Positions 1 through 64,000 of a DNA stretch of 64,000 bases are shown one piece after another (within the stretch, counting starts at the first letter, position 1; each line of letters begins with the position of its first letter). The position numbers and the translations under genes are program-made. Source of the stretch: Candidatus Multiplicimicrobium inquinatum (GTDB taxonomy: Bacteria; Omnitrophota; Omnitrophia; Omnitrophales; Aquincolibacteriaceae); the NCBI GenBank assembly GCA_002344825.1, contig DDUN01000003.1, positions 1,775-65,774 of the forward strand, given 5' to 3'. The notes under the pieces were generated by a model. It worked only from the letters and a program-made list of their open reading frames with translations. It searched no databases and had not been told where the DNA came from.

Positions 1-1
1 C

Positions 2-409
2 GATTTGGGACAAGTTCCAAGACAAAGAATGACTTGGGGCGCGGAAGTAAAGCCTTTGGCGCGCCTAGGCGAATACTTTGAAGGCTTGCGGTTTCGCCTA
101 GACGGCAGTTTTACGGGAAAACAACATCCGCAAAGTTACGAATCAACCAGCCAGGCTATGCTTAATTCCGCGGGAGGAGCGGGGCATGTGATTAAGTCGT
201 ATACGTTGTGGAATTTTTTGGCAAGCTACGCCCTTAAAAATCAGGAAATTTATTTTAAAATAAACAATCTCTTTGATAATAAGTATTATTCCCGTGCCGT
301 TGTTTCCGAGATTTTTGCTCCCGGGACTTATCCGGCGGGAGTGGATACATTTGTGAATCCCGGCGCGCCGCGAGAATATTTAGTGGGAATGAGATGGGAA
401 ATCGAATGA
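2..409 (+). CDS. TonB-dependent outer-membrane receptor, C-terminal beta-barrel portion (5' end lies outside the window)
   Basis: C-terminal barrel-like sequence (…NNLFDNKYYSR…, alternating aromatic/polar strands). It is immediately followed, with a 16-nt overlap, by a BtuF/FhuD-like binding protein and FecCD/ABC ATPase genes. Confidence 0.6.
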   Translation, partial: DLGQVPRQRMTWGAEVKPLARLGEYFEGLRFRLDGSFTGKQHPQSYESTSQAMLNSAGGAGHVIKSYTLWNFLASYALKNQEIYFKINNLFDNKYYSRAVVSEIFAPGTYPAGVDTFVNPGAPREYLVGMRWEIE

Positions 410-1260
410 GAAGACAGAACCAAGAACTAAGAACCAAGAACCAAGTTTCGTTTTTGCGGATCATTTTTTGTCTTGGTTCTTGGTTCTTAGTTCTTGGTTC
501 TTTTTCAGCGCATGGCGCGGAAAGAATTGTTTCGCTTAATGCCTGCACGGATGAATTACTGCTCCAATTAGCTTTGCCCGAGCAAGTCGCCGGAGTAACG
601 CGTTTTAATCATTCGCCTCAAAGCAGCGAAGTGCTGAATCAAAATCCGCATATCAGTAAACTGTCGTCCGATGTTGAAAGCATTATGAAGACCAACCCGT
701 CGGTTGTTTTGGCAGGCCCTTTTTCAAACCCACTGCTCATCAATCAATTGAAGCAATTGAATATTCCGATTGTTCATTTGGCTGTTCCCGGCAATTGGAG
801 CGATTTGGATAAAGCGGTGGGCCAGGTTTCTGCTTTGCTTAAACGAGTGCCCGCCGGCGAAGTGTTGCAGAAAAAAATCCGGGAACTTAGCCGTTTTGAC
901 GGGCAGACGCGCTGGCAGGGAAAGCGCGCTGTTTTTTGGAGCGCAGCTGGGCATGTTTCTGGGAAAAATACTTTTGAAAATACAGTTTTAACGACACTGG
1001 GCTTGATCAATGTTTCGGAAACGGAAGGCTATGCTTTTTTATCCGTAGAAAAATTGATTCAATTAAAGCCCGCTGTCATTATTGTGACGCAAAATCCTGA
1101 GCTCAAAAACTCATGGAGCCATGAAACTTTATTTCATCCTGCCTTGAAAAAAGCTTTGCCCAAAATTGAGTATTTACACATTCCGGAAGAAGCCGTAAGT
1201 TGTGCTTCTGAGTACACGGTTGAAGTTGTCGGGAAGCTGATTGCGGACGCGAAAGCATGA
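394..1260 (+). CDS. btuF: Periplasmic substrate-binding protein of a cobalamin/siderophore ABC importer (BtuF/FhuD family)
   Basis: N-terminal signal-peptide-like segment (RR/K n-region, hydrophobic core, AHG-AE). The mature N-terminus ERIVSLNACTDELLLQLALPEQVAGVT resembles the BtuF start. Operon context: receptor, FecCD permease and ATPase follow. Confidence 0.7.
   Translation: MGNRMRRQNQELRTKNQVSFLRIIFCLGSWFLVLGSFSAHGAERIVSLNACTDELLLQLALPEQVAGVTRFNHSPQSSEVLNQNPHISKLSSDVESIMKTNPSVVLAGPFSNPLLINQLKQLNIPIVHLAVPGNWSDLDKAVGQVSALLKRVPAGEVLQKKIRELSRFDGQTRWQGKRAVFWSAAGHVSGKNTFENTVLTTLGLINVSETEGYAFLSVEKLIQLKPAVIIVTQNPELKNSWSHETLFHPALKKALPKIEYLHIPEEAVSCASEYTVEVVGKLIADAKA
417..500. repeat. Perfect 29-bp inverted repeat (arms 417-445 and 472-500, 26-nt loop) built from tandem heptads (aagaacY x3.5)
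   Basis: Left arm gaaccaagaactaagaaccaagaaccaag; right arm cttggttcttggttcttagttcttggttc, which is the exact reverse complement. It lies at the btuB-stop/btuF-start junction and encodes the predicted BtuF signal peptide. Confidence 0.9.
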
Positions 1261-2231
1261 AAAAAATCAATTTTATTTTAGGAACTACCCTCGCGGGTTT
1301 CTTTCTGATTTCACTTCAGAACGGGGCCCTGGACGCGGGGATTGGCAAGCTTTTAACAGGAAAAATGTCTTCCGCTGAAAGCGCCGTGTTTTGGCATTTG
1401 CGCTTTCCCCGAAGTCTGCTGGCAATTCTTGTCGGAGCCGCTTTGGGGCTTTCCGGCGCGGCGATGCAAGGCCTTTTGCGCAATCCTTTGGCAGAGTCAA
1501 GCGTTTTGGGAATTTCAAGCGGCGCCGTGCTTGGCGCGATGATCGCGCTTTATTCCGGTTTAACGGTATGGGGAATTTGGATTTTACCTCTGGGAGGTTT
1601 TTTTGGCGCGCTTGCCGCGGCCGCGCTGGTTCTTGTTTTCTGCTTTCGCCATACCAGTTTGCTCGGACTTATTTTAGCCGGAACCGCGCTGAATACGCTT
1701 TTCTTTGCCCTGAGCAGTTTGCTGCTTAGCTTTTCAAAAAATCCTTATGCCGTGCTCGAAGTGATTTACTGGCAAATGGGCTCATTTGAAAATCGAACGT
1801 TAGCGCAAACAGCCGTCGTCGCGCCTTGGATCATTTTAGGTTCGTGGATGCTTTTGCGCACAGGTTCCTCACTTCAGCTTTTGACTTTGGGTGAAGACGT
1901 TGCGCGCAGCAGTGGAGTTTCTGTCTCCAAGACGATGCGGCAGGTGATTATGGGAACCGCGGTTGCTGTTGGCGCGGCAGTTTCGGTTTGCGGATTGATT
2001 GGTTTTGTCGGGTTGCTGGTGCCGCATTTAGTTCGCCCGTGGGTTGGGCATGATCCCGGCAAATTGCTTTTTCCAAGCGCGCTTGCGGGCGCGGTGTTTT
2101 TGTTGATGGCGGACACTTTTTGCCGTTTTTCGGTTTTTCCGGTTGAACTCAAAATCGGAGTTTTGACCGCGCTTCTCGGCGCGCCTTTTTTTATTTATTT
2201 GGCTTTTAAAACCAAGGCACAGCTGACATGA
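1257..2231 (+). CDS. btuC: FecCD-family ABC permease (BtuC-like)
   Basis: About 320 aa, polytopic and hydrophobic, typical FecCD length and composition. ATGA start/stop overlap with the flanking genes. Confidence 0.75.
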   Translation: MKKINFILGTTLAGFFLISLQNGALDAGIGKLLTGKMSSAESAVFWHLRFPRSLLAILVGAALGLSGAAMQGLLRNPLAESSVLGISSGAVLGAMIALYSGLTVWGIWILPLGGFFGALAAAALVLVFCFRHTSLLGLILAGTALNTLFFALSSLLLSFSKNPYAVLEVIYWQMGSFENRTLAQTAVVAPWIILGSWMLLRTGSSLQLLTLGEDVARSSGVSVSKTMRQVIMGTAVAVGAAVSVCGLIGFVGLLVPHLVRPWVGHDPGKLLFPSALAGAVFLLMADTFCRFSVFPVELKIGVLTALLGAPFFIYLAFKTKAQLT

Positions 2232-2902
2232 AATTTCTTTGCGAAAAATTAAATTGTGGCTTCAGAGAAAAGCAGGTTTTAAAAAATATTTCCGGTAAAT
2301 TCGAAGCCGGAAAAATAACAGCGATATTGGGTCCTAACGGGTGCGGCAAATCAACTTGGATCAGAGCTTTGTTGGGATTGGTCAAACTCCAATCAGGTAA
2401 GGTTATTGGGTTGCCTGAAAAAAAAGGGTATTTGCCTCAAAAAAAGGAAATTTACTGGCCGCTTACTTGTGAAGCAATTGTGGAGTTGGGTTCTCGCGCC
2501 TCGGGGCTCGGGGCTTCGTCTCTGGATCGGTTGGGGATTGGGCACTTGAAAGATAAAAGAATCGATGAAGTTTCAGGAGGCGAGCGCACCTTGGTTTTAT
2601 TGGCGCGAGCTTTGCGTGATAGACCCGACTTGATTATCGCGGACGAGCCTGTTGCTGAACTTGACCCTAAGCATCAGATGCGTGTGATGCAGGCGCTCAA
2701 AGAGGAAGCCGCTCGCGGTGCGGCGGTGATTGTTACGATGCATGACATTCAGTTGACTGCTCAATTTGCCGATTTTGTTTTCTTAATGCGTGATGGGAAT
2801 GTTGTTTTTCAAGGCGCTCCTGATGCAGTTCTTAATCCCGGGAATTTAAAAACTGTTTTTGGAGTTATTTTTGTTGAAGACAAAGGATTGTATGTCCGTT
2901 AA
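2228..2902 (+). CDS. btuD: ABC transporter ATP-binding protein (BtuD-like)
   Basis: Walker A GPNGCGKST, ABC signature VSGGERTLVLLARAL, Walker B LIIADEP. Confidence 0.85.
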   Translation: MKFLCEKLNCGFREKQVLKNISGKFEAGKITAILGPNGCGKSTWIRALLGLVKLQSGKVIGLPEKKGYLPQKKEIYWPLTCEAIVELGSRASGLGASSLDRLGIGHLKDKRIDEVSGGERTLVLLARALRDRPDLIIADEPVAELDPKHQMRVMQALKEEAARGAAVIVTMHDIQLTAQFADFVFLMRDGNVVFQGAPDAVLNPGNLKTVFGVIFVEDKGLYVR

Positions 2903-3482
2903 AAATTTGAAAACGAAAGCGCGCGATCAAGCTCCGCGGAAGCACGCTAAGCCGAAGCGCGCACCTGATAAAGGACTTATTGTCGTTTATACGGGAGATG
3001 GAAAAGGTAAGACCACCGCGGCGATGGGAACCGCGTTGCGGGCTTTGGGTTATGGTATGAAAGTGGCGGTGGTTCAATTCATTAAGGGAACCTGGCCGTC
3101 AGGGGAAGAACAAGCTCTTAAAAAAATAAAGGGATGTCAGTTTCACAAAATGGGCGAAGGCTTTACTTGGGATACAAAAGACTTTGAGCGCGACAAGTTG
3201 AAAGCGGATGAAGGTTGGAAGTTAGCTCAAAAGTATATTCAAGACTCAAAGACACAGCTTGTTATTCTGGATGAAATTAATTGCTGTTTAAAGTATGGTT
3301 TTCTTGATTTGAAAGACATGTTGCGCGCCCTGAAAAAAAAGCCTCACATGAAGCACGTGTTTTTGACCGGGCGCGGAGCGCCTAAAAAACTGATCGAATT
3401 AGCCGATCTTGTAACGGAAATGAAATGTATCAAACACCCATACGATAAAGGAATTTGGGCTCAGCGCGGCATCGACTTTTGA
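2892..3482 (+). CDS. cobO: Cob(I)yrinic acid a,c-diamide adenosyltransferase (CobO/BtuR/CobA family)
   Basis: P-loop YTGDGKGKTTAAMG, ~196 aa from the ATG at 2892. The longest ORF begins at 2859, so the start is uncertain. Confidence 0.75.
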   Translation: MSVKNLKTKARDQAPRKHAKPKRAPDKGLIVVYTGDGKGKTTAAMGTALRALGYGMKVAVVQFIKGTWPSGEEQALKKIKGCQFHKMGEGFTWDTKDFERDKLKADEGWKLAQKYIQDSKTQLVILDEINCCLKYGFLDLKDMLRALKKKPHMKHVFLTGRGAPKKLIELADLVTEMKCIKHPYDKGIWAQRGIDF

Positions 3483-3489
3483 AAATTTA

Positions 3490-3601
3490 TTGAAAATGAT
3501 TTGTCTGCTTCGTTGCATTCTTCGCTTCCTTGTGCGGCGTATTGCTGCATACGCCTCCGCAGGCGCTCAAATGCGCCTTGCATCCAAACCATTTTGAATA
3601 A
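3490..3601. repeat. REP-like large imperfect palindrome, copy 1 of 3
   Basis: Conserved core cttgtgcggcgtaT-tgctgc-Atacgcctccgcagg with self-complementary outer arms (ttgaaaatgatttg … caaaccattttgaa). Located at the 3' end of cobO. Confidence 0.75.
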
Positions 3602-3637
3602 ATTTTTGAGATTCCAAAGAGCTGGTTTTGGAATGAA

Positions 3638-3931
3638 TCAGCGAAAACTGATTTTGATTTGTGGTTTGTCCCAATAAGGGCAATGACGACAGCCTTGGTT
3701 GCAGCAAAAACCACGGTCTAAAAGATAGTATTCGGTGTGGACCGTCATCTGTGTGAATGGATCTTCGTAAGTTTTTAATTTTGCTGCGCAAGCTTTGAGA
3801 TGAGCCGCGACAGTTTCCGCAGGTAAATTTGGTTCACGGGAAGTCATATCAGAATTATACTCGTCAAAGTTCATCGGAGTAGAGCAAAGTTTCTCTGTTA
3901 TTGGAAGTATCCCCGACATAAAATAAAGCAT
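3638..3931 (-). CDS. Small cysteine-rich protein of unknown function
   Basis: ORF of 97 aa with the cluster CCNQGCRHCPYW. Its start overlaps the start of the divergent gene at 3930, so the true start may be an internal Met (MNFDEY…). Confidence 0.4.
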   Translation of the reverse strand: MLYFMSGILPITEKLCSTPMNFDEYNSDMTSREPNLPAETVAAHLKACAAKLKTYEDPFTQMTVHTEYYLLDRGFCCNQGCRHCPYWDKPQIKISFR

Positions 3932-5534
3932 GCCGCTTTTCCTCGGATTTATTAATAATCGATTCGTTTGGTTATCTTTTTTATTTTTCTCTCCGTTGGT
4001 TATCTATTTTCCTGTGTTGGGGCATGGGTTTTTGCACTTTGATGACCGCCAAATTGTGACTCAGAACTCCGAAGTACTGAAGGGGGTTACATGGGAAAGC
4101 ATAAAATGGGCTTTTCTTTCCTGGGACACGGGCAATTGGATTCCGCTGACCTGGATAAGCCATATGCTGGATGTGCATTTTTTCGGTCTTAAAGCAAGTT
4201 GTCACCACGCTGTAAGTATTCTTTTTCATTCCGTGAACGGAGTTTTGATTTTTCAGCTTTTTAATCGCATGACTCAACGGCATTTTTTGAGTTATGGTGT
4301 CGCGCTGGTTTTTGTTTTTCATCCGATGCATATTGAATCAGTCGCGTGGGTTTCAGAGAGAAAGGATGTGCTTTCAACTTTTTTTACACTGCTCTCATTT
4401 TTGTTTTATTTGTTTTACGCGCAAAAGTCCAAAAATTATTTTGCGGCATACCTGGCAAGTGTTTTGTTTTGTGCTTTTGCTTTAATGTCCAAGCCGATGG
4501 CCGTTGCTTTGCCCCTGCTCCTGCTTGTTTTTGACTATTGGCCGCTGGCCCGAATTAACGGGATGAAAAGCTTTTGGAACTGTCTGCCTGAAAAAGTCCC
4601 CATGATGCTGATGGTGTGCGGTGTTGCGGGTGCGACATGGCTTGCGCAGAGTCAAATTGGGGCTGTTTTCAGCTTGTCTGAAATGTCGATGAGTTATCGT
4701 TTTGAGATGCTCTTTGCCGCTTTGGGTAGTTACAGCTACAAGTTTTTAATACCTATTCAGCAGACTATTTTTTATCCGCCCTTTTCTGATCAAGAAATGC
4801 ATTGGAATGCTGCGTTGGGATTGCTGCTTTTTCTGATGTGGGGTGTGTTTGCGGTGCAGCGCAAAAGCGCGCGCTGGATTTTTACCGGCGGAATGATTTT
4901 TTTTGTTTCACTCTTTCCGGTTTTGGGTTTGGTGAAAGCCGGCGGTCAGTCTATTGCGGAACGTTATACTTATTTTGCCTATACAGGATTGGCGGTATTA
5001 CTTTTTTGGGGTGCCGCCGCATTGATTTCAGCCAAGCCTAAGGCGAAGCCATGGATTATTACATTTTTTATAGTTTGGAGTTTGCTGGGGCTGCTTTTAA
5101 GCGGTGTACGTGTGTATGAGTGGCGCAGTACCGAAGCACTTTTCCGGTCTGCTGTAAAAATTCACCCTCATAATCACGTCGCGCATAAAGTTTTGGCGGA
5201 TCACGCTTATGCTCAGGGTGATTTGCCGGGTGCCGCAAAGTATCTTGTTCAGGGATTAGAAAATTTACCTGCCGAAGCTGACTCCGCAAGACCTCAATAT
5301 GAGCTGAATTTAGCGATTATTTACCATCAGCTGGGGGAAATGGAACGGGCTACAAAATTTTATGAGAGAGTTTTGGTGAAAGAGCCTTTCCGCTTTGATG
5401 TGCGGGTTACTTTGGGCGATATTTATATTAAATTGAAGCAGCCCGCGCAGGCAAAAATGCACTATGAATTTTTGCTTCGCATTTTTCCTGACAACCAAGA
5501 TTTTCAAAGGCGGCTGGAAGAGTTGCGCGGTTGA
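3930..5534 (+). CDS. Polytopic membrane protein of the PMT/GT39-like (GT-C fold) family with C-terminal TPR repeats
   Basis: N-terminal multi-TM region with an HFDD motif in the first loop. C-terminal ~150 aa are TPR-like (AYAQGDLPGAAKYLVQGLE…, LGEMERATKFYERVL…). This architecture is common among bacterial DUF1736/PMT_2-TPR proteins. Confidence 0.55.
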   Translation: MPLFLGFINNRFVWLSFLFFSPLVIYFPVLGHGFLHFDDRQIVTQNSEVLKGVTWESIKWAFLSWDTGNWIPLTWISHMLDVHFFGLKASCHHAVSILFHSVNGVLIFQLFNRMTQRHFLSYGVALVFVFHPMHIESVAWVSERKDVLSTFFTLLSFLFYLFYAQKSKNYFAAYLASVLFCAFALMSKPMAVALPLLLLVFDYWPLARINGMKSFWNCLPEKVPMMLMVCGVAGATWLAQSQIGAVFSLSEMSMSYRFEMLFAALGSYSYKFLIPIQQTIFYPPFSDQEMHWNAALGLLLFLMWGVFAVQRKSARWIFTGGMIFFVSLFPVLGLVKAGGQSIAERYTYFAYTGLAVLLFWGAAALISAKPKAKPWIITFFIVWSLLGLLLSGVRVYEWRSTEALFRSAVKIHPHNHVAHKVLADHAYAQGDLPGAAKYLVQGLENLPAEADSARPQYELNLAIIYHQLGEMERATKFYERVLVKEPFRFDVRVTLGDIYIKLKQPAQAKMHYEFLLRIFPDNQDFQRRLEELRG

Positions 5535-5560
5535 TTGATCAACCGCGCAGACCAAATGGA

Positions 5561-6220
5561 TTAGGTAACAGTAACTTTTTTTGCCGCCTCTTCCTTTGTT
5601 ACTTTTGGGAGCGTAATTTCTAAAACCCCATTTTTATATTCAGCCTGAATATTGGTTTCATCTACGGGACCCGGCAGGCGCAGACTGCGGGAAAAAGAGC
5701 CGTAGCTTCTTTCTTGGGCGTAAAAGCTTCCTGATTGCTCTTGGTTAATGGTTTCACGCTGGCCCTGAATGGTTAAAATTTCACCGCGCACAGTAATATC
5801 GATTTTGTCCTTATCAAGTCCCGGCATGTCAACCTGCACGATATAGGCATTGTCTTTTTCTTCCATGTCCATTAAGGGCATAGCATCAATTCCCATATGC
5901 TGATTCATTTGACTCATCATACTTGGCAGGCTTGCCATAAAGCCGCCCATCATTTGATTCATGCTCTCCTGCATGTCATCAAACATGGACCAAGGGTCTT
6001 GATAGTGTGCCCGCGGCGATGTCTGAAAGATCGCTTTTTGCGGGAACGAGGATGCGTAAGTGTTTTGTTTCTGTAAGGTATCCAGCGTCTCTTTTGCTTG
6101 GCTCTCTTTTTTATTTAAAAAGTAAATAAATCCTGCGGTCTGGCTCACAAGTAAAACAGCAAGCAGGATGCTGATAACAACAAGCCAATTTACTTTTTTT
6201 TCTTGAGTTGTGTTTGTCAT
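5561..6220 (-). CDS. Hsp20/alpha-crystallin family protein with an N-terminal transmembrane anchor
   Basis: N-terminal TM segment (WLVVISILLAVLLVSQTAGFIYFL) and a C-terminal alpha-crystallin domain (…ERSYGSFSRSLRLPGPVDETNIQAEYKNGVLEITLPK). Confidence 0.75.
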   Translation of the reverse strand: MTNTTQEKKVNWLVVISILLAVLLVSQTAGFIYFLNKKESQAKETLDTLQKQNTYASSFPQKAIFQTSPRAHYQDPWSMFDDMQESMNQMMGGFMASLPSMMSQMNQHMGIDAMPLMDMEEKDNAYIVQVDMPGLDKDKIDITVRGEILTIQGQRETINQEQSGSFYAQERSYGSFSRSLRLPGPVDETNIQAEYKNGVLEITLPKVTKEEAAKKVTVT

Positions 6221-6277
6221 AAATCACCTCAGTGTAAGCAAAATGGAGCTCTCGGGGAGAGCTCCATTGAATTGCGC

Positions 6278-6727
6278 TTAATCGATTTTAACTTCAATTT
6301 TTTTTGATTTTTCTTTGGGAGATTTGGGCAAGACCACCTCCAGAACACCATTTTTATAACTCGCCTGTACTTGCTCCGCGTTGATTTCAACCGGCAAGGT
6401 GAAAGCGCGGGCAAAGCTTCCATAACGGCGCTCAGAATAGTGATACCCTTTCTTCTCTTCTTTTCTCTCTTCTTTGCGTTCACCGCGAAGAATGAACCGG
6501 TTGCCTTCAACGGCAATGTTGAAATCTTCACGCTTCATTCCCGGTAAGTCCGCATGAACGAGGTATTCTTGTTCTTTTTCAGTGATTTCAACTTCCGGAT
6601 CAATGCCCGTCGACCATTGCTGATTTGACGGCGGAACTGCGGCAAAAAAACGATCCAGATCAGTTTGAAAGTCTTTCAGAACCTCAAAAGGATCATAAGC
6701 TTCTTTTCTTCTTTGAATGAATGTCAT
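6278..6727 (-). CDS. Small heat-shock protein, Hsp20 family
   Basis: 149 aa with the alpha-crystallin motif …ERRYGSFARAFTLPVEINAEQVQASYKNGVLEVVLPK. Confidence 0.85.
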   Translation of the reverse strand: MTFIQRRKEAYDPFEVLKDFQTDLDRFFAAVPPSNQQWSTGIDPEVEITEKEQEYLVHADLPGMKREDFNIAVEGNRFILRGERKEERKEEKKGYHYSERRYGSFARAFTLPVEINAEQVQASYKNGVLEVVLPKSPKEKSKKIEVKID

Positions 6728-6909
6728 AAAGCACCTCCGTTTTATTTATTTTGAATAGCTCTATAAGCTTTTATTCAATCTGCATGCCAAGTTTCAAAGG
6801 GGAAGGTGGCGTCATAAAGAAGCTGGCGTGTAAAAAAATGACACAATCTGTTTCAGATTTTCACAGTTAACAGATTTCCCGTAGTCCACGCTTATGTTAG
6901 GATTATTCC

Positions 6910-7494
6910 GTGGAAATAAACGAAAGACTTTTTTTAGGGCTGCATCTAGACCCTCTTTTTAAGGAGGAAATTACGGCGCATGCAAAGAAGCTGCGGGAAC
7001 TGTATCCTAATCAAAAATGGGTGAATCTAAGGCATTTTCACTTTACGATTCATTTTTTGGGAGATTCGACTTCGGAACAAAGACAAAAAATTGCGCGAAT
7101 CGCGACCGAGATAGCTTCTCAGACAAAGCCTTTCAATGTAGCTCTGGAAGGGATGGGGGCTTTTCCAAGTTTGAACAAGCCCCGTGTTGTATGGGTTGGC
7201 GCCGCTAAGGAATGTTTGCCCGTCCTTGATAACTTTTACCAAAGGATCACAGCCCCGTTGATTGCGGAGGGTTTTCCCGTGGAGCATGAAAGCTTTACCC
7301 CGCACGCGACTCTTTTTCGTGTTCGGGCGGATAGCCTTATTCAATGGAACCCCGAAGTTTTTCAGTTTCCAAAAACTCCGCTGCGGATGGTTGATCGGCT
7401 CACTTTGTTTAAAAGCACCTTAACGGAATGGGGCGCAGAGTATGCTCCAATTGAAGAATATCCATTTCGAAATGAACCGTTTGGCTTTGATTAA
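6910..7494 (+). CDS. thpR: RNA 2',3'-cyclic phosphodiesterase / 2'-5' RNA ligase (LigT/ThpR, 2H phosphoesterase)
   Basis: Two HxT/S motifs (HFTIHF and HATLFRV), ~190 aa. Confidence 0.75.
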   Translation: MEINERLFLGLHLDPLFKEEITAHAKKLRELYPNQKWVNLRHFHFTIHFLGDSTSEQRQKIARIATEIASQTKPFNVALEGMGAFPSLNKPRVVWVGAAKECLPVLDNFYQRITAPLIAEGFPVEHESFTPHATLFRVRADSLIQWNPEVFQFPKTPLRMVDRLTLFKSTLTEWGAEYAPIEEYPFRNEPFGFD

Positions 7495-7526
7495 GATGTA
7501 TTTTAGAGCTTTGTGTCTTTTGTCAG

Positions 7527-7829
7527 TTGTCGGTGGTCTGGCCTCTGATCTATACTCTGATTATGAGTGATCCATTCAATGGTGAAGAAATCCAGTTTCC
7601 GGTGGTATGCTATTTTAAGATCATTGCCGATAATATGCCGGGCGTTCGAATGATGCTTGAAAAAAAACTGCAGGACTTGGGCGTTGTAAATCCCTTGTCA
7701 GAGGGAACTCATTCTTCGGGCAATAAGTATGTGACTTATAACCTTGAAGTCAAAGTTGCCAGCAAGGAATATATGGCCCAGCTGGATCACGCTATCCGCA
7801 CCACCAAGCATGTTCGTATGGTGCTGTAA
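7527..7829 (+). CDS. YbeD/DUF493-family small protein
   Basis: About 100 aa; FPVVCYFKIIADNMPGV… resembles the UPF0250/YbeD family. Confidence 0.5.
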   Translation: MSVVWPLIYTLIMSDPFNGEEIQFPVVCYFKIIADNMPGVRMMLEKKLQDLGVVNPLSEGTHSSGNKYVTYNLEVKVASKEYMAQLDHAIRTTKHVRMVL

Positions 7830-7949
7830 TTCGCTGAAAAAGCTTCGTCTGCGTCGTTGCATGCGCATTCGCTTGTGCGGCGTAGGTTTCACTACGCCTC
7901 CGCACTCACTTCCATGCGCCTAGCAGCCCAAGCTTTTTGATCGAATTAA
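7828..7949. repeat. REP-like large imperfect palindrome, copy 2 of 3
   Basis: Core cttgtgcggcgtaGgtttcaCtacgcctccgcac, with outer arms taattcgctgaaaaagctt … aagctttttgatcgaatta. Located at the 3' end of the YbeD-like gene. Confidence 0.75.
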
Positions 7950-8007
7950 GAAGAGAAATTAAAATTTCAAGTGGCGCGGGGACCTATTCGGTTTGTTTTT
8001 GGCTAGT

Positions 8008-8217
8008 TTATGGTCTATAGTCTAGTGCTCGGATGCGTGCCAAGGCTTCGATGACATTTTCACGAAAACCGAAAGCGTTTAAGCGAAAATAGTTTTCTCT
8101 GTGGGGGCCGAATCCCGCTCCCGGAGTTCCTGCAATGTTGGTCTTGCATCTAAGTTTTTTTAAATCAATTAAAAAGTATGATGTTTTTGCGCACCGATAA
8201 CGTTTGTGTATGGTCAA
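8008..8217 (-). pseudogene. Decayed C-terminal fragment (~65 aa) of an LL-diaminopimelate aminotransferase paralog
   Basis: Translation …[39 protein letters not shown] aligns with the C-terminus of the intact dapL at 11712-12941 (…[39 protein letters not shown]). No upstream coding continuation is present. Confidence 0.7.
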
Positions 8218-8336
8218 GAGGGCGCTCAGATTTTAAATTGCCGTTCAATTACTTAAAAATATTGTTGTTCTTGACCTGTTAGGTGGGGGCCATATGCCTA
8301 ATCAGGCTTATCACAAATAAGTTTGTTGCATCAAAG

Positions 8337-8352
8337 TGATACTATAGTATCA
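8337..8352. promoter_or_regulatory. Perfect 16-bp palindrome tgatactatagtatca, 8 nt upstream of the 8360 start codon
   Basis: Read directly from the sequence. It overlaps the expected RBS/-10 region of the small membrane-protein gene, so it is a candidate operator. Confidence 0.45.
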
Positions 8353-8359
8353 TTACAAT

Positions 8360-8590
8360 ATGTTTAAAATAAAATCTGCTACCCTTGTTATTTGCGTACT
8401 TGTTTTCTTCTTGAATTTGTCTTTGTGTGATATGGCCTTTGCGTATATTGATCCTGGAGCTGGGAGCGCTTTATTTCAGCTTATTATAGCTGGTCTTGCC
8501 GGCCTTTTATGGATAGTTAAGGTTTATTGGCAGAAAATTATAAGTTTTTTTTCTAGGAAAAAAAACGGCAAGAAAACGCCTCCCCAATAA
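8360..8590 (+). CDS. Small membrane protein (76 aa, two predicted TM helices) of unknown function
   Basis: Two hydrophobic segments and a basic C-terminal tail (RKKNGKKTPPQ). No recognisable family. Confidence 0.4.
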   Translation: MFKIKSATLVICVLVFFLNLSLCDMAFAYIDPGAGSALFQLIIAGLAGLLWIVKVYWQKIISFFSRKKNGKKTPPQ

Positions 8591-8600
8591 TCTGTTATTT

Positions 8601-9983
8601 ATGGATCAAAAAAAGATTTTGATCGCCCCGCTTTCCTCGTCTTTTCGTGATCCCGCAGGTTTTGTGTTTAAGGCTTCTCAAGGTATTCAGCGTGCCGTAA
8701 CACATTATGGCCGTGCTTATTACGATGTTCTCATGCAGTCTCCTCTTTATGAGGAGTTGGTTCAGAAAAAATGGCTTGTGGCACACCGTGAGGTTAAAAA
8801 TGAAGACGGGAATTTCTATAAGATTTTAGAGCCTAAGCAAATTCCCGTCATTACCTATCCGCATGAATGGAGTTTTTCTCAGTTTAAAGATGCGGCTCTT
8901 TTAACACTGAAGATACAGCTTCGTGCGATGGATTTGGGACTGAGTCTGCGTGACGCGACACCGTACAATATTCAGTTCGTAGGAACGGATCCCATTCATA
9001 TCGATACGCTTTCATTTGAGAAATTAATTAACCAGCCTTGGAAAGCGTATAAACAATTTTGCGAAATGTTTTTAGCTCCGCTGGCTCTCATGTCCGAAAG
9101 ATCGCTGAATTTTAATAAGTATATGGCGGTAGACTTAAATGGCATGGATTTACTTTTATCAAGCCGGCTTCTTCCGTGTCTTTCTTGGCTTAATCCGATA
9201 TATCTGATACATTTACATTTACACGCATTGAGTCAAAAAAAATATGCTGATTCATCTCATGACACCAAAAATATAAGCATGTCTCCGCAGCGTCTCAAGA
9301 TGTTAATTCACGGGTTATTTGATGGTGTTCAGTCCATAAGGCTTCGCAATCATAAGACAGAGTGGAGCCATTATTATGAGTCTCAAACTCATTACGGCGA
9401 AGATGCGCATAATTTTAAAGCCGATCAAATTAAGCGTTGGATTCTTGATATAGCGCCGAAGCAAACTTTAGATTTGGGGGGCAATGACGGCAAATTCAGC
9501 CGTATTGCTTCCGAATTGGGATCTTATACGCTGTGCGTGGATTTGGATGCGAATTGTATTGAAAGAAACTATCTCAGCTCAAAAACAAATGGAGATAGAA
9601 ATATGCTCCCTGTTTTTCTCGATTTGTCAAAACCTTCTCCACAAATTGGCTGGAGTTGCACAGAGCGGGATAGCTTTTTTAACAGGGTTGCGCCAGATTT
9701 AACCATGGCCCTTGCCTTGATCCATCACCTCAGAATCAGCTTATCCGTTCCACTTGATCTAATTGCATTGTTTTTTAGCAAAATCAAAGGTTATCTTATT
9801 ATTGAGTTTGTGCCGAAAGATGATCCCATGGTTCAAAAACTGTTACTTACACGTGAAGATATATTTTGGGATTATTCAGAAGAGAATTTTAAAAAGTGCT
9901 TTGGTCAGTATTTTCGATTTGTTGAGCAGGTCCAGATTCCTGGGACAAACCGCAATCTCTGTTTGCTTCAATCCAATTCATGA
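8601..9983 (+). CDS. Two-domain protein: N-terminal protein-kinase-like fold (LPS/Kdo-kinase or APH-like) fused to a C-terminal class I SAM-dependent methyltransferase
   Basis: Catalytic-loop-like LSLRDATPYNIQF (compare HRDxxPxNI) followed by IHIDT (DFG-like). C-terminal methyltransferase motif I LDLGGNDGKF…CVDLD. Confidence 0.45.
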   Translation: MDQKKILIAPLSSSFRDPAGFVFKASQGIQRAVTHYGRAYYDVLMQSPLYEELVQKKWLVAHREVKNEDGNFYKILEPKQIPVITYPHEWSFSQFKDAALLTLKIQLRAMDLGLSLRDATPYNIQFVGTDPIHIDTLSFEKLINQPWKAYKQFCEMFLAPLALMSERSLNFNKYMAVDLNGMDLLLSSRLLPCLSWLNPIYLIHLHLHALSQKKYADSSHDTKNISMSPQRLKMLIHGLFDGVQSIRLRNHKTEWSHYYESQTHYGEDAHNFKADQIKRWILDIAPKQTLDLGGNDGKFSRIASELGSYTLCVDLDANCIERNYLSSKTNGDRNMLPVFLDLSKPSPQIGWSCTERDSFFNRVAPDLTMALALIHHLRISLSVPLDLIALFFSKIKGYLIIEFVPKDDPMVQKLLLTREDIFWDYSEENFKKCFGQYFRFVEQVQIPGTNRNLCLLQSNS

Positions 9984-11551
9984 AGCTATCGTTTAAAGAT
10001 CATCCGGTTTTATATCCTTTTTTATTTTCAATTTACTCTCCGTTGTTCATTTTTTCAAATAATGCAAGCGTAATAAGCCTCGGTTTATTTTTTGAAATCT
10101 TAATGGTTGTTTGTGCTGGCGTTACTGTTTTGTATTTGATCCTGAAACAACTCCTAAAAGATTCTCATCGCGCCGGATTTTTTTTTATTGTGATTTTGGC
10201 TTTTTTTATGCTGTATGACAATTTATTCGATTTTGGGATCGGCTATAAAATCGGCGCTTTTCTTGTTTGGCGCCACAAGTATATCCTCCCGGCTTGGACG
10301 CTTATCTTTTTTTTATTCGCCTACTGGTTTCTGATTAAAAAAGTAAAGGTTTCACCAAATTTGACTGGAATTTTAAATGTGGTAGGTCTTGTTCTTGTTT
10401 TGTTGAGCGTATTCAACACTGTTCTTTCGCTGAATGATAAAAGCATACAGAGGAAAGAGGTGGCTGACCCTAAAATAATCCGATCAGAGAGAGGGGTTGT
10501 CGCTGAATCAAGCAATCCCGATATTTATTATATTATTTTAGATATGTATGGCGGGAATGAGGTTCTGCTAGATTATTTTAATTATGACAATACGGATTTT
10601 TATGCTCAGCTCAGAAATCGGGGTTTTTTTGTCGCGGACCGCAGTGTTAGCAATTATGACATTACGCGGCGATCGCTTCCGTCATCTCTCAATATGCGGT
10701 ATCTTGATTTGGAGAACGATTCACAAGATCAAAGTGATTATGCTGATTGGCATAGCGAACTGGTAAAGAACAGTGAGGTTTCTCGTTTTTTAAGAGCGAA
10801 AGGTTACCGATATATCAATGTTGGTTTTAAAAATGAGTATGCCGATGAAAATTATTTTGCCTCTGCGCGTGAAGCAAATGCTTTTGAAAGGTATATTTAT
10901 TACAAAAGTTTATTGGAGCGAACCTTGTTTAAGTATCCGTTTGGATTGTATAGCCCGTCTATCGGAGCAAGTTATCGGAATTCGATCAGTTATCAGTTTA
11001 ATGTTATGCGTGATATCGCCCGATTGGAAGGGCCTAATTTTGTTTACAATCATATTATTTCGCCGCATTGGCCGTATGTGTTTGATAAAAACTGTGAGCC
11101 CACATCTGTATTAAAATCTATCCGTATGGGACAGGGCAAAATGTATACGGACCAGATCCAGTGCGTGAACATTAAAACCCTTGAAGCCATCGATGCGATT
11201 CTTAAGGAGAAAAAGGGAAATGTTGTCATTCTGATTCAGGGGGATCATGGACCCGGCTTCGGATCGGCATCAGATTTTCGCCTGAATCCGGAATGGGTCA
11301 AGCAAAGACATATGATTTTAAACGCGTATTTTTTCCCGCAGGGAAAAATAAGCGAACAGCTTTATGGAGGAATCAGTCCGGTCAACTCATTTAGAGTTGT
11401 CTTTAATGAACTATTTAATCAGAACTTGGAGTTATTTCCCGATAAGGCATTTGCTTTTGAGAATAGCAGGCTTATTGATGTTACAAGCTTGATTCAAAAA
11501 CATGCTAGTAAGCAGAATCAAAGAAGTGTTAGTGATTTAAATCAACCCTAA
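9980..11551 (+). CDS. Membrane-anchored sulfatase/alkaline-phosphatase-superfamily enzyme (LtaS/EptA/OpgB-like phospho-transferase)
   Basis: Five N-terminal TM helices, then a soluble domain containing ILIQGDHGP (the Asp-His metal-ligand pair of the sulfatase family) and an IYYIILDMYGG N-terminal core motif. Confidence 0.5.
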   Translation: MKLSFKDHPVLYPFLFSIYSPLFIFSNNASVISLGLFFEILMVVCAGVTVLYLILKQLLKDSHRAGFFFIVILAFFMLYDNLFDFGIGYKIGAFLVWRHKYILPAWTLIFFLFAYWFLIKKVKVSPNLTGILNVVGLVLVLLSVFNTVLSLNDKSIQRKEVADPKIIRSERGVVAESSNPDIYYIILDMYGGNEVLLDYFNYDNTDFYAQLRNRGFFVADRSVSNYDITRRSLPSSLNMRYLDLENDSQDQSDYADWHSELVKNSEVSRFLRAKGYRYINVGFKNEYADENYFASAREANAFERYIYYKSLLERTLFKYPFGLYSPSIGASYRNSISYQFNVMRDIARLEGPNFVYNHIISPHWPYVFDKNCEPTSVLKSIRMGQGKMYTDQIQCVNIKTLEAIDAILKEKKGNVVILIQGDHGPGFGSASDFRLNPEWVKQRHMILNAYFFPQGKISEQLYGGISPVNSFRVVFNELFNQNLELFPDKAFAFENSRLIDVTSLIQKHASKQNQRSVSDLNQP

Positions 11552-11711
11552 TATTTCGAAAAATTAAATCCCTGAATCGCCACACGCATGAGATTGCGGT
11601 GACGTTCTTGAATTTTGTACATATTGGTATGTTGTGCTTAATAAGAAAGGTGAGTGGTGCGTTATTCCTTTCATGCCCACCGCAGCCTGCTACCGCATCG
11701 GTTGAGACGAG

Positions 11712-12941
11712 CTAAAACGGTAACTTTTGAACGCGGGCAATGGCCTCGATGACGTTATCTCTGAAACCAAAAGCACTTAAACGGAAATAGCCCTCTCCAC
11801 TTGGGCCAAAACCAGATCCGGGGGTTCCTACGATATTTGCTTTTTCGAGTAGTAAATCAAAAAAGTCCCAAGACTTCATATTGTTAGGTGTTTTGAGCCA
11901 AACATAAGGCGCATGTATGCCGCCGAAGGTTTCAATGCCGGCTGATTGCAAGCCCTCGAGAATAAGTTTGGCATTTTCCATATAGTAAGAAATCATTTCT
12001 TTAACTTCTTTTTTACCGGCATTACTGTAAACAGCTTCGGCACCGCGCTGAATCGGATAAGACACCCCATTAAATTTGGTGGCATGGCGGCGATTCCAAA
12101 GACTATGAACAGATACTTTTTCACCTTTTTCATTTTTTGCGAACAAATCTTTTGGAATTACCGTAAAGGCACAGCGGGTTCCGGTGAATCCGGCTGTTTT
12201 CGAGAAGCTGCGGAATTCAATTGCCACTTCGTGCGCGCCTTCAATTTCAAAGATAGAGTGTGGCAAAGAATTGTCGGAAATAAAAGCTTCATAAGCTGCA
12301 TCAAAAAGAATGATGGCATCGTTTTTCTTCGCGAAATCAACCCAGCTCTGCAGGTCCTTGCGGTCAAGTACCGTGCCTGTCGGATTGGCAGGCGAACAAA
12401 GATAAATTAAATCCACTTTTTCTTTCGGAAAAGCCGGCTTGAAATTATTTTCAGCTGTGGCGGGCATATAAACAAAGCCCTCGTACTTACCATCTTTAAA
12501 AGAGCCACTGCGTCCTGCCATGACATTTGTGTCGACATAGACGGGATAAACGGGATCAACCACGGCAATTTTTGAATCAAGGCTGAATATCTCCTGAATA
12601 TTTCCGCAATCGCACTTAGAGCCATCCGAGACAAAAATTTCATCCGCATCAACTTTTGCTCCACGAGATTGAAAGTCGGTTTTAGCGATTGCCTCTCTGA
12701 GAAAGTCGTAGCCTTGTTCCGGGCCATATCCTCGAAAAGTTTTAGCATCGCCCATTTCATCCGTTGCTTTTTTAATCGCATCACGAATCGAGGTGGGGAG
12801 CGGAAGAACGACATCACCTATACCAAGACGAATAATTTTAGCTTGTGGGTTTTTGGCGGAGAATTCTTTTACCCGACGTCCAATTTCGGGAAAAAGATAG
12901 CCAGCCTGCAGTTTTTGGTAGTGAGAGTTGATTTTTGTCAC
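11712..12941 (-). CDS. dapL: LL-diaminopimelate aminotransferase (DapL type)
   Basis: N-terminus [24 protein letters not shown] matches the DapL signature start. PLP-aminotransferase motifs [11 protein letters not shown] and [12 protein letters not shown] are present. Confidence 0.8.
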
Positions 12942-13119
12942 GAGAAGGGTCTCCTGAATTAATTAGTAATGCCGATAAAAACCGAAGTGGAATTATACTT
13001 TATTCAATATGTCTAACCACGCATATTTACAGCTGGTCACATCAAAATAATAAATTATATTGATAAAGATATCTAATTATGACAAATTATAGCTAAATAA
13101 AACAGCAATAATCAAGAAG

Positions 13120-14943
13120 ATGAAAAAATTAAAACAGTTTGTAGTCAATTTAAAGAGGCTTCGCCTTTTTCTCAAAAAGCTTGATTTAGAACCTGCGCAT
13201 CTTTTTTTTCCCTCCGTGCTTTCTTTGGGCGCAGCGCTACTTGAAGGGGGGGCGTTTGCCTTGTTGGTGCCAACCATGCGCGGGATTATCGAGGCAAATT
13301 ATCAATTTGCATATTCTGCTTCTGGTTTAGGTTGGGTGTTTCAGATATTTCCCCAGTTATTTTTAAATAACAACACGGCTATATTTATTTTCTTGGTTGC
13401 GCTTATTCTTGTTTTTATTATTATGAAAAATGTATTTGCTTACTCGGCAGCAGTGCTTATTTCCCATCGCATGTGGCGTTTTAACCACCAACTACGCTGC
13501 TTGATTTTTAATGCGTATGTTGGTTTTCGAAAAAGTTTTTTTGATAAAAACAGCGTTGGAAATTTACAAAATATTCTTACTGGTTATACCGAGCAAATTG
13601 CTGTTCAATTTAAACTATTTCAGAATGTGTTGTTCCATTTTTTTGCGCTTATTTCTTATCTAATTATTATGGTGTTTATCTCATGGCGCGTTGCGCTTTT
13701 TACCATAACGCTATTACCAATTATAATTTTTTCATTTAAAAAGTTGATTGGTCAAATTAAATTAAACTCTAATCAATTTGCGATACATTTTTCTGAGTTG
13801 GGAAAAAAAATTCTTAACTCGCTTTCGTGTATGCCGCTTATCAAGGCATCGAGTTCCGAGGAAAAAGAGAGAAAATGGTTTGAACGCACAAGCGATGAGG
13901 TGCGCAAACAGCAGATTAATATGGATGTAAGAATCTTATTAATTCCTCCCATGCAGGAAGTTTTTTTTGTTGTTTTATTATTTGTGTTAACAGGCTTTGT
14001 TGCGTATTTGTCAATCCACAGTCAGGATGGAAGTATCGCAGGGTATCTTGTGTTTTTCGTTATAGCAAGGAGGGCCATGAATAGCATTGGGCAACTTACT
14101 GTTTTTCAAGCGAATCTTGCATCAATTGCTGGGCCCTTAAGGCAAATCATGAAGATTTTTGAAGAAAGAAAAATAAATGAAGAAATTAGTGGCGGGGAGA
14201 TATTTGTTCGTTTTGACGACAGAGTGATAATTAGAAATCTTACTTTTTTTTACCATGAGCGAGACGTGCTCAGAGATGTTTCATTTGAGGTTAAGAAGAA
14301 TGAAATGATTGCCATTGTGGGAAAGACAGGCTCTGGCAAATCGACCTTAGCACAGCTTTTTATGCGTTTCTACGAACCGCCAAGAGGAACCATTTTTATA
14401 GATGGAAAAGATATTTTTGATCTGCAAATAGCATCTTGGAGAAAAAAAATTGCGTTTATTACGCAAGACAATTACCTGTTTGATGCCAGTTTTGAAGTTA
14501 ATGTGAAATACGGATGTGAGCCTGAGCCGTTAAAGGCAGAAATCTTAGATGCTTTGGAGAAAGCGCAGCTCAGTGGGCTTTTAAGCAAGCTTCCGCAGGG
14601 GCTTGCAACCGAGATTGGAGAGCGCGGTATCCAGCTTTCTGGTGGTGAAAGACAGCGCTTGTCTTTGGCGCGCGCTATTTTGAGAAAGCCAGAAATTCTT
14701 ATTTTGGATGAAGCCACAAGTGCTCTTGATTCTCAAACAGAACAATTGGTTCAGCGGGCTATTCTTGAAACTGTGAAAGGCAAAACGTCGATTGTGATAG
14801 CTCATCGACTTTCCACGATAAAGAATGCCGATAAAATCATTTTGCTGGAGGAAGGTAGGATTGTAGAGCAAGGCTCTTTTGATGAGTTGATTGCCTTGAA
14901 TGGGCGGTTTAAGTCATATTGGATGCTGCAAGAGCAGGGATAG
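13120..14943 (+). CDS. ABC exporter with fused permease and ATPase (MsbA/lipid-polysaccharide exporter-like)
   Basis: Six-TM N-terminal half; Walker A GKTGSGKST, signature LSGGERQRLSLARAIL, Walker B ILILDEATSALD. It is the first gene of the polysaccharide locus. Confidence 0.85.
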   Translation: MKKLKQFVVNLKRLRLFLKKLDLEPAHLFFPSVLSLGAALLEGGAFALLVPTMRGIIEANYQFAYSASGLGWVFQIFPQLFLNNNTAIFIFLVALILVFIIMKNVFAYSAAVLISHRMWRFNHQLRCLIFNAYVGFRKSFFDKNSVGNLQNILTGYTEQIAVQFKLFQNVLFHFFALISYLIIMVFISWRVALFTITLLPIIIFSFKKLIGQIKLNSNQFAIHFSELGKKILNSLSCMPLIKASSSEEKERKWFERTSDEVRKQQINMDVRILLIPPMQEVFFVVLLFVLTGFVAYLSIHSQDGSIAGYLVFFVIARRAMNSIGQLTVFQANLASIAGPLRQIMKIFEERKINEEISGGEIFVRFDDRVIIRNLTFFYHERDVLRDVSFEVKKNEMIAIVGKTGSGKSTLAQLFMRFYEPPRGTIFIDGKDIFDLQIASWRKKIAFITQDNYLFDASFEVNVKYGCEPEPLKAEILDALEKAQLSGLLSKLPQGLATEIGERGIQLSGGERQRLSLARAILRKPEILILDEATSALDSQTEQLVQRAILETVKGKTSIVIAHRLSTIKNADKIILLEEGRIVEQGSFDELIALNGRFKSYWMLQEQG

Positions 14944-14990
14944 GGATGGGTTTTGTGCCTCTAAAGATATTGTAAAAATACGGATGACTA

Positions 14991-15560
14991 GTGATGCCGA
15001 TTTGTAGGTTTTGGATTATGGCGGGAAATAGATTAGAGTCCTATTTTGCAACACTTATAGTGCGAGTGCGTTTTTATGGGTGTATTCATGCAAAAGGGAA
15101 GGTAGAGTTTGGCTTCGGGGTCCATTTTATTCCGTTTAATGCAAATAAGTTTTTAAGTGTTGTTTTTGATGGAGGTAATCGAATTGGAAATGGGACTGTA
15201 TTCCAAGGTACCGGTCAGATGACATGGGGAAAGAATTCTTACTGCAGAGGATATTGTGTTTTTGGCACTAATGAAAAAATTGAAATTGGCGCAAATGTTA
15301 TGATAGCTGATGCGGTTTCAATAAGAGACACAGATCATGTTTTCAGCGATATTTCCCGCCCATCTATGGTTCAGGGAATAAAAACAGCCCCCGTTATTAT
15401 TGAAGACAATGCTTGGATAGGGCATGGTGCCGTTGTGCTAAAAGGGGTTCGCATAGGTAGGGGTGCTGTTGTTGGGGCTGGTGCAGTCGTGACTAAAAAT
15501 GTCAAACCCTATGATGTCGTTGCAGGCATTCCAGCAAGAATTATTAGTAAAAGGACTTAG
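14991..15560 (+). CDS. Hexapeptide-repeat (left-handed beta-helix) sugar O-acetyltransferase
   Basis: C-terminal hexapeptide repeats IGANVMIADAVSI…IGHGAVVLKGVRIGRGAVVGAGAVVTKNV…VVAGIPARI. The true start is probably internal to the longest ORF. Confidence 0.75.
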   Translation: MMPICRFWIMAGNRLESYFATLIVRVRFYGCIHAKGKVEFGFGVHFIPFNANKFLSVVFDGGNRIGNGTVFQGTGQMTWGKNSYCRGYCVFGTNEKIEIGANVMIADAVSIRDTDHVFSDISRPSMVQGIKTAPVIIEDNAWIGHGAVVLKGVRIGRGAVVGAGAVVTKNVKPYDVVAGIPARIISKRT

Positions 15561-15569
15561 CTGATTTAA

Positions 15570-16457
15570 ATGGTGAAGCCTTCTTTTTTTGTGGTGGGCA
15601 CGCAAAAAGCCGGGACCACTACTCTTCATGAGATATTGAGACAGCACCCACAAATTTTTTTACCCAAAACTAAAGAGGCGCACTTTTTTGATTTTGACGA
15701 TACATTTACAAAAGGATTTGACTGGTGGGTAGAGACATTTTTCAAGGAATGTAATTCGGGAAAAATAGCTGGTGCAATTACACCCGAATATCTTTTTTAT
15801 CCGGAAGTGCCCTTGAGGATTAAAGAGATGTTAGGGGTAGATGTGAAAATTATTATAATTCTTCGCAATCCTGTTGATCGGGCATTTTCACACTATCTAA
15901 TGACAAAAAGACGGGGGCTTGAAGCTTTAAGTTTTGATCAGGCTGTGGCAAAAGAGGCTGAAAGGTTGAAGGCGGGAAGAGACTTTGAAAGAGTGCATTA
16001 CAGCTATTTCTCTCGTGGTTTGTATGCTAAGCAAGTAAAACGCTATCTTGATTTGTTTGGTGCGAAAAATGTATTAATTTTGAAATTCGAGGAAGATTTC
16101 TTGAAAGATAAATTAGCCACAATCGAAAAAATTTTGCGATTTCTGAATGTCTCGGTTATTCAATTAGATGTTGCAAAGAAAAGTAATTCCGCGTCGCGAC
16201 CAAGAATGCCTGCGTTGAGCAGGTTTTTGTATTCAAGGAACTGGTTTAAAGAAAAAATTAAAAGAATTATTGTGTCGAAGGGGATAAGAAAAGAAATAAA
16301 GAATGTGTTAGTGTTTTTAGATCGTTTGAACCAGACAAAGACGAGATTAGAATATTTAACGTTGTATCAGAGAAAAAAGTATCTAAAATTATTCCACGAA
16401 GACATTAAGAAGTTAAGCCTGTTGACAGCGATGTCGTTTCAAGAGTGGTATGAATAG
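15570..16457 (+). CDS. Sulfotransferase (PAPS-dependent)
   Basis: 5'-PSB motif VVGTQKAGTTTL and 3'-PB motif ILRNPVDRAFSHY. Confidence 0.8.
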   Translation: MVKPSFFVVGTQKAGTTTLHEILRQHPQIFLPKTKEAHFFDFDDTFTKGFDWWVETFFKECNSGKIAGAITPEYLFYPEVPLRIKEMLGVDVKIIIILRNPVDRAFSHYLMTKRRGLEALSFDQAVAKEAERLKAGRDFERVHYSYFSRGLYAKQVKRYLDLFGAKNVLILKFEEDFLKDKLATIEKILRFLNVSVIQLDVAKKSNSASRPRMPALSRFLYSRNWFKEKIKRIIVSKGIRKEIKNVLVFLDRLNQTKTRLEYLTLYQRKKYLKLFHEDIKKLSLLTAMSFQEWYE

Positions 16458-17442
16458 TTTGCTCAATCAAGGTTTTTTAGAGAAGCGTATTGCGATTGTT
16501 ATTCTTAATTATAATAGCGCAAAAGATTTAAAAATATTTTTAGCTCAATTAATTAGCCAAAGGGGGGCGTTTCTTTCTTTTGTGATAGTAGATAATGCAT
16601 CGCAGAAAGATTCTGTCGAAAGTTTTCAGTCTTGGCTTGCAAGCTGGCGACCCGATGCTTTTTGCGGGACACCCCGTCAGGCTGAAGAATGGATAATGCA
16701 GTACCCACAAATTGCCAGCAGAGATAAAAATATTTTTTTTATAAAAAATAGTGAAAACCGAGGTTTTTCTGCCGGAAATAATATTGGAATTCGGGTGGCA
16801 GAGAAATTAAATGTCGATGCTGTGCTAATCACCAATCCCGATATTTGTATTGAAGGCAGTGAGTGCGTGGCTGATTTGGGACGCCAGCTTTTTTCTAGCG
16901 CCGAATTTTGTGTGGCAGTACCTCGTGTTTTATATTTTGGGAAGGACCAAAATCCTCGTTGGGAGCCAACGACCTTCTGGGAGGAGTTGTTTTGGTTGTC
17001 GCCATTTCCATTTGCCAAAATAAGGCGATCTGATTTAACTGAAAACTTGAAGCCTCATGAAATTGACCAGTTTGCGGGTTGTTTCTTCATGGTAAAACTA
17101 GATTTTTTAAGGAAAATAAATTATTTAGATGAAAGGTTTTTTCTTTATCGAGAAGAAGCTATGCTGTCAGTAAGGGCCAAAACAAACGAACAAAAAATAC
17201 TGTATGTCCCTCAGGTTTGTGTCAAGCATGAAAGCATCCACTCAGATCAAAAGTCCCATCTATTTTTGCGGCAGTACCATTTGCTTCGAAGTAAAAAAAT
17301 ATTCCTAGAAAACCACACAGCATTTGGAGCGCTCGGGCGTTTCTTGATTTTGTTTTTTAATGCACTTTGGGCGTTATGGCCTATTTTTAAAAATATTTTC
17401 TTAAAAAGAACCAGAAAAAATGAGAAGCGTAGGCAAGGCTAA
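16450..17442 (+). CDS. Glycosyltransferase family 2
   Basis: IAIVILNYNSAKD…VDNASQKD N-terminal GT-A motifs; the C-terminal region contains GCFFMV. Confidence 0.75.
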   Translation: MNSLLNQGFLEKRIAIVILNYNSAKDLKIFLAQLISQRGAFLSFVIVDNASQKDSVESFQSWLASWRPDAFCGTPRQAEEWIMQYPQIASRDKNIFFIKNSENRGFSAGNNIGIRVAEKLNVDAVLITNPDICIEGSECVADLGRQLFSSAEFCVAVPRVLYFGKDQNPRWEPTTFWEELFWLSPFPFAKIRRSDLTENLKPHEIDQFAGCFFMVKLDFLRKINYLDERFFLYREEAMLSVRAKTNEQKILYVPQVCVKHESIHSDQKSHLFLRQYHLLRSKKIFLENHTAFGALGRFLILFFNALWALWPIFKNIFLKRTRKNEKRRQG

Positions 17443-17445
17443 ACG

Positions 17446-18525
17446 ATGAAAAAAAAATATATTAAAATCTTACACGTTGTTGGCGCTCGGCCTAATTTTA
17501 TGAAGGTGGCCCCTGTGATGAGAGCTGTTTCTAAATACAAGAGATTTAAACAAATCCTTGTTCATACGGGACAACATTACAGTGCAAACATGTCTGATGT
17601 TTTTTTTCAGCAGTTAGATCTCCCCAAACCTGATTACAGCCTAGGAGTGGGATCTGGCACACATACCTTTCAAACGGCGCAAGTTATGATTCGATTTGAA
17701 AAGGTGGTAGACCATGAGAAACCCAGTTTGGTAATCGTTTATGGAGATGTGAATTCAACAGTAGCTGCTGCCCTTGTTTGTGCAAAAAAGGGTATAAAAA
17801 TCGGGCATGTGGAGGCTGGGCTTAGATCTTTTGATAGAGAAATGCCCGAGGAAACTAATAGGATTTTGACAGATCACCTATGTCAGTATCTTTTTACGCC
17901 TTCGCTTGATGGTAATCAAAATTTAATCAAAGAGGGTATTTCAGCAAAGAAAATTTTTTTTGTTGGGAATGTCATGATAGATACGCTTGTTTATCTTGAG
18001 CCCAAACTAGAAAAGCCAAAGATAGAAGGGCTTTCAGAAAAATATGTGCTTGTAACGTTGCATAGGCCTTCAAATGTTGATGATTCTCAAAGACTGAAGT
18101 TTATATTTAAAGAACTTGTGCGTGTAAGTAAATTTTTTCAAATTATTTTCCCTGTTCACCCTCGAACCAAAGAGAGATTAGAAAAAATAAACCCATCACT
18201 TTTGAGAAAAAAACAAATTTTATTTACAGATCCACTTGGGTATGTGGAGTTTTTATCATTAGAGAAAAATGCGGTGGCTGTACTAACTGATTCCGGCGGT
18301 GTTCAAGAAGAAACCACCTATTTAGGAATTCCCTGCTTTACTCTCCGTGATAATACAGAGCGTCCGATCACACTAACAATCGGAACAAATCATTTGTTAG
18401 GAAGCCGCCCCAAAGAATTGTTTTTTCATTTAATGAAACATAAAAAACGTGTCGCTAAAATACCTGCGTTGTGGGACGGGAAAGCTGCGGGGCGAATAGC
18501 AAATGTGCTGAATCAAGTAATTTAA
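17446..18525 (+). CDS. wecB: UDP-N-acetylglucosamine 2-epimerase (non-hydrolysing)
   Basis: KILHVVGARPNFMKVAPV, HTGQHYS and DSGGVQEE motifs; ~360 aa. Confidence 0.85.
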   Translation: MKKKYIKILHVVGARPNFMKVAPVMRAVSKYKRFKQILVHTGQHYSANMSDVFFQQLDLPKPDYSLGVGSGTHTFQTAQVMIRFEKVVDHEKPSLVIVYGDVNSTVAAALVCAKKGIKIGHVEAGLRSFDREMPEETNRILTDHLCQYLFTPSLDGNQNLIKEGISAKKIFFVGNVMIDTLVYLEPKLEKPKIEGLSEKYVLVTLHRPSNVDDSQRLKFIFKELVRVSKFFQIIFPVHPRTKERLEKINPSLLRKKQILFTDPLGYVEFLSLEKNAVAVLTDSGGVQEETTYLGIPCFTLRDNTERPITLTIGTNHLLGSRPKELFFHLMKHKKRVAKIPALWDGKAAGRIANVLNQVI

Positions 18526-18526
18526 A

Positions 18527-19549
18527 ATGATTTATTTTCTTGTTCCTAGAAATCTTTCCAGGGCAGTTGCTGCGTCTCAGATCGTTCCAATGGCTGCGAA
18601 TATTCCCAATCAGGTAAAAACTATAGTTTTTAAATCTAATAAAAATTTTATCCAAACCGAAAACTCTTTGTTGCTGAAACAAAGTTTGGTGGTGATGCTG
18701 ATTTGCAATTTGAAGTCAGGCGATGTTGTTTATACTCGAGAATTTGATGATTTTTTAAAGAGTCTTTTTGTTAAGATTATTTTGAGAAAAAAGATCAAAA
18801 TAATCTATAACTTTAGAGGGTTGGGTAGCGAAGAAAGCTGGGGGAGGCATAGATCGAAAATTAGACGAAGCATTTTGCAGGTAATTGAAGGCTTAATATA
18901 TTATTGTGCTGATGAGGTTGTTGTGGTTTCGAATAATTTTAAAAGATACTTAAAGCATAAATATGGAAGCAGAAAAACGGATGTTATTGAGATGCACTGT
19001 TCAGTTGCGAGAAATTATTTGAAGCAATCATTTTCTCGAGGTTCTTTACGATTTCTTTACTTAGGCGGATTCAGTGTTTGGCAAAAGCCATGTGAAGTAA
19101 TCGAGATTTTTAAAAAATTGAAGAAAAAGTATCATGGCTCAAAGCTTACTATTATTAGTTATAGTCAGCCGGATGCCCGGCTTCAGAACTTAATTGAATC
19201 TAATAACGTCGAGATTATATCTCTTTCGCATGAAAATGTAGTTCAAGTGTTGCCATTATATGATTTTGGATTTATTTTGCGCGACAACATTTTAATGAAT
19301 CAGGTTTCATCACCAATTAAGTTTTCCGAGTATGTGGCCATGGGTGTTGTTCCAATTATCAGTCCTGGAGTTGGCGATTTTTATGAAGTGTCTAAGCGTA
19401 AGGCGCTGGCTGTTTGCACGAATGACCACTTTGATTTTAGTTTAGATGATTTTGAAAAAATTCTCAATGATGAGAAAATTCATGAAAGACTGTATGAGTT
19501 TTCAAAGGATTTTCTTTGGAAGAATTCCTTGAGAAAATTTCCAGTCTGA
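18527..19549 (+). CDS. Divergent GT-B fold glycosyltransferase (GT4-like)
   Basis: LYLGGFSVWQKP… and the C-terminal SPIKFSEYVAMGVVPIISPGVGD resemble the GT4 E-x7-E region. Weak overall. Confidence 0.4.
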   Translation: MIYFLVPRNLSRAVAASQIVPMAANIPNQVKTIVFKSNKNFIQTENSLLLKQSLVVMLICNLKSGDVVYTREFDDFLKSLFVKIILRKKIKIIYNFRGLGSEESWGRHRSKIRRSILQVIEGLIYYCADEVVVVSNNFKRYLKHKYGSRKTDVIEMHCSVARNYLKQSFSRGSLRFLYLGGFSVWQKPCEVIEIFKKLKKKYHGSKLTIISYSQPDARLQNLIESNNVEIISLSHENVVQVLPLYDFGFILRDNILMNQVSSPIKFSEYVAMGVVPIISPGVGDFYEVSKRKALAVCTNDHFDFSLDDFEKILNDEKIHERLYEFSKDFLWKNSLRKFPV

Positions 19550-19587
19550 TGAGTTGATTTTTAATCGAGATGGTTGGAGATATTTGA

Positions 19588-20361
19588 ATGAGACCTAAGT
19601 TAGAAGTGTTAGTTTCATGCATGTATCAAATCGATATGTCAATTGTAGAGAGAGCGAATATTTCATCAAGTGCTGTTGTTGTTAATCAATGTGATAGAGA
19701 CTTGTATGAAGAGATTGCTGTGGGCGAAAATAGAATTAGAATGTTCTCATGTTTGGATAGAGGTTTATCGAAAAGTAGAAATAAAGCGTTAAAAGAGTCC
19801 GCGGCTGACATTTGTTTGTTGTGCGATGATGATGAACATCTTGAAGATGATTATGTTTCAAAAATACAAGAAGCATATGAGAAATATCCTGATGCGGATA
19901 TTATCGCATTTAGGCTTGAGCGATCGTCTCGTTCTTATTGGACTGTCCCTAGAAGAATTAACTATCTCAACTCTTTGAAAATCTCTTCGTGTCAAATCAG
20001 CTTTAAACGAAATAGCATTATCGGACGCGGCATTTTTTTTGATGAGACATTTGGCGCTGGAACAAGGTACAGTTTTGGCGAAGAAAATATTTTTTTGTAT
20101 GAATGTTTAAAAAAGGGGCTCAAAGTATATTATCTTCCAATAAAAATAGCTTTTGTTGCTGATGAAAAATCAACATGGTTTAATGGGTTTACAACGCAAT
20201 ATTTTTTTAACCGGGGTGTAATTACTCGAAGGTATATGGGGAGATTTTTTGCAATTCTATACGCTATTTATTTTGCTGTTTTTAAGTACTCCATTTATAA
20301 ATCAGCGACTCCCTTTCGAACAGCTTTGGGAAAGATGATCGAAGGTGTTTGGAGAGATTAG
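19588..20361 (+). CDS. Glycosyltransferase family 2-like
   Basis: RGLSKSRNKALKESAADICLLCDDDEHLED matches the GT2 substrate-binding/DxD region. Confidence 0.55.
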   Translation: MRPKLEVLVSCMYQIDMSIVERANISSSAVVVNQCDRDLYEEIAVGENRIRMFSCLDRGLSKSRNKALKESAADICLLCDDDEHLEDDYVSKIQEAYEKYPDADIIAFRLERSSRSYWTVPRRINYLNSLKISSCQISFKRNSIIGRGIFFDETFGAGTRYSFGEENIFLYECLKKGLKVYYLPIKIAFVADEKSTWFNGFTTQYFFNRGVITRRYMGRFFAILYAIYFAVFKYSIYKSATPFRTALGKMIEGVWRD

Positions 20362-20519
20362 ACTTGACCGCCAAACATCAAAAGATTTGGAAGTGAGGGA
20401 GACTTTTTTGTGGAGCGGCATTACACTTTGGTTTGCAAAAACGCAGATTTTTTTTAAGTAAAGCATAGTCTGTTTTTTCGAAGAAAATAAGACAAGTTCT
20501 TTTTTGTAAGGAGCTCAAT

Positions 20520-21701
20520 GTGAAGCATAAAACAACAAGAATGTGTGAATTCCTATGGCCGCTATACTTTATGGGATTTGCTTTGTTGCGTCCAGTAGTT
20601 AAACATTATGAAGAGCATAGCACCTTGATTTTAGTGGGTTTTGCATCATTAATCTCAGTTATATTTTTCTTTAATTATTTATGGACGCGCCAATTTAAGT
20701 GGGGTAGCGTCATCAATTTTATTTTAATCGTTACAAGTTTATTTTCTGTCGACATGTTGCTTCGCGGTAATTCTTTTTCCAACAGATATTTTTATGAATT
20801 TTTATATGGCCCCTTAGTTTCTGTTTTTCTTCTATCGCAGGTGCGGGACACAAAGCATTTATTGTTTGTTTACTCTTTTTTTTCGTTGCTGTTATTTGTG
20901 CTTTTTTGTGCGGATCCTTTTCGTGGATATGCTGTTTTTGGAGACTATATGGGGTGGGGGTTTAGTGTTGCCACGCCGGCTTTTATGGGGTTGTATCTTG
21001 GAGCGCGTTTTTTAAAAATGAGATGGATGTTTATTTTTGCGGGGGTATGTTTTTTTGAAACGCTTGTTTATGCAAACCGAGGTGCTTTTTTAAGTATTGT
21101 TTTTTTTCTTCTTCTGATGGAGCTTTTTTTAAATGTTTGGAATTTCAATAAAATGATCAAGTATCTGATTTTTTCGGTTTTTGTATTGTTTTTGGCCGGA
21201 AATATAGAGTCGATTTTTTTATCTGGGTACGATTTTGTGAAAAATCTAGGATACAAAAGCTATGCTTTAGAGAAGTTTTTTGATTTTTTGTTTGGGCAGG
21301 GCGATTCTCGGTTTATGTCCGATCGTGATGTGATATGGAGGGCCGCAATTGAAATGATTGATGAAAAACTTTTCTGGGGGCATGGAATGGGGGCTTTTCA
21401 AGAAAGGTTTGATGCTTACTCCCACAATATTTTTCTTGATTTTGCAATTTTTTATGGGGTTGTAGGAGCTCTGATATTTCTTTTGATTATTTTTTTTGCT
21501 TTGATTAAAGCGTTGGCTTTTAAAGAAGCTAATAAGCTTCTTGCTTTTTTATTTCTGTGCTTATGGTTTCCCAAACTTTTTTTTAGCCTTGTCTTTGTTG
21601 CAGACACTGCTTTTTGGTGTTTTCTATCTTTTGGGTTTATGGCCAAAAACTTATTGCTATATAGAAAGAAATTGCCTAGCAACCAGGGAGCTCAAGTGTG
21701 A
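20520..21701 (+). CDS. O-antigen ligase/polymerase-family polytopic membrane protein (Wzy_C-like)
   Basis: About 10 TM segments and a large loop containing WGHGMGAF (O-antigen ligase family motif). Confidence 0.55.
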   Translation: MKHKTTRMCEFLWPLYFMGFALLRPVVKHYEEHSTLILVGFASLISVIFFFNYLWTRQFKWGSVINFILIVTSLFSVDMLLRGNSFSNRYFYEFLYGPLVSVFLLSQVRDTKHLLFVYSFFSLLLFVLFCADPFRGYAVFGDYMGWGFSVATPAFMGLYLGARFLKMRWMFIFAGVCFFETLVYANRGAFLSIVFFLLLMELFLNVWNFNKMIKYLIFSVFVLFLAGNIESIFLSGYDFVKNLGYKSYALEKFFDFLFGQGDSRFMSDRDVIWRAAIEMIDEKLFWGHGMGAFQERFDAYSHNIFLDFAIFYGVVGALIFLLIIFFALIKALAFKEANKLLAFLFLCLWFPKLFFSLVFVADTAFWCFLSFGFMAKNLLLYRKKLPSNQGAQV

Positions 21702-22426
21702 GTGTTCGGGATATGGCAAGCAAGCTTGATCACTCGCTTTCATACAAAAAGGTAAGTTTCAAAAACGCAGGGCATTTTTGCAGAAAAAAATCAATTTTAA
21801 ACCTAATCCATTCATTTAACTTGAACCCAGAGGGCACCTATTTTGATGTGGGTTGTAGCAATGGATATTTGACCCGTCTAATCACGGATGAGATTGGATT
21901 TAAAAAAGTTGTGGGATTGGATCACGCGGAAAGCCATTTAGAGAGGGCTCGGCTAGAAAACCCAGCAATAATTTTTGATTTTATTGATTTAAATTTAGTG
22001 CCACGGAGTGGGTGCCGTGAGGGTAGTGCTGATTTTGTAACCTGCTTTGAATGTTTGGAGCACGTGGGGAGTGTTAATAATGCAATTAAAAATATAGTTT
22101 CACTTTCAAAAGAGAAATCAGTAATTTTCGTTTCGGTTCCCATAGAGATTGGTTTTTGGGGAGTAATTAAGTTTCTTTGTAAGACAATTATTTTTCAGTA
22201 TCGGTTGGATGAGTTGGCAGGTAAGCCCAGATGGAGTGAATATTTTTTTGATTTGATTAAGGGTGCCCGAATTTCAAAATATCGCGAGCTGCGTCAAGGG
22301 TGGAGTACGCATTTTGGGTTTGACTATCGCGAGGTAGATGAAGAGTTTTTAAAATTGGGACTCAAATTTAAAGCGTTTAACTCATTTACGACACGATTTT
22401 ATGTGATTAAGAGGGGGCAGGGTTGA
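21698..22426 (+). CDS. Class I SAM-dependent methyltransferase
   Basis: Motif I YFDVGCSNGYLT and motif II VTCFECLEHV. Confidence 0.7.
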   Translation: MSVRDMASKLDHSLSYKKVSFKNAGHFCRKKSILNLIHSFNLNPEGTYFDVGCSNGYLTRLITDEIGFKKVVGLDHAESHLERARLENPAIIFDFIDLNLVPRSGCREGSADFVTCFECLEHVGSVNNAIKNIVSLSKEKSVIFVSVPIEIGFWGVIKFLCKTIIFQYRLDELAGKPRWSEYFFDLIKGARISKYRELRQGWSTHFGFDYREVDEEFLKLGLKFKAFNSFTTRFYVIKRGQG

Positions 22427-23457
22427 AGGTTTCCATTATTATTCCGACTTATCAAGAGATGAAGTGGATTGAAAAATGCCTGTTGAGTCTTTTGAAAAAT
22501 AACTTGAATGTGGGTGAAGCAGAAATTCTTATTGTTGATGGCATAAGTACGGATGGAACCCGAAATATTGTAAGTCAATATATTGCTAAGTACCCCGGCC
22601 TTATCCGTATGATTGACAACTCTCGGTCATTTCAAGTCTTTGGGCTCAATGAGGCTATAAGAGAAGCAAAAGGGGAAATTATTATTCGGTGTGATGCCCA
22701 CAGTCAGTATCCCGATGGCTACGTCGAAACTCTTTTTGGGTGGCATGAAAAAAATGTTGCGGATAATATCGGAGGGTGCTGGGATACTCTTCCAGGGGCG
22801 GGCACAGCCAAAGCAAAAGGGATTGCTATTGCGATGACATCTCCGGCGGGTGTGGGTTTTTCGTATCGAACAGCGCATGGCACTAATCCGCGCTATGTAG
22901 ATACTGTGCCGTTTGGTAGCTGGAAAAGAAGCTTGTTTGATGAAGTGGGTTTTTTTGATGAGCGGTTTATTCGGGCTCAAGATTTAGAGCATAATGTTCG
23001 CATGAAAAAAATGGGCAAGAAGATAATGCTTTTGCCCTGGTTAAAAATTAAATACCACGCACGTGATAGTTGGCGAAAAATTTTTGAAATGTTTTTTCAG
23101 TATGGGTATTGGAAGAATAAAATTAACAAAAAGCATAAAATTCTTACAACATGGCGACAAATTGTCCCCCCGCTTTTTCTTTTAGGGGCGATATTTTTAC
23201 TTTTGGGAAGTATTTCATTTTTATATCTTCGTGAATTGGCGGTGATTTGTTTTTTAAGCTACTTCTTAATCTTGTTCGCGGTATCTGTTAGCTTGGTTCG
23301 TAAGCAAGCCCAGCCAGCTGAGCTGTCCTTTTATGTTGCGACTTCTTTTGTGGTGATTCATCTTGCTTATGCGCTAGGGTACTGCAAAGGTCTTTGGGAT
23401 TATTTTATTTTAAATCGAGACGATGAGCCAAATCATGTTAAAAACTTAACCAGGTGA
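22423..23457 (+). CDS. Glycosyltransferase family 2 with C-terminal TM helices
   Basis: KVSIIIPTYQE, ILIVDGISTDGT and RCDAHSQYP motifs; two or three C-terminal TM segments. Confidence 0.75.
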   Translation: MKVSIIIPTYQEMKWIEKCLLSLLKNNLNVGEAEILIVDGISTDGTRNIVSQYIAKYPGLIRMIDNSRSFQVFGLNEAIREAKGEIIIRCDAHSQYPDGYVETLFGWHEKNVADNIGGCWDTLPGAGTAKAKGIAIAMTSPAGVGFSYRTAHGTNPRYVDTVPFGSWKRSLFDEVGFFDERFIRAQDLEHNVRMKKMGKKIMLLPWLKIKYHARDSWRKIFEMFFQYGYWKNKINKKHKILTTWRQIVPPLFLLGAIFLLLGSISFLYLRELAVICFLSYFLILFAVSVSLVRKQAQPAELSFYVATSFVVIHLAYALGYCKGLWDYFILNRDDEPNHVKNLTR

Positions 23458-23783
23458 GGTTGATGTTTTAACGATGGTTGCGGATACTCCTCTGATTCAA
23501 TAATGGATGCCATGACTCGATCTGGAGCAATGCCATTTGTGATTATTGGACATTGAGATAGGAAACAGTATGCACGTGATCTTAAAAAGCAATTTTTGAT
23601 CAGTTTCGCTCCAATTGTGCCGTATATATTCATGGTCACAGCGCGGGCGGTACGAGTTCCGTTTTGATAGAGGAGATTGCATTTGAAAGAAGAATTTTTG
23701 CATATGCCGTTGCTTATAACCAAATTACTACCGAATATCGCGTAGCAGCTTGAAACTAAATTATGGCAAAAAGTATTTTTGGA

Positions 23784-23850
23784 ATGATATCGACCGTAGT
23801 TTCTTTTTTAATATAAGCTCTCGGTTTTAATGGCCAGAAGGATGGGTTGG
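23784..23850 (+). pseudogene. Remnant of a GT2 glycosyltransferase 5' end, paralogous to the start of the gene at 26761
   Basis: atgatatcgaccgtagtttcttttttaatataa is ~90% identical to atgatatcgatcgtagttcctttttttaatataa at 26761-26793 (MISIVVPFFNI…). A one-T difference in the T-run shifts the frame, so the remnant reads MISTVVSFLI followed by a stop. Confidence 0.55.
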
Positions 23851-23854
23851 GTAA

Positions 23855-25126
23855 ATGAAATTGACAACTTCTTTTCTCTTATTGTCAGTTTGGATGATGT
23901 ATGTGGGGGCCGCTCGAAAATGGTTTTTGCCGAATTTTCCTGATCAGTTGTTTGTTTCCCTTATTTTTTTTGCTGTCTTGTTGTATGTCTCAATTGGGTT
24001 TAAAATTTTTTTAAAATCTCCTTGTCCGCGTTGGTTCTACTTCTATTTTTTGGCTATCTTTTTCTGGGGAGTTATAGGAACTATTTATTCCAAGGTATCC
24101 AACCCTATGGTTTTACTTTGCGGGCTCAGCAACTACTTTTCGTTTTTTCCGCTTTGTCTTGCTGCTGCCTTCGTATTCCGCGATAATGATCAGCTCATAG
24201 AGTTTTTTAAAAAGATGGCTTATTTTACCGTGCCTGTTTTGATTTTGGGTTTTTTGCAGTACAGTAGTCCGGCAGATAGTTTGATTAATAAATATGTTGA
24301 TAGTGAAAAGTTTGTTGCCACGATGGGTGGGCAATATGCCAGGGTAACAGGCACTTTCTCGTATATTGCGGGCTATTCAATTTTTTTAACGTTTGCTTTT
24401 ACGATAACTCTCGGTGCTGTCGTAATGAGAGCTAATTTGAAGGAGGTTGTTTTATTGGGCGGCTTTTTAGTAGGAGTTTTTTTGAACGCGCTTATGACTG
24501 GGTCTAGAACGGCAGTCTGGTGGTGTATTATTAATTTGTCTTTATTTTTAGGGGTCTATTGTTTTTTGAAACTAAAATCTCTTATACCAACCTTGTTTAA
24601 GCTTAGTCTGGTGTTTGCGCTTGGATTTTATTTGCTCTCTCAAAATCCTCAAGTGAATCAAATTTATAGCGCATTTTCAAGCCGAGCGCACGCATTCAGT
24701 GAAGAAATAACAAACAGACTTGACGACAACTTTACGCCGTTTAAATTCTTAAACCAAGCGGGTCTTATTGGCTATGGAATGGGGACGACTTATCCGCCAT
24801 CTTATAGATATATTAAGAATTGGCATGACATGACTCAAGATTTTGAAGAAGAGCCTGAGAGGGTTCTGTTGGAGCTCGGGCTCGTTGGTTATCTGCTCGT
24901 GTATTCGTGGCGATTTCTGATTTTTATTTACTGCTTGTCCATTTGTTTTAAGTTAAGGAGATTTCGGGAGTTTGGGTTGGTATTAAGTCTTACTATTTAT
25001 CAGGTCTCTTTTTTGCAGATGAATCATTTGCTTTTTAATGCTACTTCTTCTTTTTTATACTGGTTTGCGATAGGGTGTGTTGTGTTGATTCGTCATAACC
25101 GTTTGAAAGCAGAATTTAATAAATGA
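23855..25126 (+). CDS. Polytopic membrane protein, oligosaccharide repeat-unit polymerase (Wzy)-like
   Basis: More than 10 TM helices and no soluble catalytic domain; located inside a glycosyltransferase block. No specific motif, so the family assignment is tentative. Confidence 0.4.
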   Translation: MKLTTSFLLLSVWMMYVGAARKWFLPNFPDQLFVSLIFFAVLLYVSIGFKIFLKSPCPRWFYFYFLAIFFWGVIGTIYSKVSNPMVLLCGLSNYFSFFPLCLAAAFVFRDNDQLIEFFKKMAYFTVPVLILGFLQYSSPADSLINKYVDSEKFVATMGGQYARVTGTFSYIAGYSIFLTFAFTITLGAVVMRANLKEVVLLGGFLVGVFLNALMTGSRTAVWWCIINLSLFLGVYCFLKLKSLIPTLFKLSLVFALGFYLLSQNPQVNQIYSAFSSRAHAFSEEITNRLDDNFTPFKFLNQAGLIGYGMGTTYPPSYRYIKNWHDMTQDFEEEPERVLLELGLVGYLLVYSWRFLIFIYCLSICFKLRRFREFGLVLSLTIYQVSFLQMNHLLFNATSSFLYWFAIGCVVLIRHNRLKAEFNK

Positions 25127-26364
25127 AAAAAAATCTAAGAGTAGCTGTTTGCCACCCTTTAAAGCAGCATTCGCATCAGTTGGCATTTGGGCTGGCAAAA
25201 AGCGGCATTTTGAGTGTCTATATTTCGGGTTCACCCGTTTTAAAAAAGCATCAACAGTGGGTGTCATTTTTTTTGGGTGGAAAATCTCTTCGCACCATTA
25301 ATGGTTTTCCCGAAGAACATGTTTGGTGGGTTCCTGCCGGGGTTATTTTTTATTTTCTTGCCGGTAAAATCAGTAACAAAACAATCAAATCATTTTTTAC
25401 TTTTGCAGGCAATTGGTTTTCAGACTTTATTTATTCCCTCGTTATTCCATGGAATGAAATTGATATGGTTGTCGGCTATGAGGAAGCGTGTAGGAGTGTT
25501 TTTTTGCGGGCAAAAAAAATGGGAAAAATTACTGTGTTAGATGCTGCAAGTTTGCACTACCAAGCGCAGGATAAATATTTTACAGGCTATGCGGAGCCTG
25601 ATTTTTTACATACGATTAAGAATAAAATAAAAAAGATGGAGCTAAGCTTAACCGATCACGTTATTACTCTAACGACGCTTGCTCAAGAAGGCTATGTTGA
25701 ATCGGGCGTGCCATTTGAAAAAACATCAGTATTGCATCTTGGTGTTGATATTGAAATATTCAAACCTAAAATGCATGCTGCTAATTTTTGGTCTGAAAAA
25801 AAGACATTTGATTTTGTTTTTTGCGGCAATTTTTTTGTGAGAAAAGGTTTGGATATTCTTATTGAAAGCTTTCGAATCGTTTCCGAAGAACATCCCGAGG
25901 CGTATTTATCGGTTATTGGTGATTGCGGGGAGCTGTCAGAAGCTCTTGCTAATGGAAAGAATATCAAAATTTTAGGGAAAAAAAGCCAAAAAGAAATAGC
26001 GGCAATTTATCAAGATACGGATTGTTTTGTGCTTCCATCGCGGCATGACTCCTGTTCAATGGCAGTTTTGGAAGCTATGGCTTGTGGATTGCCTGTGATT
26101 CTTTCAGATCAGAATGGGGCAAAGGATTTTGTTGTGGATTCAAAAAATGGCTGGGTTGTTAAAGTAGCCGATGTAGATGAACTTGCGAATAGAATGCTTT
26201 GCTGTATAAAAGACAAAGGCAAGCTGCATGAAATGAGACCGCTTTGCAGGGAGACAGCAGAGAGCCACACATGGGAAAGATATTATGCGGACGCTACTAA
26301 TTTGATTTGTAGAGTTTCAAGCTTATTAGAGGTGAGAGAAAATGATAATAAAAAAAGTGCGTGA
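25123..26364 (+). CDS. Glycosyltransferase family 4 (GT-B)
   Basis: C-terminal …CFVLPSRHDSCSMAVLEAMACGLPVILSDQNGAKDFV…. Confidence 0.8.
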   Translation: MKKNLRVAVCHPLKQHSHQLAFGLAKSGILSVYISGSPVLKKHQQWVSFFLGGKSLRTINGFPEEHVWWVPAGVIFYFLAGKISNKTIKSFFTFAGNWFSDFIYSLVIPWNEIDMVVGYEEACRSVFLRAKKMGKITVLDAASLHYQAQDKYFTGYAEPDFLHTIKNKIKKMELSLTDHVITLTTLAQEGYVESGVPFEKTSVLHLGVDIEIFKPKMHAANFWSEKKTFDFVFCGNFFVRKGLDILIESFRIVSEEHPEAYLSVIGDCGELSEALANGKNIKILGKKSQKEIAAIYQDTDCFVLPSRHDSCSMAVLEAMACGLPVILSDQNGAKDFVVDSKNGWVVKVADVDELANRMLCCIKDKGKLHEMRPLCRETAESHTWERYYADATNLICRVSSLLEVRENDNKKSA

Positions 26365-26590
26365 GTTTATTTTAAAAAAAGTGGAAGCGCAAGGCGTTCA
26401 AGATATACCAGATGACGCCAAGTTGATTGAGTTGGGAATATTGGATTCATTTCTAGTTGTTGAGTTGATGACTTACATCGAAGAACAGTTTCGCATCAAG
26501 ATTGATGTTTCAGATTTGACAGAAGAAAATGTTGCTACTTTGAGACACATAGAAAAATTTGTTTTGGAAAAAATCAAGAGCGTGGAATAG
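26342..26590 (+). CDS. Acyl carrier protein-like (phosphopantetheine attachment)
   Basis: 82 aa; LGILDSFLVVELMTYIEEQF contains the conserved Asp-Ser attachment motif in helix II context. Confidence 0.65.
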   Translation: MIIKKVREFILKKVEAQGVQDIPDDAKLIELGILDSFLVVELMTYIEEQFRIKIDVSDLTEENVATLRHIEKFVLEKIKSVE

Positions 26591-26760
26591 GGTGATTGAT
26601 TTGAGGGGGCACCGGGGCATTGGGCTAGGTTGTCTTCGGCAGAGTTTCAAAGCTAGAAATCAGAACAATGACAGATCTTTTCTGGTCGATCTGCACCAAA
26701 AGATGGTTTTTTCTGTTGGCGTCCTTAAAGGGCAAAAGAATATATCGAGGGCATTTTGAG

Positions 26761-27843
26761 ATGATATCGATCGTAGTTCCTTTTTTTAATATAAACGAAC
26801 GATTTGAATTATTAGAAGGCTGCATAGAATCTATTTTGCTTCAAACTTCTAAAGACTATGAAATTGTTCTCATTGATGATGGAAGCACTGACGGTACAAG
26901 TCAAAGAGTTAGGGGTGGGCTCTGCATTGATTTAAAAAAAAAACAAGTGCCTTTTATCTATAAAAGAATTGAGTGTAATCATGGAGTTTGTACGGCCAGA
27001 AACGCAGGTGTTGAGTTCGCGCGCGGCGAGATAGTCGCATTTTTAGATTACGATGATCTTTTGTTAAGTGAGTATGTTAAAAATATTACGGAATATTTCA
27101 AGAGGCCCAATAGTAAAGTATGGGCGGTTTGTTCCGCTTTTTACTATTCTAATTTTTATGGGTATGAAAAATTGAGTGGAGCGGTTTGTGAAGTTAATTT
27201 GGATGACTTCACGGAGACGCAGTTAATAAGTTTTTTGATCGTAAACAATTTCCCATTCCCAATGGGAAGCGGAATAGCAATCAGAAGGCAGTATATGTTG
27301 GAAAACAAGGTGTTTTTTTCTGAAAAATTGAATCGAGAAACTGCAGAAGATGTCGAGTTTGGCTTCCGCTTATTGAGTAGGAATGAAATGCCGCATTTTT
27401 TTTACAAAGAATTGATTGTTTGCCGATCTTATTATTCCTTCTTATCAAGACGTCGTGGGGATCTGATAAGGACAGATCAAATGGAGCTATGTAAATATAT
27501 GTATAAGCAGTCAGTAAGGAAGTTGGCTAAGCGAGCAGAGGCTAAGATGTCTCTTGAAGAACGGGTTCTCTTCCGAAGAAAGAGATGGGAGGCCATGAAG
27601 TACTTTCGCGTGCAGAGCTTGATTTTGAGAAGAAAATATAGTCAATGGTTTAAAATATCGCCTAATTTAAGAGTAGTAAAATTAGTGTTACGCATGTTTT
27701 TTATTTTTTTAGCGAAACATAGTTTTCTGGATGTGTTGGCGATGTGGAGTTTTTTGAAAACTAAAAACGATGACTCTGCATTGTCGCGTGTAAAAGAGCA
27801 GCTCCCAGGGATCGTTTTACGGTACAGAAAAGCTCTGCATTAA
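26761..27843 (+). CDS. Glycosyltransferase family 2
   Basis: MISIVVPFFN…IVLIDDGSTDGT…ARNAGVEFARGEIVAFLDYDD. The start is taken at the internal ATG (the longest ORF begins at 26668). Confidence 0.75.
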   Translation: MISIVVPFFNINERFELLEGCIESILLQTSKDYEIVLIDDGSTDGTSQRVRGGLCIDLKKKQVPFIYKRIECNHGVCTARNAGVEFARGEIVAFLDYDDLLLSEYVKNITEYFKRPNSKVWAVCSAFYYSNFYGYEKLSGAVCEVNLDDFTETQLISFLIVNNFPFPMGSGIAIRRQYMLENKVFFSEKLNRETAEDVEFGFRLLSRNEMPHFFYKELIVCRSYYSFLSRRRGDLIRTDQMELCKYMYKQSVRKLAKRAEAKMSLEERVLFRRKRWEAMKYFRVQSLILRRKYSQWFKISPNLRVVKLVLRMFFIFLAKHSFLDVLAMWSFLKTKNDDSALSRVKEQLPGIVLRYRKALH

Positions 27844-28160
27844 AAACACAGTCTCAAAGGGGTGTGTTTTACTCCGCATCTTTTTTAATTTAAATGGGAG
27901 GTGCTATATATAGAATTTTTTTTGATTGTGCGCATGATTTAGTTTGCGTCAGCATTACTTTTGGATTATTCCAAAGGCAGAGATTTCTTTGATGCCGAAA
28001 GTAGAGCAACACGATCCGTTCACACAGATCATGGAATGATTTGATGCCTAAAATGTTTCTGAATTAGTACGAAAAGCTCAAAAAAACCGAAACTCTCTAT
28101 TTGTCAGCATCTTGATTTAGGGTGTGAGGTTAAGGAAGTCTAGATAAACAATACAATGGT

Positions 28161-29672
28161 ATGACCAATTTTTTAACGCTACATCAATTGGTTCAACATT
28201 CAGCCAAGGCTTGTCCGTCTCAGGTTGCGATTTCCGGGCCCGATGGAGAGTATACATATCATGAAGCAGATCAATGGGCCAATCGAGTTGCCCATGCTTT
28301 GATATTGAATGGAGTCAAAAAAGGTGATCGGGTTGGTGTGCACTTGGAACGCGGAGCAAAGTCTCTTATTCTTTTTCAGGGGATATTAAGGGTGGGTGCT
28401 ATTTATGTTCCGATCGATAGTAAGACTCCGATTCATGGGGTTAGTGAAATTATTTCCAATTGTTCGCCTTATGCGATTTTCACAACACAGAGCTTGTCTC
28501 AAGCGATTGTCCAGATTTGTACAAGTGAAGTTAAATATTTTACGCCGAGTCTTGGAAGCGACGACATCTTCAGTTGGGGCAATTTAAACACACAATCGTC
28601 CGAAGATGTATCAGGATTGCCTTTAATTGATGAGCATGATCCTGCTTATATCCTCTACACGTCGGGTTCTACAGGCAAGCCAAAAGGTGTCTGTCTGAGT
28701 CATAAGAATGCTCTCTCTTTTATTTATTGGGCGGCAACACTGACTCGTGCTCACCGCCGGCATGTTTTTGCCAATCACGCATCATTTAGCTTTGGTATTT
28801 CAGTTTATGATATTTATGTTCCTTTGCTGGTTTGCGCAAAAGTAGTCATAGTACCTGAGAGCATTACTTTTTTTGGGAAGAGTATGATGAATTTTATTGC
28901 AAAAGAAAATGTCACCCACTGGTATTCTGTTCCGACAGCGGTGCTTCTTATGATGGAATGCGAAAATTTCTTTGAATCAATAAAAAATCATATTGAGACG
29001 ATGATGTTTGCGGGAGAGCCTTTTGCTAAAGCTCAAGTAAACAAGTTACGTAAAAATTTACCCGGTGTACAAATTATTAATTTTTATGGAGCTACTGAAA
29101 CAAACGTGTCGTGTTACCATGAAATTAATGATGAAATCCCGGATTCGTTACCGGCCACGCCGATCGGCAAAGCCGCATGCTTGGATGAAATTTGGATTGA
29201 TAATCAGGGCGAAGACCCAGATTTAAACACCGGAGAACTTCTTATCAAGGGACCGACTGTCATGTTGGGTTATTGGGGTGGAGAATTAATAAGGGACCGT
29301 ATATACCGGTCCAAAGATATTGTTCGAAGAGATAGCGATGGTGTTTTTCATTACATCGGCAGGACCGATAGAATCGTCAAAATTAAGGGGTATCGCGTTG
29401 CTTTATCAGAAATTGAGCAAACCATTCTTAGGCATCCAAACATCCGTGAAGCCGTTGTGTCTCTGGAAGGGGATGGTCTCAATGCGAAGCTTGTTGGGTA
29501 TGCGACTCTTAAGGATCCTAATAGTATTCCCGGTTTAATGGAGTTGAAAAAGCTGTGTGCTGATTATTTGGCTCCGTATAAAATCATTCATAAAATTAAT
29601 TTTCTTCCAAGGTTTCCGCTTAATGCCAACGGTAAGGTGGATATAGCGGCTCTTATTAATCAAGGCAAGTAG
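28161..29672 (+). CDS. AMP-dependent adenylating enzyme (DltA/amino-acid-adenylation-domain-like carrier-protein ligase)
   Basis: A3 motif YTSGSTGKPKG; A5 FYGATE; A7/A8 YRSKD…GRTDRIVKIKGYRV. About 500 aa, and an ACP gene lies 1.5 kb upstream. Confidence 0.8.
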   Translation: MTNFLTLHQLVQHSAKACPSQVAISGPDGEYTYHEADQWANRVAHALILNGVKKGDRVGVHLERGAKSLILFQGILRVGAIYVPIDSKTPIHGVSEIISNCSPYAIFTTQSLSQAIVQICTSEVKYFTPSLGSDDIFSWGNLNTQSSEDVSGLPLIDEHDPAYILYTSGSTGKPKGVCLSHKNALSFIYWAATLTRAHRRHVFANHASFSFGISVYDIYVPLLVCAKVVIVPESITFFGKSMMNFIAKENVTHWYSVPTAVLLMMECENFFESIKNHIETMMFAGEPFAKAQVNKLRKNLPGVQIINFYGATETNVSCYHEINDEIPDSLPATPIGKAACLDEIWIDNQGEDPDLNTGELLIKGPTVMLGYWGGELIRDRIYRSKDIVRRDSDGVFHYIGRTDRIVKIKGYRVALSEIEQTILRHPNIREAVVSLEGDGLNAKLVGYATLKDPNSIPGLMELKKLCADYLAPYKIIHKINFLPRFPLNANGKVDIAALINQGK

Positions 29673-29683
29673 ACAGGAATTTT

Positions 29684-31165
29684 GTGACAAAATCGTTTGA
29701 TGTTCTGATATGCGGCGCGGGAATTTCAGGTCTTTATTGCGGCCAAAGAATTCTTGAAGATGCCGCTCGCAAAGGAAGAAAAATCAGGGTCGGGATTATA
29801 GAGTCGCGCAGCAGGGTGGGCGGGCGTATTTGGACCACAAGGTTTCCTGAGTTTCCGGACACGAATTTGGAACTTGGTGCATTCCGATTTATGGAAAACC
29901 ATCATTTGGTGGCTAAGCTTGTTAAAAAATATGGCCTCAAAACAGAGCTAGTTCATTCCGAAGACCAACAGCTTTATTTTTTGCGGGGCAAAAAGTACAT
30001 TAAAAATAATGTGCGAGCCATTAACTCGGCATATCATTTGCAGCCTGCAGAGGCTGGAATGACCGCCGCGCAGCTTCTGGAATTTGCGATTAAAAAAGCA
30101 ATGCCGGGGTACCGCTGGGATAGTTTTAAGGCCCCTCATGATCAAATTCAGCTAGCCTTGAAAAAGGCGGATGCATCAAATCTTGGTTTCAAGCACTTTT
30201 TATTGCAGTTTATTTCTAATGAAGCATTTTGTTTAATCCGAGACAGCTCCGGATACGACTCCAGTTTTTTTAATTGGAATTCCCGCGAAGCGCTTGCTCA
30301 TGTTGTTAACGACTTCGTGTTATCTCCGAAGTCATTTTCACTGCATGGCGGAAGTGATCAGCTAATAAAATCATTGAAAGCTGACTTTTTAGAATTGGGA
30401 GGAGAAATTTATTTAAATACAAGTTTGCAGAATTTTAACTTAGTCCGATCCGGCTCTGAACGCGTCATTCAGTGCGGTGTGTCTGACGGAAAGTCAAAAA
30501 AAACGCAACTGGTAAAAGCCAAAGAGCTAATTCTTGCCATTCCTCAAAAACCATTATTTCAATTAATGCATCGATCTCCGGCAATCCGAAGTCCCGAAGT
30601 GGATCGTTTGCTTAGTTCAGTTTATCCGCTCAATGCGGTAAAAATTTTTCTTGGCTATGATACGTCTTGGTGGAAGAAAGTCTGTCCTCAGGTGACCATG
30701 TCGATTTCAGATAGCCCGCTTCGGAAGACCTTTTATCAGTTGCCAACAAAGAAGGATGGGAAAAACAAGGGCGGTGTTTTACTTGCGGCATATTCGGATA
30801 TGGAAAATTTTTACTTTTGGGATGGACTCATGCCGCCAGCCTCCAGTGGAAACTCGAAAGACATGGCAGAGGTTAATAGTGCCGTGACGGCCATGCTGAG
30901 CCGGATGCATGGTGCTAAAGTGCCGGTTCCGGTTGCGGGAAAAATTATAAGATGGTCTACAGAACACGCCGGCGCGGCTTTTCACGCTTGGAAGCCGGGG
31001 GTGGATTGCATAAAGGTCAGAGAGAACATCAGTAAGCCCGTTGCGGATGTTCCGGTTTATATTTGTGGTGAAGCGTATTCTTCTTATCAATGCTGGATGG
31101 AAGGCGCTTTAATTTCTGCCGATTCAATGTTGAATAAGTACTTTGATAATACTAAAAAAAGGTAA
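29684..31165 (+). CDS. FAD-dependent amine oxidase family oxidoreductase
   Basis: N-terminal dinucleotide-binding motif VLICGAGISGLYCG…GIIESRSRVGGRIWT, typical of flavin amine oxidases. Confidence 0.65.
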   Translation: MTKSFDVLICGAGISGLYCGQRILEDAARKGRKIRVGIIESRSRVGGRIWTTRFPEFPDTNLELGAFRFMENHHLVAKLVKKYGLKTELVHSEDQQLYFLRGKKYIKNNVRAINSAYHLQPAEAGMTAAQLLEFAIKKAMPGYRWDSFKAPHDQIQLALKKADASNLGFKHFLLQFISNEAFCLIRDSSGYDSSFFNWNSREALAHVVNDFVLSPKSFSLHGGSDQLIKSLKADFLELGGEIYLNTSLQNFNLVRSGSERVIQCGVSDGKSKKTQLVKAKELILAIPQKPLFQLMHRSPAIRSPEVDRLLSSVYPLNAVKIFLGYDTSWWKKVCPQVTMSISDSPLRKTFYQLPTKKDGKNKGGVLLAAYSDMENFYFWDGLMPPASSGNSKDMAEVNSAVTAMLSRMHGAKVPVPVAGKIIRWSTEHAGAAFHAWKPGVDCIKVRENISKPVADVPVYICGEAYSSYQCWMEGALISADSMLNKYFDNTKKR

Positions 31166-31193
31166 ATAAGGATTTTGTTAACTCAATCTAAAC

Positions 31194-32414
31194 ATGAAAA
31201 GCTCTATGACTGATACCGATTTTGATGTGATTATTATCGGAGGGGGAGTTATCGGTTTAAGTGCGGCATATTATTCGGCCTTTTCAGGAAAACGCACTTT
31301 GCTGTTAGAAAAGAATGATTTTTTTCATGATCTGGGCAGTTCCGGCGGGAATTCACGTTTTTTCCGAGTTATGTACTCTGATCCGAAGTTGGCGAGGTTG
31401 TCTGAAACTTCATACTCTTTATGGAAGCAAGTCGAGAAGGAGACGGGGATTTCTGTTTTGAATGAGCAGCCATTGCTTTTTTATGGTAGTAGAAATGTAA
31501 AAGATACAGTCGAAGGAGACTTTAATAATTCGGATCAAGTGATGAGGAAAATGGGAATTCCCTTTAAGTTTTTGAACTCAGCAGAGATTCAGAGACATTA
31601 TAGTGTGTTTAAAAAATTGCCCGAAGAGTTTGTAGGGCTCATTCAGGAGAACTCAGCCGTTATTCAAGCCAGAAATGCCCTGCGCGCATTTCATCATCTG
31701 GCTAAAAATGCGGGTGCCAACCTCATGACGAATTCTCCAGCTTCTATTTGTGATGTCTCAGATTCCGGAAAAATCATTACGATTAAAACCCCAACCGGTC
31801 TCTATCGTACATCATCGCTGATTTTGGCTCCCGGTGTTTGGACCAATGAAATCATTGCCCCTCTTAAAGTTCAATTCGATCTGACGATTTGGCAAATGAC
31901 AGTTGGCTACTACGGAGTTGAGAACCCAAATCTTAATTACCCTTTTTGGTATGAATTTGGAGAGTCGGCTGTGGCCGGGCAAGGGTTGTATTATGGCTTT
32001 CCGGTTGGAACCGACTATGAGGGGTGTATTAAGGCTAGCTGTGATTTTACTTTTAATCAGTATGATAAAGTGCAGAGCTGTTCACGAATGGTAGATCCCA
32101 AAGCTCTTGAGATGATTTCTACCCATTTGGTTAGAAGATTTCATGGAATTAACCCTTCACCAATGCACTCATCAACGTGCATGTACACAATGAGTAAAGA
32201 CTATCGGATGATTTTAGGGTTGTTGCCGGGGTATAAAAATATTGCAATATTGACAGGGGAGTCGGGTAGAGCATTTAAATACGCCCCGATTTTTGGACGT
32301 ATATTCAACAGCTTAGTAAGCGATGGTGACCCCATGTATGACATCGATTGTATTTCAATTAATAGACCCAATATATTCAATAGTTTTAAACAGGATGTAA
32401 AGCAATATGAGTGA
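31194..32414 (+). CDS. FAD-dependent oxidoreductase (DAO family; sarcosine/glycine/D-amino-acid oxidase-like)
   Basis: DVIIIGGGVIGLSAAYY…LLLEKN and ~400 aa length match the DAO family. Confidence 0.65.
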   Translation: MKSSMTDTDFDVIIIGGGVIGLSAAYYSAFSGKRTLLLEKNDFFHDLGSSGGNSRFFRVMYSDPKLARLSETSYSLWKQVEKETGISVLNEQPLLFYGSRNVKDTVEGDFNNSDQVMRKMGIPFKFLNSAEIQRHYSVFKKLPEEFVGLIQENSAVIQARNALRAFHHLAKNAGANLMTNSPASICDVSDSGKIITIKTPTGLYRTSSLILAPGVWTNEIIAPLKVQFDLTIWQMTVGYYGVENPNLNYPFWYEFGESAVAGQGLYYGFPVGTDYEGCIKASCDFTFNQYDKVQSCSRMVDPKALEMISTHLVRRFHGINPSPMHSSTCMYTMSKDYRMILGLLPGYKNIAILTGESGRAFKYAPIFGRIFNSLVSDGDPMYDIDCISINRPNIFNSFKQDVKQYE

Positions 32415-33585
32415 GCGATCAATAAAAAACTTCATGATTGGCGCACTTATTGTCTCTGTCCCACTCTTGATTTGCGGCGGGGCCCAAGTGAATAAGTATT
32501 TTAAATGGGAAGGAGCGCTCTCTTATTTTTTATTAGGGCAGGTTGTTTTTTTTGCGTTTATTTTAGTGTTTGAGCGGCTGGTAGGCAGAATTTCAGAAGA
32601 GCAGGCCTTGTACTATGTTATCGCTTCGATTGCTTTTTTAGGTATTGTTTTTTACTTCGTCTATCCTATTGCTAATTCAGGGGTGGTTGGAGGCGGAAGC
32701 GATAATGATGACGCGTATAATCTGGCGGCCAGAGCTCTGCTCAAGGGAGTATACCCATACCGGGAGCATACGTACCTCGGTGGAGGAATTGCATATTTTC
32801 CTGGAGCAATTTTCTTGTCATTGCCGGCTGTCATTTTAGGTAACGCGGCGCTTCAGACCTTTGTGTGGTTAATACCTTTTTGTTTTTTTCTAAAATATTT
32901 TTTAGAATCGTGGAAAGGTGTTTTATTTATTATTTCAGCGCTCATCATTTTTTGCCCCACATTTATTCAAACGGTTGTTGTCGGCTCTGATTTGATTGCA
33001 AGCGGTTGTTATATTTTCTTGTCTCTCTTTATGTTCATTGGCGCGGTGCGGCAGAATAAGCCTATGGCTGTTCGCATGGGGGCTATTGTTTTTCTTGGTA
33101 TGGCGCTTTCTTCGAGAACAAACTATTTGTTTTTTTTACCTTTGTTAGGCGGGCTTCTTTTGAGAGAGAGGGGTTTTAAAGTAACTTGCGCTTATGTTGC
33201 GGCAATAATTCTAGTTTATTGTCTGGTTACATTGCCATTCTTTTTTTACTCCCCGAAGGAATTTTCTCCATTGATCGTTCAGGCTGGAAAACTATCTGAG
33301 TTTGACTATCTTCTCCCGAATGCGTCCAAAATCATACTGACAATAATTGCTTTTTTTACGTTGATATTCACGTTTCACAAAAAAGTAAACACTAAAACGG
33401 GTTTTCTGATACTCGGTTCAATTTTGCAAGCGATACCGCTTGTTTTTATTGCTGTGTTGGCCTCGATAAAAGACGGTAGCTTGAATCTTGGGATGGCGTG
33501 GTATTTTTTTCACTTTCTATTTTTTTCGATGAGCGCTGGGTGGCTTCTGCTTTGCCAAGATGGTTCAAAGTTGAGAGAAAAGTAA
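32407..33585 (+). CDS. Polytopic membrane protein, possibly a GT-C-type (DUF2029/GT87-like) glycosyltransferase
   Basis: About 10 TM helices; an acidic loop GGGSDNDDAYNLAARALLKGVYPY after the third TM resembles GT-C catalytic loops. The function is uncertain. Confidence 0.35.
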   Translation: MSERSIKNFMIGALIVSVPLLICGGAQVNKYFKWEGALSYFLLGQVVFFAFILVFERLVGRISEEQALYYVIASIAFLGIVFYFVYPIANSGVVGGGSDNDDAYNLAARALLKGVYPYREHTYLGGGIAYFPGAIFLSLPAVILGNAALQTFVWLIPFCFFLKYFLESWKGVLFIISALIIFCPTFIQTVVVGSDLIASGCYIFLSLFMFIGAVRQNKPMAVRMGAIVFLGMALSSRTNYLFFLPLLGGLLLRERGFKVTCAYVAAIILVYCLVTLPFFFYSPKEFSPLIVQAGKLSEFDYLLPNASKIILTIIAFFTLIFTFHKKVNTKTGFLILGSILQAIPLVFIAVLASIKDGSLNLGMAWYFFHFLFFSMSAGWLLLCQDGSKLREK

Positions 33586-34007
33586 TGAGTGCAATCAATG
33601 TTAGCAATGAGAGAAGCGTTGTCAGAGTATAAATGGTCTTTAATTTGAAATAATATGACCAGTCCTTTTTTATGTCGGTTTGTTGTATTGATATTATAGA
33701 AAATGCCAGAAAAAAGATTGCGCCAAATATATGGGTAAGAGAAAGAGTGGTTCGTTAAAACTTCATGCACAAGACCAGATATGCTTAAAAATCTTATAAT
33801 CTTGGTAAGCTAGAAAGCCCCATGTTTAGTGGGGTTAGAATGATAGGGAAAAGTAAATTGCAGAGGATTGGTTTGAAGCTGAGCGACCATGGATTGATTA
33901 TTATTTGGAAACAAAAAAGCCGAGCACAGTGATTACGCAGGCATGGCATTATGGGTTTTATGCTATTGGCGTGATTTTAATGTGCTTGTGGCTTAAATAG
34001 TAAACAA

Positions 34008-34877
34008 GTGTATATGAAGATTTATATGAAAGAAATTAAAAGCAATCTAGTTAAAAATGGATTTTCAAGGTGTTGTCGTTTTTTGAGGAATCTTTGTGCG
34101 TTGCACCGGCGAAAGAATTTTAATCTTCTGGTGCTAAATTATTTAGTTGTAAAAATCACTGGAAGAGGAGCGCTGGCAAAAGAAGAAATAAAATGGAAAG
34201 AAATACTTTTTTCGTATTCGTTTCCGGCTGATGATTATCTCATTATTGAGGAAGCTTATAATGCTTGGGGAAATTTGATGTCCTTCGAATTGTTTTTTCT
34301 TCGACTGGTTCGGAATAAGCTGAATTGGGAGTTGATAGCACCGAAAAGCGATATTCGGCATGAAGTGCTCGGAAACAAGCAAGGCTTAAATATCGGCGCG
34401 CCTGTCATTTATGTTATGTGGCATCACGGCGCCTATTTCATATGCAAATTGCTTCTCAAAATAATGCCGCATGCGACGCTTCATTATAATGATAAATTGT
34501 TCCCTGCGCAAAATGTGGCAATTATCATTCAATCTATTAAGACAGGGCATTCGATTCTTCACTTTATAGACGGAAAAGATGGTAAGCGCAATGTGATGGT
34601 TCCTTTTTTAAGCAAAACGCTCTTTATTCCATCTTCAATTATTAAAATTGCTAGAATGATGAAAGTTCCAATTATGCCAATAACTGCTTATTTTTATGAG
34701 CATGACGACATGAATCAGATTTATATCGGAGATCCTTTGTTTACACAGGATGAACTTGAGGCGATGACTGATCAAGCAGCCATATTAACTATTTGGAACT
34801 ATTTTATGAAGGATTTGAAAGAAAAAGCACCGTGGTCAACTAATCCTTGGGTTATCAGTTTGTTATCAAAAAAATAA
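34008..34877 (+). CDS. Lipid A biosynthesis (LpxL/HtrB)-family or lysophospholipid-type acyltransferase
   Basis: 289 aa, similar in length and organisation to LpxL-like acyltransferases (…PVIYVMWHHGAYF…HFIDGKDGKR…). Confidence 0.45.
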   Translation: MYMKIYMKEIKSNLVKNGFSRCCRFLRNLCALHRRKNFNLLVLNYLVVKITGRGALAKEEIKWKEILFSYSFPADDYLIIEEAYNAWGNLMSFELFFLRLVRNKLNWELIAPKSDIRHEVLGNKQGLNIGAPVIYVMWHHGAYFICKLLLKIMPHATLHYNDKLFPAQNVAIIIQSIKTGHSILHFIDGKDGKRNVMVPFLSKTLFIPSSIIKIARMMKVPIMPITAYFYEHDDMNQIYIGDPLFTQDELEAMTDQAAILTIWNYFMKDLKEKAPWSTNPWVISLLSKK

Positions 34878-34879
34878 AA

Positions 34880-35740
34880 ATGAAATTTAAATATTTCATC
34901 AATTCATTGATTAAAAGGATCCAGCGTAAAGAGCTATATTGCCCATCCTGCGGATGCACGAACTCTATTTCAGTTGACCGAAAATTTTGGGTAACGACTC
35001 TGCAGCGCTGTGCAGGTTGTAGCCTTTTATTTCGTCAACCTTTTAGTACGAACATTGAAAATAAATCTTATTATCAGACTGAGTATCGAGAGGGTTTTAC
35101 AACATCAATGCCTTCGGTTCTCGAGCTTGAAAACCTTAAATCTGTTTTTTTCCAAAACACTCCCAAAGATTTTAAGTTCGTCATTAGTATTTTTAAGGCG
35201 CTTGGCTTTAAAAGCAACCAGAAAATATGTGATTTCGGGTGTTCGTGGGGCTACGGTAGTTGGCAGTTTTCGCAGGCTGGGTTCGATGTAGTGGCATTTG
35301 AAGTTTCAGAGCCGCGAGCGGCTTACGCCAAAGAAAAACTTAATGTATTGGTTACTTCCCGTGCTGTTGACATTAGAAAAGATAATGACATTTTTTTTTC
35401 GTCTCATGTGTTAGAACACTTGCCGAAATTAGAGCCTGTTCTCAATGAGGCTATTAATAGCATTGTTGTTGGCGGAGTTTTCATTGCTTTAACCCCCAAC
35501 GGATCTTTTTCAAGGAGAAAAAAAGAACCTTATTGGTGGAGTAAGGCATGGGGCTTGAAGCATCCTAATTTTCTTGATGAAATTTTTTATAAAAATAGAT
35601 TTAAGGCCTATCCCTACTTTATCGTAAGCTCTCCGTATAATCTAGATATGATAATGAACTGGGCCTCTTTCCCTAGTCAATTTATTGGGAATCTCGACGG
35701 AGAAGAGCTGTTAATAATTGTTAAAAAAGTACCATTTTAA
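34880..35740 (+). CDS. Class I SAM-dependent methyltransferase with an N-terminal Cys4 zinc ribbon
   Basis: CPSCGC…CAGC ribbon; motif I KICDFGCSWGYGS; post-I DVVAFEVS. Start taken at the ATG at 34880, directly after the upstream stop. Confidence 0.65.
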   Translation: MKFKYFINSLIKRIQRKELYCPSCGCTNSISVDRKFWVTTLQRCAGCSLLFRQPFSTNIENKSYYQTEYREGFTTSMPSVLELENLKSVFFQNTPKDFKFVISIFKALGFKSNQKICDFGCSWGYGSWQFSQAGFDVVAFEVSEPRAAYAKEKLNVLVTSRAVDIRKDNDIFFSSHVLEHLPKLEPVLNEAINSIVVGGVFIALTPNGSFSRRKKEPYWWSKAWGLKHPNFLDEIFYKNRFKAYPYFIVSSPYNLDMIMNWASFPSQFIGNLDGEELLIIVKKVPF

Positions 35741-35874
35741 AGCGGTTGTGGGGTCTAGCAGTTTGTAATGACTAAAAACACGGAGTGGTTTCAATATGGA
35801 TTCATCTCCTTTTGACCTAAATTATTGGTGAGTATCCTTTAAAGCCCTTTTGTCTATTTTTAATTTTATGAAAG

Positions 35875-36309
35875 ATGGTTCGCTAAAATTGAATTGGGAA
35901 AACTATTCAAAAGAGGCGACTATCATCAAATTTTGTTTTATAGGGCTTAAAAGTCAGGAAGTGGTGAAACTTGGTTTTGTTGCCGCAGACTTATTTTGTT
36001 CCTCTTGGTCGTTATGAGACCCGGGGGCTTGTGCTTAATAAAGCTCTCACAAATGGATTACCACGTGTTGTTTTCGATATGACAGGGTGCCGTACTAGTG
36101 ATTTGATCGAAAAAGATGAAACAGGATTCATTTTGGGGCCTGAGGATGTGGATTTATTAGTGCAGTGTTTGCTTGACGTCATGAGACTGATTTCTGACAA
36201 AAATGTGATTGAAAACCGCCCGAACAAGTCAGCGCAATACTCTATTTTTAACGCCGCAAAGGGCATTGCTTTAACCCGCCGAGGCGTAATTGATAAACAT
36301 GATTCATAA
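35875..36309 (+). pseudogene. Remnant of the C-terminal half of a GT4 glycosyltransferase
   Basis: Translation …LLPQTYFVPLGRYETRGLVLNKALTNGLPRVVFDMTGCRTSDLIEKDETGFILGPEDVDLLVQCLLDV… is a degraded GT4 C-terminal consensus (the EGFGLV-LEAMA-G-PV region). There is no N-terminal domain, and it overlaps the start of the next intact GT4 gene. Confidence 0.5.
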
Positions 36310-37429
36310 TCGACATCAAATTCATATTTGGGTGCCGGAGTTGAATCAAACGGGGGGCATTCAGGCATTTTCTAGGTTTTTGATTAAGGCGATGCGAAAG
36401 TCTTTTGACGGAGAGGTTCATGTTTTTTCAAAGAAAGATAAAACCAGTCCAGTTATTGCTGAATTACAAGGTTGCTCATGGAGTGCATTCGGAGAAACAC
36501 CCAGCACTTTTCAGACAATAATTTTTTCATTTAATATTCTTTTCGCGGCATTTTTAAGACATCCTCAGTTGATTATTGTTACGCATGCCCATTTTGCGGT
36601 AATAGCATTGATTTTAAAAAAAATACTAAAGCAAAAATATCTTGTGATTGCCCACGGTGTCGAAGTTTGGAATATAAATAACTGGCTATTAAAAAAAGCA
36701 ATCAGGAATGCTGACAAGGTGCTTGCTGTAAGTAATTTTACAAAGCAAAGGCTTATTAGTCAGAATCTTGCGTTCGATGGTGGAATAACCATTTTTCCTA
36801 ATACATTTGATGAGACTCGTTTTTGCATCGGAATGAGCGAAAAGAAAATTTTTGAAAAGTATGGGATTAGAAATCAAGATCAAATTCTTTTAACGGTTTG
36901 TAGACTTGTCCAATCGGAATTTAAAAAAGGATATGATTTGGTTTTAAGGGCCATGGTTGAATTGTCAAAACAACTTCCCGATCTTAAGTATGTGATTATT
37001 GGTGATGGAGAGGATCGTTGTCATCTCGATAGGACAATCAAGAATTTGCATTTGTCCGAACGAGTTATCTTGGCAGGGAGGGTTTCAGATGAAGAATTGC
37101 CAAAGTATTATAAGAGCGCGAATATTTTTGTTATGCCAAGCGAAAGGGAGGGATTTGGAATTGTCTATTTAGAAGCTTTAGCATGTGGCTTGCCAGTGAT
37201 AGCGGCTCGCTGTGCCGGTGCTGTAGATGCATTAATGGGAGGAGAATTAGGAGATTTGATTGAGCCCGGCGATGTGATCGGTTTGACTAGAAAAATTTAT
37301 GAAAGGCTGATGATGCCCTATTCCTTTGATATGAAAACAAAGTTAAATCAAAAAGCAAGTTACTATTTTGGTCAGAAAAAATTCAACCAGAGACTGTCCT
37401 CGATTCTAAATCAAGTGCTAAATGATTAA
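36290..37429 (+). CDS. Glycosyltransferase family 4
   Basis: …IFVMPSEREGFGIVYLEALACGLPVIAARCAGAVDAL…. Confidence 0.8.
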   Translation: MINMIHNRHQIHIWVPELNQTGGIQAFSRFLIKAMRKSFDGEVHVFSKKDKTSPVIAELQGCSWSAFGETPSTFQTIIFSFNILFAAFLRHPQLIIVTHAHFAVIALILKKILKQKYLVIAHGVEVWNINNWLLKKAIRNADKVLAVSNFTKQRLISQNLAFDGGITIFPNTFDETRFCIGMSEKKIFEKYGIRNQDQILLTVCRLVQSEFKKGYDLVLRAMVELSKQLPDLKYVIIGDGEDRCHLDRTIKNLHLSERVILAGRVSDEELPKYYKSANIFVMPSEREGFGIVYLEALACGLPVIAARCAGAVDALMGGELGDLIEPGDVIGLTRKIYERLMMPYSFDMKTKLNQKASYYFGQKKFNQRLSSILNQVLND

Positions 37430-38597
37430 AAACATTAAAAGTTTGCAAATTTTAGGTTGCTTGGATCCAAGGTCTGGTGGGCCAACTTATTCTATAAAAA
37501 AACTCGCGGAACATTTGAGCGCAGCATCTGTTCAAGCCGACATTTGGACATTCAATTATCCTTTCCGAGATAAAAAAATTATTTTAGAAAACAATGCCAA
37601 GCACTTTATTGCTCCTGATTTTTTTCTATCAAGGAGATTGGCATCTTGGAGTCCGTGGGTTCAGAGCAGCCTTGAGGCGATAGCGAATCGGTATGATTTA
37701 ATTCATAATCACGGACATTGGTTATTTGGAAACTATTGTGCGCGTCTTGTGGCTAGTAAGTTTAGAAAGCCTTTAATGATTTCACCCCGCGGCATGCTTG
37801 ATCCGTGGTCTTTTGATTTAAAGGCAATGAAGAAAAAAGTTGCTTGGGGTCTTTATGAGAGAAAAAACCTTGAGGCTGCTACAATTTTTCATGCCACATC
37901 TCACATGGAAGCGGAATCTATAAGACGTCTTGGGCTGAAACAGCCTATAGCAGTGCTTCCAAACGGTGTTGACTGTAACAGTCCATTTGCAAGTTCGGAA
38001 TACGTCAAACAAAAAAAGAAAGTGCTCCTCTTTTTATCACGAATAGATCCTAAAAAAGGATTGGAGCGGCTTTTTTCCATATGGCAACGACAAGAAGCAA
38101 AATTTGCTGATTGGGAGCTGGTAATTGCCGGAGATGGCGAGGATAAATATCTAAGAAAGCTAAAAGCGAGTGCCAGAAAGAAAGGTATCGGGGCGCGGAT
38201 CCGCTGGGTTGGATTTGTGGAGCAAGACGCTAAAAAAAAATTATATCGAAATGCATCGTTATTCGTTTTGCCTACTTTTTCAGAAAATTTTGGAAATGCA
38301 ATCGGGGAAGCGCTTTCATTTAATATTCCAATTATTACTACAAGTGGCACTCCTTGGGATGATGTTCAAAAGGAGCGCTGTGGCTGGTATGTCGAAAATA
38401 ATGAGGAGGCAATTGAAGCGGCGCTGATTGAGGCTCTGCAAACTTCGGTAGTGAATCTGACGGAGATGGGGAAGCGTGGAAGACAACTTATTGAAAGAAA
38501 ATATTCCTGGTTCAAGGTTGCTGATGAAATGGCTCAAACCTATCTATGGATTTTAAAAATGAGAGATACGCCTCCGAAGTGTATACGGTTTGATTAA
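37422..38597 (+). CDS. Glycosyltransferase family 4
   Basis: …LFVLPTFSENFGNAIGEALSFNIPIITTSGTPWDDV…. Confidence 0.75.
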   Translation: MIKNIKSLQILGCLDPRSGGPTYSIKKLAEHLSAASVQADIWTFNYPFRDKKIILENNAKHFIAPDFFLSRRLASWSPWVQSSLEAIANRYDLIHNHGHWLFGNYCARLVASKFRKPLMISPRGMLDPWSFDLKAMKKKVAWGLYERKNLEAATIFHATSHMEAESIRRLGLKQPIAVLPNGVDCNSPFASSEYVKQKKKVLLFLSRIDPKKGLERLFSIWQRQEAKFADWELVIAGDGEDKYLRKLKASARKKGIGARIRWVGFVEQDAKKKLYRNASLFVLPTFSENFGNAIGEALSFNIPIITTSGTPWDDVQKERCGWYVENNEEAIEAALIEALQTSVVNLTEMGKRGRQLIERKYSWFKVADEMAQTYLWILKMRDTPPKCIRFD

Positions 38598-38650
38598 TAA
38601 AAAGATGAGTTTCACTGAACAAATTTTTCAAAACTGGAAAGACCTCTGAT

Positions 38651-40525
38651 ATGTGTGGTATTTGCGGAATTGTTGGGAAAGCTGATGAGCGTGTTATTGC
38701 GACAATGACAGAAGCTCTCGCTCGCCGCGGTCCTGATGACCGCGGGATTGCGGTGTTTCCCGAACAGGATGTTTATTTAGGGCACAGACGGCTGAGCGTT
38801 TTGGATCTTAGTACGAATGGACGGCAGCCGATGCGTTCTTCAAATGGTAGGGCAACAATTGTATTTAACGGAGAAATTTATAATTTTCGGGAACTTAAAG
38901 AAGAGCTGAATCAGAAAGGGCATATTTTTTCCACCAAAACAGATACAGAAGTTATTCTCGCGGGATACATAGAGTATGGAGTTGAAATTGTTAAAAAACT
39001 AAGGGGAATGTTCGCTTTTTGTATTTATGACCAGAAAGAAGAGAAGCTATTTTTATTTCGGGACGCAATAGGCATTAAGCCCCTTTACTACTTCCATAAA
39101 GGGGAAAGTTTTATTTTTGCTTCAGAAATCAAATCAATTTTAGCTTCAGGTTTACATCGGCCTCAGGCGAATTGGCAGGCTATATATGATTACTTTACTT
39201 ACTTATACGTCCCCTGTCCTGAAACGGCATTTGCCGATATTTCTCAGCTTCCCCCGGGAAGTTTTCTTGTTTTTGATTTGCGGACGCATCAAATTAATAT
39301 TTCGCAGTATTGGGCAATGTATGAAGACATTGGGCTTGTATCGGACGGAGAAATTTCCAGACAGATTCGAACTTGTCTTACAAACAGCGTGAAGCGGCAG
39401 ATGATAAGCGACGTGCCGCTGGGTGTTATGCTGAGCGGAGGAATTGACTCGCAGATATTGACGGGGCTCATGGCACAGAACTCATCTCAAAGAGTGAATA
39501 CTTTTACGCTGATGTTTGAAGACAGCCGCGTGAGCTCTTATGATGAGCGTTTTGCCGCACAGGAAATTGCCTCACGATTTAATACAAAACACCATGAAAT
39601 TCCATTCGCTTTTAATGAGCCGGAGCAGATTTTTGAACTAATGGATTTTTTTGATCAACCTTTTGGTAATCCCACCGCGCTCTTGATGTATTTGATTTCA
39701 AAGTCGATAAAGCCTTTTGTTACTGTTGCACTTTGCGGCGCGGGCGGCGATGAATTGTTTGCAGGGTATCCTCGCTATCATCTTCCGCAGTTAAGACGAA
39801 TTGATTCGTGGCTTCCTCGATTCATGAGGAAATCGGCTGAATTTATATTTTCAACGACTCGTGATGATTTCAGCTCCAACCGGCTAAGGCGCATCAAAAA
39901 ATATTTTGACGGGAAGGACCCTGATTTTGTAAATGAGTTTCTAAATACGGTTTATTTTTTTTCGGAGAAAAACAAACAGCAGTTATTTAATTTAAAATAC
40001 TTTAACCAGACATTTTTGAATTCAAACAGAATTTTAAAAAATAATTTTCTCAGTGGCGATAGCTCTGATTTTGGAAATAAAATGCTCGGTATGGATGTCC
40101 GTACTTTTCTTCTAAATAATATTTTAGAGTATACGGATAAGATGAGCATGGCGGTTGGGCTGGAAGTCCGGGTGCCTTACTTAGATGAAGATTTTGTCAG
40201 GCTGAGCTTAAACAGGGTGCCTTTTGACCGGAAAATTAATCTTTTTGACTCCAAGATTATTCTAAAAAAAACATTCGCTGATTTGCTGACGAAGAAAAAA
40301 TATCCAAAGAAAGGGTTTAATTTGCCGATAGCTGTTTGGATGAGAGATGGTTTAGGGAGGGATTTTGTGGGTCGGGCGGGTAAGGGTACCGAGTTGGCGG
40401 AGATATTTGATTGGAAGTATATAAAATTTATTTATTCCCAGCACATGCAGGGAGTACGAGATAACTCTTATGAGTTGTTCTCCGTCATGGTTTTTGAACG
40501 ATGGTATAGAAAGCATATTTTGTAA
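38651..40525 (+). CDS. asnB: Asparagine synthase (glutamine-hydrolysing)-family amidotransferase, possibly a sugar/uronate amidotransferase (WbpS-like)
   Basis: N-terminal nucleophile MCGICGIV and PP-loop SGGIDS; ~620 aa. It is embedded in a polysaccharide locus. Confidence 0.8.
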   Translation: MCGICGIVGKADERVIATMTEALARRGPDDRGIAVFPEQDVYLGHRRLSVLDLSTNGRQPMRSSNGRATIVFNGEIYNFRELKEELNQKGHIFSTKTDTEVILAGYIEYGVEIVKKLRGMFAFCIYDQKEEKLFLFRDAIGIKPLYYFHKGESFIFASEIKSILASGLHRPQANWQAIYDYFTYLYVPCPETAFADISQLPPGSFLVFDLRTHQINISQYWAMYEDIGLVSDGEISRQIRTCLTNSVKRQMISDVPLGVMLSGGIDSQILTGLMAQNSSQRVNTFTLMFEDSRVSSYDERFAAQEIASRFNTKHHEIPFAFNEPEQIFELMDFFDQPFGNPTALLMYLISKSIKPFVTVALCGAGGDELFAGYPRYHLPQLRRIDSWLPRFMRKSAEFIFSTTRDDFSSNRLRRIKKYFDGKDPDFVNEFLNTVYFFSEKNKQQLFNLKYFNQTFLNSNRILKNNFLSGDSSDFGNKMLGMDVRTFLLNNILEYTDKMSMAVGLEVRVPYLDEDFVRLSLNRVPFDRKINLFDSKIILKKTFADLLTKKKYPKKGFNLPIAVWMRDGLGRDFVGRAGKGTELAEIFDWKYIKFIYSQHMQGVRDNSYELFSVMVFERWYRKHIL

Positions 40526-40541
40526 TTTAAAGTGAGGCATT

Positions 40542-41606
40542 ATGAAAAAGGTTAAGGCAGTCATTGTGGGAACTGGACTGATTTCCAAGAAAAAACATAT
40601 TCCCGCCTTTTTGAACAATAAAAAAGCAGATTTAGTGGCTATATGCGATCTTAATGCCGCCGCCGCTGAGGCGACCGCAAAAAAATTTGGAATAGCAAAA
40701 TTTTATTCAAATATTCAAGAAATGCTTGATCGGGAAAAGCCGGATTTGGTTGATATTTGCACGCCGCCAGCGTCGCATGCTGGTGTTGCTCTAACAGCAA
40801 TTGATGCCGGCTGCCATGTTCTTATTGAAAAGCCGATGGCTCTCACCGAGGAAGAATGTGATGAGGTTATAAGGGCTGCGGATAAAAAAAACCTAAAAAT
40901 ATGTGTCGGACATTCAGATTTGTTTTACCCGCCTTTTATTGAGGCGCGCAAAATAGTCAGACAGGGTGGGATCGGAGAGTTTTCAGGCATGCATATCTTT
41001 CTATCCACCCCGACTGATTATATGACGGCAAAGCCCGACCACTGGGCAAATAAGCTGCCCGGAGGGGTGATTGGTGAATCTGGGCCACACGTTGTTTATA
41101 TGACGCTTGCCTTTATTAATCCGATTAAATATGTAAAAGCAGATGTTTTAAAACAAACGCCATATGCATGGTCGCCTTATGATGATTACAGAATATCGCT
41201 TGTAGGGGAAAAAGCTATAAGCACCATTACCAGTGTTTACACAACTAATCAATGGGCAGCCAAAGTGGATATCTGGGGCACAGATGCGATGCTGCGTCTA
41301 GATCTGCAGACCATGACTTTAGTCCGGTACAAACGGACAAGTTTAAATAAAGTTCATGTTGCTTGGAGCGGCATCAGACAGGGGGTTCAAGAGATTGGCG
41401 CAGTTTTGAAAGCTGGGGCGCAGGTTGTTGCAGGCCAATATAAGCGGACGCATGATATTTTTATCGGAGAGTTTATCGAGAGTATTTTATATGATAGACC
41501 GTCGCCTGTTCCCGCAGATGAAGGGAAAGAAGCGGTAAGAATTATGAATTTAATTGTCCAAAAAATTAATCAAGCAAAAATAACCGAATCAGTAAATTCA
41601 AAATAA
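40542..41606 (+). CDS. Gfo/Idh/MocA-family NAD(P)-dependent oxidoreductase (sugar dehydrogenase)
   Basis: N-terminal Rossmann VKAVIVGTGLISKKKHIPAF and EKPMALT motif. Confidence 0.75.
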   Translation: MKKVKAVIVGTGLISKKKHIPAFLNNKKADLVAICDLNAAAAEATAKKFGIAKFYSNIQEMLDREKPDLVDICTPPASHAGVALTAIDAGCHVLIEKPMALTEEECDEVIRAADKKNLKICVGHSDLFYPPFIEARKIVRQGGIGEFSGMHIFLSTPTDYMTAKPDHWANKLPGGVIGESGPHVVYMTLAFINPIKYVKADVLKQTPYAWSPYDDYRISLVGEKAISTITSVYTTNQWAAKVDIWGTDAMLRLDLQTMTLVRYKRTSLNKVHVAWSGIRQGVQEIGAVLKAGAQVVAGQYKRTHDIFIGEFIESILYDRPSPVPADEGKEAVRIMNLIVQKINQAKITESVNSK

Positions 41607-41629
41607 ATGAAAACCTTTTTGTTTTAAGC

Positions 41630-43381
41630 ATGAATATTATTGGGATAAATGCGTATCATGGAGACTCATCAGCTTGTCTTGTTATTGATGGAAAGCTAAT
41701 TGCTGCTGCGGAAGAGGAGCGCTTTACTCGTGTCAAGCATTGGGCGGGGTTTCCATCGGAAGCTATTCTGTATTGTCTTCGCGAAGGAGGGCTTACCTTA
41801 GGTCAAATAGATGTGATTGCAATCAACAGTGATCCTTGTGCAAGCTTGGGGCGTAAAATAGAGTATGTTTTTTTTAATCAGCCGAGACTTCCATTGCTAA
41901 TTGATCGACTAAAGAACTTGTGGAAGCGTATATGGGTACATAAAGCGTCAAAGAAAATATCAGTGATAGAAGGATTTAAGGGGGAAGTGGTTCGCGTTGA
42001 GCATCATCGGGCGCATCTTGCTTCAGCTTTTTTGCTTTCACCTTTTTCTCAGGCCGTGACTGTTTCAGTGGATGGCTTCGGGGATTTTGCCAGCACAAGC
42101 TGGGGTGTAGGCAATGGAACAAAAATCAAAATTGATGGGCGTGTTTACTTTCCGCATTCCCTGGGTGTTTTTTATCAGGCGCTGACTCAATATCTCGGGT
42201 TTTTGAATTACGGTGATGAGTATAAGGTGATGGGGCTTGCTCCGTATGGTGAGCCCAAATATTTGGATGAAATGCGCAAAATTGTTCTGCTGCAAGCGGA
42301 CGGGACATTCAAATTAAACTTGGATTACTTTTGTCACCATCGCGAGGGTGTGGATTACCGTTGGGAAGGCGGCGTCCCGCATGTTGGTTTGTTGTTTTCA
42401 GGTGCTTTAGAGCAGCTGCTTGGTCAAGCGCGTCAGCCTCAAGATGAGATTAGCCAAAAGCACAAAGACCTCGCGCGTTCGATTCAAGCCATGTATGAAG
42501 AAGCCTTCTTTCACTTGCTGAATTCTTTACATAAACGATATCAGTTGGATTGCCTGGCTCTCGCGGGCGGATGCGCTATGAACTCGGTTGCGAACGGTAA
42601 AATCAGCCTTAAAACCCCCTTTAAGCAGGTTTATATTCAAGCCGCGGCCGGAGATGCCGGCGGCGCGATAGGAGCCGCATTTTCTTTTTGGCATCAAATG
42701 AATCCAAGTGCGGGGCGCTTTGAGGTTAAAAACGGTTCTTGGGGCGAGTCTTTTTCAGATGTCGCGATTGAGCATTGTATTGAGGCTTCAAGAGGTGAAT
42801 TGGAAGATCAGGGTTGTGAGATCAGTTTTATTTCGGATGATCAGAAGCTTTGTCAGAAGACCGCTTCAGCGATTGAGCAAGGGAAAGTGATTGGATGGTT
42901 TCAGGGACGAATGGAATGGGGTGCCCGAGCATTGGGCAACCGTTCGATTTTAGGAGATCCCCGGCGAACCGATATGAAAGATATTTTGAATCTCAAAATT
43001 AAACGCCGAGAATCATTTCGGCCTTTTGCGCCGTCTATTTTAAGAGAAAAATCAAAAGATTGGTTTGAGAGAGACGACGAGGTTCCATTTATGGAGAAAG
43101 TTTTTCAGATTCGTCCCGAGAAAAGATCTTTGATTCCCGCCGTAACGCATGTGGATGGATCCGGGCGCCTTCAGACCGTAACGGAGGAAGCGAACCCGAT
43201 CTACCATAAGTTGATTCAGAGTTTCGAAACTTTAACGGGTGTGCCGATTCTGCTCAACACATCATTTAATGAAAATGAGCCGATTGTCTGCAAGCCGAAA
43301 GAAGCTTTGAATTGTTTTTTGAGAACAAAGATGGATGTGTTGGTGTTGGGACATTTTATTATTGAGCGTAAAAGTAGTTAA
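41630..43381 (+). CDS. Carbamoyltransferase, NodU/CmcH family
   Basis: N-terminus MNIIGINAYHGDSSACLV…AAAEEERFTRVKH (Kae1/YgjD-like domain) and C-terminal carbamoyltransferase domain; ~580 aa. Confidence 0.75.
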   Translation: MNIIGINAYHGDSSACLVIDGKLIAAAEEERFTRVKHWAGFPSEAILYCLREGGLTLGQIDVIAINSDPCASLGRKIEYVFFNQPRLPLLIDRLKNLWKRIWVHKASKKISVIEGFKGEVVRVEHHRAHLASAFLLSPFSQAVTVSVDGFGDFASTSWGVGNGTKIKIDGRVYFPHSLGVFYQALTQYLGFLNYGDEYKVMGLAPYGEPKYLDEMRKIVLLQADGTFKLNLDYFCHHREGVDYRWEGGVPHVGLLFSGALEQLLGQARQPQDEISQKHKDLARSIQAMYEEAFFHLLNSLHKRYQLDCLALAGGCAMNSVANGKISLKTPFKQVYIQAAAGDAGGAIGAAFSFWHQMNPSAGRFEVKNGSWGESFSDVAIEHCIEASRGELEDQGCEISFISDDQKLCQKTASAIEQGKVIGWFQGRMEWGARALGNRSILGDPRRTDMKDILNLKIKRRESFRPFAPSILREKSKDWFERDDEVPFMEKVFQIRPEKRSLIPAVTHVDGSGRLQTVTEEANPIYHKLIQSFETLTGVPILLNTSFNENEPIVCKPKEALNCFLRTKMDVLVLGHFIIERKSS

Positions 43382-43398
43382 AATACTGTGAGGTTTTT

Positions 43399-44391
43399 GT
43401 GTCAAACAATCTAGTTGTTGTTGCTGGTGGCGGTGGTTTTATTGGGGGGCATTTAGTTGCGGAGCTTGCCAGAAGAGGTTGCAAGAATATTCGCGTAATT
43501 GATAAGAAACCTATTTCAGATTGGTGGCAGGTGTTTCCGGAATTAGATAATCGTCAGCTTGATTTACAGTTAAAAGATGCTTGTGAGCAAGCCGTGGAGG
43601 GCGCTTCGGAGGTTTTTAACCTTGCTGCGGATATGGGGGGAATGGGATTTATTGAGAACAACAAAGCGCTTTGCATGCTTTCGGTTTTGATTAATACCAA
43701 TCTTCTTTTAGCGGTGCAAAAATATAAAGTTAAAAAATATTTTTATGCTTCATCAGCATGTGTTTATGCGGCGGATAAGCAGGTTTCGGAGGATGTAACT
43801 GCACTTAAAGAAGAGGATGCTTATCCAGCCATGCCGGAAGACGGCTACGGCTGGGAAAAGCTTTTTAGCGAGAGGATGTGTCGACATTTTAGAGACGATT
43901 TTGGAATTTATACTCGTGTTGCACGTTTTCATAATGTCTATGGTCCGCAAGGGACATGGGATGGTGGGCGTGAAAAGGCGCCTGCAGCGATTTGTCGCAA
44001 GGTGATTCAGGCTAAGCTTTCAGGCAAACACGAAATTGAAATTTGGGGTAACGGACATCAAACCCGCAGCTTTATGTATATTGATGATTGCCTTAAAGGG
44101 ATTGATCTGATTATGAATAGTCAAATTTTAGAGCCAATTAACTTGGGTAGCGATGAGCAGGTTTCCATTAATCAATTGGTGGATATTGTGGAAGAAATCG
44201 CAGGAGTCAAGTTGAAGCGTTCATATAATTTGAAGGCACCCAAGGGTGTGAATGGACGTAATAGCGATAACACCTTGATTAAGCAATATTTGAGTTGGGC
44301 ACCGTCAGTCAGACTTAAAGATGGTTTGGAAAAAACCTATGCTTGGATTTACGACCAAATCAAAAACAATCGCAAATCACCCATTTATTGA
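43399..44391 (+). CDS. NAD-dependent nucleotide-sugar epimerase/dehydratase (extended SDR)
   Basis: GTG start; VVAGGGGFIGGHL Rossmann motif and catalytic YASSACVY…K region. Confidence 0.75.
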   Translation: MSNNLVVVAGGGGFIGGHLVAELARRGCKNIRVIDKKPISDWWQVFPELDNRQLDLQLKDACEQAVEGASEVFNLAADMGGMGFIENNKALCMLSVLINTNLLLAVQKYKVKKYFYASSACVYAADKQVSEDVTALKEEDAYPAMPEDGYGWEKLFSERMCRHFRDDFGIYTRVARFHNVYGPQGTWDGGREKAPAAICRKVIQAKLSGKHEIEIWGNGHQTRSFMYIDDCLKGIDLIMNSQILEPINLGSDEQVSINQLVDIVEEIAGVKLKRSYNLKAPKGVNGRNSDNTLIKQYLSWAPSVRLKDGLEKTYAWIYDQIKNNRKSPIY

Positions 44392-44393
44392 TT

Positions 44394-45611
44394 TTGAAGC
44401 CGAAGCTCTTAGTTCTTTATCATTTTTATTTTCCCGATGATGTTGTCAGTGCCCGTCACTATGAGGATCTTTGTGAGGGGCTAGCATTGCTTGGCTGGGA
44501 TGTTGAAGTTTGGCCTGCCAATCGTAAATATAACGGTTCTTCGGAAAAACTAAAATCCAAAGATTCTTGGCATGATGTTGCGATTTGGCGAGTTTGGCGG
44601 CCTGTTTTAAAGCAATCGGGAGCATTGGGACGAATTGTTAATTCCGCTTGGATGCTTACTGCCTGGGCTGTTCGGTGGGTTTTTTTTATGAAATCGCGGC
44701 CACAAGTCGTTTTGATTGGAACTGATCCCATTCTGTCTTTGGTGGAGGCGATTGTAATGAGGTGGACGAGCCCTGCTGTTAAAATTGTGCATTGGTGTTT
44801 TGATCTTTATCCTGAGGCTGCCGTTGCAGATCGTAAAATTATAAAAGACGGGATGCTACATAAGTTTTTGAAATGGCTTATGGCAAAGGCTTATTGCGCT
44901 TGTGATTCGGTTGTCGACTTGGGAATATGCATGAAAAATTTGCTACAGCACTATCTGCCAGATACTAAAAATCCTGCCACACTAACACCTTGGGCCTTTT
45001 ATGAGCCGGACTGTGTGAATCAGTCTAATTTGCTCGAGCGCGAAAAACTGTTTGGCTCAGCGCAATTAGGTATTCTTTATTCCGGTAATTTTGGATTAGC
45101 CCATTCAGCTGATTTGTCATTTCGTCTTGCTAAGAAACTTAAAGGGACAATGGTGCAGTTTTGTTTTTCCATTCGTGGGCCTAGGGTGGGGGATCTTAAG
45201 TGGCAGTCTGAGGAGCAAAGCATACCTGTTCATTTTGCTGATTTTGTTTCGGAAAATTATTTGAATATGCGGCTGGAGGCGGCGGATATTCATTTGGTAA
45301 GTTTAAAACCGGAATGGACGGGAATGGTTGTGCCGTCCAAGTTTTTTGGAGCCATTGCGGCGGGGAGGCCGGTCCTTTTTGAAGGTTCACCGGAGTCGTC
45401 GATTGCAAAATGGATTACCCAGTTTGGGTTAGGTTGGGTTCTTACTGAAGAAAGCTATGCGAAGGTTGCAGATGAGTTAGTTCAAATCTCTCAAAATCCA
45501 AACGAGCTGAAAAGGCTGAAACAGCATTGTCTCGATACTTACCAAGCTCACTTCTCACGTTACAAGATTATTTCGGCTTGGAATGAGCTTTTGACCCACC
45601 TGATCGCGTAA
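44394..45611 (+). CDS. Glycosyltransferase family 4, WcaI/WbuB-like
   Basis: N-terminal LVLYHFYFPDDVVSARHYEDLCEGLALLGWDV. Start taken at the TTG after the upstream stop; the longest ORF begins at 44343. Confidence 0.6.
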   Translation: MKPKLLVLYHFYFPDDVVSARHYEDLCEGLALLGWDVEVWPANRKYNGSSEKLKSKDSWHDVAIWRVWRPVLKQSGALGRIVNSAWMLTAWAVRWVFFMKSRPQVVLIGTDPILSLVEAIVMRWTSPAVKIVHWCFDLYPEAAVADRKIIKDGMLHKFLKWLMAKAYCACDSVVDLGICMKNLLQHYLPDTKNPATLTPWAFYEPDCVNQSNLLEREKLFGSAQLGILYSGNFGLAHSADLSFRLAKKLKGTMVQFCFSIRGPRVGDLKWQSEEQSIPVHFADFVSENYLNMRLEAADIHLVSLKPEWTGMVVPSKFFGAIAAGRPVLFEGSPESSIAKWITQFGLGWVLTEESYAKVADELVQISQNPNELKRLKQHCLDTYQAHFSRYKIISAWNELLTHLIA

Positions 45612-45674
45612 GCTGTATATACATTGCTTATTTAGTTGTCTTTGATTTTTGCCGTTAATACTTGATAATGACTA

Positions 45675-47897
45675 GTGTTTTTTCATTCAAGGCTATTTTG
45701 TTTTACCAAGAGATGTTTTTTGCTATTTTTAAAGTTTAATTTATTTTTGGGCTTAGCTAAAAAAAAATTAAATCGGGTGTTCCTGTGCCTGATTTTTGTT
45801 TTTTTTCTCTTTATGTTGAGCGGATTGAATGCGTGGGCAGAGCCCTCAGCAAGACAGCCAGCAGAAGATGCTCTAGATGCGGATGCTTCTTTGTCTGCTG
45901 ATTTAAATAAATCGGAAGATTCAGGCAATTGGGATAATTGGGATGATGAAAAGCAAGTAACAATTGAGAAGCAAGATGGGGTGGGTTCTCAGCTGTCCGC
46001 GGTTCCTGTGGTGGATTCATCGGGTATCGATAAGGCCATGGAAGAAGCTTTACGCGAAACAATGATTGTTCAGGCCAAGTCTTACTACCCGATGATTCGT
46101 TCAATGAGTTTAGAGTCAAGTGATTCGAGCGTTTTGTTTGAAATTGCTTATGACGCGGCGTCCGAAAAAGATTTGGTCTCAATAAAACATGAAGTCAATA
46201 AAGAGCAGATGACAGTTCAAATTCAAATTCTTTCCCCGCTTTTGCAGAAGACGGAAGACCTGAGCATGGGGGGTGATGCGCAGTTGATAGAGTCCATTCA
46301 ACTTGCTGTGAATGCCGGATTAACTTCAACATTAGGATTGGATGCGAAGATTGCTTTTATTCAAAGAATAAACATGAAGTTGATTCGGCCTGTACAACTT
46401 CATGTTAAGCAGTATCCCGGATTAATTCGGGTTGAGCTTCGCCCTTATCAGGCTGGAGCTGAGGAAGACAAAAAAGAGTCTGATGAGATTGAGCGCGATG
46501 TTCTTTTTCAGCCCTCCGAGCCTCCTCCTCTTTTGACTACAAACCAGGTTTTTGGGCAAAGTTTTCAGCAAGAGCGGGATTATGAAAATGAAGTTAATTT
46601 TGGAGGAGAGAGAACTTTGATCGATCAATTAGAGTCGCGGCCTGGATTGATTTCAAGATATTCATATACGGACTATAGTCGTGGTGCCTCTAGTGAGGCG
46701 GTTAAACAAGACTCGGATTATCGTTATCCGGCTTTCGGCAGCCTGGATTATTGGAAAAAGCATTTAAGCGGTGTTTTTGTGAATACCACGAAACTGCTTA
46801 AGCAGCGCCGGGGTCAGCATTTTTTTATGAATGAAGAACCTGCTTTCGCGGTTGTTTATGACCGTAAAGGGCCTGCGCATATTCGGTTGGGATATAATTT
46901 TCAAAGGCAGTTTCCTTTCTTTTATCAGAAGTTGGGGCGCCTTGCACCCGCGGATGGAGCAATTCGGCATGATATTCGCGGCGGTATTGTTTATACCACG
47001 CAAAGCCCTTGGACGTTTTCATTTCAGAACCGGCTTGGGATTTTTTCAAGTGAAAATTTAGGTGCTTCTTCTAAGTTTGGAGATCGCTTAAATCAGTATC
47101 GTTATGAAGCGGGACAAGCGGTTCGCTATAATTTGAAGCGTGGATTTGTGCAGTTAGGAAGCGGCGTGAAAATAGAGGCACAAGAGATTTTTATTCGTGA
47201 TCGTAATATTGAGGGGTATTTGTCGCTTTTATGGTTTAGGCAATTATCTCAAAAATGGGCCGCCCGATCGGAGTACAATTACGAGCATAAGTTTTTTCGT
47301 GAGGAAATTCCTGCGATTGATATGAATGTGCATCGAATTCGCATGGGGCTTGAGTATAAGCCTTCTAAGAATGGGTTGTTTAAACCGAATTTGGGACTAG
47401 CTTTTTATGATGGCGAAGCATTTTCCGGTTTAATAGGGGGCTTGGAATATTCTCATCAGCTGGGGCGTCGCGACCGAGTGCGGTTTTCCTATGATACCGA
47501 TTTTATTCGGGACGAAGTTTCCCCTTTTGGCAGAGCGTCGCTGAATAATAGACGGTTGACAACTGAGCAAACGGGCAGAATGATTCGTTATCATATTGTT
47601 CGCGCGGCTTATCAGCGTAAACTTTCTAAAAAACTAAATTTTATTTTAGAGGGTTCGTATCGCAGGGAAGATCAGCTTGCGGTTGAGCCCAAAGATAAAT
47701 ATGGGGAATACCGTTTTTCGACCGCTTTACGACGCAGCGCCCCTAAAAAGTGGGTTATCGAGCTCCGCTATATTTTATCTTATCTGGATGCTTATCGCGT
47801 TAGTACGAACGCGAGCGGAGTAACCAACAAGCTGGATCAGGGAAATACCAATCATCAAGCTTATATCCGGTTGTACCGATACTTTGGTGATGCGTAA
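45675..47897 (+). CDS. Large secreted/outer-membrane protein of unknown function associated with polysaccharide export (possibly GfcD/YjbH-like)
   Basis: Signal-peptide-like KKKLNRVFLCLIFVFFLFMLSGLNAWA-EP. The C-terminal half is rich in alternating aromatic residues (beta-barrel-like). It lies directly upstream of wza. The start codon is uncertain. Confidence 0.4.
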   Translation: MFFHSRLFCFTKRCFLLFLKFNLFLGLAKKKLNRVFLCLIFVFFLFMLSGLNAWAEPSARQPAEDALDADASLSADLNKSEDSGNWDNWDDEKQVTIEKQDGVGSQLSAVPVVDSSGIDKAMEEALRETMIVQAKSYYPMIRSMSLESSDSSVLFEIAYDAASEKDLVSIKHEVNKEQMTVQIQILSPLLQKTEDLSMGGDAQLIESIQLAVNAGLTSTLGLDAKIAFIQRINMKLIRPVQLHVKQYPGLIRVELRPYQAGAEEDKKESDEIERDVLFQPSEPPPLLTTNQVFGQSFQQERDYENEVNFGGERTLIDQLESRPGLISRYSYTDYSRGASSEAVKQDSDYRYPAFGSLDYWKKHLSGVFVNTTKLLKQRRGQHFFMNEEPAFAVVYDRKGPAHIRLGYNFQRQFPFFYQKLGRLAPADGAIRHDIRGGIVYTTQSPWTFSFQNRLGIFSSENLGASSKFGDRLNQYRYEAGQAVRYNLKRGFVQLGSGVKIEAQEIFIRDRNIEGYLSLLWFRQLSQKWAARSEYNYEHKFFREEIPAIDMNVHRIRMGLEYKPSKNGLFKPNLGLAFYDGEAFSGLIGGLEYSHQLGRRDRVRFSYDTDFIRDEVSPFGRASLNNRRLTTEQTGRMIRYHIVRAAYQRKLSKKLNFILEGSYRREDQLAVEPKDKYGEYRFSTALRRSAPKKWVIELRYILSYLDAYRVSTNASGVTNKLDQGNTNHQAYIRLYRYFGDA

Positions 47898-47918
47898 TAA
47901 TAAAAAAGGAGATGAGTT

Positions 47919-48527
47919 ATGTTTAAAAAAAGTTTGATTTGGATGCTCTTTGCTTTTGTATTTATGACGCCCGGATGGTGCGCTGAGACAGACCTGACCG
48001 CGCCGCCCTCAGCGTCTACGAACAGTCCAACGGCTCAAAGGATGTTGCGTAGCGGAGATGTATTAAATATCACCGTTTGGCAGCATAAAGACTTGACCAC
48101 GACGGTAATTGTGGATGAAGAAAGCAATGTAGAGTACTTATTTCTGGGAGTTATTTCAGTTAAAAATAAAACCGTGCATGACCTAAAGGAGATTCTTCGC
48201 AAGGGGATCTCGGAGAATTACATTGTTGATCCTAAGATTGATATTACGGTTGATCGCAAGTCGCTTACTTTTTTTATTGCGGGCGAAATTGCAAAGCCCG
48301 GAACCTATGAGTTTCGTCCTGGAATCACAGTGTTAGAGGCGGTTGCTATGGCGGGTGGATTTACGGACTATGCTTCACGCAAGGTGAAAATTGTGCGCAG
48401 GGGTGATGATGGCGCTGAGAGAGAAATCAAAATTAACACCAAGAAGCTGCTCCGCGCGACAGATCAGCGTGAAGACTCTAGAATTTATGTAGATGATATT
48501 CTTGTTGCCGACCGAGCGTGGCTATAA
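47919..48527 (+). CDS. wza: Polysaccharide export protein, Wza/Poly_export family (short form)
   Basis: Signal peptide; Poly_export motif SGDVLNITVWQHKDL; SLBB-like FIAGEIAKPGTYEF…TVLEAVAMAGGFTDYA. Confidence 0.8.
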   Translation: MFKKSLIWMLFAFVFMTPGWCAETDLTAPPSASTNSPTAQRMLRSGDVLNITVWQHKDLTTTVIVDEESNVEYLFLGVISVKNKTVHDLKEILRKGISENYIVDPKIDITVDRKSLTFFIAGEIAKPGTYEFRPGITVLEAVAMAGGFTDYASRKVKIVRRGDDGAEREIKINTKKLLRATDQREDSRIYVDDILVADRAWL

Positions 48528-48549
48528 TTTTTTTAAAAGCATTGTCTGA

Positions 48550-50511
48550 TTGATGAATAAACTAATTTTGAAACATCTTAAGATTTGGGTTTTTCCTCTT
48601 TTTTTTATTACAGCGATCCTTGTGACTTTTGTTCTGTGGGGAGAGAAAAAAATGCGGGCGCCGGCTGGTTTTCACGACATCCGGTTTTTAGAGCAGACTT
48701 TTTCATCCGCTCAAAAAATGGGGGATTTATTTTTTTTATCCAACTATTTTATTCATCGAACCGCGGAGATTTTGGCGCTTTCCAACCGTGATCCGGAAGC
48801 TTTGCTTCTTTATGAGTATATTAACCATGTTTTGAGAACGTCCGATCCTGCGCGGGATATTTCTGATTTGAAGTATGCCGTGGCGGTTTACAAGAAGCAG
48901 CTCCTCATTTCAACTTCACCGTATCTCAAAATCTACATTTCAATTTCTGAGCAGCTTAATTTATTCAAGTCTTTTAACTTGGGGAGAGAACTTCTAACCG
49001 GCTCGGACTTGAGAGTGGAGTTATTAAGAGAGTTGAAAAATGAAGGTCTAATTGAGGAGAGTATGACTCGCCAGCAAAAACTTTTATCGCGGACGGAGTT
49101 TTTTAAGGTTCGATCACTGGTTATGATGAATCTTGCTTTTATGGCCTATGAAGTCAATCCGGCCGAAGCAGCTAAGTGGATTGAACAGGCTAAAAAATCG
49201 GATCCGCCTACGAGTGTTCAATTTGCGCTGACTTACTTAGAGGGAAGAATTCAAAAGAAAAAGAGCGTTTCTTCTCAGTCAGATTTTAAAAATGAGTTTG
49301 AAGAGCGATTGCTTAAGTCACTAAGACTCGGACTTTTTAACGCGGTAAAAGAAGAATTAAAAAATGAACAAGGGCAAGCTTTCGGGTCTGCCCGTGTCCG
49401 GGAGACTGAAAGCTGGCTGGATATGGATTGGAAATCCGCGGAAAAAGAAAAGCCGCCCTTTTTTTCTGTTTATTTCAAAACCTTGCATGAATTTGGTGAT
49501 AATCCGGTTGAAGCGGCGGATAAGCTGGCGGCTATGGCGGCGGATCGGGATTGGTCTCTTTATAGTTCTTTTTTACGGTATCAGGCTTGGGGAGTGGCCT
49601 TTTTTGACGCGAAAGATTTTAGCCGCGCGGTATTGTTTAAAGATTTTTTAAAAACGTATGACCCTTTTAGCTTGTTCAGCCAGCTGGAGTCCATGGGCGG
49701 AACTTTTAAATTTGCGTTCAAAGAGTTTAAAGGGGAAGAATTGGCCCGGGTGTGGGAGCATATGCCGCAACTATTTGATAAACAGCGCAGTGAGGAATGG
49801 GAGGGCTTTAAAAGCCGCAAAAAGCGTGTTGCCCAGACGATTGTTTATGAGGGGCAAGTTTATGTGGTGAATTACGATGTTTCGGGATTGGCTCAAAAAG
49901 TGCTTTTGGTGGGCATGAACCAAGTGGCTTCTGAGAGGAAGCCGGTTGTTTCCGAAAAATTAGAATCGGAGAAACTCAGTCTTGTTGATAAGTTTTTTTA
50001 TGAATATATGATTCAGTTTATTCCGGAAGGAGTCAATGCGTTCAAAGATCAAATTGCAAAATTATCGGAGCGCCTAAAAGAGCCTGTTTTTACGCGTTTT
50101 TATACCGAGTTTGAGTTTCAAGAGTACATTGTTAGACATATGGAAAAGAGGTTGGGTGGGGTTGCCAAGGGGATTCAGGCCAAGATAGATGAGCAGGGGT
50201 TCGCGCTTTACGCGATTTTCGACTTAAAGCTTTTAACAGCACCTGTGTCCGGCGTTGGAAAGTTAATTACGGAAGATGAGAGCGGGCGATTGATCTTGAA
50301 GTTAGATCATGTTAAAGTCAACGGTATTTATTTGCCCGACTGGATATTGCGGCGAGTGGAAAAAAACTTTAGTTTGACTGCAAATTTGGATTATACAAAT
50401 AGCGCAAGCGGGATTGAGATTTTAAATATGGAATATCAGCCTGGCGGCGTTCAAATTAAGTGTCGCAAGTCCTCAATTAACCTTTATGGAAATGCTGCCA
50501 TGGCAGCTTAA
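48550..50511 (+). CDS. Hypothetical protein of 653 aa with one N-terminal TM helix; unknown function
   Basis: N-terminal TM segment (IWVFPLFFITAILVTFVLW), then a large, mostly helical soluble domain. No recognisable catalytic motif. It occupies the position between wza and wzc. Confidence 0.4.
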   Translation: MMNKLILKHLKIWVFPLFFITAILVTFVLWGEKKMRAPAGFHDIRFLEQTFSSAQKMGDLFFLSNYFIHRTAEILALSNRDPEALLLYEYINHVLRTSDPARDISDLKYAVAVYKKQLLISTSPYLKIYISISEQLNLFKSFNLGRELLTGSDLRVELLRELKNEGLIEESMTRQQKLLSRTEFFKVRSLVMMNLAFMAYEVNPAEAAKWIEQAKKSDPPTSVQFALTYLEGRIQKKKSVSSQSDFKNEFEERLLKSLRLGLFNAVKEELKNEQGQAFGSARVRETESWLDMDWKSAEKEKPPFFSVYFKTLHEFGDNPVEAADKLAAMAADRDWSLYSSFLRYQAWGVAFFDAKDFSRAVLFKDFLKTYDPFSLFSQLESMGGTFKFAFKEFKGEELARVWEHMPQLFDKQRSEEWEGFKSRKKRVAQTIVYEGQVYVVNYDVSGLAQKVLLVGMNQVASERKPVVSEKLESEKLSLVDKFFYEYMIQFIPEGVNAFKDQIAKLSERLKEPVFTRFYTEFEFQEYIVRHMEKRLGGVAKGIQAKIDEQGFALYAIFDLKLLTAPVSGVGKLITEDESGRLILKLDHVKVNGIYLPDWILRRVEKNFSLTANLDYTNSASGIEILNMEYQPGGVQIKCRKSSINLYGNAAMAA

Positions 50512-50514
50512 AAG

Positions 50515-52560
50515 ATGGTAGCTCAAAGTGAAGAAAATCTGGTAGATCCCCAGCTTGAGGGGGATGATTTAGGGCCGGTTTGGAAGAGGTTTAAAAAACT
50601 TCTTTTACGCTTCTATCCTTTTGTCTTGATTTATGTTTTTTTTGTTGTGGTTGTGACCGTTGTTTGGGCCGAATTTCAAACCCCTCTTTATCAGTCTACC
50701 GCGACAATTCTCGTTGATCCGACCCGCGTAACCAATAACGCTGAAAAGCAAAGTTTAGAAAACTTGGCTTTACAGGCCACCTTAATATCAAGTCCGGGCA
50801 TTTTGAATAAAGTCATCGAAAATTACAACCTTGCCTCAATTTTTCCGTTTAATAAGTCGGCTAGTCCGATGGCTTTGTTGCAAAGCCAAATGACGGTAAA
50901 ACCCAACATCAAGAGCAAAACCTTGGATGTGAATTACCTTTTTTTAAGCAGTGAAGAATCCGCCAAAATTGCGAATGCTATCGCGGAAACGTATGTTTTT
51001 TCAAGTGAAGAAAAGAGCCAAGGGACAACGCAAGATTCTTTAGCTTCTCTGCAGTTGAATTTGCTTCAGGAGATGGAAAAACAGGAGAAGGTAAAAAACA
51101 AAATCGAAGATTTCAGAAAAAAGTATCCTGAAATCGAAGATGAGATAACCGTGAACAAACAGATTGATTACTTTAACGCGGAGTTGACTAAATCGGATGC
51201 GGCCACAATTGAGCTGCGCACTAAGATTCTCGAAATTGAGCAATATAGTAAAGATACGGGAAATATTTTTGATCACCCCTATATTACGGAAAATGAGATC
51301 GTTAAAAGACAGTTGGAACGGATTAGAATCGCTGAAGGGACGTTGGAAGAATTAAAGCATCAGTTTCGAGATATGCATCCGGATGTGGTTGCCGCGCAGG
51401 CACGCGTCGACAGCTTGAAGAAATCAATGGAGCTGGACCAGGAGAGAATATTTGGACAGCTGAAACTTGAATTGAAAACTTTGGAATCAACTCGCGACAG
51501 ATTGAAGGAGCAGTTGGACGCTTTACGGAGAAAGGTGAAAGAGCTTGCCCCTCAAAAAATTCAATTGAGCAACCTTGATTCAGAGGAGAAATCGATTTCA
51601 AACACGATCCGTTTGATTCAGGAGCGGATGGCAATGGCGTCGGTTGAGGGCGGACTGAAGCGTCCCGGTGTTGAAATTTTGAATTATGCGAAGCCTAGCG
51701 TTGCCCCCGCGTGGCCCAATAAGCCCAAACTGCTTGTTGCCGCAATGGCGATTGGCTTTATTTCAAGTCTAGGGCTGATTTTTCTTTATTGCTACTTTGA
51801 TCGATCAATGCGGACGCATGATGATGTTGAAAATGTGGCCGGAAAGCTTTTTCTCGGAGATCTCACTTATGCGAAGGTGAAGCCAGGCGAGCTTTATCCC
51901 GAGTTTCCGAATGACAAATCATTTATCTTATTTACGCATGGCTTGCGCTTGATTGCCACCAATATTGAATTTGTGCTTTCAGACCGGCATGAAAAGTCAG
52001 TGCTTTTTACCAGCGCGATTCCGGGCGAAGGAAAAAGCTTTGTCGCTTTTCATGTGGCTCAGTCGATGGCCCGCCAGGGGAAAAAAGTTATTCTGATCGA
52101 TGCTGATTTTTGCCAATCATCTCTTCGTGACAAAGTTCCCAAAACCGAGTGTGAAAAGCATTTGTATGAATATCTTTCCGGCACCGCGGAAATGGCGGAG
52201 ATTATTGAGAAGACAGACAATGAATTGATTGATTTTATTCGGTCGGGTGGGCGGTCTTCTTTTAGCGCGCCGCATGCTTTGAAGTCAAACCGAATGCGTG
52301 ATCTGCTGGTGGAGCTGAAGCATGTGTATGATTATGTTTTGATCGATACTCCTCCTGTCTTGCCAGTGAATGATACAATGGCAGTAAGTCAACATGTGGA
52401 TATGCGTGTGATTGTGGTGCGGTGGGCAAGCACGAACCGTGATTTGGTGAAAAAGGCTGTAATGAAAATTGCTCCCGGACAGCTTCTGCTTTCCGGAATT
52501 GTTCTCAACCAGGTAAAAGAGATGGCGGATAAAGGTTATCACGTTTATCGGCCTAATTAA
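50515..52560 (+). CDS. wzc: Polysaccharide co-polymerase / tyrosine-kinase-like protein (Wzc/PCP-2a family)
   Basis: Wzz-type N-terminus with TM and long coiled-coil periplasmic region. C-terminal P-loop SAIPGEGKSF (Walker A), VILIDADF (A') and VLIDTPPVLPVNDT (Walker B). Confidence 0.75.
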   Translation: MVAQSEENLVDPQLEGDDLGPVWKRFKKLLLRFYPFVLIYVFFVVVVTVVWAEFQTPLYQSTATILVDPTRVTNNAEKQSLENLALQATLISSPGILNKVIENYNLASIFPFNKSASPMALLQSQMTVKPNIKSKTLDVNYLFLSSEESAKIANAIAETYVFSSEEKSQGTTQDSLASLQLNLLQEMEKQEKVKNKIEDFRKKYPEIEDEITVNKQIDYFNAELTKSDAATIELRTKILEIEQYSKDTGNIFDHPYITENEIVKRQLERIRIAEGTLEELKHQFRDMHPDVVAAQARVDSLKKSMELDQERIFGQLKLELKTLESTRDRLKEQLDALRRKVKELAPQKIQLSNLDSEEKSISNTIRLIQERMAMASVEGGLKRPGVEILNYAKPSVAPAWPNKPKLLVAAMAIGFISSLGLIFLYCYFDRSMRTHDDVENVAGKLFLGDLTYAKVKPGELYPEFPNDKSFILFTHGLRLIATNIEFVLSDRHEKSVLFTSAIPGEGKSFVAFHVAQSMARQGKKVILIDADFCQSSLRDKVPKTECEKHLYEYLSGTAEMAEIIEKTDNELIDFIRSGGRSSFSAPHALKSNRMRDLLVELKHVYDYVLIDTPPVLPVNDTMAVSQHVDMRVIVVRWASTNRDLVKKAVMKIAPGQLLLSGIVLNQVKEMADKGYHVYRPN

Positions 52561-52610
52561 TCAAACTTGCTTACCTTGATCTTTGTTTTTGCAAAAAAGA
52601 GCCGTATTGA

Positions 52611-53945
52611 ATGAAGGGTATTTCAAGACGAAGTTTGTTTTTGCTGGTTTCCGACTCTATTTTTTTGTTTGTTTGTTTTCATTTGGCGGCTTATTGGTCT
52701 TATGGAACTTCTCTTAATTTGATTGTCGCGCGCGAAAATCTCTTTTTTATTTTCTTTGTTTACCTGCTTTGTTTTTATATTTTTGATCTTTATTTTCCGT
52801 TCAAACTGTATAAGCCTGCCCAAACTTTGATTGATGTCGGTTTGGCTTGCGCATGCGCCGCAATTTTTATTTCAGCCGCTTGGTTTTTGAATCGCAGCGG
52901 AGTTGTTTCGCGCCCCTGGTTTTTGATTTTTAATTTGCTCGCGATTCCGAGCGCGGTCATTGTGCGTCTGGTTTACGATGTTTTCTTTCAATCGCGGATT
53001 GCGGATAAAAAAACACTGGTTCTGGGCACAGATATTATGGCGCAGTCAATTGTACGTGTGATTCGTGAGACCCCGCATTCAGGAATTAACTTAGTCGGAG
53101 TTGTTTCGGAAGAGAAAACATTTGAAAAAGATTTGGAGGGAATCCCGGTTCTTGGCTCCGCATCTCAGCTTCTTTCTCTGATTGACTGGCATCATATTCA
53201 GCTGGTTGTTTTAGCCGTAAATGCGCAGTCCCGCATGTCCGAGCCTGATCTCATGATGGCGCTGATGCGGCAAAATGTTCAGGTGACCAGTGCGGTGCAT
53301 TTATTTGAAAAAATGGATGAGGCCATTCCTTTTGATGCCGTGAACGAGCATTTTATTTTATCTTTGATGTCTGAGGCCCGCGGTTTGCGCTACCTGCATA
53401 CCAAAAGAATTTTGGATTTAGTGATTGTGAGCGTTCTTTTACTTTTATTTTCTCCCGTGATGCTGCTGGCGTGGCTATTCCTTTTTTTTCAGGGACCAAA
53501 GAATATTTTCTTTTTTCAGGATCGAATCGGCGTGGGCGGAAGAAAATTTCGATTAATTAAATTTAGAACTATGACTAAGCCGGATGCTTCCGGACGTCAA
53601 AAGGTTACGGGGGTAGGACGGTTATTAAGAAAGTTTAGGGTGGATGAAACTCCCCAGCTTATCAATGTTCTCAAAGGCGATATGAGTTTAATCGGGCCGC
53701 GTCCTGAAATAGAGTACTTTGTTGAACGGTGTCGGAAAAGCATTCCTTATTATGATGCGGTTTTTACCGTGCGTCCGGGAATTACAGGATGGGCGCAGGT
53801 TAAGTTTCTGCATACAACTGAAATGAAGGATTATCCGCGCAAGTTTTGCTATAACCTGTTTTACTTAAAAAACCTGTCTTTTTCTCTCGATTTTTTGATT
53901 GTTCTTAAAACGATCAGGGTTGTTCTTTTGGGGCGCGGCAAGTAA
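52611..53945 (+). CDS. wbaP: Undecaprenyl-phosphate sugar-1-phosphate transferase (WbaP/bacterial sugar transferase family), the initiating enzyme
   Basis: Four N-terminal TMs and a C-terminal Bac_transf domain (KRILDLVIVSVLLLLFSPVMLLAW…DMSLIGPRPEIEYF…RPGITGWAQV). Confidence 0.85.
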   Translation: MKGISRRSLFLLVSDSIFLFVCFHLAAYWSYGTSLNLIVARENLFFIFFVYLLCFYIFDLYFPFKLYKPAQTLIDVGLACACAAIFISAAWFLNRSGVVSRPWFLIFNLLAIPSAVIVRLVYDVFFQSRIADKKTLVLGTDIMAQSIVRVIRETPHSGINLVGVVSEEKTFEKDLEGIPVLGSASQLLSLIDWHHIQLVVLAVNAQSRMSEPDLMMALMRQNVQVTSAVHLFEKMDEAIPFDAVNEHFILSLMSEARGLRYLHTKRILDLVIVSVLLLLFSPVMLLAWLFLFFQGPKNIFFFQDRIGVGGRKFRLIKFRTMTKPDASGRQKVTGVGRLLRKFRVDETPQLINVLKGDMSLIGPRPEIEYFVERCRKSIPYYDAVFTVRPGITGWAQVKFLHTTEMKDYPRKFCYNLFYLKNLSFSLDFLIVLKTIRVVLLGRGK

Positions 53946-53960
53946 CGTCGCAGAGGCGCG

Positions 53961-54626
53961 TTAGTCGACCGATTGGTAAGTTTCGCGGGCTTTCACCTGA
54001 ATAATTTTTTTTTCCGGAAAAATGACTGCCGACAATTCTTTTCCATAAACGCAGCCACTGTCGAGACCGATGGAGTTTTCTTTAATACAAAGGCCTTGTC
54101 TGGCCCAATGTCCGTAAATAGCGGGCTTTTTACCTGAGTATTTTTCATACCAGGGCGTTCCATCCTCAAGGTTACGCAAATTACAAATTATTTCCGCTGT
54201 TTGTTTTTCGAGAGAGATATCAGGTTGAATTCCGCCGTGCACCACCAGGCATTCTGGCAAATCTAAGTACAGCGGCCAGGTACTGACCCACTTCATAGAG
54301 GATTCAAATGCATCGCCAAATTCTTTCAGGGCACGTTTCTGATAGTCTTTGGATAGGCTCTTAAGGTCGCCTGCTTTCCAAGCTTTTAAAAAATGGAGTT
54401 CATGGTTGCCAAGGACACATTTCAAATTGGGCAGTGATCGGGCAAATTCAATTGTTTTAAATGACTTTGGCCCTTTGCAAATTAAGTCGCCAACGGAAAT
54501 AAGCAAATCATCGGGGGAAGGATTGATTTTTTTAATTAAATCTTGCCATTCGTCGAGGCATCCGTGAATATCACCAAAAATAATTGTTTTGCTCATGAGG
54601 GGGCTTTCGAAATCGCTTTGTTTCAA
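53961..54626 (-). CDS. Calcineurin-like metallophosphoesterase (PPP/ApaH-like Ser/Thr phosphatase or diadenosine tetraphosphatase)
   Basis: Motifs GDIHGC, GDLICKGP, GNHE and VVHGG. Confidence 0.75.
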   Translation of the reverse strand: MKQSDFESPLMSKTIIFGDIHGCLDEWQDLIKKINPSPDDLLISVGDLICKGPKSFKTIEFARSLPNLKCVLGNHELHFLKAWKAGDLKSLSKDYQKRALKEFGDAFESSMKWVSTWPLYLDLPECLVVHGGIQPDISLEKQTAEIICNLRNLEDGTPWYEKYSGKKPAIYGHWARQGLCIKENSIGLDSGCVYGKELSAVIFPEKKIIQVKARETYQSVD

Positions 54627-54667
54627 TAGGGGTTCATTCTAAAATACATCTTCAATTTTTTCATTGA

Positions 54668-57010
54668 TTGATTTCTAATTATTTTAAGAGTACTCATACG
54701 ATTATGTTAACCGCGATAGGTTCTGTTTTTTTGCTGGCGGCTTTTGCCCCGCGGCTTTGCCGTGTCTTGGGTTCCTTTTCGGGATGGGTCTTTGCTCTCT
54801 TACCGCTGGGATTAACACTTTTCTTCTTTAACTCACTGTCTTCGGTTTGTGCCGGAGAGTTCCCGGCGCAATCTTTTGCCTGGGTTCAAGGGTTGGGTAT
54901 TCAGGTTGGGTTTCGTTTGGACGGTCTCAGCTTGCTTTTCTCTTTGCTCATTTGCGGAATCGGGACGCTGATTACGCTTTATGCTTCCGGCTATCTTAAA
55001 GGAAATGCGCAAATAGGCCGATTTTATCTTTTCTTTTTTATGTTCATGGCTTCCATGCTGGGCGTTGTGCTTTCCGATAATCTCATTCTGCTTTTTATTT
55101 TTTGGGAATTAACCAGTCTCAGCTCTTACTTTTTGATCGGCTTTTATCATCAAGATGAGCAAAGTCGGAAAAGCGCGCTTCAGGCTTTGCTTGTGACGGG
55201 AATGGGCGGGTTGGCGATGTTGGCGGGCTTTTTGATGCTGGGGCAAATGGGCGGAAACATGAGTCTTTCGGAATTGGTTGCAGGACGCGAAGGATTTCAA
55301 TCCCATCTCTTATTTGAATCAGCGCTGATTTTGATTTTGTGCGGCGCTTTTACCAAATCGGCGCAGTTTCCGTTTCACTTTTGGCTGCCGAACGCGATGG
55401 CCGCACCCGCGCCGGTAAGCGCTTACCTTCATTCGTCGACGATGGTCAAAGCCGGAGTTTATTTGATCGCGCGGTGTCACCCGATTTTTAGTCAGTCTTC
55501 ATTGTGGCTTGACTCACTAACTTGGTTCGGCGCGGCCACTGTTTTAACGGGGGCTTGGCTTGCTTTGCAGCAGTGTGATTTAAAGAAATATTTGGCCTAC
55601 ATGACGGTCAGCGCTTTGGGTGTGATGGTGATGCTGCTTGGTTCAGGAACGTCGTTTGGAATTCAAGCCGCCATGCTTTTTCTTTTGGCACATGCTCTTT
55701 ATAAAGGATGCCTTTTTATGGTGGCGGGAATCGTGGACCATGCGACGCATTGCCGCAATCCGGAGGAGCTGGGCGGACTCATGCGAAAAATGCCCTGGAC
55801 GGCTGCGTCGGCTTTCTTAGCCGCGCTTTCGATGGCCGGATTTTTTCCGTTTTTGGGTTTTATCGGCAAGGAATGGATGCTTGAAACGGTTCTGCATTCT
55901 GAAAATCGTGTACTGTTGATGCTTGGCGTGTTTGCCGGGGCTATTTACGCGGCGATTGCGATTTGGGCCGCGGTAAAACCCTTTGTGGGAAAACTTTCAT
56001 CCGCAGCAGCTCATGCGCACGAAGCACCGCCATCGATGCTTTTCGGAGCGGGCGTCTTGGCTTGTCTGGGATTAATTTTTGGTATTTTCCCAGGTCTTTG
56101 TAAGCCTTTGGTGAGTGCCGCCGCGAGCGCCGTTATGGCTGAAACTTCTTACCCGATGAAATTAGTTTTATGGCATGGGTTTAATTTTGTTTTTTTCTTA
56201 AGCCTTTCTGCGATTGGTTTGGGCGGAGTGGTTTATTTTAAGCGTGGGCTTGTTCAAAAAGCGATTGGCCAACTTGGTTTTTTAAAAATCTGGGGGCCGG
56301 AAAAAGGCTATTTTCAATTATTGGAAGGTTTGCTTTCTTTTTCGGCATTTCAAACCAAGCTATTGCAGGGCGGCCGTCTCCGAATTTATTTTCGAATCAT
56401 TGTTATCGCTACGGCTGCTTTAACAGGAGTCACTTTATTTTTGAAGAACGGATTTGTTTCAAGTGCGCTTCGTCCGGTACATGGCTTGGACGCATTGTGC
56501 GTGGGAATTATTTTCGTCGCCACATTCGCCGCCATTTTCGCGCGAACCCGGCTCATTGCGATTATGGCTATGGGGGTGATTGGGCTCGTGATCTCGCTGG
56601 TTTTTGTCCGGTTCGGCGCGCCTGACTTGGCAATGACCCAATTTGCCGTGGAAACTTTGACGGTGATTTTATTAGCTTTTGTTTTGTATCGTATGCCCGT
56701 TTTAAGCATGAAATCACCTCAAAGATCAAAGTGGATTGATGCGGTTATTTCATTAGCGGTCGGAGCGCTGATGGCTGCGCTTGCTTTTTTCGGAGCCGTT
56801 GCAACACCGGGATTACCCGAAGTTGCAAGGTATTACGCGGAGCATAGTTTGCTGTTGGCCCAGGGCAGCAATATTGTGAATGTCATTATCGTTGATTTTC
56901 GCGCATTGGATACTTTGGGTGAAATTACTGTGGTGGCAGTGGCGGGGATCGGTGTTTTTTCTTTGCTGAAACTTATTTTGGTTTCCAAAAAAGAAGAGGC
57001 GCAGTCATGA
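54668..57010 (+). CDS. mrpA: Na+/H+ antiporter subunit A (MrpA/MnhA), NuoL-like
   Basis: 780 aa polytopic protein; it heads the conserved ABCDEFG gene order with overlapping stops and starts. Confidence 0.85.
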
Positions 57011-57420
57011 ATTCAGTTATTTTGAGAGTTGCTGCGCAAATTTTAAAACCAGTCTTTCTCATTTTTTCCGTTTTTCTTTTACTGCGCGGGCATAATGCCC
57101 CCGGCGGGGGCTTTGTCGGCGGCTTGGTTGCTGCTTCCGCTTTTGTATTACAAATGATTGCTTTTGATTCGGCGGAAGCCCGCCGGCATCTGCGTTTTGA
57201 ACCGCACGCTTTTTTAGGCCTAGGTCTTTTGTGCGCCTTATCCAGCGGGATTTGGGCTTTTTTCCAAGCGAAACCTTTTTTGACGGGATTGTGGATCAAG
57301 TTGCAAATCCCCGTTTTCGGTCTTCTCAAGTTGGGAACTCCCGCGTTATTTGATTTGGGCGTTTATTTTGTTGTTTTAGGCGGAGTCATGTTCATTTTTT
57401 TACCTTTAAAGGATGAGTAA
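57007..57420 (+). CDS. mrpB: Na+/H+ antiporter subunit B (MrpB/MnhB)
   Basis: 137 aa membrane protein at the expected position in the operon. Confidence 0.75.
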
Positions 57421-57768
57421 ATGGAATTGATGTTTGCTCTTACGGTGGGCTTGCTTTATGCGGCCGGTTTTTTTCTGGTGATGCGGCATAGTTTGATGAA
57501 GCTTGTTTTGGGCCTTATCTTTTTAAGCCATGGCGCTAATCTTCTTATTTTTTCTGCCGGAGGGTTGGAGTCGCGCGGTTTGCCGATTATCGCGGAGGGA
57601 TCTAAGATTCCGCAATATCCGATGCCTGATCCTTTGCCGCAGGCTTTAATTTTGACCGCGATCGTGATTAGTTTCGGGATTTTAGCGTTTGCTCTGGTGT
57701 TAGTTTATCGTTCATTTCGTTTGACCGGCTCGGATGATTCCGACCAATTGGACTCGACGGAAAAATGA
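57421..57768 (+). CDS. mrpC: Na+/H+ antiporter subunit C (MrpC/MnhC), NuoK-like
   Basis: 115 aa with three TMs, at the expected position in the operon. Confidence 0.8.
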
Positions 57769-59255
57769 AATATTTAATTGTTTTACCCATCATCATTCCT
57801 TTGGTTGCCGCGTCATTTTGTTTGTTGGCATGGCCCTGGCGTCAAGTTCAGCGCTGGATCGGTGTTTTGGGCTCCGCCGCGCTTTTGGCCGCGTCCATCG
57901 CTTTGTTTTGCCAGGTGAATACGTCGGGAATTCAGGTGATGAGTATGGGCAATTGGCCGATCCCTTTCGGGATTGTTTTTGCCGCGGATCTTTTTGGTTC
58001 CATTATGTTGGTTTTGGGCGCGATCATGGGATTTGCCGTTTCAATTTATTCATTGGCCGCCATGGATCAAAAAAGAGAGGCTTTTGGCTATTACCCTTTG
58101 TTTCAGATTTTAATGATGGGGGTTTCAGGAGCTTTTCTTACCGGCGATATTTTTAATCTGTATGTTTGGTTTGAAGTTTTATTGATGGCGTCTTTTGTGC
58201 TTTTATCTTTGGGCGGGGAACGCGGCCAAATTGAAGGCGCGATTAAATATGTCGCGCTTAACCTGGTTTCCTCCGCGATTTTTCTCGCTGCGGTGGGGAT
58301 TTTATACGGCACCGTGGGAACTTTAAACTTTGCGGATTTAGCGGTGGTGCTTCAGCATTATCCTAACCAAGGATTGATTACCACTCTGGCGATGCTTTTT
58401 ATTGTAGCTTTCGGTATTAAAGCCGCCAGCTTCCCATTTTTCTTTTGGCTGCCGGCCTCTTATCACACTCCGCCTGTGCCGGTATCGGCAATTTTTGCGG
58501 GCTTGCTGACTAAGGTCGGGGTTTACGCGTTGATTCGTGTTTTTACTTTACTCTTTAGAGGCGATACAGGATATACGCATGAAATTATTTTGGTTATGTC
58601 TGGGTTGACCATGCTCACGGGTATTTTTGGTGCGGTGACGCAAAATGACATGAGACGCATTCTTTCCTTTCACATTGTCAGCCAAATTGGCTACATGCTG
58701 ATGGGGTTAGGACTTTTTACTAAACTGGCTCTGGCGGGATCCATTTTTTATATCATTCACCACATTGTGGTTAAAACCAATTTATTTTTGGTGTCGGGTG
58801 TGGTGGAGAAGATTTTTGGCACGACCGAGTTAAAAAAACTGGGGGGACTCTATCATTCGCGTCCTTGGCTTTCCGTTTTCTTTTTGATTTCAGCCCTGTC
58901 GTTGGCGGGGATTCCGCCGCTTTCAGGGTTCTTTGCCAAGTTAGTATTGATTCAAAGCGGTTTAGAAATAGAGCGTTATGGAATTGTCGCGATCGCCTTG
59001 ATTGTTGGGCTTCTTACTTTGTTTTCGATGACTAAAATTTGGAATGAAGTTTTTTGGAAAAATCCGCCCGAGCCGGTTTTGCCGGCACCGTCTTTTTCAC
59101 CGGTGGGGTGGATGTTGCCCGTGACTGCTTTAGCGGTCATTACGGTTTGCGTTGGTGTTTTGGCGGGCCCTATCTTTGAGTTAACCATAAGAACTTCGGA
59201 GCAATTGATGAATCAAGAAATTTATATTTCCGCGGTGTTGGGAGCGCGGCCATGA
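57765..59255 (+). CDS. mrpD: Na+/H+ antiporter subunit D (MrpD/MnhD), NuoM/N-like
   Basis: 496 aa polytopic protein, at the expected position in the operon. Confidence 0.85.
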
Positions 59256-59587
59256 AGCTTTTTGTAAAGCTGATCAAATTAATCCGTCTGGGAGTTTATT
59301 TTCTTTGGCAGCTTTTGCTTTCCAATATCAAAATTGCGCAATGCGTTCTGGGGCCGGAAAGACTTATGCAGTCCGGAATCATTGCGATTCCGCTGACGGT
59401 TAAAACGGACTTAGAAATATTTTTGCTCGCGAATGCGATTACTTTGACTCCTGGAAGTTTAACCGTGGATGTTTCTGCGGATCATCAGTTTTTATATGTT
59501 CACGGTATGCAGATCGGAGATGCCGAGGCTTACCGCCGTGATATCAAAGAAGGGTTTGAACGTATGATTTTGGAGGTCTTTCAATGA
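59252..59587 (+). CDS. mrpE: Na+/H+ antiporter subunit E (MrpE/MnhE)
   Basis: 111 aa, at the expected position in the operon. Confidence 0.7.
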
Positions 59588-59874
59588 GTTTTCAAGAAAT
59601 CAATCCATTGCCGTTTGCCTTTGCTTTTTCAATGGTTGTTTTGGGGGTTAGCTTGGTTTTGGGATTCATCCGTCTTTTAAAAGGTCCGAGTTTATGCGAT
59701 CGTGTTGTGGCTTTTGATCTGATTACCACACTGGGGGTCAGCATCATTGCGGTTTATGTCATGATGTTTAAAAAATACGCGGAGCTTGATATTGCTATGG
59801 TGGTGGGATTGGTTGCCTTTCTCGGAACGGTGGCTTTGGCTTATTATACCGAAAAGAAAAAAGGTGAACTATGA
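59584..59874 (+). CDS. mrpF: Na+/H+ antiporter subunit F (MrpF/MnhF)
   Basis: 96 aa with three TMs, at the expected position in the operon. Confidence 0.7.
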   Translation: MSFQEINPLPFAFAFSMVVLGVSLVLGFIRLLKGPSLCDRVVAFDLITTLGVSIIAVYVMMFKKYAELDIAMVVGLVAFLGTVALAYYTEKKKGEL

Positions 59875-60218
59875 ATTGGCTGACGTCTTTTTTATTGGTT
59901 GCGGGAGCGCTTTTTTCACTTTTAGCAGCGGTTGGAATTCTAAAAATGCCGGACCTTTTTAACCGCATGCACACTTCCACCAAATCAGGGACAATGGGGG
60001 TGGGGTGCTTTTTAATCGCGGCCGCGGTTTATTCCCGCGACTTTGGAACGGCTTTGACCGCGGTGTTAATTTTTGTATTTTTTCTTTTGACCGCGCCCGT
60101 TGCCGCGCATATGATTGCGCGTGCTGCTTATTTCACCGGCGTTCCGCTTTGGAAAAAGTCGGTGATGGATGATTTGAGCGCGCAGAAAAAAGATCATCCG
60201 CTTGACTCTGAAAAATGA
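59871..60218 (+). CDS. mrpG: Na+/H+ antiporter subunit G (MrpG/MnhG)
   Basis: 115 aa with three TMs; last gene of the operon. Confidence 0.7.
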   Translation: MNWLTSFLLVAGALFSLLAAVGILKMPDLFNRMHTSTKSGTMGVGCFLIAAAVYSRDFGTALTAVLIFVFFLLTAPVAAHMIARAAYFTGVPLWKKSVMDDLSAQKKDHPLDSEK

Positions 60219-60267
60219 TTGGTTCGCTAAAATAAACAAAAATAAGAATAAATAATAAGGTGATTTA

Positions 60268-60939
60268 ATGAAATATTCTATTCTTGGGCTCGGCTTATTT
60301 TTGATTGTTTTAACCGGCTGTGCTTCTTCGCAAAGTAATTCCGCGGCAGCAACCGGTTGTTCATCTTGTCAGGTATCCACGCAGTCTCAGGGTGTCGTTG
60401 CTTCTTCCGTATCCGCGGTAAAAGCTGTGCCTGCCGAGACTGTTCAAACAACTTCCGTAACACAGAAAGACGAGGGAATTGTGAAAGTTAAAATTGAAAC
60501 CAATATGGGTGTGATCGAAGCTAGCTTGTTCGCGAATGAAGCTCCCAAAACCGTAGAGAACTTTGTTAAGCTCGCTGAAAAAGGTTTTTACGACGGAATT
60601 ATTTTTCACCGTGTTATTCCTGATTTTATGGTTCAGACGGGTGATCCTACCGGAACAGGCCGCGGCGGTCCGGGCTACCAGTTTGAAGATGAATTTTCTC
60701 CGAAGTTAAAACACAATAAGCCCGGTATTTTTTCAATGGCGAATTCCGGACCGGGAACGAACGGCAGCCAGTTTTTTATTACGGTTGCGGCGACACCCTG
60801 GCTTGATAATCGCCATTCTATTTTTGGAGAGGTTACGGCAGGAATGGATGTTGTTACCAAGATTTCACTTGCGAGTCGTGACCGTCAGGACAAGCCTGTT
60901 AGTGAAATTAAAATGCTTAAAGTTAGTGTTGAGAAGTGA
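60268..60939 (+). CDS. ppiA: Cyclophilin-type peptidyl-prolyl cis-trans isomerase, lipoprotein
   Basis: Lipobox LIVLTGCAS; cyclophilin motifs [26 protein letters not shown] and [17 protein letters not shown]. Confidence 0.85.
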
Positions 60940-61021
60940 TCTTTTTATAGCATCAGCTCATTTTTTGATAATTGTTTTGTTTTCATTTTTAATTTCAAAA
61001 GACATAGGGTAGAATTCAGGC

Positions 61022-61441
61022 ATGCCTTTTAAGAAGCCCGAGAACCGACGTAAACATGCTCGTGTTGCCTTGTGCCGGCTCGTAAAAATTCAGACTGAAA
61101 AGAGCACCGGACCTTCTGAGATTTCTCAAACGTATGACCTTTCCGAAGCCGGAATGCGTTTTCACGTAACAGATATTTCAAGTACCGGTTTTAAATTCAG
61201 TCTGCCGGCCATTGAGGGCGATTTACCGTTTGCCAGCTTAAAAAAGGGCGACAAGCTTCATTTCCGCATTAATTTGGATCCGGATCACCCCGAGGTTGCT
61301 TTGCTTGGAAAAGTCGCCTGGGTGTCTCGTGAGGCCGTTTCCGGCGGCATGATCCGGGTTAGATCAGGCGTTGAGTTTGTCAACGTCTCCGACGCTGATC
61401 GGAAACTGATACAAGTCTACGTTTCTGCTTTTCAAAAATAG
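61022..61441 (+). CDS. PilZ-domain protein (c-di-GMP receptor)
   Basis: RxxxR motif NRRKHARV and D/NxSxxG motif YDLSEAGMRF. Confidence 0.65.
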   Translation: MPFKKPENRRKHARVALCRLVKIQTEKSTGPSEISQTYDLSEAGMRFHVTDISSTGFKFSLPAIEGDLPFASLKKGDKLHFRINLDPDHPEVALLGKVAWVSREAVSGGMIRVRSGVEFVNVSDADRKLIQVYVSAFQK

Positions 61442-61548
61442 TTTTTCCCGCATAACAATTACGTATTTTTTTCCCTCTTATTCACCCACAAAATTGTCTT
61501 AATCGAATCTTCTTTGGCCTATCATAAGGACATTTTTTTTATTCAAAA

Positions 61549-61565
61549 TTGGCATTTTTATTGCA
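61549..61565 (+). promoter_or_regulatory. Sigma-54 (RpoN) -24/-12 promoter, ttGGcatttttatTGCaa
   Basis: GG and GC are separated by exactly 10 nt and match TGGCAC-N5-TTGCW. The element lies ~90 nt upstream of the amtB start. Confidence 0.6.
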
Positions 61566-61656
61566 ATGATGTAGCATCTCGCCGAAAGAATCGTCGTGGG
61601 GATGATCTTTTTATTTAGGCTTTAAAGAATTCGAATCTAATCACAGGGGGAAACTT

Positions 61657-62982
61657 ATGTTTCGTCAAAAATGGAAGACAGGGGTGTTTTTTGCTCTGTC
61701 TTTGTTCGCTTCTCGTTTTGCTTTCGCGGAGGAAATTCAGATTGATACCGGAACAACAGCTTGGATGCTTACTTCCACCGCACTTGTCTTGTTGATGGTG
61801 CCGGGCTTAGCGCTTTTTTATGCCGGACTGGTGCGCACAAAGAATGTGTTAGCCACCATGATGCATAGTTTTGCCGCTATGGCGATTGTCGGAGTGCTTT
61901 GGGTTGTATGCGGTTATGCGTTAGCATTCGGCCCGAATGTTCTTGGCGGATGGATCGGCTGGAACCCGCAACTGCTTTTTTTAAAGGGGATTGATGAAAC
62001 CATTATGAGCGCGGGTGTCCCCGAATATGTATTTGCCATGTTTCAGGGAAAGTTTGCGATTATCACTCCGGCGCTGATCGCGGGCGCTTTTGCCGAGCGC
62101 GTTAAATTTAAGGGTTATTGCATTTACATTACCCTTTGGATTCTTTTGATTTATTGCCCCGTATGTCATTGGGTTTGGGCGTCAGATGGGTATTTATTTA
62201 ATTTGGGGGCAAAAGGTGCGATTGACTTCGCGGGCGGAACTGTGGTGCATATCACCGCGGGTGTTTCAGCTCTTGTGGCCGCGCTTTATTTAGGCGCACG
62301 TAAAGGTTACCCGCTCACGGCCATGCATCCGAACAATTTGGTTATGACGATGCTTGGTGCCGGATTACTTTGGGTGGGCTGGTTTGGATTTAACGCCGGC
62401 AGCTCGATTGCCAGCAACTTGGATACGGCGCGCGCTTTGACGGTCACGCAAGCCGCCGCCGCGGCCGGAGCTCTTTCCTGGATGCTAATTGAAGGTGTGA
62501 AGCATGGCAAAGCAACCAGTCTTGGTTTTTCGAGCGGTATTTTGGCCGGTCTTGTTGCGATTACGCCTGCGGCCGGAGTGGTGACTCCGATGGGCGCGAT
62601 CATCCTTGGTTTTCTGGCTTCCTTTGTTTGCTATATCTCAATCGGAATCAAAACAAAATTGGGGTATGACGATAGTTTAGACGTATTCGGCATTCATGGG
62701 ATGGCGGGTATTTTTGGCGCGATTGGCTTGGTTTTTTTCATTCGACCATCGTGGATGGCGGACGCGGCTTCAATTAAAGAGGGTTGGAATATGATGAGTC
62801 AGCTGTTGGTTCAACTTCAGGCTGTGGGCATTACCATCTTGTATGCCGGTGTTGCTTCTTTCATTTTAGTTGTGTTCGTTGATAAGGTTTTTGGTTTTCG
62901 TGCGAATCGCCGTGAGGAAATGGCGGGTCTTGATGAAACGATGCACGGTGAACAAGGCTATGGCCTTATTAACCTGAATTAA
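61657..62982 (+). CDS. amtB: Ammonium transporter (Amt family)
   Basis: Signal peptide plus 11 TMs; conserved …DFAGGTVVHITAG… and GFNAGS motifs. Confidence 0.9.
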   Translation: MFRQKWKTGVFFALSLFASRFAFAEEIQIDTGTTAWMLTSTALVLLMVPGLALFYAGLVRTKNVLATMMHSFAAMAIVGVLWVVCGYALAFGPNVLGGWIGWNPQLLFLKGIDETIMSAGVPEYVFAMFQGKFAIITPALIAGAFAERVKFKGYCIYITLWILLIYCPVCHWVWASDGYLFNLGAKGAIDFAGGTVVHITAGVSALVAALYLGARKGYPLTAMHPNNLVMTMLGAGLLWVGWFGFNAGSSIASNLDTARALTVTQAAAAAGALSWMLIEGVKHGKATSLGFSSGILAGLVAITPAAGVVTPMGAIILGFLASFVCYISIGIKTKLGYDDSLDVFGIHGMAGIFGAIGLVFFIRPSWMADAASIKEGWNMMSQLLVQLQAVGITILYAGVASFILVVFVDKVFGFRANRREEMAGLDETMHGEQGYGLINLN

Positions 62983-62999
62983 TCGGGAGGAAAAATATT

Positions 63000-63341
63000 A
63001 TGAAATTGATTACAGCTATTATTCAGCCCGATAAATTGGATGAAGTCCGTGAAGCCTTGCATGCCGCGGAGATTACGCGCGTGACCGTGAGCCGCTGCAC
63101 CGGCCGCGGCCATCAGGCGGGTGAAGAGCTTTATCGCGGACAATCCGTGGTGCCGACTTTGATTCCTAAGGTGCGCATTGATATTGCGTGCAATGAGGAA
63201 TATGTCGATGCCGCGATTAACGCGATTTTAAAATCAGCGCGTCATGGTGACGGCAAAATCGGTGACGGTAAGATTTTTGTGACCGCGCTGGAGCGTTGCA
63301 TTCGTATCCGCACCGGCGAATCCGGCGGTGTTGCGATCTAA
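63000..63341 (+). CDS. glnK: Nitrogen regulatory protein P-II (GlnK type, linked to amtB)
   Basis: MKLITAIIQPDKLDEVREAL…TGRGHQAGEELYRGQ (T-loop Tyr) …GDGKIFVT. Confidence 0.9.
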   Translation: MKLITAIIQPDKLDEVREALHAAEITRVTVSRCTGRGHQAGEELYRGQSVVPTLIPKVRIDIACNEEYVDAAINAILKSARHGDGKIGDGKIFVTALERCIRIRTGESGGVAI

Positions 63342-63461
63342 AACGGCTGAAATGGTCTTATCGCGGCGTTGCAAGCTTCGCGACATTTGTGCGGCGTAGG
63401 TTTCACTACGCCTCCGCAGTCGCTTACTTGCGCCTTGCGATAAGACCATTTGAACCGTTTT
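63340..63461. repeat. REP-like large imperfect palindrome, copy 3 of 3
   Basis: Core tttgtgcggcgtaGgtttcaCtacgcctccgcag with long outer arms aaaacggctgaaatggtcttatcgc … gcgataagaccatttgaaccgtttt. Located at the 3' end of glnK. Confidence 0.8.
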
Positions 63462-63630
63462 GGTGAACAATCCCAACTCCTGCTTTTTCTTCTATAACTT
63501 GTAGCCGCTCTCTTTCTTTGATCGATTGTAAACTCTCGGTTGGTTTGAGTCGATAATCTGACATCATTTATTCACTGTCGAATTGTTTAATACCTTTTGA
63601 AAGAAGATTTGTATGAGCTTAAAAAAAATA

Positions 63631-64000
63631 TTAGTGACGGGCGGAGCGGGATATATCGGTTCGCACACGGTTGTTGAACTGGTTCGTTCCGGCTATGTTC
63701 CTGTGATTCTCGATAATTTTTCCAACTCGGAAAAATTTATTCTCGCGCGAATCAATAAGATTGCAGGGCGTAAAATTTCTGCTTATGCGGGAGATTGCGC
63801 GCAGACCTCTGATGTGGCGAAAGTCTTTAAAAAAGAAGGCCGATTTCACGGAATCATTCACTTCGCGGCGCTGAAAGCCGTGGAAGAATCAGTAGCTGAG
63901 CCGCTCCGATATTACCGTAATAACTTGGGGAGCATGCTCACGATGCTCGAATCAGTTGGGCATTATCAAGTTCCTCATTTTGTTTTTTCTTCTTCCTGCA
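63631..64000 (+). CDS. galE: UDP-glucose 4-epimerase (GalE), 5' part; continues beyond the window
   Basis: ILVTGGAGYIGSHTVVEL Rossmann motif; the reading frame is open to the window end. Confidence 0.8.

Follow-up and report, generated by a model that had tools for sequence, protein, structure and literature searches.

A predicted surface polysaccharide locus of an omnitrophote combines a recurring export frame with mosaic cargo

How would a glycan leave the cell if its locus encodes both an ABC exporter and Wzy-like proteins, and no Wzx, and do the genes of such a locus follow one design? The original prediction described this combination in the window studied here, a 64-kb stretch of DNA from the MAG of an uncultured Candidatus Omnitrophota bacterium of bioreactor sludge, and it is confirmed by our searches: no ORF of the window has a Polysacc_synt/MOP match, and tblastn of the window with a relative's true Wzx finds none. 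Pfam and NCBIfam profile searches of the window ORFs likewise bear out a single-strand polysaccharide locus of about 41 kb with dense tailoring, and its predicted domains, including the sulfotransferase, WecB, the AsnB-like protein, the Gfo/Idh/MocA dehydrogenase, the carbamoyltransferase and the SDR enzyme, with small corrections. Positions 13120 to 53945 hold 33 plus-strand ORFs (32 intact and one glycosyltransferase remnant), co-directional as predicted though fewer than the approximately 35 expected. The coding fraction is 95%, 20 of the 32 junctions overlap or span at most 25 bp, no gap lacking an assigned gene exceeds 422 bp, and minus-strand ORFs are short and all nested inside plus-strand genes. 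Read from its domain content, the block directs synthesis and export of a heavily decorated surface sugar polymer, probably of the capsule, exopolysaccharide or O-antigen type.

Synteny comparison of the window with five related loci reveals that this block is a recurring frame around mosaic cargo, rather than one coherent design. Its chromosomal site is fixed: dapL, a housekeeping gene, borders it on one side and an apaH-like gene, with mrp next, on the other. A promoter-like element and an ABCB-type exporter form the 5' end of the frame; five genes form its 3' end.

13059–13093, + strand: conserved promoter-like element (TTGATA, 17 nt, CAAATT, then TATAGC) upstream of the ABC gene, putative in function
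13120–14943, + strand: ABCB-type half-transporter (PF00664 and PF00005), candidate lipid-linked glycan flippase/exporter
45675–47897, + strand: Wzp-like outer-membrane beta-barrel porin of 740 aa, with signal peptide, extra N-terminal domain and about 16 strands (residues ~400–735)
47919–48527, + strand: Class-3 (D1D2) OPX of 202 aa, no Wza_C; Poly_export PF02563 and PF10531, conserved C-terminal R-A-W-[L/F/W]
48550–50511, + strand: conserved 653-aa protein, anchored by an N-terminal TM helix, the remaining body being non-hydrophobic and presumably extracytoplasmic
50515–52560, + strand: Wzc, PCP-2a with BY-kinase domain (TIGR01007 124.5, cutoff 108)
52611–53945, + strand: WbaP/WcaJ-type polyprenyl-phosphate hexose-1-P transferase, initiating (TIGR03025 311.5, cutoff 295.6; PF02397 180 bits)

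The ATTGATA and TATA(G/A)C blocks of the promoter-like element are invariant in four otherwise divergent dapL–ABC intergenic regions, and the near-identical strain L050 has them too. Between the frame ends lie 27 cargo genes, low in GC, which differ in every relative examined and whose modules differ in history and GC. From the start of the adenylating-enzyme gene onward the window shares 89% nucleotide identity with relative L047, the upstream sequence being unrelated, while relative L012 lacks the segment 33586–36289 and has the GT-C, GT4, GT4 and AsnB genes contiguous.

27844–28160, no strand: intergenic recombination junction, the L047 homology boundary
33586–36289, + strand: inserted low-GC segment (0.374) holding the LPLAT acyltransferase, a methyltransferase and the GT1 remnant
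35971–36309, + strand: GT1-domain C-terminal remnant of 112 aa (PF00534 positions 96–158 of 172 only), pseudogene and recombination scar, with stop codons in all frames upstream

The four large gaps of the block lie at 23458–23854, 27844–28160, 33586–34007 and 35741–35970. Promoters in the second and third had been envisaged as dividing the block into independent operons; both gaps coincide with the recombination junctions seen against L047 and L012, and promoter and terminator scans of the block are at chance level overall, a weak terminator-like site (27859–27875) and a promoter-like site (27889–27916) among them.

The predicted Wza/Wzc export holds for Wzc, with Walker A (GEGKS) at 504, A' at 527 and B at 609, and only two C-terminal tyrosines (tail KGYHVYRPN). 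The supposed Wza is instead a short D1D2 OPX without the Wza_C helix, for which the best NCBIfam models, the XrtA export protein and Myxococcus EpsY, both fall below cutoff. The 740-aa protein is modelled as an outer-membrane beta-barrel at low overall confidence (pLDDT 58.5), its strands numbering about 16 instead of 18. The 653-aa protein has no Pfam, NCBIfam or PDB match; L013 (54% identity) and L014 (38%) also carry it, flanked by OPX and Wzc. The initiating transferase, with motifs V-D-E-T-P-Q and G-P-R-P, is the only one in the window. Wzy-dependent polymer export is characteristically marked by a BY-kinase Wzc together with an OPX and a WbaP-type transferase.

The ABC exporter falls below the NCBIfam equivalog cutoffs of HepA (419 against 725), MsbA (367 against 602) and PglK (236 against 1000), and its orthologs (55–69% identity) head the same locus in four relatives. 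It had been cautioned that it might be an unrelated housekeeping MsbA, a lipid A flippase at the locus edge, with a Wzx elsewhere serving the pathway. MsbA is indeed its best bacterial structure match (258 bits) and second-best NCBIfam model, by sequence it is closer to MsbA/ABCB1 than to PglK, its gene adjoins dapL and in relatives leaves 180–279 bp before the next gene, and in L050 the ABC ortholog is directly followed by a true Wzx, showing that the two can occur together. We nevertheless consider this explanation very improbable: besides the failed cutoff, L050 has exchanged the gene along with the cargo (62% identity against 90–99% for flank genes), the homology break falls inside it, its divergence resembles that of glycan-contacting export proteins, and its closest homologs outside the group, though distant, are located in glycan loci, one in Peribacteraceae, a CPR lineage generally regarded as without LPS. 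Replacement with the cargo in so close a strain in particular argues that it is not housekeeping msbA. Because L050 carries both transporters, ABC instead of Wzx is not fixed in this locus family, and the Wzx beside it indicates that the ABC exporter has some role not simply duplicating Wzx; a Wzx for the window's own pathway could reside in another part of the genome.

The cargo genes predicted to build, polymerise and decorate the glycan are as follows.

14991–15560, + strand: hexapeptide O-acetyltransferase, WbbJ/WcaF-like (PF00132; WbbJ 82 bits, below cutoff)
15570–16457, + strand: PAPS-type sulfotransferase (Sulfotransfer_1 PF00685 E=1.5e-20; N-terminal K-x-G-T-T motif), with sulfotransferases also in L044 and L050
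16450–17442, + strand: GT2 glycosyltransferase, weak (PF00535 35 bits)
17446–18525, + strand: WecB, UDP-GlcNAc 2-epimerase (TIGR00236 333 bits, cutoff 210)
18527–19549, + strand: GT4-like glycosyltransferase, weak (PF13439 24 bits, PF00534 18.5 bits, both below cutoff)
19588–20361, + strand: GT2 glycosyltransferase (PF00535 37.5 bits)
20520–21701, + strand: Wzy_C-family polytopic membrane protein, ~8 TM, candidate polymerase (PF04932 39.1 bits, cutoff 31.7)
21698–22426, + strand: SAM methyltransferase (PF13489/PF08241)
22423–23457, + strand: GT2 with C-terminal TM helices (251, 274, 301), candidate polyprenyl-P-sugar synthase (PF00535 86.6 bits)
23855–25126, + strand: second Wzy_C-like polytopic membrane protein, ~8 TM, candidate polymerase, ligase or O-OTase (PF04932 26.3 bits, below the same cutoff)
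25123–26364, + strand: GT4 glycosyltransferase (PF00534 114.6 bits)
26668–27843, + strand: GT2 glycosyltransferase (PF00535 93 bits)
32407–33585, + strand: GT-C fold glycosyltransferase, 11 TM, rare family, invariant G97-S98-D99-x-D101
34847–35740, + strand: SAM methyltransferase (PF13489 30.9 bits)
36290–37429, + strand: GT4 glycosyltransferase (PF00534 126.6 bits; L012 ortholog 49%)
37422–38597, + strand: GT4 glycosyltransferase (PF00534 99 bits; L012 ortholog 63%)
38651–40525, + strand: AsnB-family glutamine amidotransferase, candidate uronamide-forming (PF00733 and PF13537; TIGR01536 427, above 267; TIGR03108 453, below 817; L012 ortholog 86%)
40542–41606, + strand: Gfo/Idh/MocA sugar dehydrogenase (PF01408 113.7 bits; UDP-GlcNAc 3-dehydrogenase model 99.8 bits, below cutoff)
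41630–43381, + strand: NodU/CmcH-type carbamoyltransferase (PF02543 and PF16861), with a homolog (46%) in L049, a distant ABC-linked glycan locus
43399–44391, + strand: SDR epimerase/reductase, GDP-fucose synthase-like (PF01370 136.7 bits; Fcl model 119.6 bits, below cutoff)
44343–45611, + strand: WcaI-like GT4 glycosyltransferase (PRK10307 87.9 bits, below cutoff; L014 ortholog 50%)

Where at least ten GT2 or GT4 enzymes had been predicted, there are nine intact GT-A/GT-B enzymes (four GT2 and five GT4-like, two of them weak), in addition to the remnant and the GT-C enzyme. Two of three predicted methyltransferases lie inside the block; the third, very weak (8601–9983, E=0.0011), lies outside. 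Of the two predicted Wzy/ligase-like membrane proteins, one passes the Wzy_C cutoff and has no ortholog in the relatives. The unannotated 11-TM protein was considered as a hidden Wzx and rejected, being the GT-C enzyme. The original prediction included neither this enzyme nor the porin, the pseudogene and the Class-3 assignment of the OPX. A partner enzyme making the GT-C donor was not identified by PDB comparison and ArnC/GtrB equivalog models applied to the candidate GT2 at 22423, which matches neither equivalog and resembles a membrane GT2 (6yv7) and DPMS (5mlz) over the generic N-terminus only.

The presence of two Wzy_C proteins and a GT-C enzyme could reflect more than a single product. 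The Wzy_C domain occurs also in WaaL ligases and PglL-type O-OTases, and it is possible, as a tentative alternative, that two or more separate glycoconjugate pathways share one strand, for example a Wzy-polymerised exopolysaccharide beside a glycan exported by the ABC protein and attached to lipid A-core or a surface protein by a ligase or O-OTase of the Wzy_C family. The four gaps and the unlike histories and GC of the modules are consistent with this, as are the two polymerase-like proteins of L044 (Wzy_C and EpsG-like), the second, small PGT of L013 and the paired ABC and Wzx of L050. A single pathway is favoured by the lone initiating transferase, the co-directional, densely coding layout, gaps that are recombination junctions rather than demonstrated promoters, and the fully covered JAYTHE locus, which manages with the same frame and one Wzy_C.

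The carrier-protein module bears on the predicted acyl decoration.

26342–26590, + strand: DltC-like carrier protein, ACP/PCP (PF00550 34.5 bits; Ser34 in L-D-S motif; DltC best NCBIfam model)
28161–29672, + strand: stand-alone PltF-like adenylating enzyme (PltF 6o6e E=2.3e-90, full length), Gly212 replacing the alpha-amino-binding Asp
29684–31165, + strand: flavin L-amino-acid/L-lysine alpha-oxidase-like enzyme (PF01593 120.5 bits; LAAO 8jhe 1.1e-51, L-Lys oxidase 7eii 5.9e-42)
31194–32414, + strand: NikD/monomeric sarcosine oxidase-like flavoenzyme (DAO-family PF01266 133.8 bits; NikD 2oln best at 3.7e-52, 180.7 bits, MSOX behind at 155 bits)
34008–34877, + strand: LPLAT-superfamily acyltransferase, LpxL/PatA-like, invariant His139 in W-H-H-G

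An ACP with an adenylating enzyme and two flavin oxidases is present as predicted, but of stand-alone NRPS/Dlt rather than fatty-acyl type, and the LpxL-like acyltransferase stands at superfamily level only (PF03279 21.4 bits alone; 6 of 13 family members match PF03279, best 2.8e-48, and the family profile matches PatA at 1.4e-4). The decoration is probably neither fatty acyl nor plain aminoacyl. It is unlikely, though the ligase matches DltA (250 bits; TIGR01733 297 bits), the carrier resembles DltC, the LPLAT enzyme parallels AlmG and PltF is a prolyl ligase, that the module performs Dlt/AlmEFG-type aminoacylation (with glycine, alanine or proline, for example) of glycan or lipid A beside unrelated tailoring or salvage oxidases: where amino-acid-activating enzymes use an Asp to bind the alpha-amino group, this ligase has Gly (A4 motif F-G-I-S instead of F-D-x-S when aligned with PltF and LgrA), and the two flavoenzyme genes follow the ligase gene at 11 and 28 nt. 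Taken together, these features reproduce the lysine-to-picolinate-to-activation logic. Most plausibly the module installs a picolinate-like acyl group. In L047 an ACP gene lies directly upstream of the adenylating-enzyme ortholog. In the window the genes for the ACP, the ligase and the acyltransferase stand apart, and that of the acyltransferase belongs to a segment with its own insertion history; the three may therefore not cooperate.

What the analysis establishes is gene content, folds, synteny, the pattern of divergence and the recombination junctions; from sequence we infer every substrate, in which order the steps run, what the ABC exporter does and how many products there are. To the following assembly, frame and mosaic cargo included, we give a probability of roughly 0.6. 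The initiating transferase would prime undecaprenyl phosphate, on which the nine cytoplasmic GT2/GT4 enzymes would assemble a repeat unit, using precursors that WecB, the SDR enzyme, the dehydrogenase and the amidotransferase have modified, with acetylation, methylation, sulfation and carbamoylation. The lysine-oxidase-like and NikD-like enzymes would most plausibly turn lysine into a picolinate-like heterocyclic acid, which the ligase, ACP and acyltransferase would esterify to the glycan; the sulfated, carbamoylated, amidated, methylated and acylated product predicted originally is a reasonable reading of these families. Since Wzx is missing from this version of the locus, transport of the lipid-linked glycan across the inner membrane most likely falls to the cargo-linked ABC exporter, acting as PglK and Wzk do. 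A Wzy_C protein would then polymerise (or ligate) it, the GT-C enzyme could add a sugar from a polyprenyl-phosphate-sugar donor at the periplasmic face, and the polymer would exit via a composite translocon of Wzc, Class-3 OPX and beta-barrel.

An ABC exporter and Wzy_C proteins without Wzx mirror the Wzk exporter and WaaL of H. pylori (PMC2841628). By that precedent the whole chain would be completed on its lipid carrier in the cytoplasm and flipped by the ABC exporter, the Wzy_C proteins being ligases. Nine glycosyltransferases could make a long non-repeating chain and the ABC allele co-varies with cargo, yet the explanation is doubtful, given a frame typical of Wzy-dependent export, an ABC exporter whose closest relative is not PglK/Wzk, and Wzy_C proteins that are not conserved across relatives with different cargo, as fits repeat-unit-specific polymerases and not constant-acceptor ligases. 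The locus is of a kind already known, a recurring export frame with swappable tailoring genes, and a few of its parts are unusual.

The locus at window 13120-53945 belongs, as judged from its genes, to the surface-polysaccharide loci of the Wzy/Wzc type and has a Class-3 OPX translocon; it does not overturn current models. It comprises 33 ORFs, every one on the + strand and together covering 95% of the span, with 20 of the 32 gene junctions either overlapping or separated by 25 bp or less; the - strand carries only short ORFs nested within the + strand genes. The co-directional block of the original prediction is confirmed, with 33 genes in place of about 35. The unusual elements indicated by the sequence are a cargo-linked ABCB exporter, an unrecognised GT-C glycosyltransferase, a conserved cassette protein of 653 aa (X653) and, probably, a heterocyclic-acyl decoration. 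We give the account set out here, taken as a whole, a probability of about 0.6; the identity of the locus, its division into frame and cargo, the translocon type and the GT-C call are its more secure parts, the role of the ABC exporter and the acyl chemistry its less secure ones.

Scanning every ORF with Pfam and NCBIfam recovered nearly all of the functions assigned earlier: the ABCB/MsbA-like exporter, a hexapeptide acetyltransferase, the ACP, an AMP-binding enzyme, two flavin oxidases (amine oxidase and DAO-family), an AsnB-type amidotransferase, a Gfo/Idh/MocA dehydrogenase, a NodU/CmcH carbamoyltransferase, an SDR, WecB (333 bits, cutoff 210) and a Sulfotransfer_1 protein with a K-x-G-T-T PAPS loop. 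The proposed Wza/Wzc export is represented by an OPX protein and a Wzc (TIGR01007 124.5, cutoff 108), and the WbaP/WcaJ-type initiating transferase (PGT, 52611-53945; TIGR03025 311.5, cutoff 295.6; PF02397 180 bits) carries the DE and GPRP motifs. Other calls need adjustment. Both of the two Wzy/ligase-like proteins have a Wzy_C domain, one passing the cutoff of 31.7 (39.1 bits) and one below it (26.3 bits); the locus is glycosyltransferase-rich as described, with nine intact GT2/GT4 enzymes rather than at least ten, plus a GT1 C-terminal remnant of 112 aa (35971-36309) with stop codons in all upstream frames; the LpxL-like acyltransferase holds at superfamily level and no closer; and only two of the three methyltransferases lie inside the block. 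No tRNA or Rfam family was found in the window.

Of the parts of a Wzx/Wzy-dependent pathway the locus shows the PGT, a PCP-2a Wzc with a BY-kinase domain and the OPX protein (PF02563 58.8, above 28), and it has no Wzx. The Wzc has Walker A, A' and B motifs, and its C-terminal tail, ending KGYHVYRPN (52500-52560), holds two tyrosines against the usual tyrosine-rich cluster. The Wzy_C domain does not tell polymerases from ligases, and a PDB sequence search with the two Wzy_C proteins returned no matches. Several proteins had their best matches among models of the exosortase/PEP-CTERM (XrtA) EPS locus, all far below cutoff (TIGR03108 453 against 817, TIGR03098 189 against 592, TIGR03027 87.6 against 180, TIGR03018 99 against 231), and this assignment was rejected, no exosortase domain being present in the window.

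Homologs of the ABC exporter, and of the two large proteins that lack annotation, served to trace relatives; three other contigs showed the same gene order:

L044+L013: Logan contig SRR22388275_32219
L045+L014: GCA_043732705.1, contig JAYTHE010000002.1, locus covered in full, 28.5 kb
L046: contig SRR25018348_2215

In each, a divergent dapL (- strand) is followed by the ABC exporter and a variable glycosyltransferase and tailoring set with one Wzy_C protein, and then by an unannotated protein of ~730 aa, an OPX protein of ~200 aa, a second unannotated protein of ~650 aa, Wzc (681 aa), the PGT (444 aa) and an apaH-like gene (- strand). The window has the same flanks, namely an LL-diaminopimelate aminotransferase gene (DapL, TIGR03542 614 bits, cutoff 365) and, downstream, a convergent ApaH-like phosphoesterase gene followed by the Mrp antiporter. 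Proteins identical to those of the window turn up in metagenomes of bioreactor sludge and in the MAG GCA_035436425.1 (Candidatus Omnitrophota bacterium). Between the ABC exporter (13120-14943) and the porin (45675-47897), all but 3 of the 27 cargo genes are without a counterpart in those relatives; the exceptions are WecB (51%), the sulfotransferase (34%) and one GT4 (50%). The GC content of the cargo is 0.374-0.418, that of the flanks 0.445-0.459. For Omnitrophota, polysaccharide cassettes of a hypervariable kind are on record only in general terms (bioRxiv 10.64898/2026.06.07.730766).

Several observations concern the flanks and the cargo of relatives. A metallophosphoesterase gene of the ApaH/PPP family (53961-54626, - strand) adjoins the PGT gene here and in L013 (82%) and L014/L015 (60%); no Wzb or PHP phosphatase gene is recognisable inside the locus, so this gene may supply the Wzc phosphatase, or may simply belong to the flank. 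Between DUF493 and dapL, in this genome only, lies a translationally coupled pair (8601-11551, + strand) whose products are a 460-aa protein, matched only very weakly to methyltransferases, and a membrane-anchored protein of 523 aa from the sulfatase/alkaline-phosphatase family; L050, a homologous locus, has an unannotated 229-aa protein at this position, L045 a pyruvyl-transferase fragment and L044 nothing. The pair is a second small variable islet, just outside the locus, and may provide further decoration. The conserved upstream flank also includes two tandem HSP20 genes (5561-6727, - strand), one with a long N-terminal extension (219 aa), and 394-3482 (+ strand) encodes an Fe/B12-type ABC importer (periplasmic binding protein, FecCD permease, ATPase) with a corrinoid adenosyltransferase gene after it; this has the look of an ordinary cobalamin-salvage operon and is syntenic in L045. 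At 4366-9819 of L014 (GCA_043732705.1) two genes lie between the cargo glycosyltransferases and the porin gene, one for a protein of 1363 aa without any domain match and one for a Fic-domain protein. Sulfotransfer_1 genes occur in relatives with otherwise different cargo, two in L044 (8079-12294) and one in L050 (8136-8885), and sulfation of surface glycans may thus be widespread in this lineage of Omnitrophota.

Two further contigs place junctions within the cargo. On L012 the 11-TM (GT-C) protein is followed directly by orthologs of the GT4 genes at 36290 (49%) and 37422 (63%) and of AsnB (86%). Because these genes adjoin there, window 33586-36289 is an insertion relative to the L012 arrangement; it holds the acyltransferase, a methyltransferase and the glycosyltransferase remnant, at a GC content of 0.374. 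L047, one short contig and the only one returned when metagenome contigs were searched with the ligase, encodes an 88% identical ligase with another GT4 and another ACP ahead of it, and its nucleotide homology to the window begins exactly at the ligase start codon; the same search with the amine oxidase gave no match. From these breakpoints it follows that the gaps at 27844-28160 and 33586-34007, earlier suspected of holding promoters, coincide with recombination junctions. Repeats and IS elements were sought at the module borders, with just short AT-rich chance matches, none significant. Scans for consensus sigma-70 promoters and terminators gave counts equal to shuffled controls and are uninformative on operon structure. 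We consider it possible, as a lesser prospect, that the one block serves several glycans.

By sequence the ABC exporter is a generic ABCB half-transporter (PF00664, fused). Its best NCBIfam model, HepA, scores below cutoff (NF045513, 419 against 725 bits), as do those of MsbA (TIGR02203, 367 against 602; PRK11176, 305 against 867) and PglK (NF050066, 235.7 against 1000). PglK is absent among its best 60 PDB sequence matches, and its best bacterial structure match is MsbA. A search of genome contigs with the exporter returned matches only ~30% identical, in Aquirufa and others, and recovered neither the species nor its relatives. The exporter is not the two-component ABC-2 transporter of the KpsMT or Wzm/Wzt type; membership of that type is likewise not supported, with no Capsule_synth domain in the window and a KpsE model match of only 15.5 bits, on Wzc.

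The original prediction had named, as a reading that would undo it, an exporter that is simply an unrelated housekeeping MsbA. Besides the missed equivalog cutoffs, the pattern of divergence speaks against this. Across relatives the ABC exporter is 55-61% identical, the porin 45-63%, X653 38-54% and OPX 64-74%, while the flanking proteins are far better conserved (DapL 87-90%, MrpA 92%, MnhB 95%); the exporter diverges like the glycan-contacting export proteins and not like the housekeeping flanks. Its exchange can be seen directly in L050, from the same sample as the window's population and with flanks 93% nucleotide-identical, where HSP20 is 99%, DUF493 98% and DapL 90% identical and the ABC exporter only 62%. 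The dapL-ABC intergenic region is conserved, homology ends ~90 nt into the ABC gene, and the ABC gene has been exchanged together with the cargo. In 5 of 5 genomes a promoter-like element precedes the ABC gene (TTGATA, 17 nt, (C/T)AAWWT, then TATAGC). The nearest ABC homologs beyond this group also lie inside glycan loci. One, in a Peribacteraceae MAG (41%), is among KpsC/S-like, CMP-sugar synthetase and NeuB genes; another (37%) heads the glycan locus L049 (Logan SRR33375177, 10001-21806), followed after 5 nt by an AsnB-like gene (32% to that of the window) and then by GT9, GT1 and GT4 genes and a carbamoyltransferase gene (46%). The ABC-AsnB-carbamoyltransferase combination therefore recurs outside the Omnitrophota relatives. 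A housekeeping MsbA is on these grounds very improbable.

The absence of a Wzx, predicted for the locus, extends to the whole 64-kb window. Profiles of the Wzx/MOP type (PF01943, PF13440, MatE, MurJ) matched none of its ORFs, tblastn with the genuine Wzx of L050 found nothing in it, and no stretch without an assignment is longer than 422 bp; its sole unannotated polytopic protein is the GT-C enzyme. The fully covered JAYTHE locus has no Wzx candidate, and none was seen in L046 and L044/L013 as far as those loci are covered, the polytopic membrane proteins of all three cargoes being Wzy_C and EpsG-like only. L050 does encode a Wzx (PF01943, 447 aa, 11 TM), 26 nt past the ABC gene and followed by a 12-TM Wzy-like protein, so the role of the conserved exporter is not merely Wzx replacement. 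In the Wzx-less versions, including the window, the ABC exporter is, by analogy, the strongest candidate for carrying lipid-linked glycan over the membrane. Such a step is performed in H. pylori by Wzk, an ABC flippase of lipid-linked glycan with WaaL as partner (PMC2841628). A fully cytoplasmic, Wzk-style assembly, with the Wzy_C proteins acting as ligases, would also suit a Wzx-less locus, but the exporter is here combined with Wzc/OPX export, and we rate this scheme as rather improbable.

The ORF at 32407-33585 (+ strand; 392 aa, ~11 TM helices) belongs to no Pfam or NCBIfam GT-C family and matches none, and only six homologs were found among 5.8 billion proteins; in this lack of a family match and in its rarity it is unlike ArnT, GtrC-type enzymes, PimE and PIG-M/ALG3. 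Its structural model (pLDDT 77.9, pTM 0.79) nevertheless matches GT-C enzymes that use lipid-phosphate sugars (PimE 15.3, AglB 15.2, ArnT 14.3), with MOP transporters reaching only 6.7, and thus assigns it the GT-C membrane fold and not that of Wzx. A G97-S98-D99-x-D101 motif is invariant in six sequences, its extracytoplasmic position being predicted from hydropathy only. Homologs in L010 and L012 lie among GT4 and aminosugar genes, without the ligase module. We read the protein, from its model, as a putative decorating glycosyltransferase of the periplasmic face. No GtrA-type flippase or clear GtrB/ArnC-type donor synthase could be identified in the locus. The GT2 at 22423-23457, which has a fitting GT2 plus C-terminal TM architecture, may be the polyprenyl-P-sugar synthase partner, but has no match at the level of ArnC, GtrB or DPMS.

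The ACP (26342-26590) is DltC-like (PF00550 34.5 bits), with Ser34 in L-D-S, and the ligase (28161-29672) is nearest, over its full length, to PltF (E=2.3e-90), a stand-alone prolyl-carrier-protein ligase; with these affinities a fatty-acyl reading of the pair was dropped for the stand-alone NRPS/Dlt type. In alignments the ligase A4 motif is F-G-I-S where PltF and LgrA have F-D-x-S, Gly212 replacing the alpha-amino-binding Asp. Domains that activate alpha-amino acids conserve this residue (Asp235; PMC11355689). Beginning 11 nt past the ligase gene is that of a flavoenzyme like L-amino-acid/L-lysine alpha-oxidase (8jhe 1e-51, 7eii 6e-42), and after a further 28 nt comes the gene of an enzyme to which, among solved structures, NikD is closest (180.7 bits; the sarcosine oxidase MSOX scores 155). 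Alpha-oxidation of lysine yields 2-keto-6-aminocaproate, which cyclises to piperideine-2-carboxylate. The nikkomycin pathway takes lysine to piperideine-2-carboxylate, which NikD oxidises to picolinic acid for activation by an adenylate-forming ligase (PMC4021061). Together, this logic and the chemistry of lysine alpha-oxidation make a picolinate-type acyl pathway the most economical reading, in which lysine would pass through piperideine-2-carboxylate to picolinate or a related heterocyclic acid and be loaded as acyl-ACP, and an LPLAT enzyme would move the acyl group from acyl-ACP to the glycan. The candidate, encoded at 34008, falls in the LPLAT (LpxL/PatA) superfamily, its family profile matching PatA at 1.4e-4; 6 of its 13 relatives match PF03279 (best 2.8e-48), and a His in W-H-H-G is invariant. 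The module contains no MBOAT, an 11-TM candidate having turned out to be the GT-C enzyme. The genes of this putative module are not contiguous, and the acyltransferase lies in the separately inserted segment.

As predicted from sequence, the module would work like AlmEFG of V. cholerae lipid A glycylation (PMC4278540) but lacks the mark of alpha-amino-acid activation. It shares with AlmEFG and DltABCD a stand-alone adenylating ligase and a phosphopantetheinyl carrier protein, and with AlmG a transferase of the LPLAT/LpxL superfamily for carrier-dependent acylation of an envelope glycoconjugate. It is unlike them in its ligase without the alpha-amino-binding Asp, its two flavin oxidases, its scattered genes, its want of DltB and DltD, and its acceptor, presumably a polysaccharide and not lipid A. 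Plain aminoacylation of the Dlt/Alm kind would account for the ligase and carrier protein but not for the Asp-to-Gly change or the two oxidase genes adjoining the ligase, and we think it unlikely. To our knowledge a picolinoyl substituent has never been reported on any bacterial polysaccharide. The resemblance of the picolinate-type pathway to the nikkomycin branch (NikC/SanL, NikD, NikE/SanJ; PMC4021061) lies in a NikD-like flavoenzyme beside an adenylate-forming enzyme, a preceding enzyme that could remove the alpha-amino group of lysine and the same three-step logic. The first step would here fall to an oxidase and not an aminotransferase, activation would be PltF-like, onto a carrier protein and not to CoA, and the setting is a polysaccharide locus and not a nucleoside antibiotic cluster.

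At the export end the OPX protein (202 aa) consists of PF02563 (residues 38-111) and an SLBB domain (118-189) with nothing beyond, and so without Wza_C; its best NCBIfam matches include M. xanthus EpsY. It is of the Class-3 (D1D2) type, and the syntenic beta-barrel resembles synthase-pathway secretins, the 740-aa porin model matching CdiB (21.2), OprB (19.6), PelB (16.3), AlgE (15.5), PgaA (15.5) and BcsC (14.9). In the published composite translocon WzaB binds its porin through a Phe203-Phe204 motif (PMC9601211, PMC9603273, PMC12819527), to which the conserved R-A-W-[L/F/W] end of the OPX orthologs appears analogous. A Cys after the OPX signal peptide, in a non-canonical lipobox, is present in the window and L013 and absent in L014. 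The N-terminal ~350 aa of the porin (45675-46800) comprise a low-complexity acidic stretch after the signal peptide and a mixed alpha/beta domain (residues ~115-257) modelled with moderate confidence; in the papers just cited the models of Myxococcus Wzp and EpsX are simple barrels of 18 strands, which makes this extension an apparent addition. X653 (48550-50511), conserved, membrane-anchored and encoded between OPX and Wzc, has no match in Pfam (E<=10), NCBIfam or a profile search of PDB sequences.

A joint reading, which we offer tentatively and hold to be improbable in its entirety, is that related Omnitrophota share a modular chassis in which a cargo-swapped, glycan-specific ABCB exporter replaces Wzx to feed a Wzy/Wzc/Class-3 OPX/beta-barrel line, that this version adds a lysine-derived picolinoyl (pyridine-2-carboxyl) group via a carrier protein and LPLAT enzyme to a sulfated, carbamoylated polymer, and that X653 forms a previously undescribed periplasmic part of the Class-3 translocon. 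Members of the Omnitrophota have not been cultured, are for the most part ultra-small and probably depend on hosts (PMC10066038), so the glycans on their surface likely mediate attachment and are likely phage and host targets. The basic picture of polysaccharide biosynthesis is unchanged. The locus and its relatives give a concrete anatomy of recurring parts (ABC, porin, OPX, X653, Wzc, PGT), swapped parts and junction positions; ABCB exporter alleles that travel with glycan genes bear on how lipid-linked glycans cross the membrane without Wzx; X653 adds a conserved member to an export cassette of the Class-3 OPX type, whose translocon architecture is only beginning to be understood; and a compact enzyme set that perhaps attaches a heterocyclic acyl group to a sugar polymer is of interest for glycan chemistry and enzyme discovery.

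Among known systems, the locus resembles those of E. coli group 1 capsule and colanic acid and of M. xanthus EPS, BPS and MASC in its WbaP/WcaJ-type transferase, GT2/GT4 enzymes, Wzy_C protein, PCP-2a Wzc with kinase domain and OPX, and in having serotype-like variable genes flanked by conserved ends at one fixed place on the chromosome; unlike them it is without Wzx, has an ABCB-type exporter as a constant member and has a Wzc tail with just two tyrosines. With PglK of C. jejuni, Wzk of H. pylori and HepA of Anabaena it shares a half-size ABCB exporter in a Wzx-less glycan locus with a Wzy_C protein. It differs from them in that the exporter misses the HepA, PglK and MsbA equivalog cutoffs and is combined with Wzc/OPX export, and in that one relative has both exporter and Wzx. 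The M. xanthus translocons EpsY-EpsX and WzaB-WzpB likewise have an OPX with Poly_export and one SLBB domain and no Wza_C, an aromatic OPX C-terminus, an adjacent PCP and an adjoining outer-membrane beta-barrel gene whose product is structurally near AlgE, PgaA and PelB. The present barrel is modelled with ~16 strands against their 18 and carries the extra N-terminal region of ~350 aa, its gene lies upstream of that for OPX, the lipidation Cys is not conserved, and X653 stands between OPX and Wzc.

Follow-up and report, generated by a model that had tools for sequence, protein, structure and literature searches.

Within an exopolysaccharide (EPS) locus of an uncultured Omnitrophota bacterium lies a group of genes for a stand-alone carrier protein (ACP), an adenylase, two flavin oxidases and an acyltransferase, which raises the question of what acyl group these proteins make and where it is delivered. 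The locus is of the Wzx/Wzy type, covers approximately 13.1-53.9 kb of the window (the whole stretch of 64,000 nucleotides that was analyzed) and contains Wzy-like, Wza, Wzc-like and initiating-transferase genes. The original prediction treated eight genes as a single module resembling the Dlt system, possibly installing an N-methylated amino acid on the glycan. We confirmed all eight open reading frames on the forward strand at the coordinates listed below, with 1.57 kb between the end of the ACP and the start of the adenylase, matching the earlier estimate of ~1.6 kb. Five of these genes form a cassette. We propose, giving the idea about an even chance, that it is a portable "heteroaroyl-carrier" cassette that converts an amino acid to a heteroaromatic acid, loads the acid onto the ACP and transfers it as an ester to a glycan. 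If true, this would be a hitherto undescribed heteroaromatic acyl decoration of bacterial glycans.

26342..26590, + strand: stand-alone ACP/PCP, 82 aa, core cassette member (PF00550, PP-binding, E 2.4e-8)
26668..27843, + strand: GT2 glycosyltransferase, 391 aa, not a cassette member (PF00535, E 2.5e-26)
28161..29672, + strand: stand-alone adenylating enzyme, 503 aa, core cassette member (AMP-binding and AMP-binding_C, E 4e-76)
29684..31165, + strand: FAD-dependent L-amino-acid alpha-oxidase, 493 aa, cytoplasmic, core cassette member (PF01593, E 1.5e-34)
31194..32414, + strand: NikD-like flavoenzyme of the MSOX family, 406 aa, core cassette member (DAO, E 1.4e-38)
32407..33585, + strand: GT-C-fold membrane glycosyltransferase, 392 aa, not a cassette member (by fold; ~10 TM segments)
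33845..33970, + strand: remnant of a second, decayed P289-type acyltransferase gene (tblastn of the ortholog from locus L005)
34008..34877, + strand: LpxL/PatA-fold acyltransferase, P289, core cassette member in layout A (Lip_A_acyltrans, E 1.7e-4)
34847..35740, + strand: class I SAM methyltransferase, locus-specific (Methyltransf_23, E 2.7e-7, 30.9 bits, cutoff 27)

A recurrent five-gene cassette

The cassette consists of the ACP, the stand-alone adenylase, the L-amino-acid oxidase, the NikD-like flavoenzyme and the PatA/LpxM-fold acyltransferase, and both its gene content and its conservation are well supported. The order ACP, adenylase, amine oxidase is kept in other loci, of five independent kinds (L005; L007; L008, L009, L017 and L018; L010; L021) and is thus not a chance juxtaposition. 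In the other cassette loci, the ACP gene always lies immediately upstream of the adenylase gene. The NikD-like gene comes next in L005, L010, the L008/L009/L017/L018 group and, truncated, L021, while L007 is uninformative for this gene because its contig stops after the amine oxidase. The P289 acyltransferase also adjoins the cassette in L005, L008 and L017. Cassette proteins from the other loci are 35 to 83% identical to those in the window, and their hosts and contexts are unrelated (Omnitrophota, Bdellovibrionaceae and unassigned contigs). The cassette signature is very rare, being present in one of approximately 185,000 species-representative genomes, and our literature search found no description of the five-gene cassette.

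The ACP, adenylase and oxidase genes, for which the original prediction suggested a search of other polysaccharide loci, do recur together, but elsewhere often outside glycan loci: the Bdellovibrionaceae-type contigs (L008, L009, L017 and L018), L010 and L021 carry the cassette without glycan genes. A glycan acceptor is therefore not intrinsic to the cassette. In the window and L005, both Omnitrophota-type, the cassette lies within homologous EPS loci that differ in their neighboring genes.

A single eight-gene module was not borne out, nor was methylation as one of its steps, since the GT2, the GT-C protein and the methyltransferase lack counterparts in the other cassette loci. These three look like ordinary glycan enzymes from a variable part of the EPS locus. 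The GT2, which has one C-terminal hydrophobic segment by hydropathy, is without a counterpart in L005, L007, L008, L010 and L012, and lies between the ACP and adenylase genes only in the window genome. The 392-aa membrane protein had been left open between MBOAT/DltB and GT-C; a Pfam search gave no match, and its fold is GT-C and not MBOAT/DltB. It has an invariant GSDxD motif at residues 97-101, and its homologs adjoin GT4 and DegT genes elsewhere, without the cassette. The methyltransferase, which probably starts at ATG 34880, carries an N-terminal four-Cys zinc-ribbon-like motif (CPSC...CAGC).

Junctions inside the window cassette measure 11 and 28 bp, and the NikD-like gene overlaps the GT-C gene by 8 bp. 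The GT2 gene and a 317-bp gap separate the ACP from the adenylase, and a 422-bp gap precedes the acyltransferase. A promoter scan gave results at chance level. Signs of rearrangement around the cassette include the GT2 gene between ACP and adenylase, a decayed paralog fragment and a truncated GT4 ORF.

The adenylase and its carrier protein

The adenylase contains the A3 (YILYTSGSTGKPKG), A8 (GRTDRIVKIKGYRV) and A10 (NGKVD) motifs. It is an amino-acid-type A domain, but the earlier label DltA-like is imprecise: among solved structures PltF matches best (6O6E, E 2.3e-90, 307 bits), well ahead of DltA (~154 bits), and against the NCBIfam DltA equivalog it scores 243 bits where the cutoff is 560. 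The next-closest homologs bear the annotation L-prolyl-carrier ligase or CloN4. Cassette adenylases are monophyletic (support 100/100) and, judging from sequence, derive from PltF-type proline ligases.

Their specificity code, whose extraction had been recommended, is GIYYMAFVSK compared to DLLYLALVCK in PltF, a well-supported change. Gly212 (codon 28794-28796, verified) occupies the position of the alpha-amino-binding Asp235; this residue is Gly in all eight clade members and Asp in nearly all of 112 other homologs. Four further pocket residues differ from those of proline-type ligases, and the A4 motif reads FSFGISVYD, where nearly all of those 112, which are more distantly related, have FDLSV[LF]D. 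Because the amine-binding Asp is replaced by Gly, an alpha-amino acid is an unlikely substrate. A domains for keto, hydroxy or aryl acids have typically lost this Asp. An amino-acyl substituent, N-methylated as originally envisaged or not, is likewise unlikely given the PltF ancestry and the lost Asp, and the Dlt analogy is weak for the same reasons.

The phosphopantetheine site of the ACP is Ser36, within LDSF, and G..DSF is identical across all eight cassette ACPs. In NCBIfam, its matches to DltC (38 bits, cutoff 68), OlsHI ACP and AcpP all fell under their cutoffs.

Two flavin oxidases

The first oxidase groups with bacterial L-amino-acid oxidases (LAAO) and L-Lys alpha-oxidases; its closest solved relatives are an ancestral LAAO (8JHE, 179 bits) and an ancestral L-Lys oxidase, AncLLysO (7EIH/7EII, 150 bits). 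It keeps the carboxylate-binding Arg68, the O2-site Lys320 and Gln, and its plug loop is SGYD, with GYD invariant in six orthologs. We predict that it opens the pathway by alpha-deaminating the precursor amino acid. Glu383, which binds lysine in AncLLysO (PMC8405998), is without an equivalent, its position being Leu316 in the window enzyme and Leu or Gln in the cassette family. HTAncLAAO2, the closest solved oxidase, is described as favoring hydrophobic and aromatic amino acids (PMC10517122). Since Glu383 is missing and the nearest LAAO among solved structures has broad specificity, a lysine or ornithine precursor is suggested by pathway logic rather than by residues.

Among solved relatives, the second oxidase is closer to NikD (2OLN, 181 bits) than to MSOX (155) or MTOX (100), and its catalytic residues are those of NikD and not of sarcosine oxidase. 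R58, E107, Y268, D285, C329 and K362 correspond to NikD R53, E101, Y258, D276, C321 and K358, and all six are kept in five orthologs. It has the D-F pair of NikD (D276/F277) and lacks Y268/H269 and H45 of MSOX. The position of NikD Trp355, which is important for the aromatizing chemistry, is R359 and invariably Arg in the cassette family, so the substrate could be different or more polar. We predict that the enzyme is an aromatizing oxidase acting on a cyclic imine. Both oxidases keep free-carboxylate-binding residues and so probably take free acids, ahead of loading; oxidation as tailoring of a loaded group is thus less likely than a role in building the acid, like that of NikC and NikD. If the Omnitrophota lineage is strictly anaerobic, such O2-dependent flavin oxidases would be unexpected in it.

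The acyltransferase

The LpxL-type acyltransferase was recognized correctly, as its fold indicates; the closest folds are PatA and LpxM. The family is very divergent and rare, with 14 relatives among 1.84 billion representatives. Like LpxL, LpxM and PatA (PF03279, LPLAT superfamily), it has an invariant His139 and Asp188 at the catalytic positions, but the window enzyme scores slightly below the Pfam cutoff for Lip_A_acyltrans (21.4 compared to 22.3 bits) and, reading HHGAYF, has no acidic residue to complete the HX4(D/E) motif. It probably starts at ATG 34026 (283 aa) rather than GTG 34008 (289 aa). LpxL and LpxM use acyl-ACP donors, and PatA acylates a sugar hydroxyl. We predict that the cassette enzyme acylates a hydroxyl on a sugar or glycolipid, with a small heteroaroyl-ACP as its donor and not a fatty acyl-ACP or acyl-CoA. 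In layout B loci, an unrelated small alpha/beta-hydrolase-like protein replaces it.

The decayed paralog, within the 422-bp gap, matches the L005 ortholog at 31% identity over 42 aa (tblastn E 0.002 when the window is searched and 1e-5 when the search is confined to the gap). It reads "...PSTVITQAWHYGFYAIG...", contains in-frame stops and is in another frame than the intact gene.

Proposed pathway and related systems

From these features we infer in what order the steps occur, which acid is made and what accepts it, as follows. The FAD L-amino-acid oxidase would strip the alpha-amino group from a basic amino acid (L-lysine is the likeliest, L-ornithine the alternative), and the resulting omega-amino-2-oxo acid would spontaneously cyclize to piperideine-2-carboxylate or pyrroline-2-carboxylate. 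The NikD-like covalent flavoenzyme would then oxidize this cyclic imine to picolinate or pyrrole-2-carboxylate. Some cassette loci additionally encode a luciferase-like monooxygenase, and there a hydroxylated derivative may be formed. The adenylase, with Asp changed to Gly and a pocket lined by Tyr and Phe, would adenylate the non-basic acid and load it onto Ser36 of the ACP. At the cytoplasmic face, the acyltransferase would move the acyl group to a lipid-linked sugar, at one of its hydroxyls; in the window genome the acceptor would be the EPS repeat unit.

In nikkomycin and caerulomycin biosynthesis, alpha-deamination of lysine is followed by a NikD/CrmD-type enzyme that yields picolinate (PMC11446937). 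The cassette shares with this NikC/CrmC-NikD/CrmD branch the alpha-deamination, the covalent flavoenzyme and ATP-dependent acid activation. It differs in using a flavin oxidase rather than a PLP lysine 2-aminotransferase, in having Arg where NikD has Trp355, in activating the acid through a PltF-derived A domain that loads a free-standing ACP, and in its setting, which is not an antibiotic cluster but a polysaccharide locus or a neighborhood of envelope genes. The PltF/PltL/PltE and CloN4/CloN5/CloN3 systems likewise combine a stand-alone adenylase, a stand-alone carrier protein and flavin oxidation, and PltF is a true homolog of the cassette adenylase. In clorobiocin, the carrier-borne pyrrolyl-2-carboxyl group ends as an ester on a sugar hydroxyl; the transfer there involves CloN2/CloN7, whereas the cassette has a PatA/LpxM-fold or, in layout B, an alpha/beta-hydrolase-like protein.

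Alternative explanations

The same chemistry could serve a product that is not part of EPS, either a small molecule or the acylation of a glycolipid or lipid (lipid A, core, phospholipid), with placement in the EPS locus incidental, for example through insertion into a variable region. Cassettes without glycan genes, the action of both PatA and LpxM on glycolipids and the rearrangement signs in the window fit such a product, which we nonetheless consider rather unlikely: the window and L005 both hold the cassette in homologous EPS loci despite their differing neighbors, and all genes lie on one strand with tight junctions. We find it improbable that the adenylase instead loads L-proline or pipecolate for oxidation of the tethered ring to pyrrolyl-2-carboxyl-S-ACP, with the flavoenzymes replacing PltE, CloN3 or RedW. 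The relationship to PltF and the prolyl ligases, the match of two oxidases to two 2-electron oxidations and the clorobiocin precedent speak for this, but the amine-binding Asp kept in more than 100 proline-type ligases is lost clade-wide along with the other pocket changes, the oxidases belong to families that use free amino or imino acids and keep the carboxylate-binding Arg or Arg/Lys, and no gene of the acyl-CoA dehydrogenase type is present.

A similarly small chance attaches to activation of the linear 2-oxo acid that the L-amino-acid oxidase would form if its substrate were hydrophobic or aromatic; the substituent would then be 2-oxoacyl or, if reduced, 2-hydroxyacyl, with the NikD-like enzyme in an unrelated role such as N-alkyl amino acid oxidation. 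The loss of Asp235, the preference described for HTAncLAAO2 and the hydrophobic Leu at the Glu383 position would suit this substrate. As the substrate of MSOX/NikD enzymes must be a secondary amine or cyclic imine, however, a strictly co-inherited enzyme that keeps NikD-specific residues would be left without a substrate, and the cassette contains no ketoreductase. Far less probable is either Dlt-like aminoacylation or lipid A-type acylation by a fatty acyl-AMP ligase and ACP, with housekeeping oxidases. The carrier-protein logic of the original prediction stands, with ACP, adenylase, acyltransferase and oxidative steps; like DltA, DltB, DltC and DltD, it would bring an acyl group to an envelope polymer through an adenylase and a small carrier, and the weak NCBIfam similarities to DltA and DltC and the LpxL-like acyltransferase are consistent with these older readings. 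The cassette nevertheless lacks DltD and, since the membrane protein is GT-C, the MBOAT protein DltB; its adenylase and ACP are far under the Dlt equivalog cutoffs, the Asp required for an amino-acid substrate is absent, and transfer is predicted to be cytoplasmic, by an LPLAT-type enzyme. The combination that the original prediction named as its own counter-explanation was not found: the adenylase is an NRPS-type A domain, which rules out a fatty acyl-AMP ligase, and the oxidases travel with the adenylase and ACP across lineages, which rules out housekeeping genes.

Results

Five of eight neighboring genes form a portable cassette

The window contains a large EPS locus on the + strand, from about 13.1 to 53.9 kb, with an eight-gene region in its middle. 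The original prediction treated these eight genes as a single carrier-protein-dependent tailoring module, and the ORFs and their domain calls are present essentially as it described them:

26342-26590, +, ACP
26668-27843, +, GT2 enzyme
28161-29672, +, adenylase
29684-31165, +, amine oxidase (Amino_oxidase family)
31194-32414, +, NikD-like flavoenzyme (DAO family)
32407-33585, +, GT-C membrane protein (392 aa)
34008-34877, +, acyltransferase (289 aa; P289 for the protein and its family)
34847-35740, +, methyltransferase (297 aa)

The window sequence here is identical to contigs of the Candidatus Omnitrophota MAG GCA_035436425.1, and identical matches also occur among sludge and bioreactor metagenome contigs.

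Other cassette loci were found through the genomic positions of adenylase homologues and, in a second search, with a DNA pattern specific to the adenylase's unusual A4 motif, run over genome and metagenome collections. This signature is very rare, occurring in 1 of ~185,000 species-representative genomes and 3 metagenome contigs. The association of ACP, adenylase, and oxidase extends well beyond the window: five further kinds of locus share the order ACP, adenylase, amine oxidase, with the DAO gene next wherever the contig reaches that far (contig L007 stops after the amine oxidase). A second Omnitrophota-like EPS locus, L005, shares 75%, 80%, and 83% identity with the window in the adenylase, amine oxidase, and DAO protein, respectively. 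Four loci (L008, L009, L017, and L018) are from Bdellovibrionaceae, and nearby glycan genes are absent from them. The remaining three, L007, L010, and L021, come from contigs with no taxonomic assignment. Orthologues of P289 detected by tblastn adjoin the cassette in L005 at 16499-17470 (E 3e-23) and in L008 at 15289-16083, minus strand (E 1e-11); the layout of L017 matches that of L008. Tblastn searches with the window GT2, 392-aa membrane protein, and 297-aa methyltransferase against the other cassette loci found no counterpart in any.

Because only the core genes have counterparts in other loci, we divide the predicted module into a portable core of five genes and three locus-specific glycan genes, the GT2, membrane protein, and methyltransferase. 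The ACP-adenylase pair is split, by the GT2 and a 317-bp spacer, in the window genome only; the other cassette loci all have these two genes abutting or overlapping. The 392-aa protein has no Pfam matches, and its homologues adjoin GT4 and DegT genes where the cassette is absent. The methyltransferase belongs to the generic class I enzymes and has a four-Cys N-terminus. None of these three proteins can be tied to the cassette, and the analysis separates a real conserved cassette from glycan genes that merely adjoin it. A role for the GT2 and GT-C proteins as a polyprenyl-phosphate-sugar synthase/transferase pair was considered and is not claimed here; the GT2 resembles ArnC no better than it does other GT2 families.

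Upstream of the cassette, positions 1-9600 of L008, L009, and L018 carry cell-wall turnover genes (PBP4-type peptidase S13, SLT, and NamZ), together with a TGase_elicitor-domain protein, a GCS2 ligase, and a glutaredoxin. This setting could point to a non-EPS envelope acceptor in the organisms that carry these Bdellovibrionaceae-type contigs.

In the window, junctions are tight between adenylase and oxidase (11 bp), oxidase and NikD-like gene (28 bp), and NikD-like and GT-C genes (8-bp overlap), and gaps of 317 bp and 422 bp precede the adenylase and the acyltransferase, respectively. A scan returned 37 promoter-like sites where 37.1 were expected by chance, and 18 terminator-like sites where chance would give 13.4; with promoter-like sites at chance level, it is uninformative on operon boundaries and on the 27844-28160 gap. 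Two weak matches fall in this 317-bp spacer, a terminator-like hairpin (27859-27875) and a promoter-like site (27889-27916), both at chance-level significance. Between 23000 and 37000, Rfam (E <= 1) detected no riboswitch or other RNA family that might give away the ligand.

The adenylase has lost the amine-binding aspartate of proline ligases

Motifs A3, A5, A7, A8, and A10 are all intact in the adenylase, which is homologous over its full length to the stand-alone A domains PltF and CloN4. Its nearest solved structure is PltF, an L-prolyl-carrier-protein ligase (6O6E, E 2.3e-90, 307 bits, residues 6-501), and adjacent entries in its homologue list are annotated as L-prolyl-carrier ligase or CloN4. 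The A4 motif reads sFGiSVyD in the window adenylase versus hFDlSVlD in PltF. Among the 120 best homologues, F-x-F-G-I-S-V is found in the seven closest (44-100% identity) and in one further protein, P0108, and F-D-[LI]-S in nearly all of the other 112. The eight Gly-variant adenylases form a single clade (neighbor-joining bootstrap 100/100).

The specificity code, which the original prediction had proposed to extract, was read at the ten Stachelhaus positions from a MAFFT alignment anchored on PltF. It is GIYYMAFVSK for the window clade, DLLYLALVCK for PltF, and DL[L/F]Y.A.VCK for the remaining homologues. From PltF to the window, Asp235 changes to Gly, L236 to I, L239 to Y, L299 to M, L322 to F, and C331 to S. 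In amino-acid-activating A domains, Asp235 pairs with the alpha-ammonium group of the substrate; in the window adenylase this amine-binding residue is replaced by Gly212, and the proline specificity code is lost with it. The clade-wide change of Asp235 to Gly, together with the new Tyr and Phe of the pocket, indicates a putative substrate with a proline-like shape and no basic amine. No acyl-CoA-dehydrogenase partner of the PltE/CloN3/RedW type is present in the window cassette or related loci, whose flavoenzymes belong to the Amino_oxidase and DAO families. We consider the change in specificity code and the cassette architecture to be solid. If the assignment is correct, GIYYMAFVSK is a new adenylation code that current NRPS predictors would probably misread as proline-like.

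Two flavoenzymes keep free-carboxylate clamps

The Amino_oxidase protein falls among bacterial L-amino-acid oxidases (LAAOs), matching best an ancestral LAAO (8JHE, 179 bits) and an ancestral L-lysine alpha-oxidase (AncLLysO; 7EIH, 150 bits, also 7EII). Compared at the functional residues defined for AncLLysO (PMC8405998), the carboxylate-binding R68 (equivalent to R76), the O2-site K320 (equivalent to K387), and the equivalent of Gln552 are kept. The plug loop is SGYD in the window ([S/T]-G-Y-D overall, with GYD invariant), and GGYY in AncLLysO. Judged by these residues, the protein is predicted to be a genuine alpha-oxidase of free L-amino acids, with a side-chain preference that cannot be read from known structures. 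The lysine-binding Glu383 of AncLLysO is Leu316 in the window and Gln in other orthologues. Lysine as a precursor read from the AncLLysO residues was therefore dropped, and the precursor amino acid is proposed on other grounds below.

Enzymes of the monomeric sarcosine oxidase (MSOX) and NikD type require a carboxylate-bearing secondary amine or cyclic imine. The DAO-family protein scores higher against NikD (181 bits) than against MSOX (155) or N-methyltryptophan oxidase (100). The NikD residues R53, E101, Y258, D276, C321 (covalent FAD), and K358 are kept in all five cassette orthologues; in the window these are the R58/K362 carboxylate clamp, E107, Y268, D285, and C329. An alignment with MSOX shows the NikD-like K/R-x3-D-F in the cassette enzymes where MSOX reads K265-L-G-Y268-H269, and His45 of MSOX is missing. 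Trp355 of NikD, which stacks over flavin and substrate, is Arg in every cassette orthologue (R359 in the window), the sole apparent departure from the NikD residues compared. If this assignment is correct, NikD-type chemistry exists outside actinomycete antibiotic clusters, paired with a flavin L-amino-acid oxidase.

Two putative alternative off-loading enzymes accompany the cassette

The family of P289 is tiny: an exhaustive HMMER search yielded 14 matches with E <= 1e-3 among 1.84 billion representatives, and a word-indexed homology search with the 289-aa protein returned itself alone. The LpxL-like call of the original prediction falls just below the Pfam threshold for Lip_A_acyltrans (PF03279) in the window protein (21.4 vs 22.3 bits); 6 of the 13 family members match (best 2.8e-48), and the LpxL/LpxM/PatA fold itself was borne out. 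The AF2 model has a pLDDT of 78, exceeding 90 across the catalytic half. H139 ("WHHG"), D188 ("FDG"), and G192 are invariant in the family, and P224 nearly so. The donors of LpxL and LpxM are acyl-ACPs, and the acceptor of PatA is a glycolipid sugar hydroxyl; the most economical prediction is therefore that P289 would take the acyl group off the cassette ACP and place it on a lipid-linked sugar at the cytoplasmic face of the membrane. As a caveat on this predicted transfer, the window protein appears to lack the acidic residue that completes HX4(D/E): His139 has none at +5 ("HHGAYF"), and the invariant Asp188 lies elsewhere.

In a second layout, a small ORF of 208-228 aa with no Pfam assignment lies directly before the ACP. 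Its GxSxG, Asp, and His are invariant, and it is probably an alpha/beta-hydrolase-type transferase or thioesterase, an alternative off-loader to P289. No P289 gene was seen on the short contigs of this layout (L007, L010, L012, and L021). A luciferase-like (two-component-type) monooxygenase is an optional sixth cassette member (L005, L008, and L017) that is absent from the window. Contig L012 carries a Gly-variant adenylase, an ACP, and two such monooxygenases, with no oxidases on that contig, which points to variant products, for example a hydroxylated acid.

Accessory genes in the other cassette loci
L005, 13080-14045, luciferase-like monooxygenase
L008, 14292-15278, luciferase-like monooxygenase
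L017, 4642-5628, luciferase-like monooxygenase
L012, 166-1149, luciferase-like monooxygenase
L012, 2777-3754, luciferase-like monooxygenase
L007, 9099-9785, small ORF upstream of ACP
L010, 742-1386, small ORF upstream of ACP
L012, 3828-4454, small ORF upstream of ACP
L021, 417-1055, small ORF upstream of ACP

A second P289-type gene has left a decayed fragment (33845-33970) in the window gap at 33586-34007, which reads "PSTVITQAWHYGFYAIG". It matches the WHHG motif region, has internal stop codons, and does not share the frame of the intact gene that follows it, which suggests an old tandem duplication or recombination scar and points to past rearrangement in this 422-bp gap.

Discussion

The original prediction likened the region to Dlt-type carrier-mediated transfer of an activated group to an envelope polymer. 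The adenylase matches DltA structures at ~154 bits, against 307 for PltF, and scores 242.9 bits against the DltA equivalog TIGR01734 (cutoff 559.85). The ACP, with Ser36 within "LDSF", is detected by the generic PP-binding domain alone and scores 37.8 bits against the DltC model NF003464 (cutoff 68). No MBOAT or DltD domain is present in any ORF of 13-46 kb, and the only polytopic membrane protein among the eight genes is a GT-C-fold protein, which bears an acidic motif in an early loop, and not an MBOAT. Together with the missing amine-binding Asp, these results rule out the Dlt-like reading. Alternatively, a fatty-acyl ligase feeding ordinary acylation through a generic carrier could adjoin unrelated housekeeping oxidases with a promoter of their own; this possibility, raised with the original prediction, is ruled out by the co-inheritance of the cassette genes across lineages. 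The cassette thus differs both from Dlt systems and, in its specificity code, from proline ligases.

We propose instead a pathway in which the LAAO would alpha-oxidize Lys or Orn to an omega-amino-2-oxo acid that cyclizes spontaneously, and the NikD-like enzyme would turn the cyclic imine into picolinate (from piperideine-2-carboxylate, by a predicted four-electron oxidation) or pyrrole-2-carboxylate. Lys or Orn is the simplest substrate because the resulting omega-amino-2-oxo acid cyclizes unaided, feeding the NikD-like enzyme. Both oxidations would precede adenylation rather than occur on the carrier, since both oxidases keep free-carboxylate clamps. Picolinate or pyrrole-2-carboxylate would fit the altered PltF-type pocket, as each has a proline-like outline and no basic amine. 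Formation of 3-hydroxypicolinate uses a two-component monooxygenase for ring hydroxylation, and the optional luciferase-like monooxygenase might likewise hydroxylate the ring. NikC/NikD (CrmC/CrmD) logic gives picolinate in nikkomycin and caerulomycin biosynthesis (PMC11446937). The proposed route shares this alpha-deamination and NikD-type logic, with a flavin oxidase in place of the aminotransferase. It would be a hybrid of three systems: the NikC/NikD picolinate branch for the acid, PltF/PltL type II NRPS loading, and LpxL/PatA-type transfer.

We infer the identity of both the acid and the glycan acceptor. That the acid is a heteroaromatic 2-carboxylate seems to us to have a little short of an even chance, and the acceptor is uncertain because the cassette is also found outside glycan loci. 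The broader proposal is speculative and, in our judgment, rather unlikely to hold as a whole: that Omnitrophota and cassette-bearing Bdellovibrionaceae place a heteroaromatic ester on an envelope glycan or glycolipid by the LAAO and NikD-like route, using a new class of PltF-derived adenylase in a mobile cassette with two interchangeable off-loaders. If true, picolinoyl or pyrrole-2-carbonyl would be a class of glycan substituent without earlier report, and the free-acid route would be previously unrecognized. The new PltF-derived adenylases would load aromatic N-heterocyclic acids, with PatA-like or alpha/beta-hydrolase-like proteins as off-loaders, and carrier-protein-dependent tailoring of surface polymers would include small aromatic heterocycles in addition to D-alanine and fatty acids. 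Because picolinate-type groups chelate metals, such decoration could alter metal binding at the surface, as well as its charge or recognition, in bacteria that are poorly known and possibly host-dependent. No description of the cassette was found in the searchable literature on pyrrole-2-carboxylate on polysaccharides, NikD homologues with adenylases, or Omnitrophota secondary metabolism.

The surrounding EPS locus encodes an ABC exporter, a hexapeptide acyltransferase, a UDP-GlcNAc 2-epimerase, several GT2 and GT4 enzymes, a GFO/IDH/MocA oxidoreductase, an epimerase, Wza, a Wzc-like ATPase, and a Bac_transf initiating transferase. It also contains the following genes.

Further genes of the EPS locus (window positions)
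15570-16457, sulfotransferase
20520-21701, Wzy_C-type membrane protein (O-antigen polymerase or ligase-like)
23855-25126, second, separate Wzy_C-type membrane protein
38651-40525, AsnB-like amidotransferase
41630-43381, carbamoyltransferase

Because the sulfotransferase, carbamoyltransferase, and AsnB-like amidotransferase are all in the locus, the EPS is probably heavily decorated, being sulfated, carbamoylated, and amidated. Three large ORFs of 460, 740, and 653 aa (8601-9983, 45675-47897, and 48550-50511) are without any Pfam assignment at E <= 1e-5. The Wza export gene, at the distal end of the locus, has one of them on either side, and these ORFs may be unrecognized export or assembly components. 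Finally, a 112-aa ORF at 35971-36309, whose match to GT4 (Glycos_transf_1) domains is confined to their C-terminal part, overlaps by 20 nt the start of the next gene, a full-length GT4; it is probably a truncated glycosyltransferase remnant.
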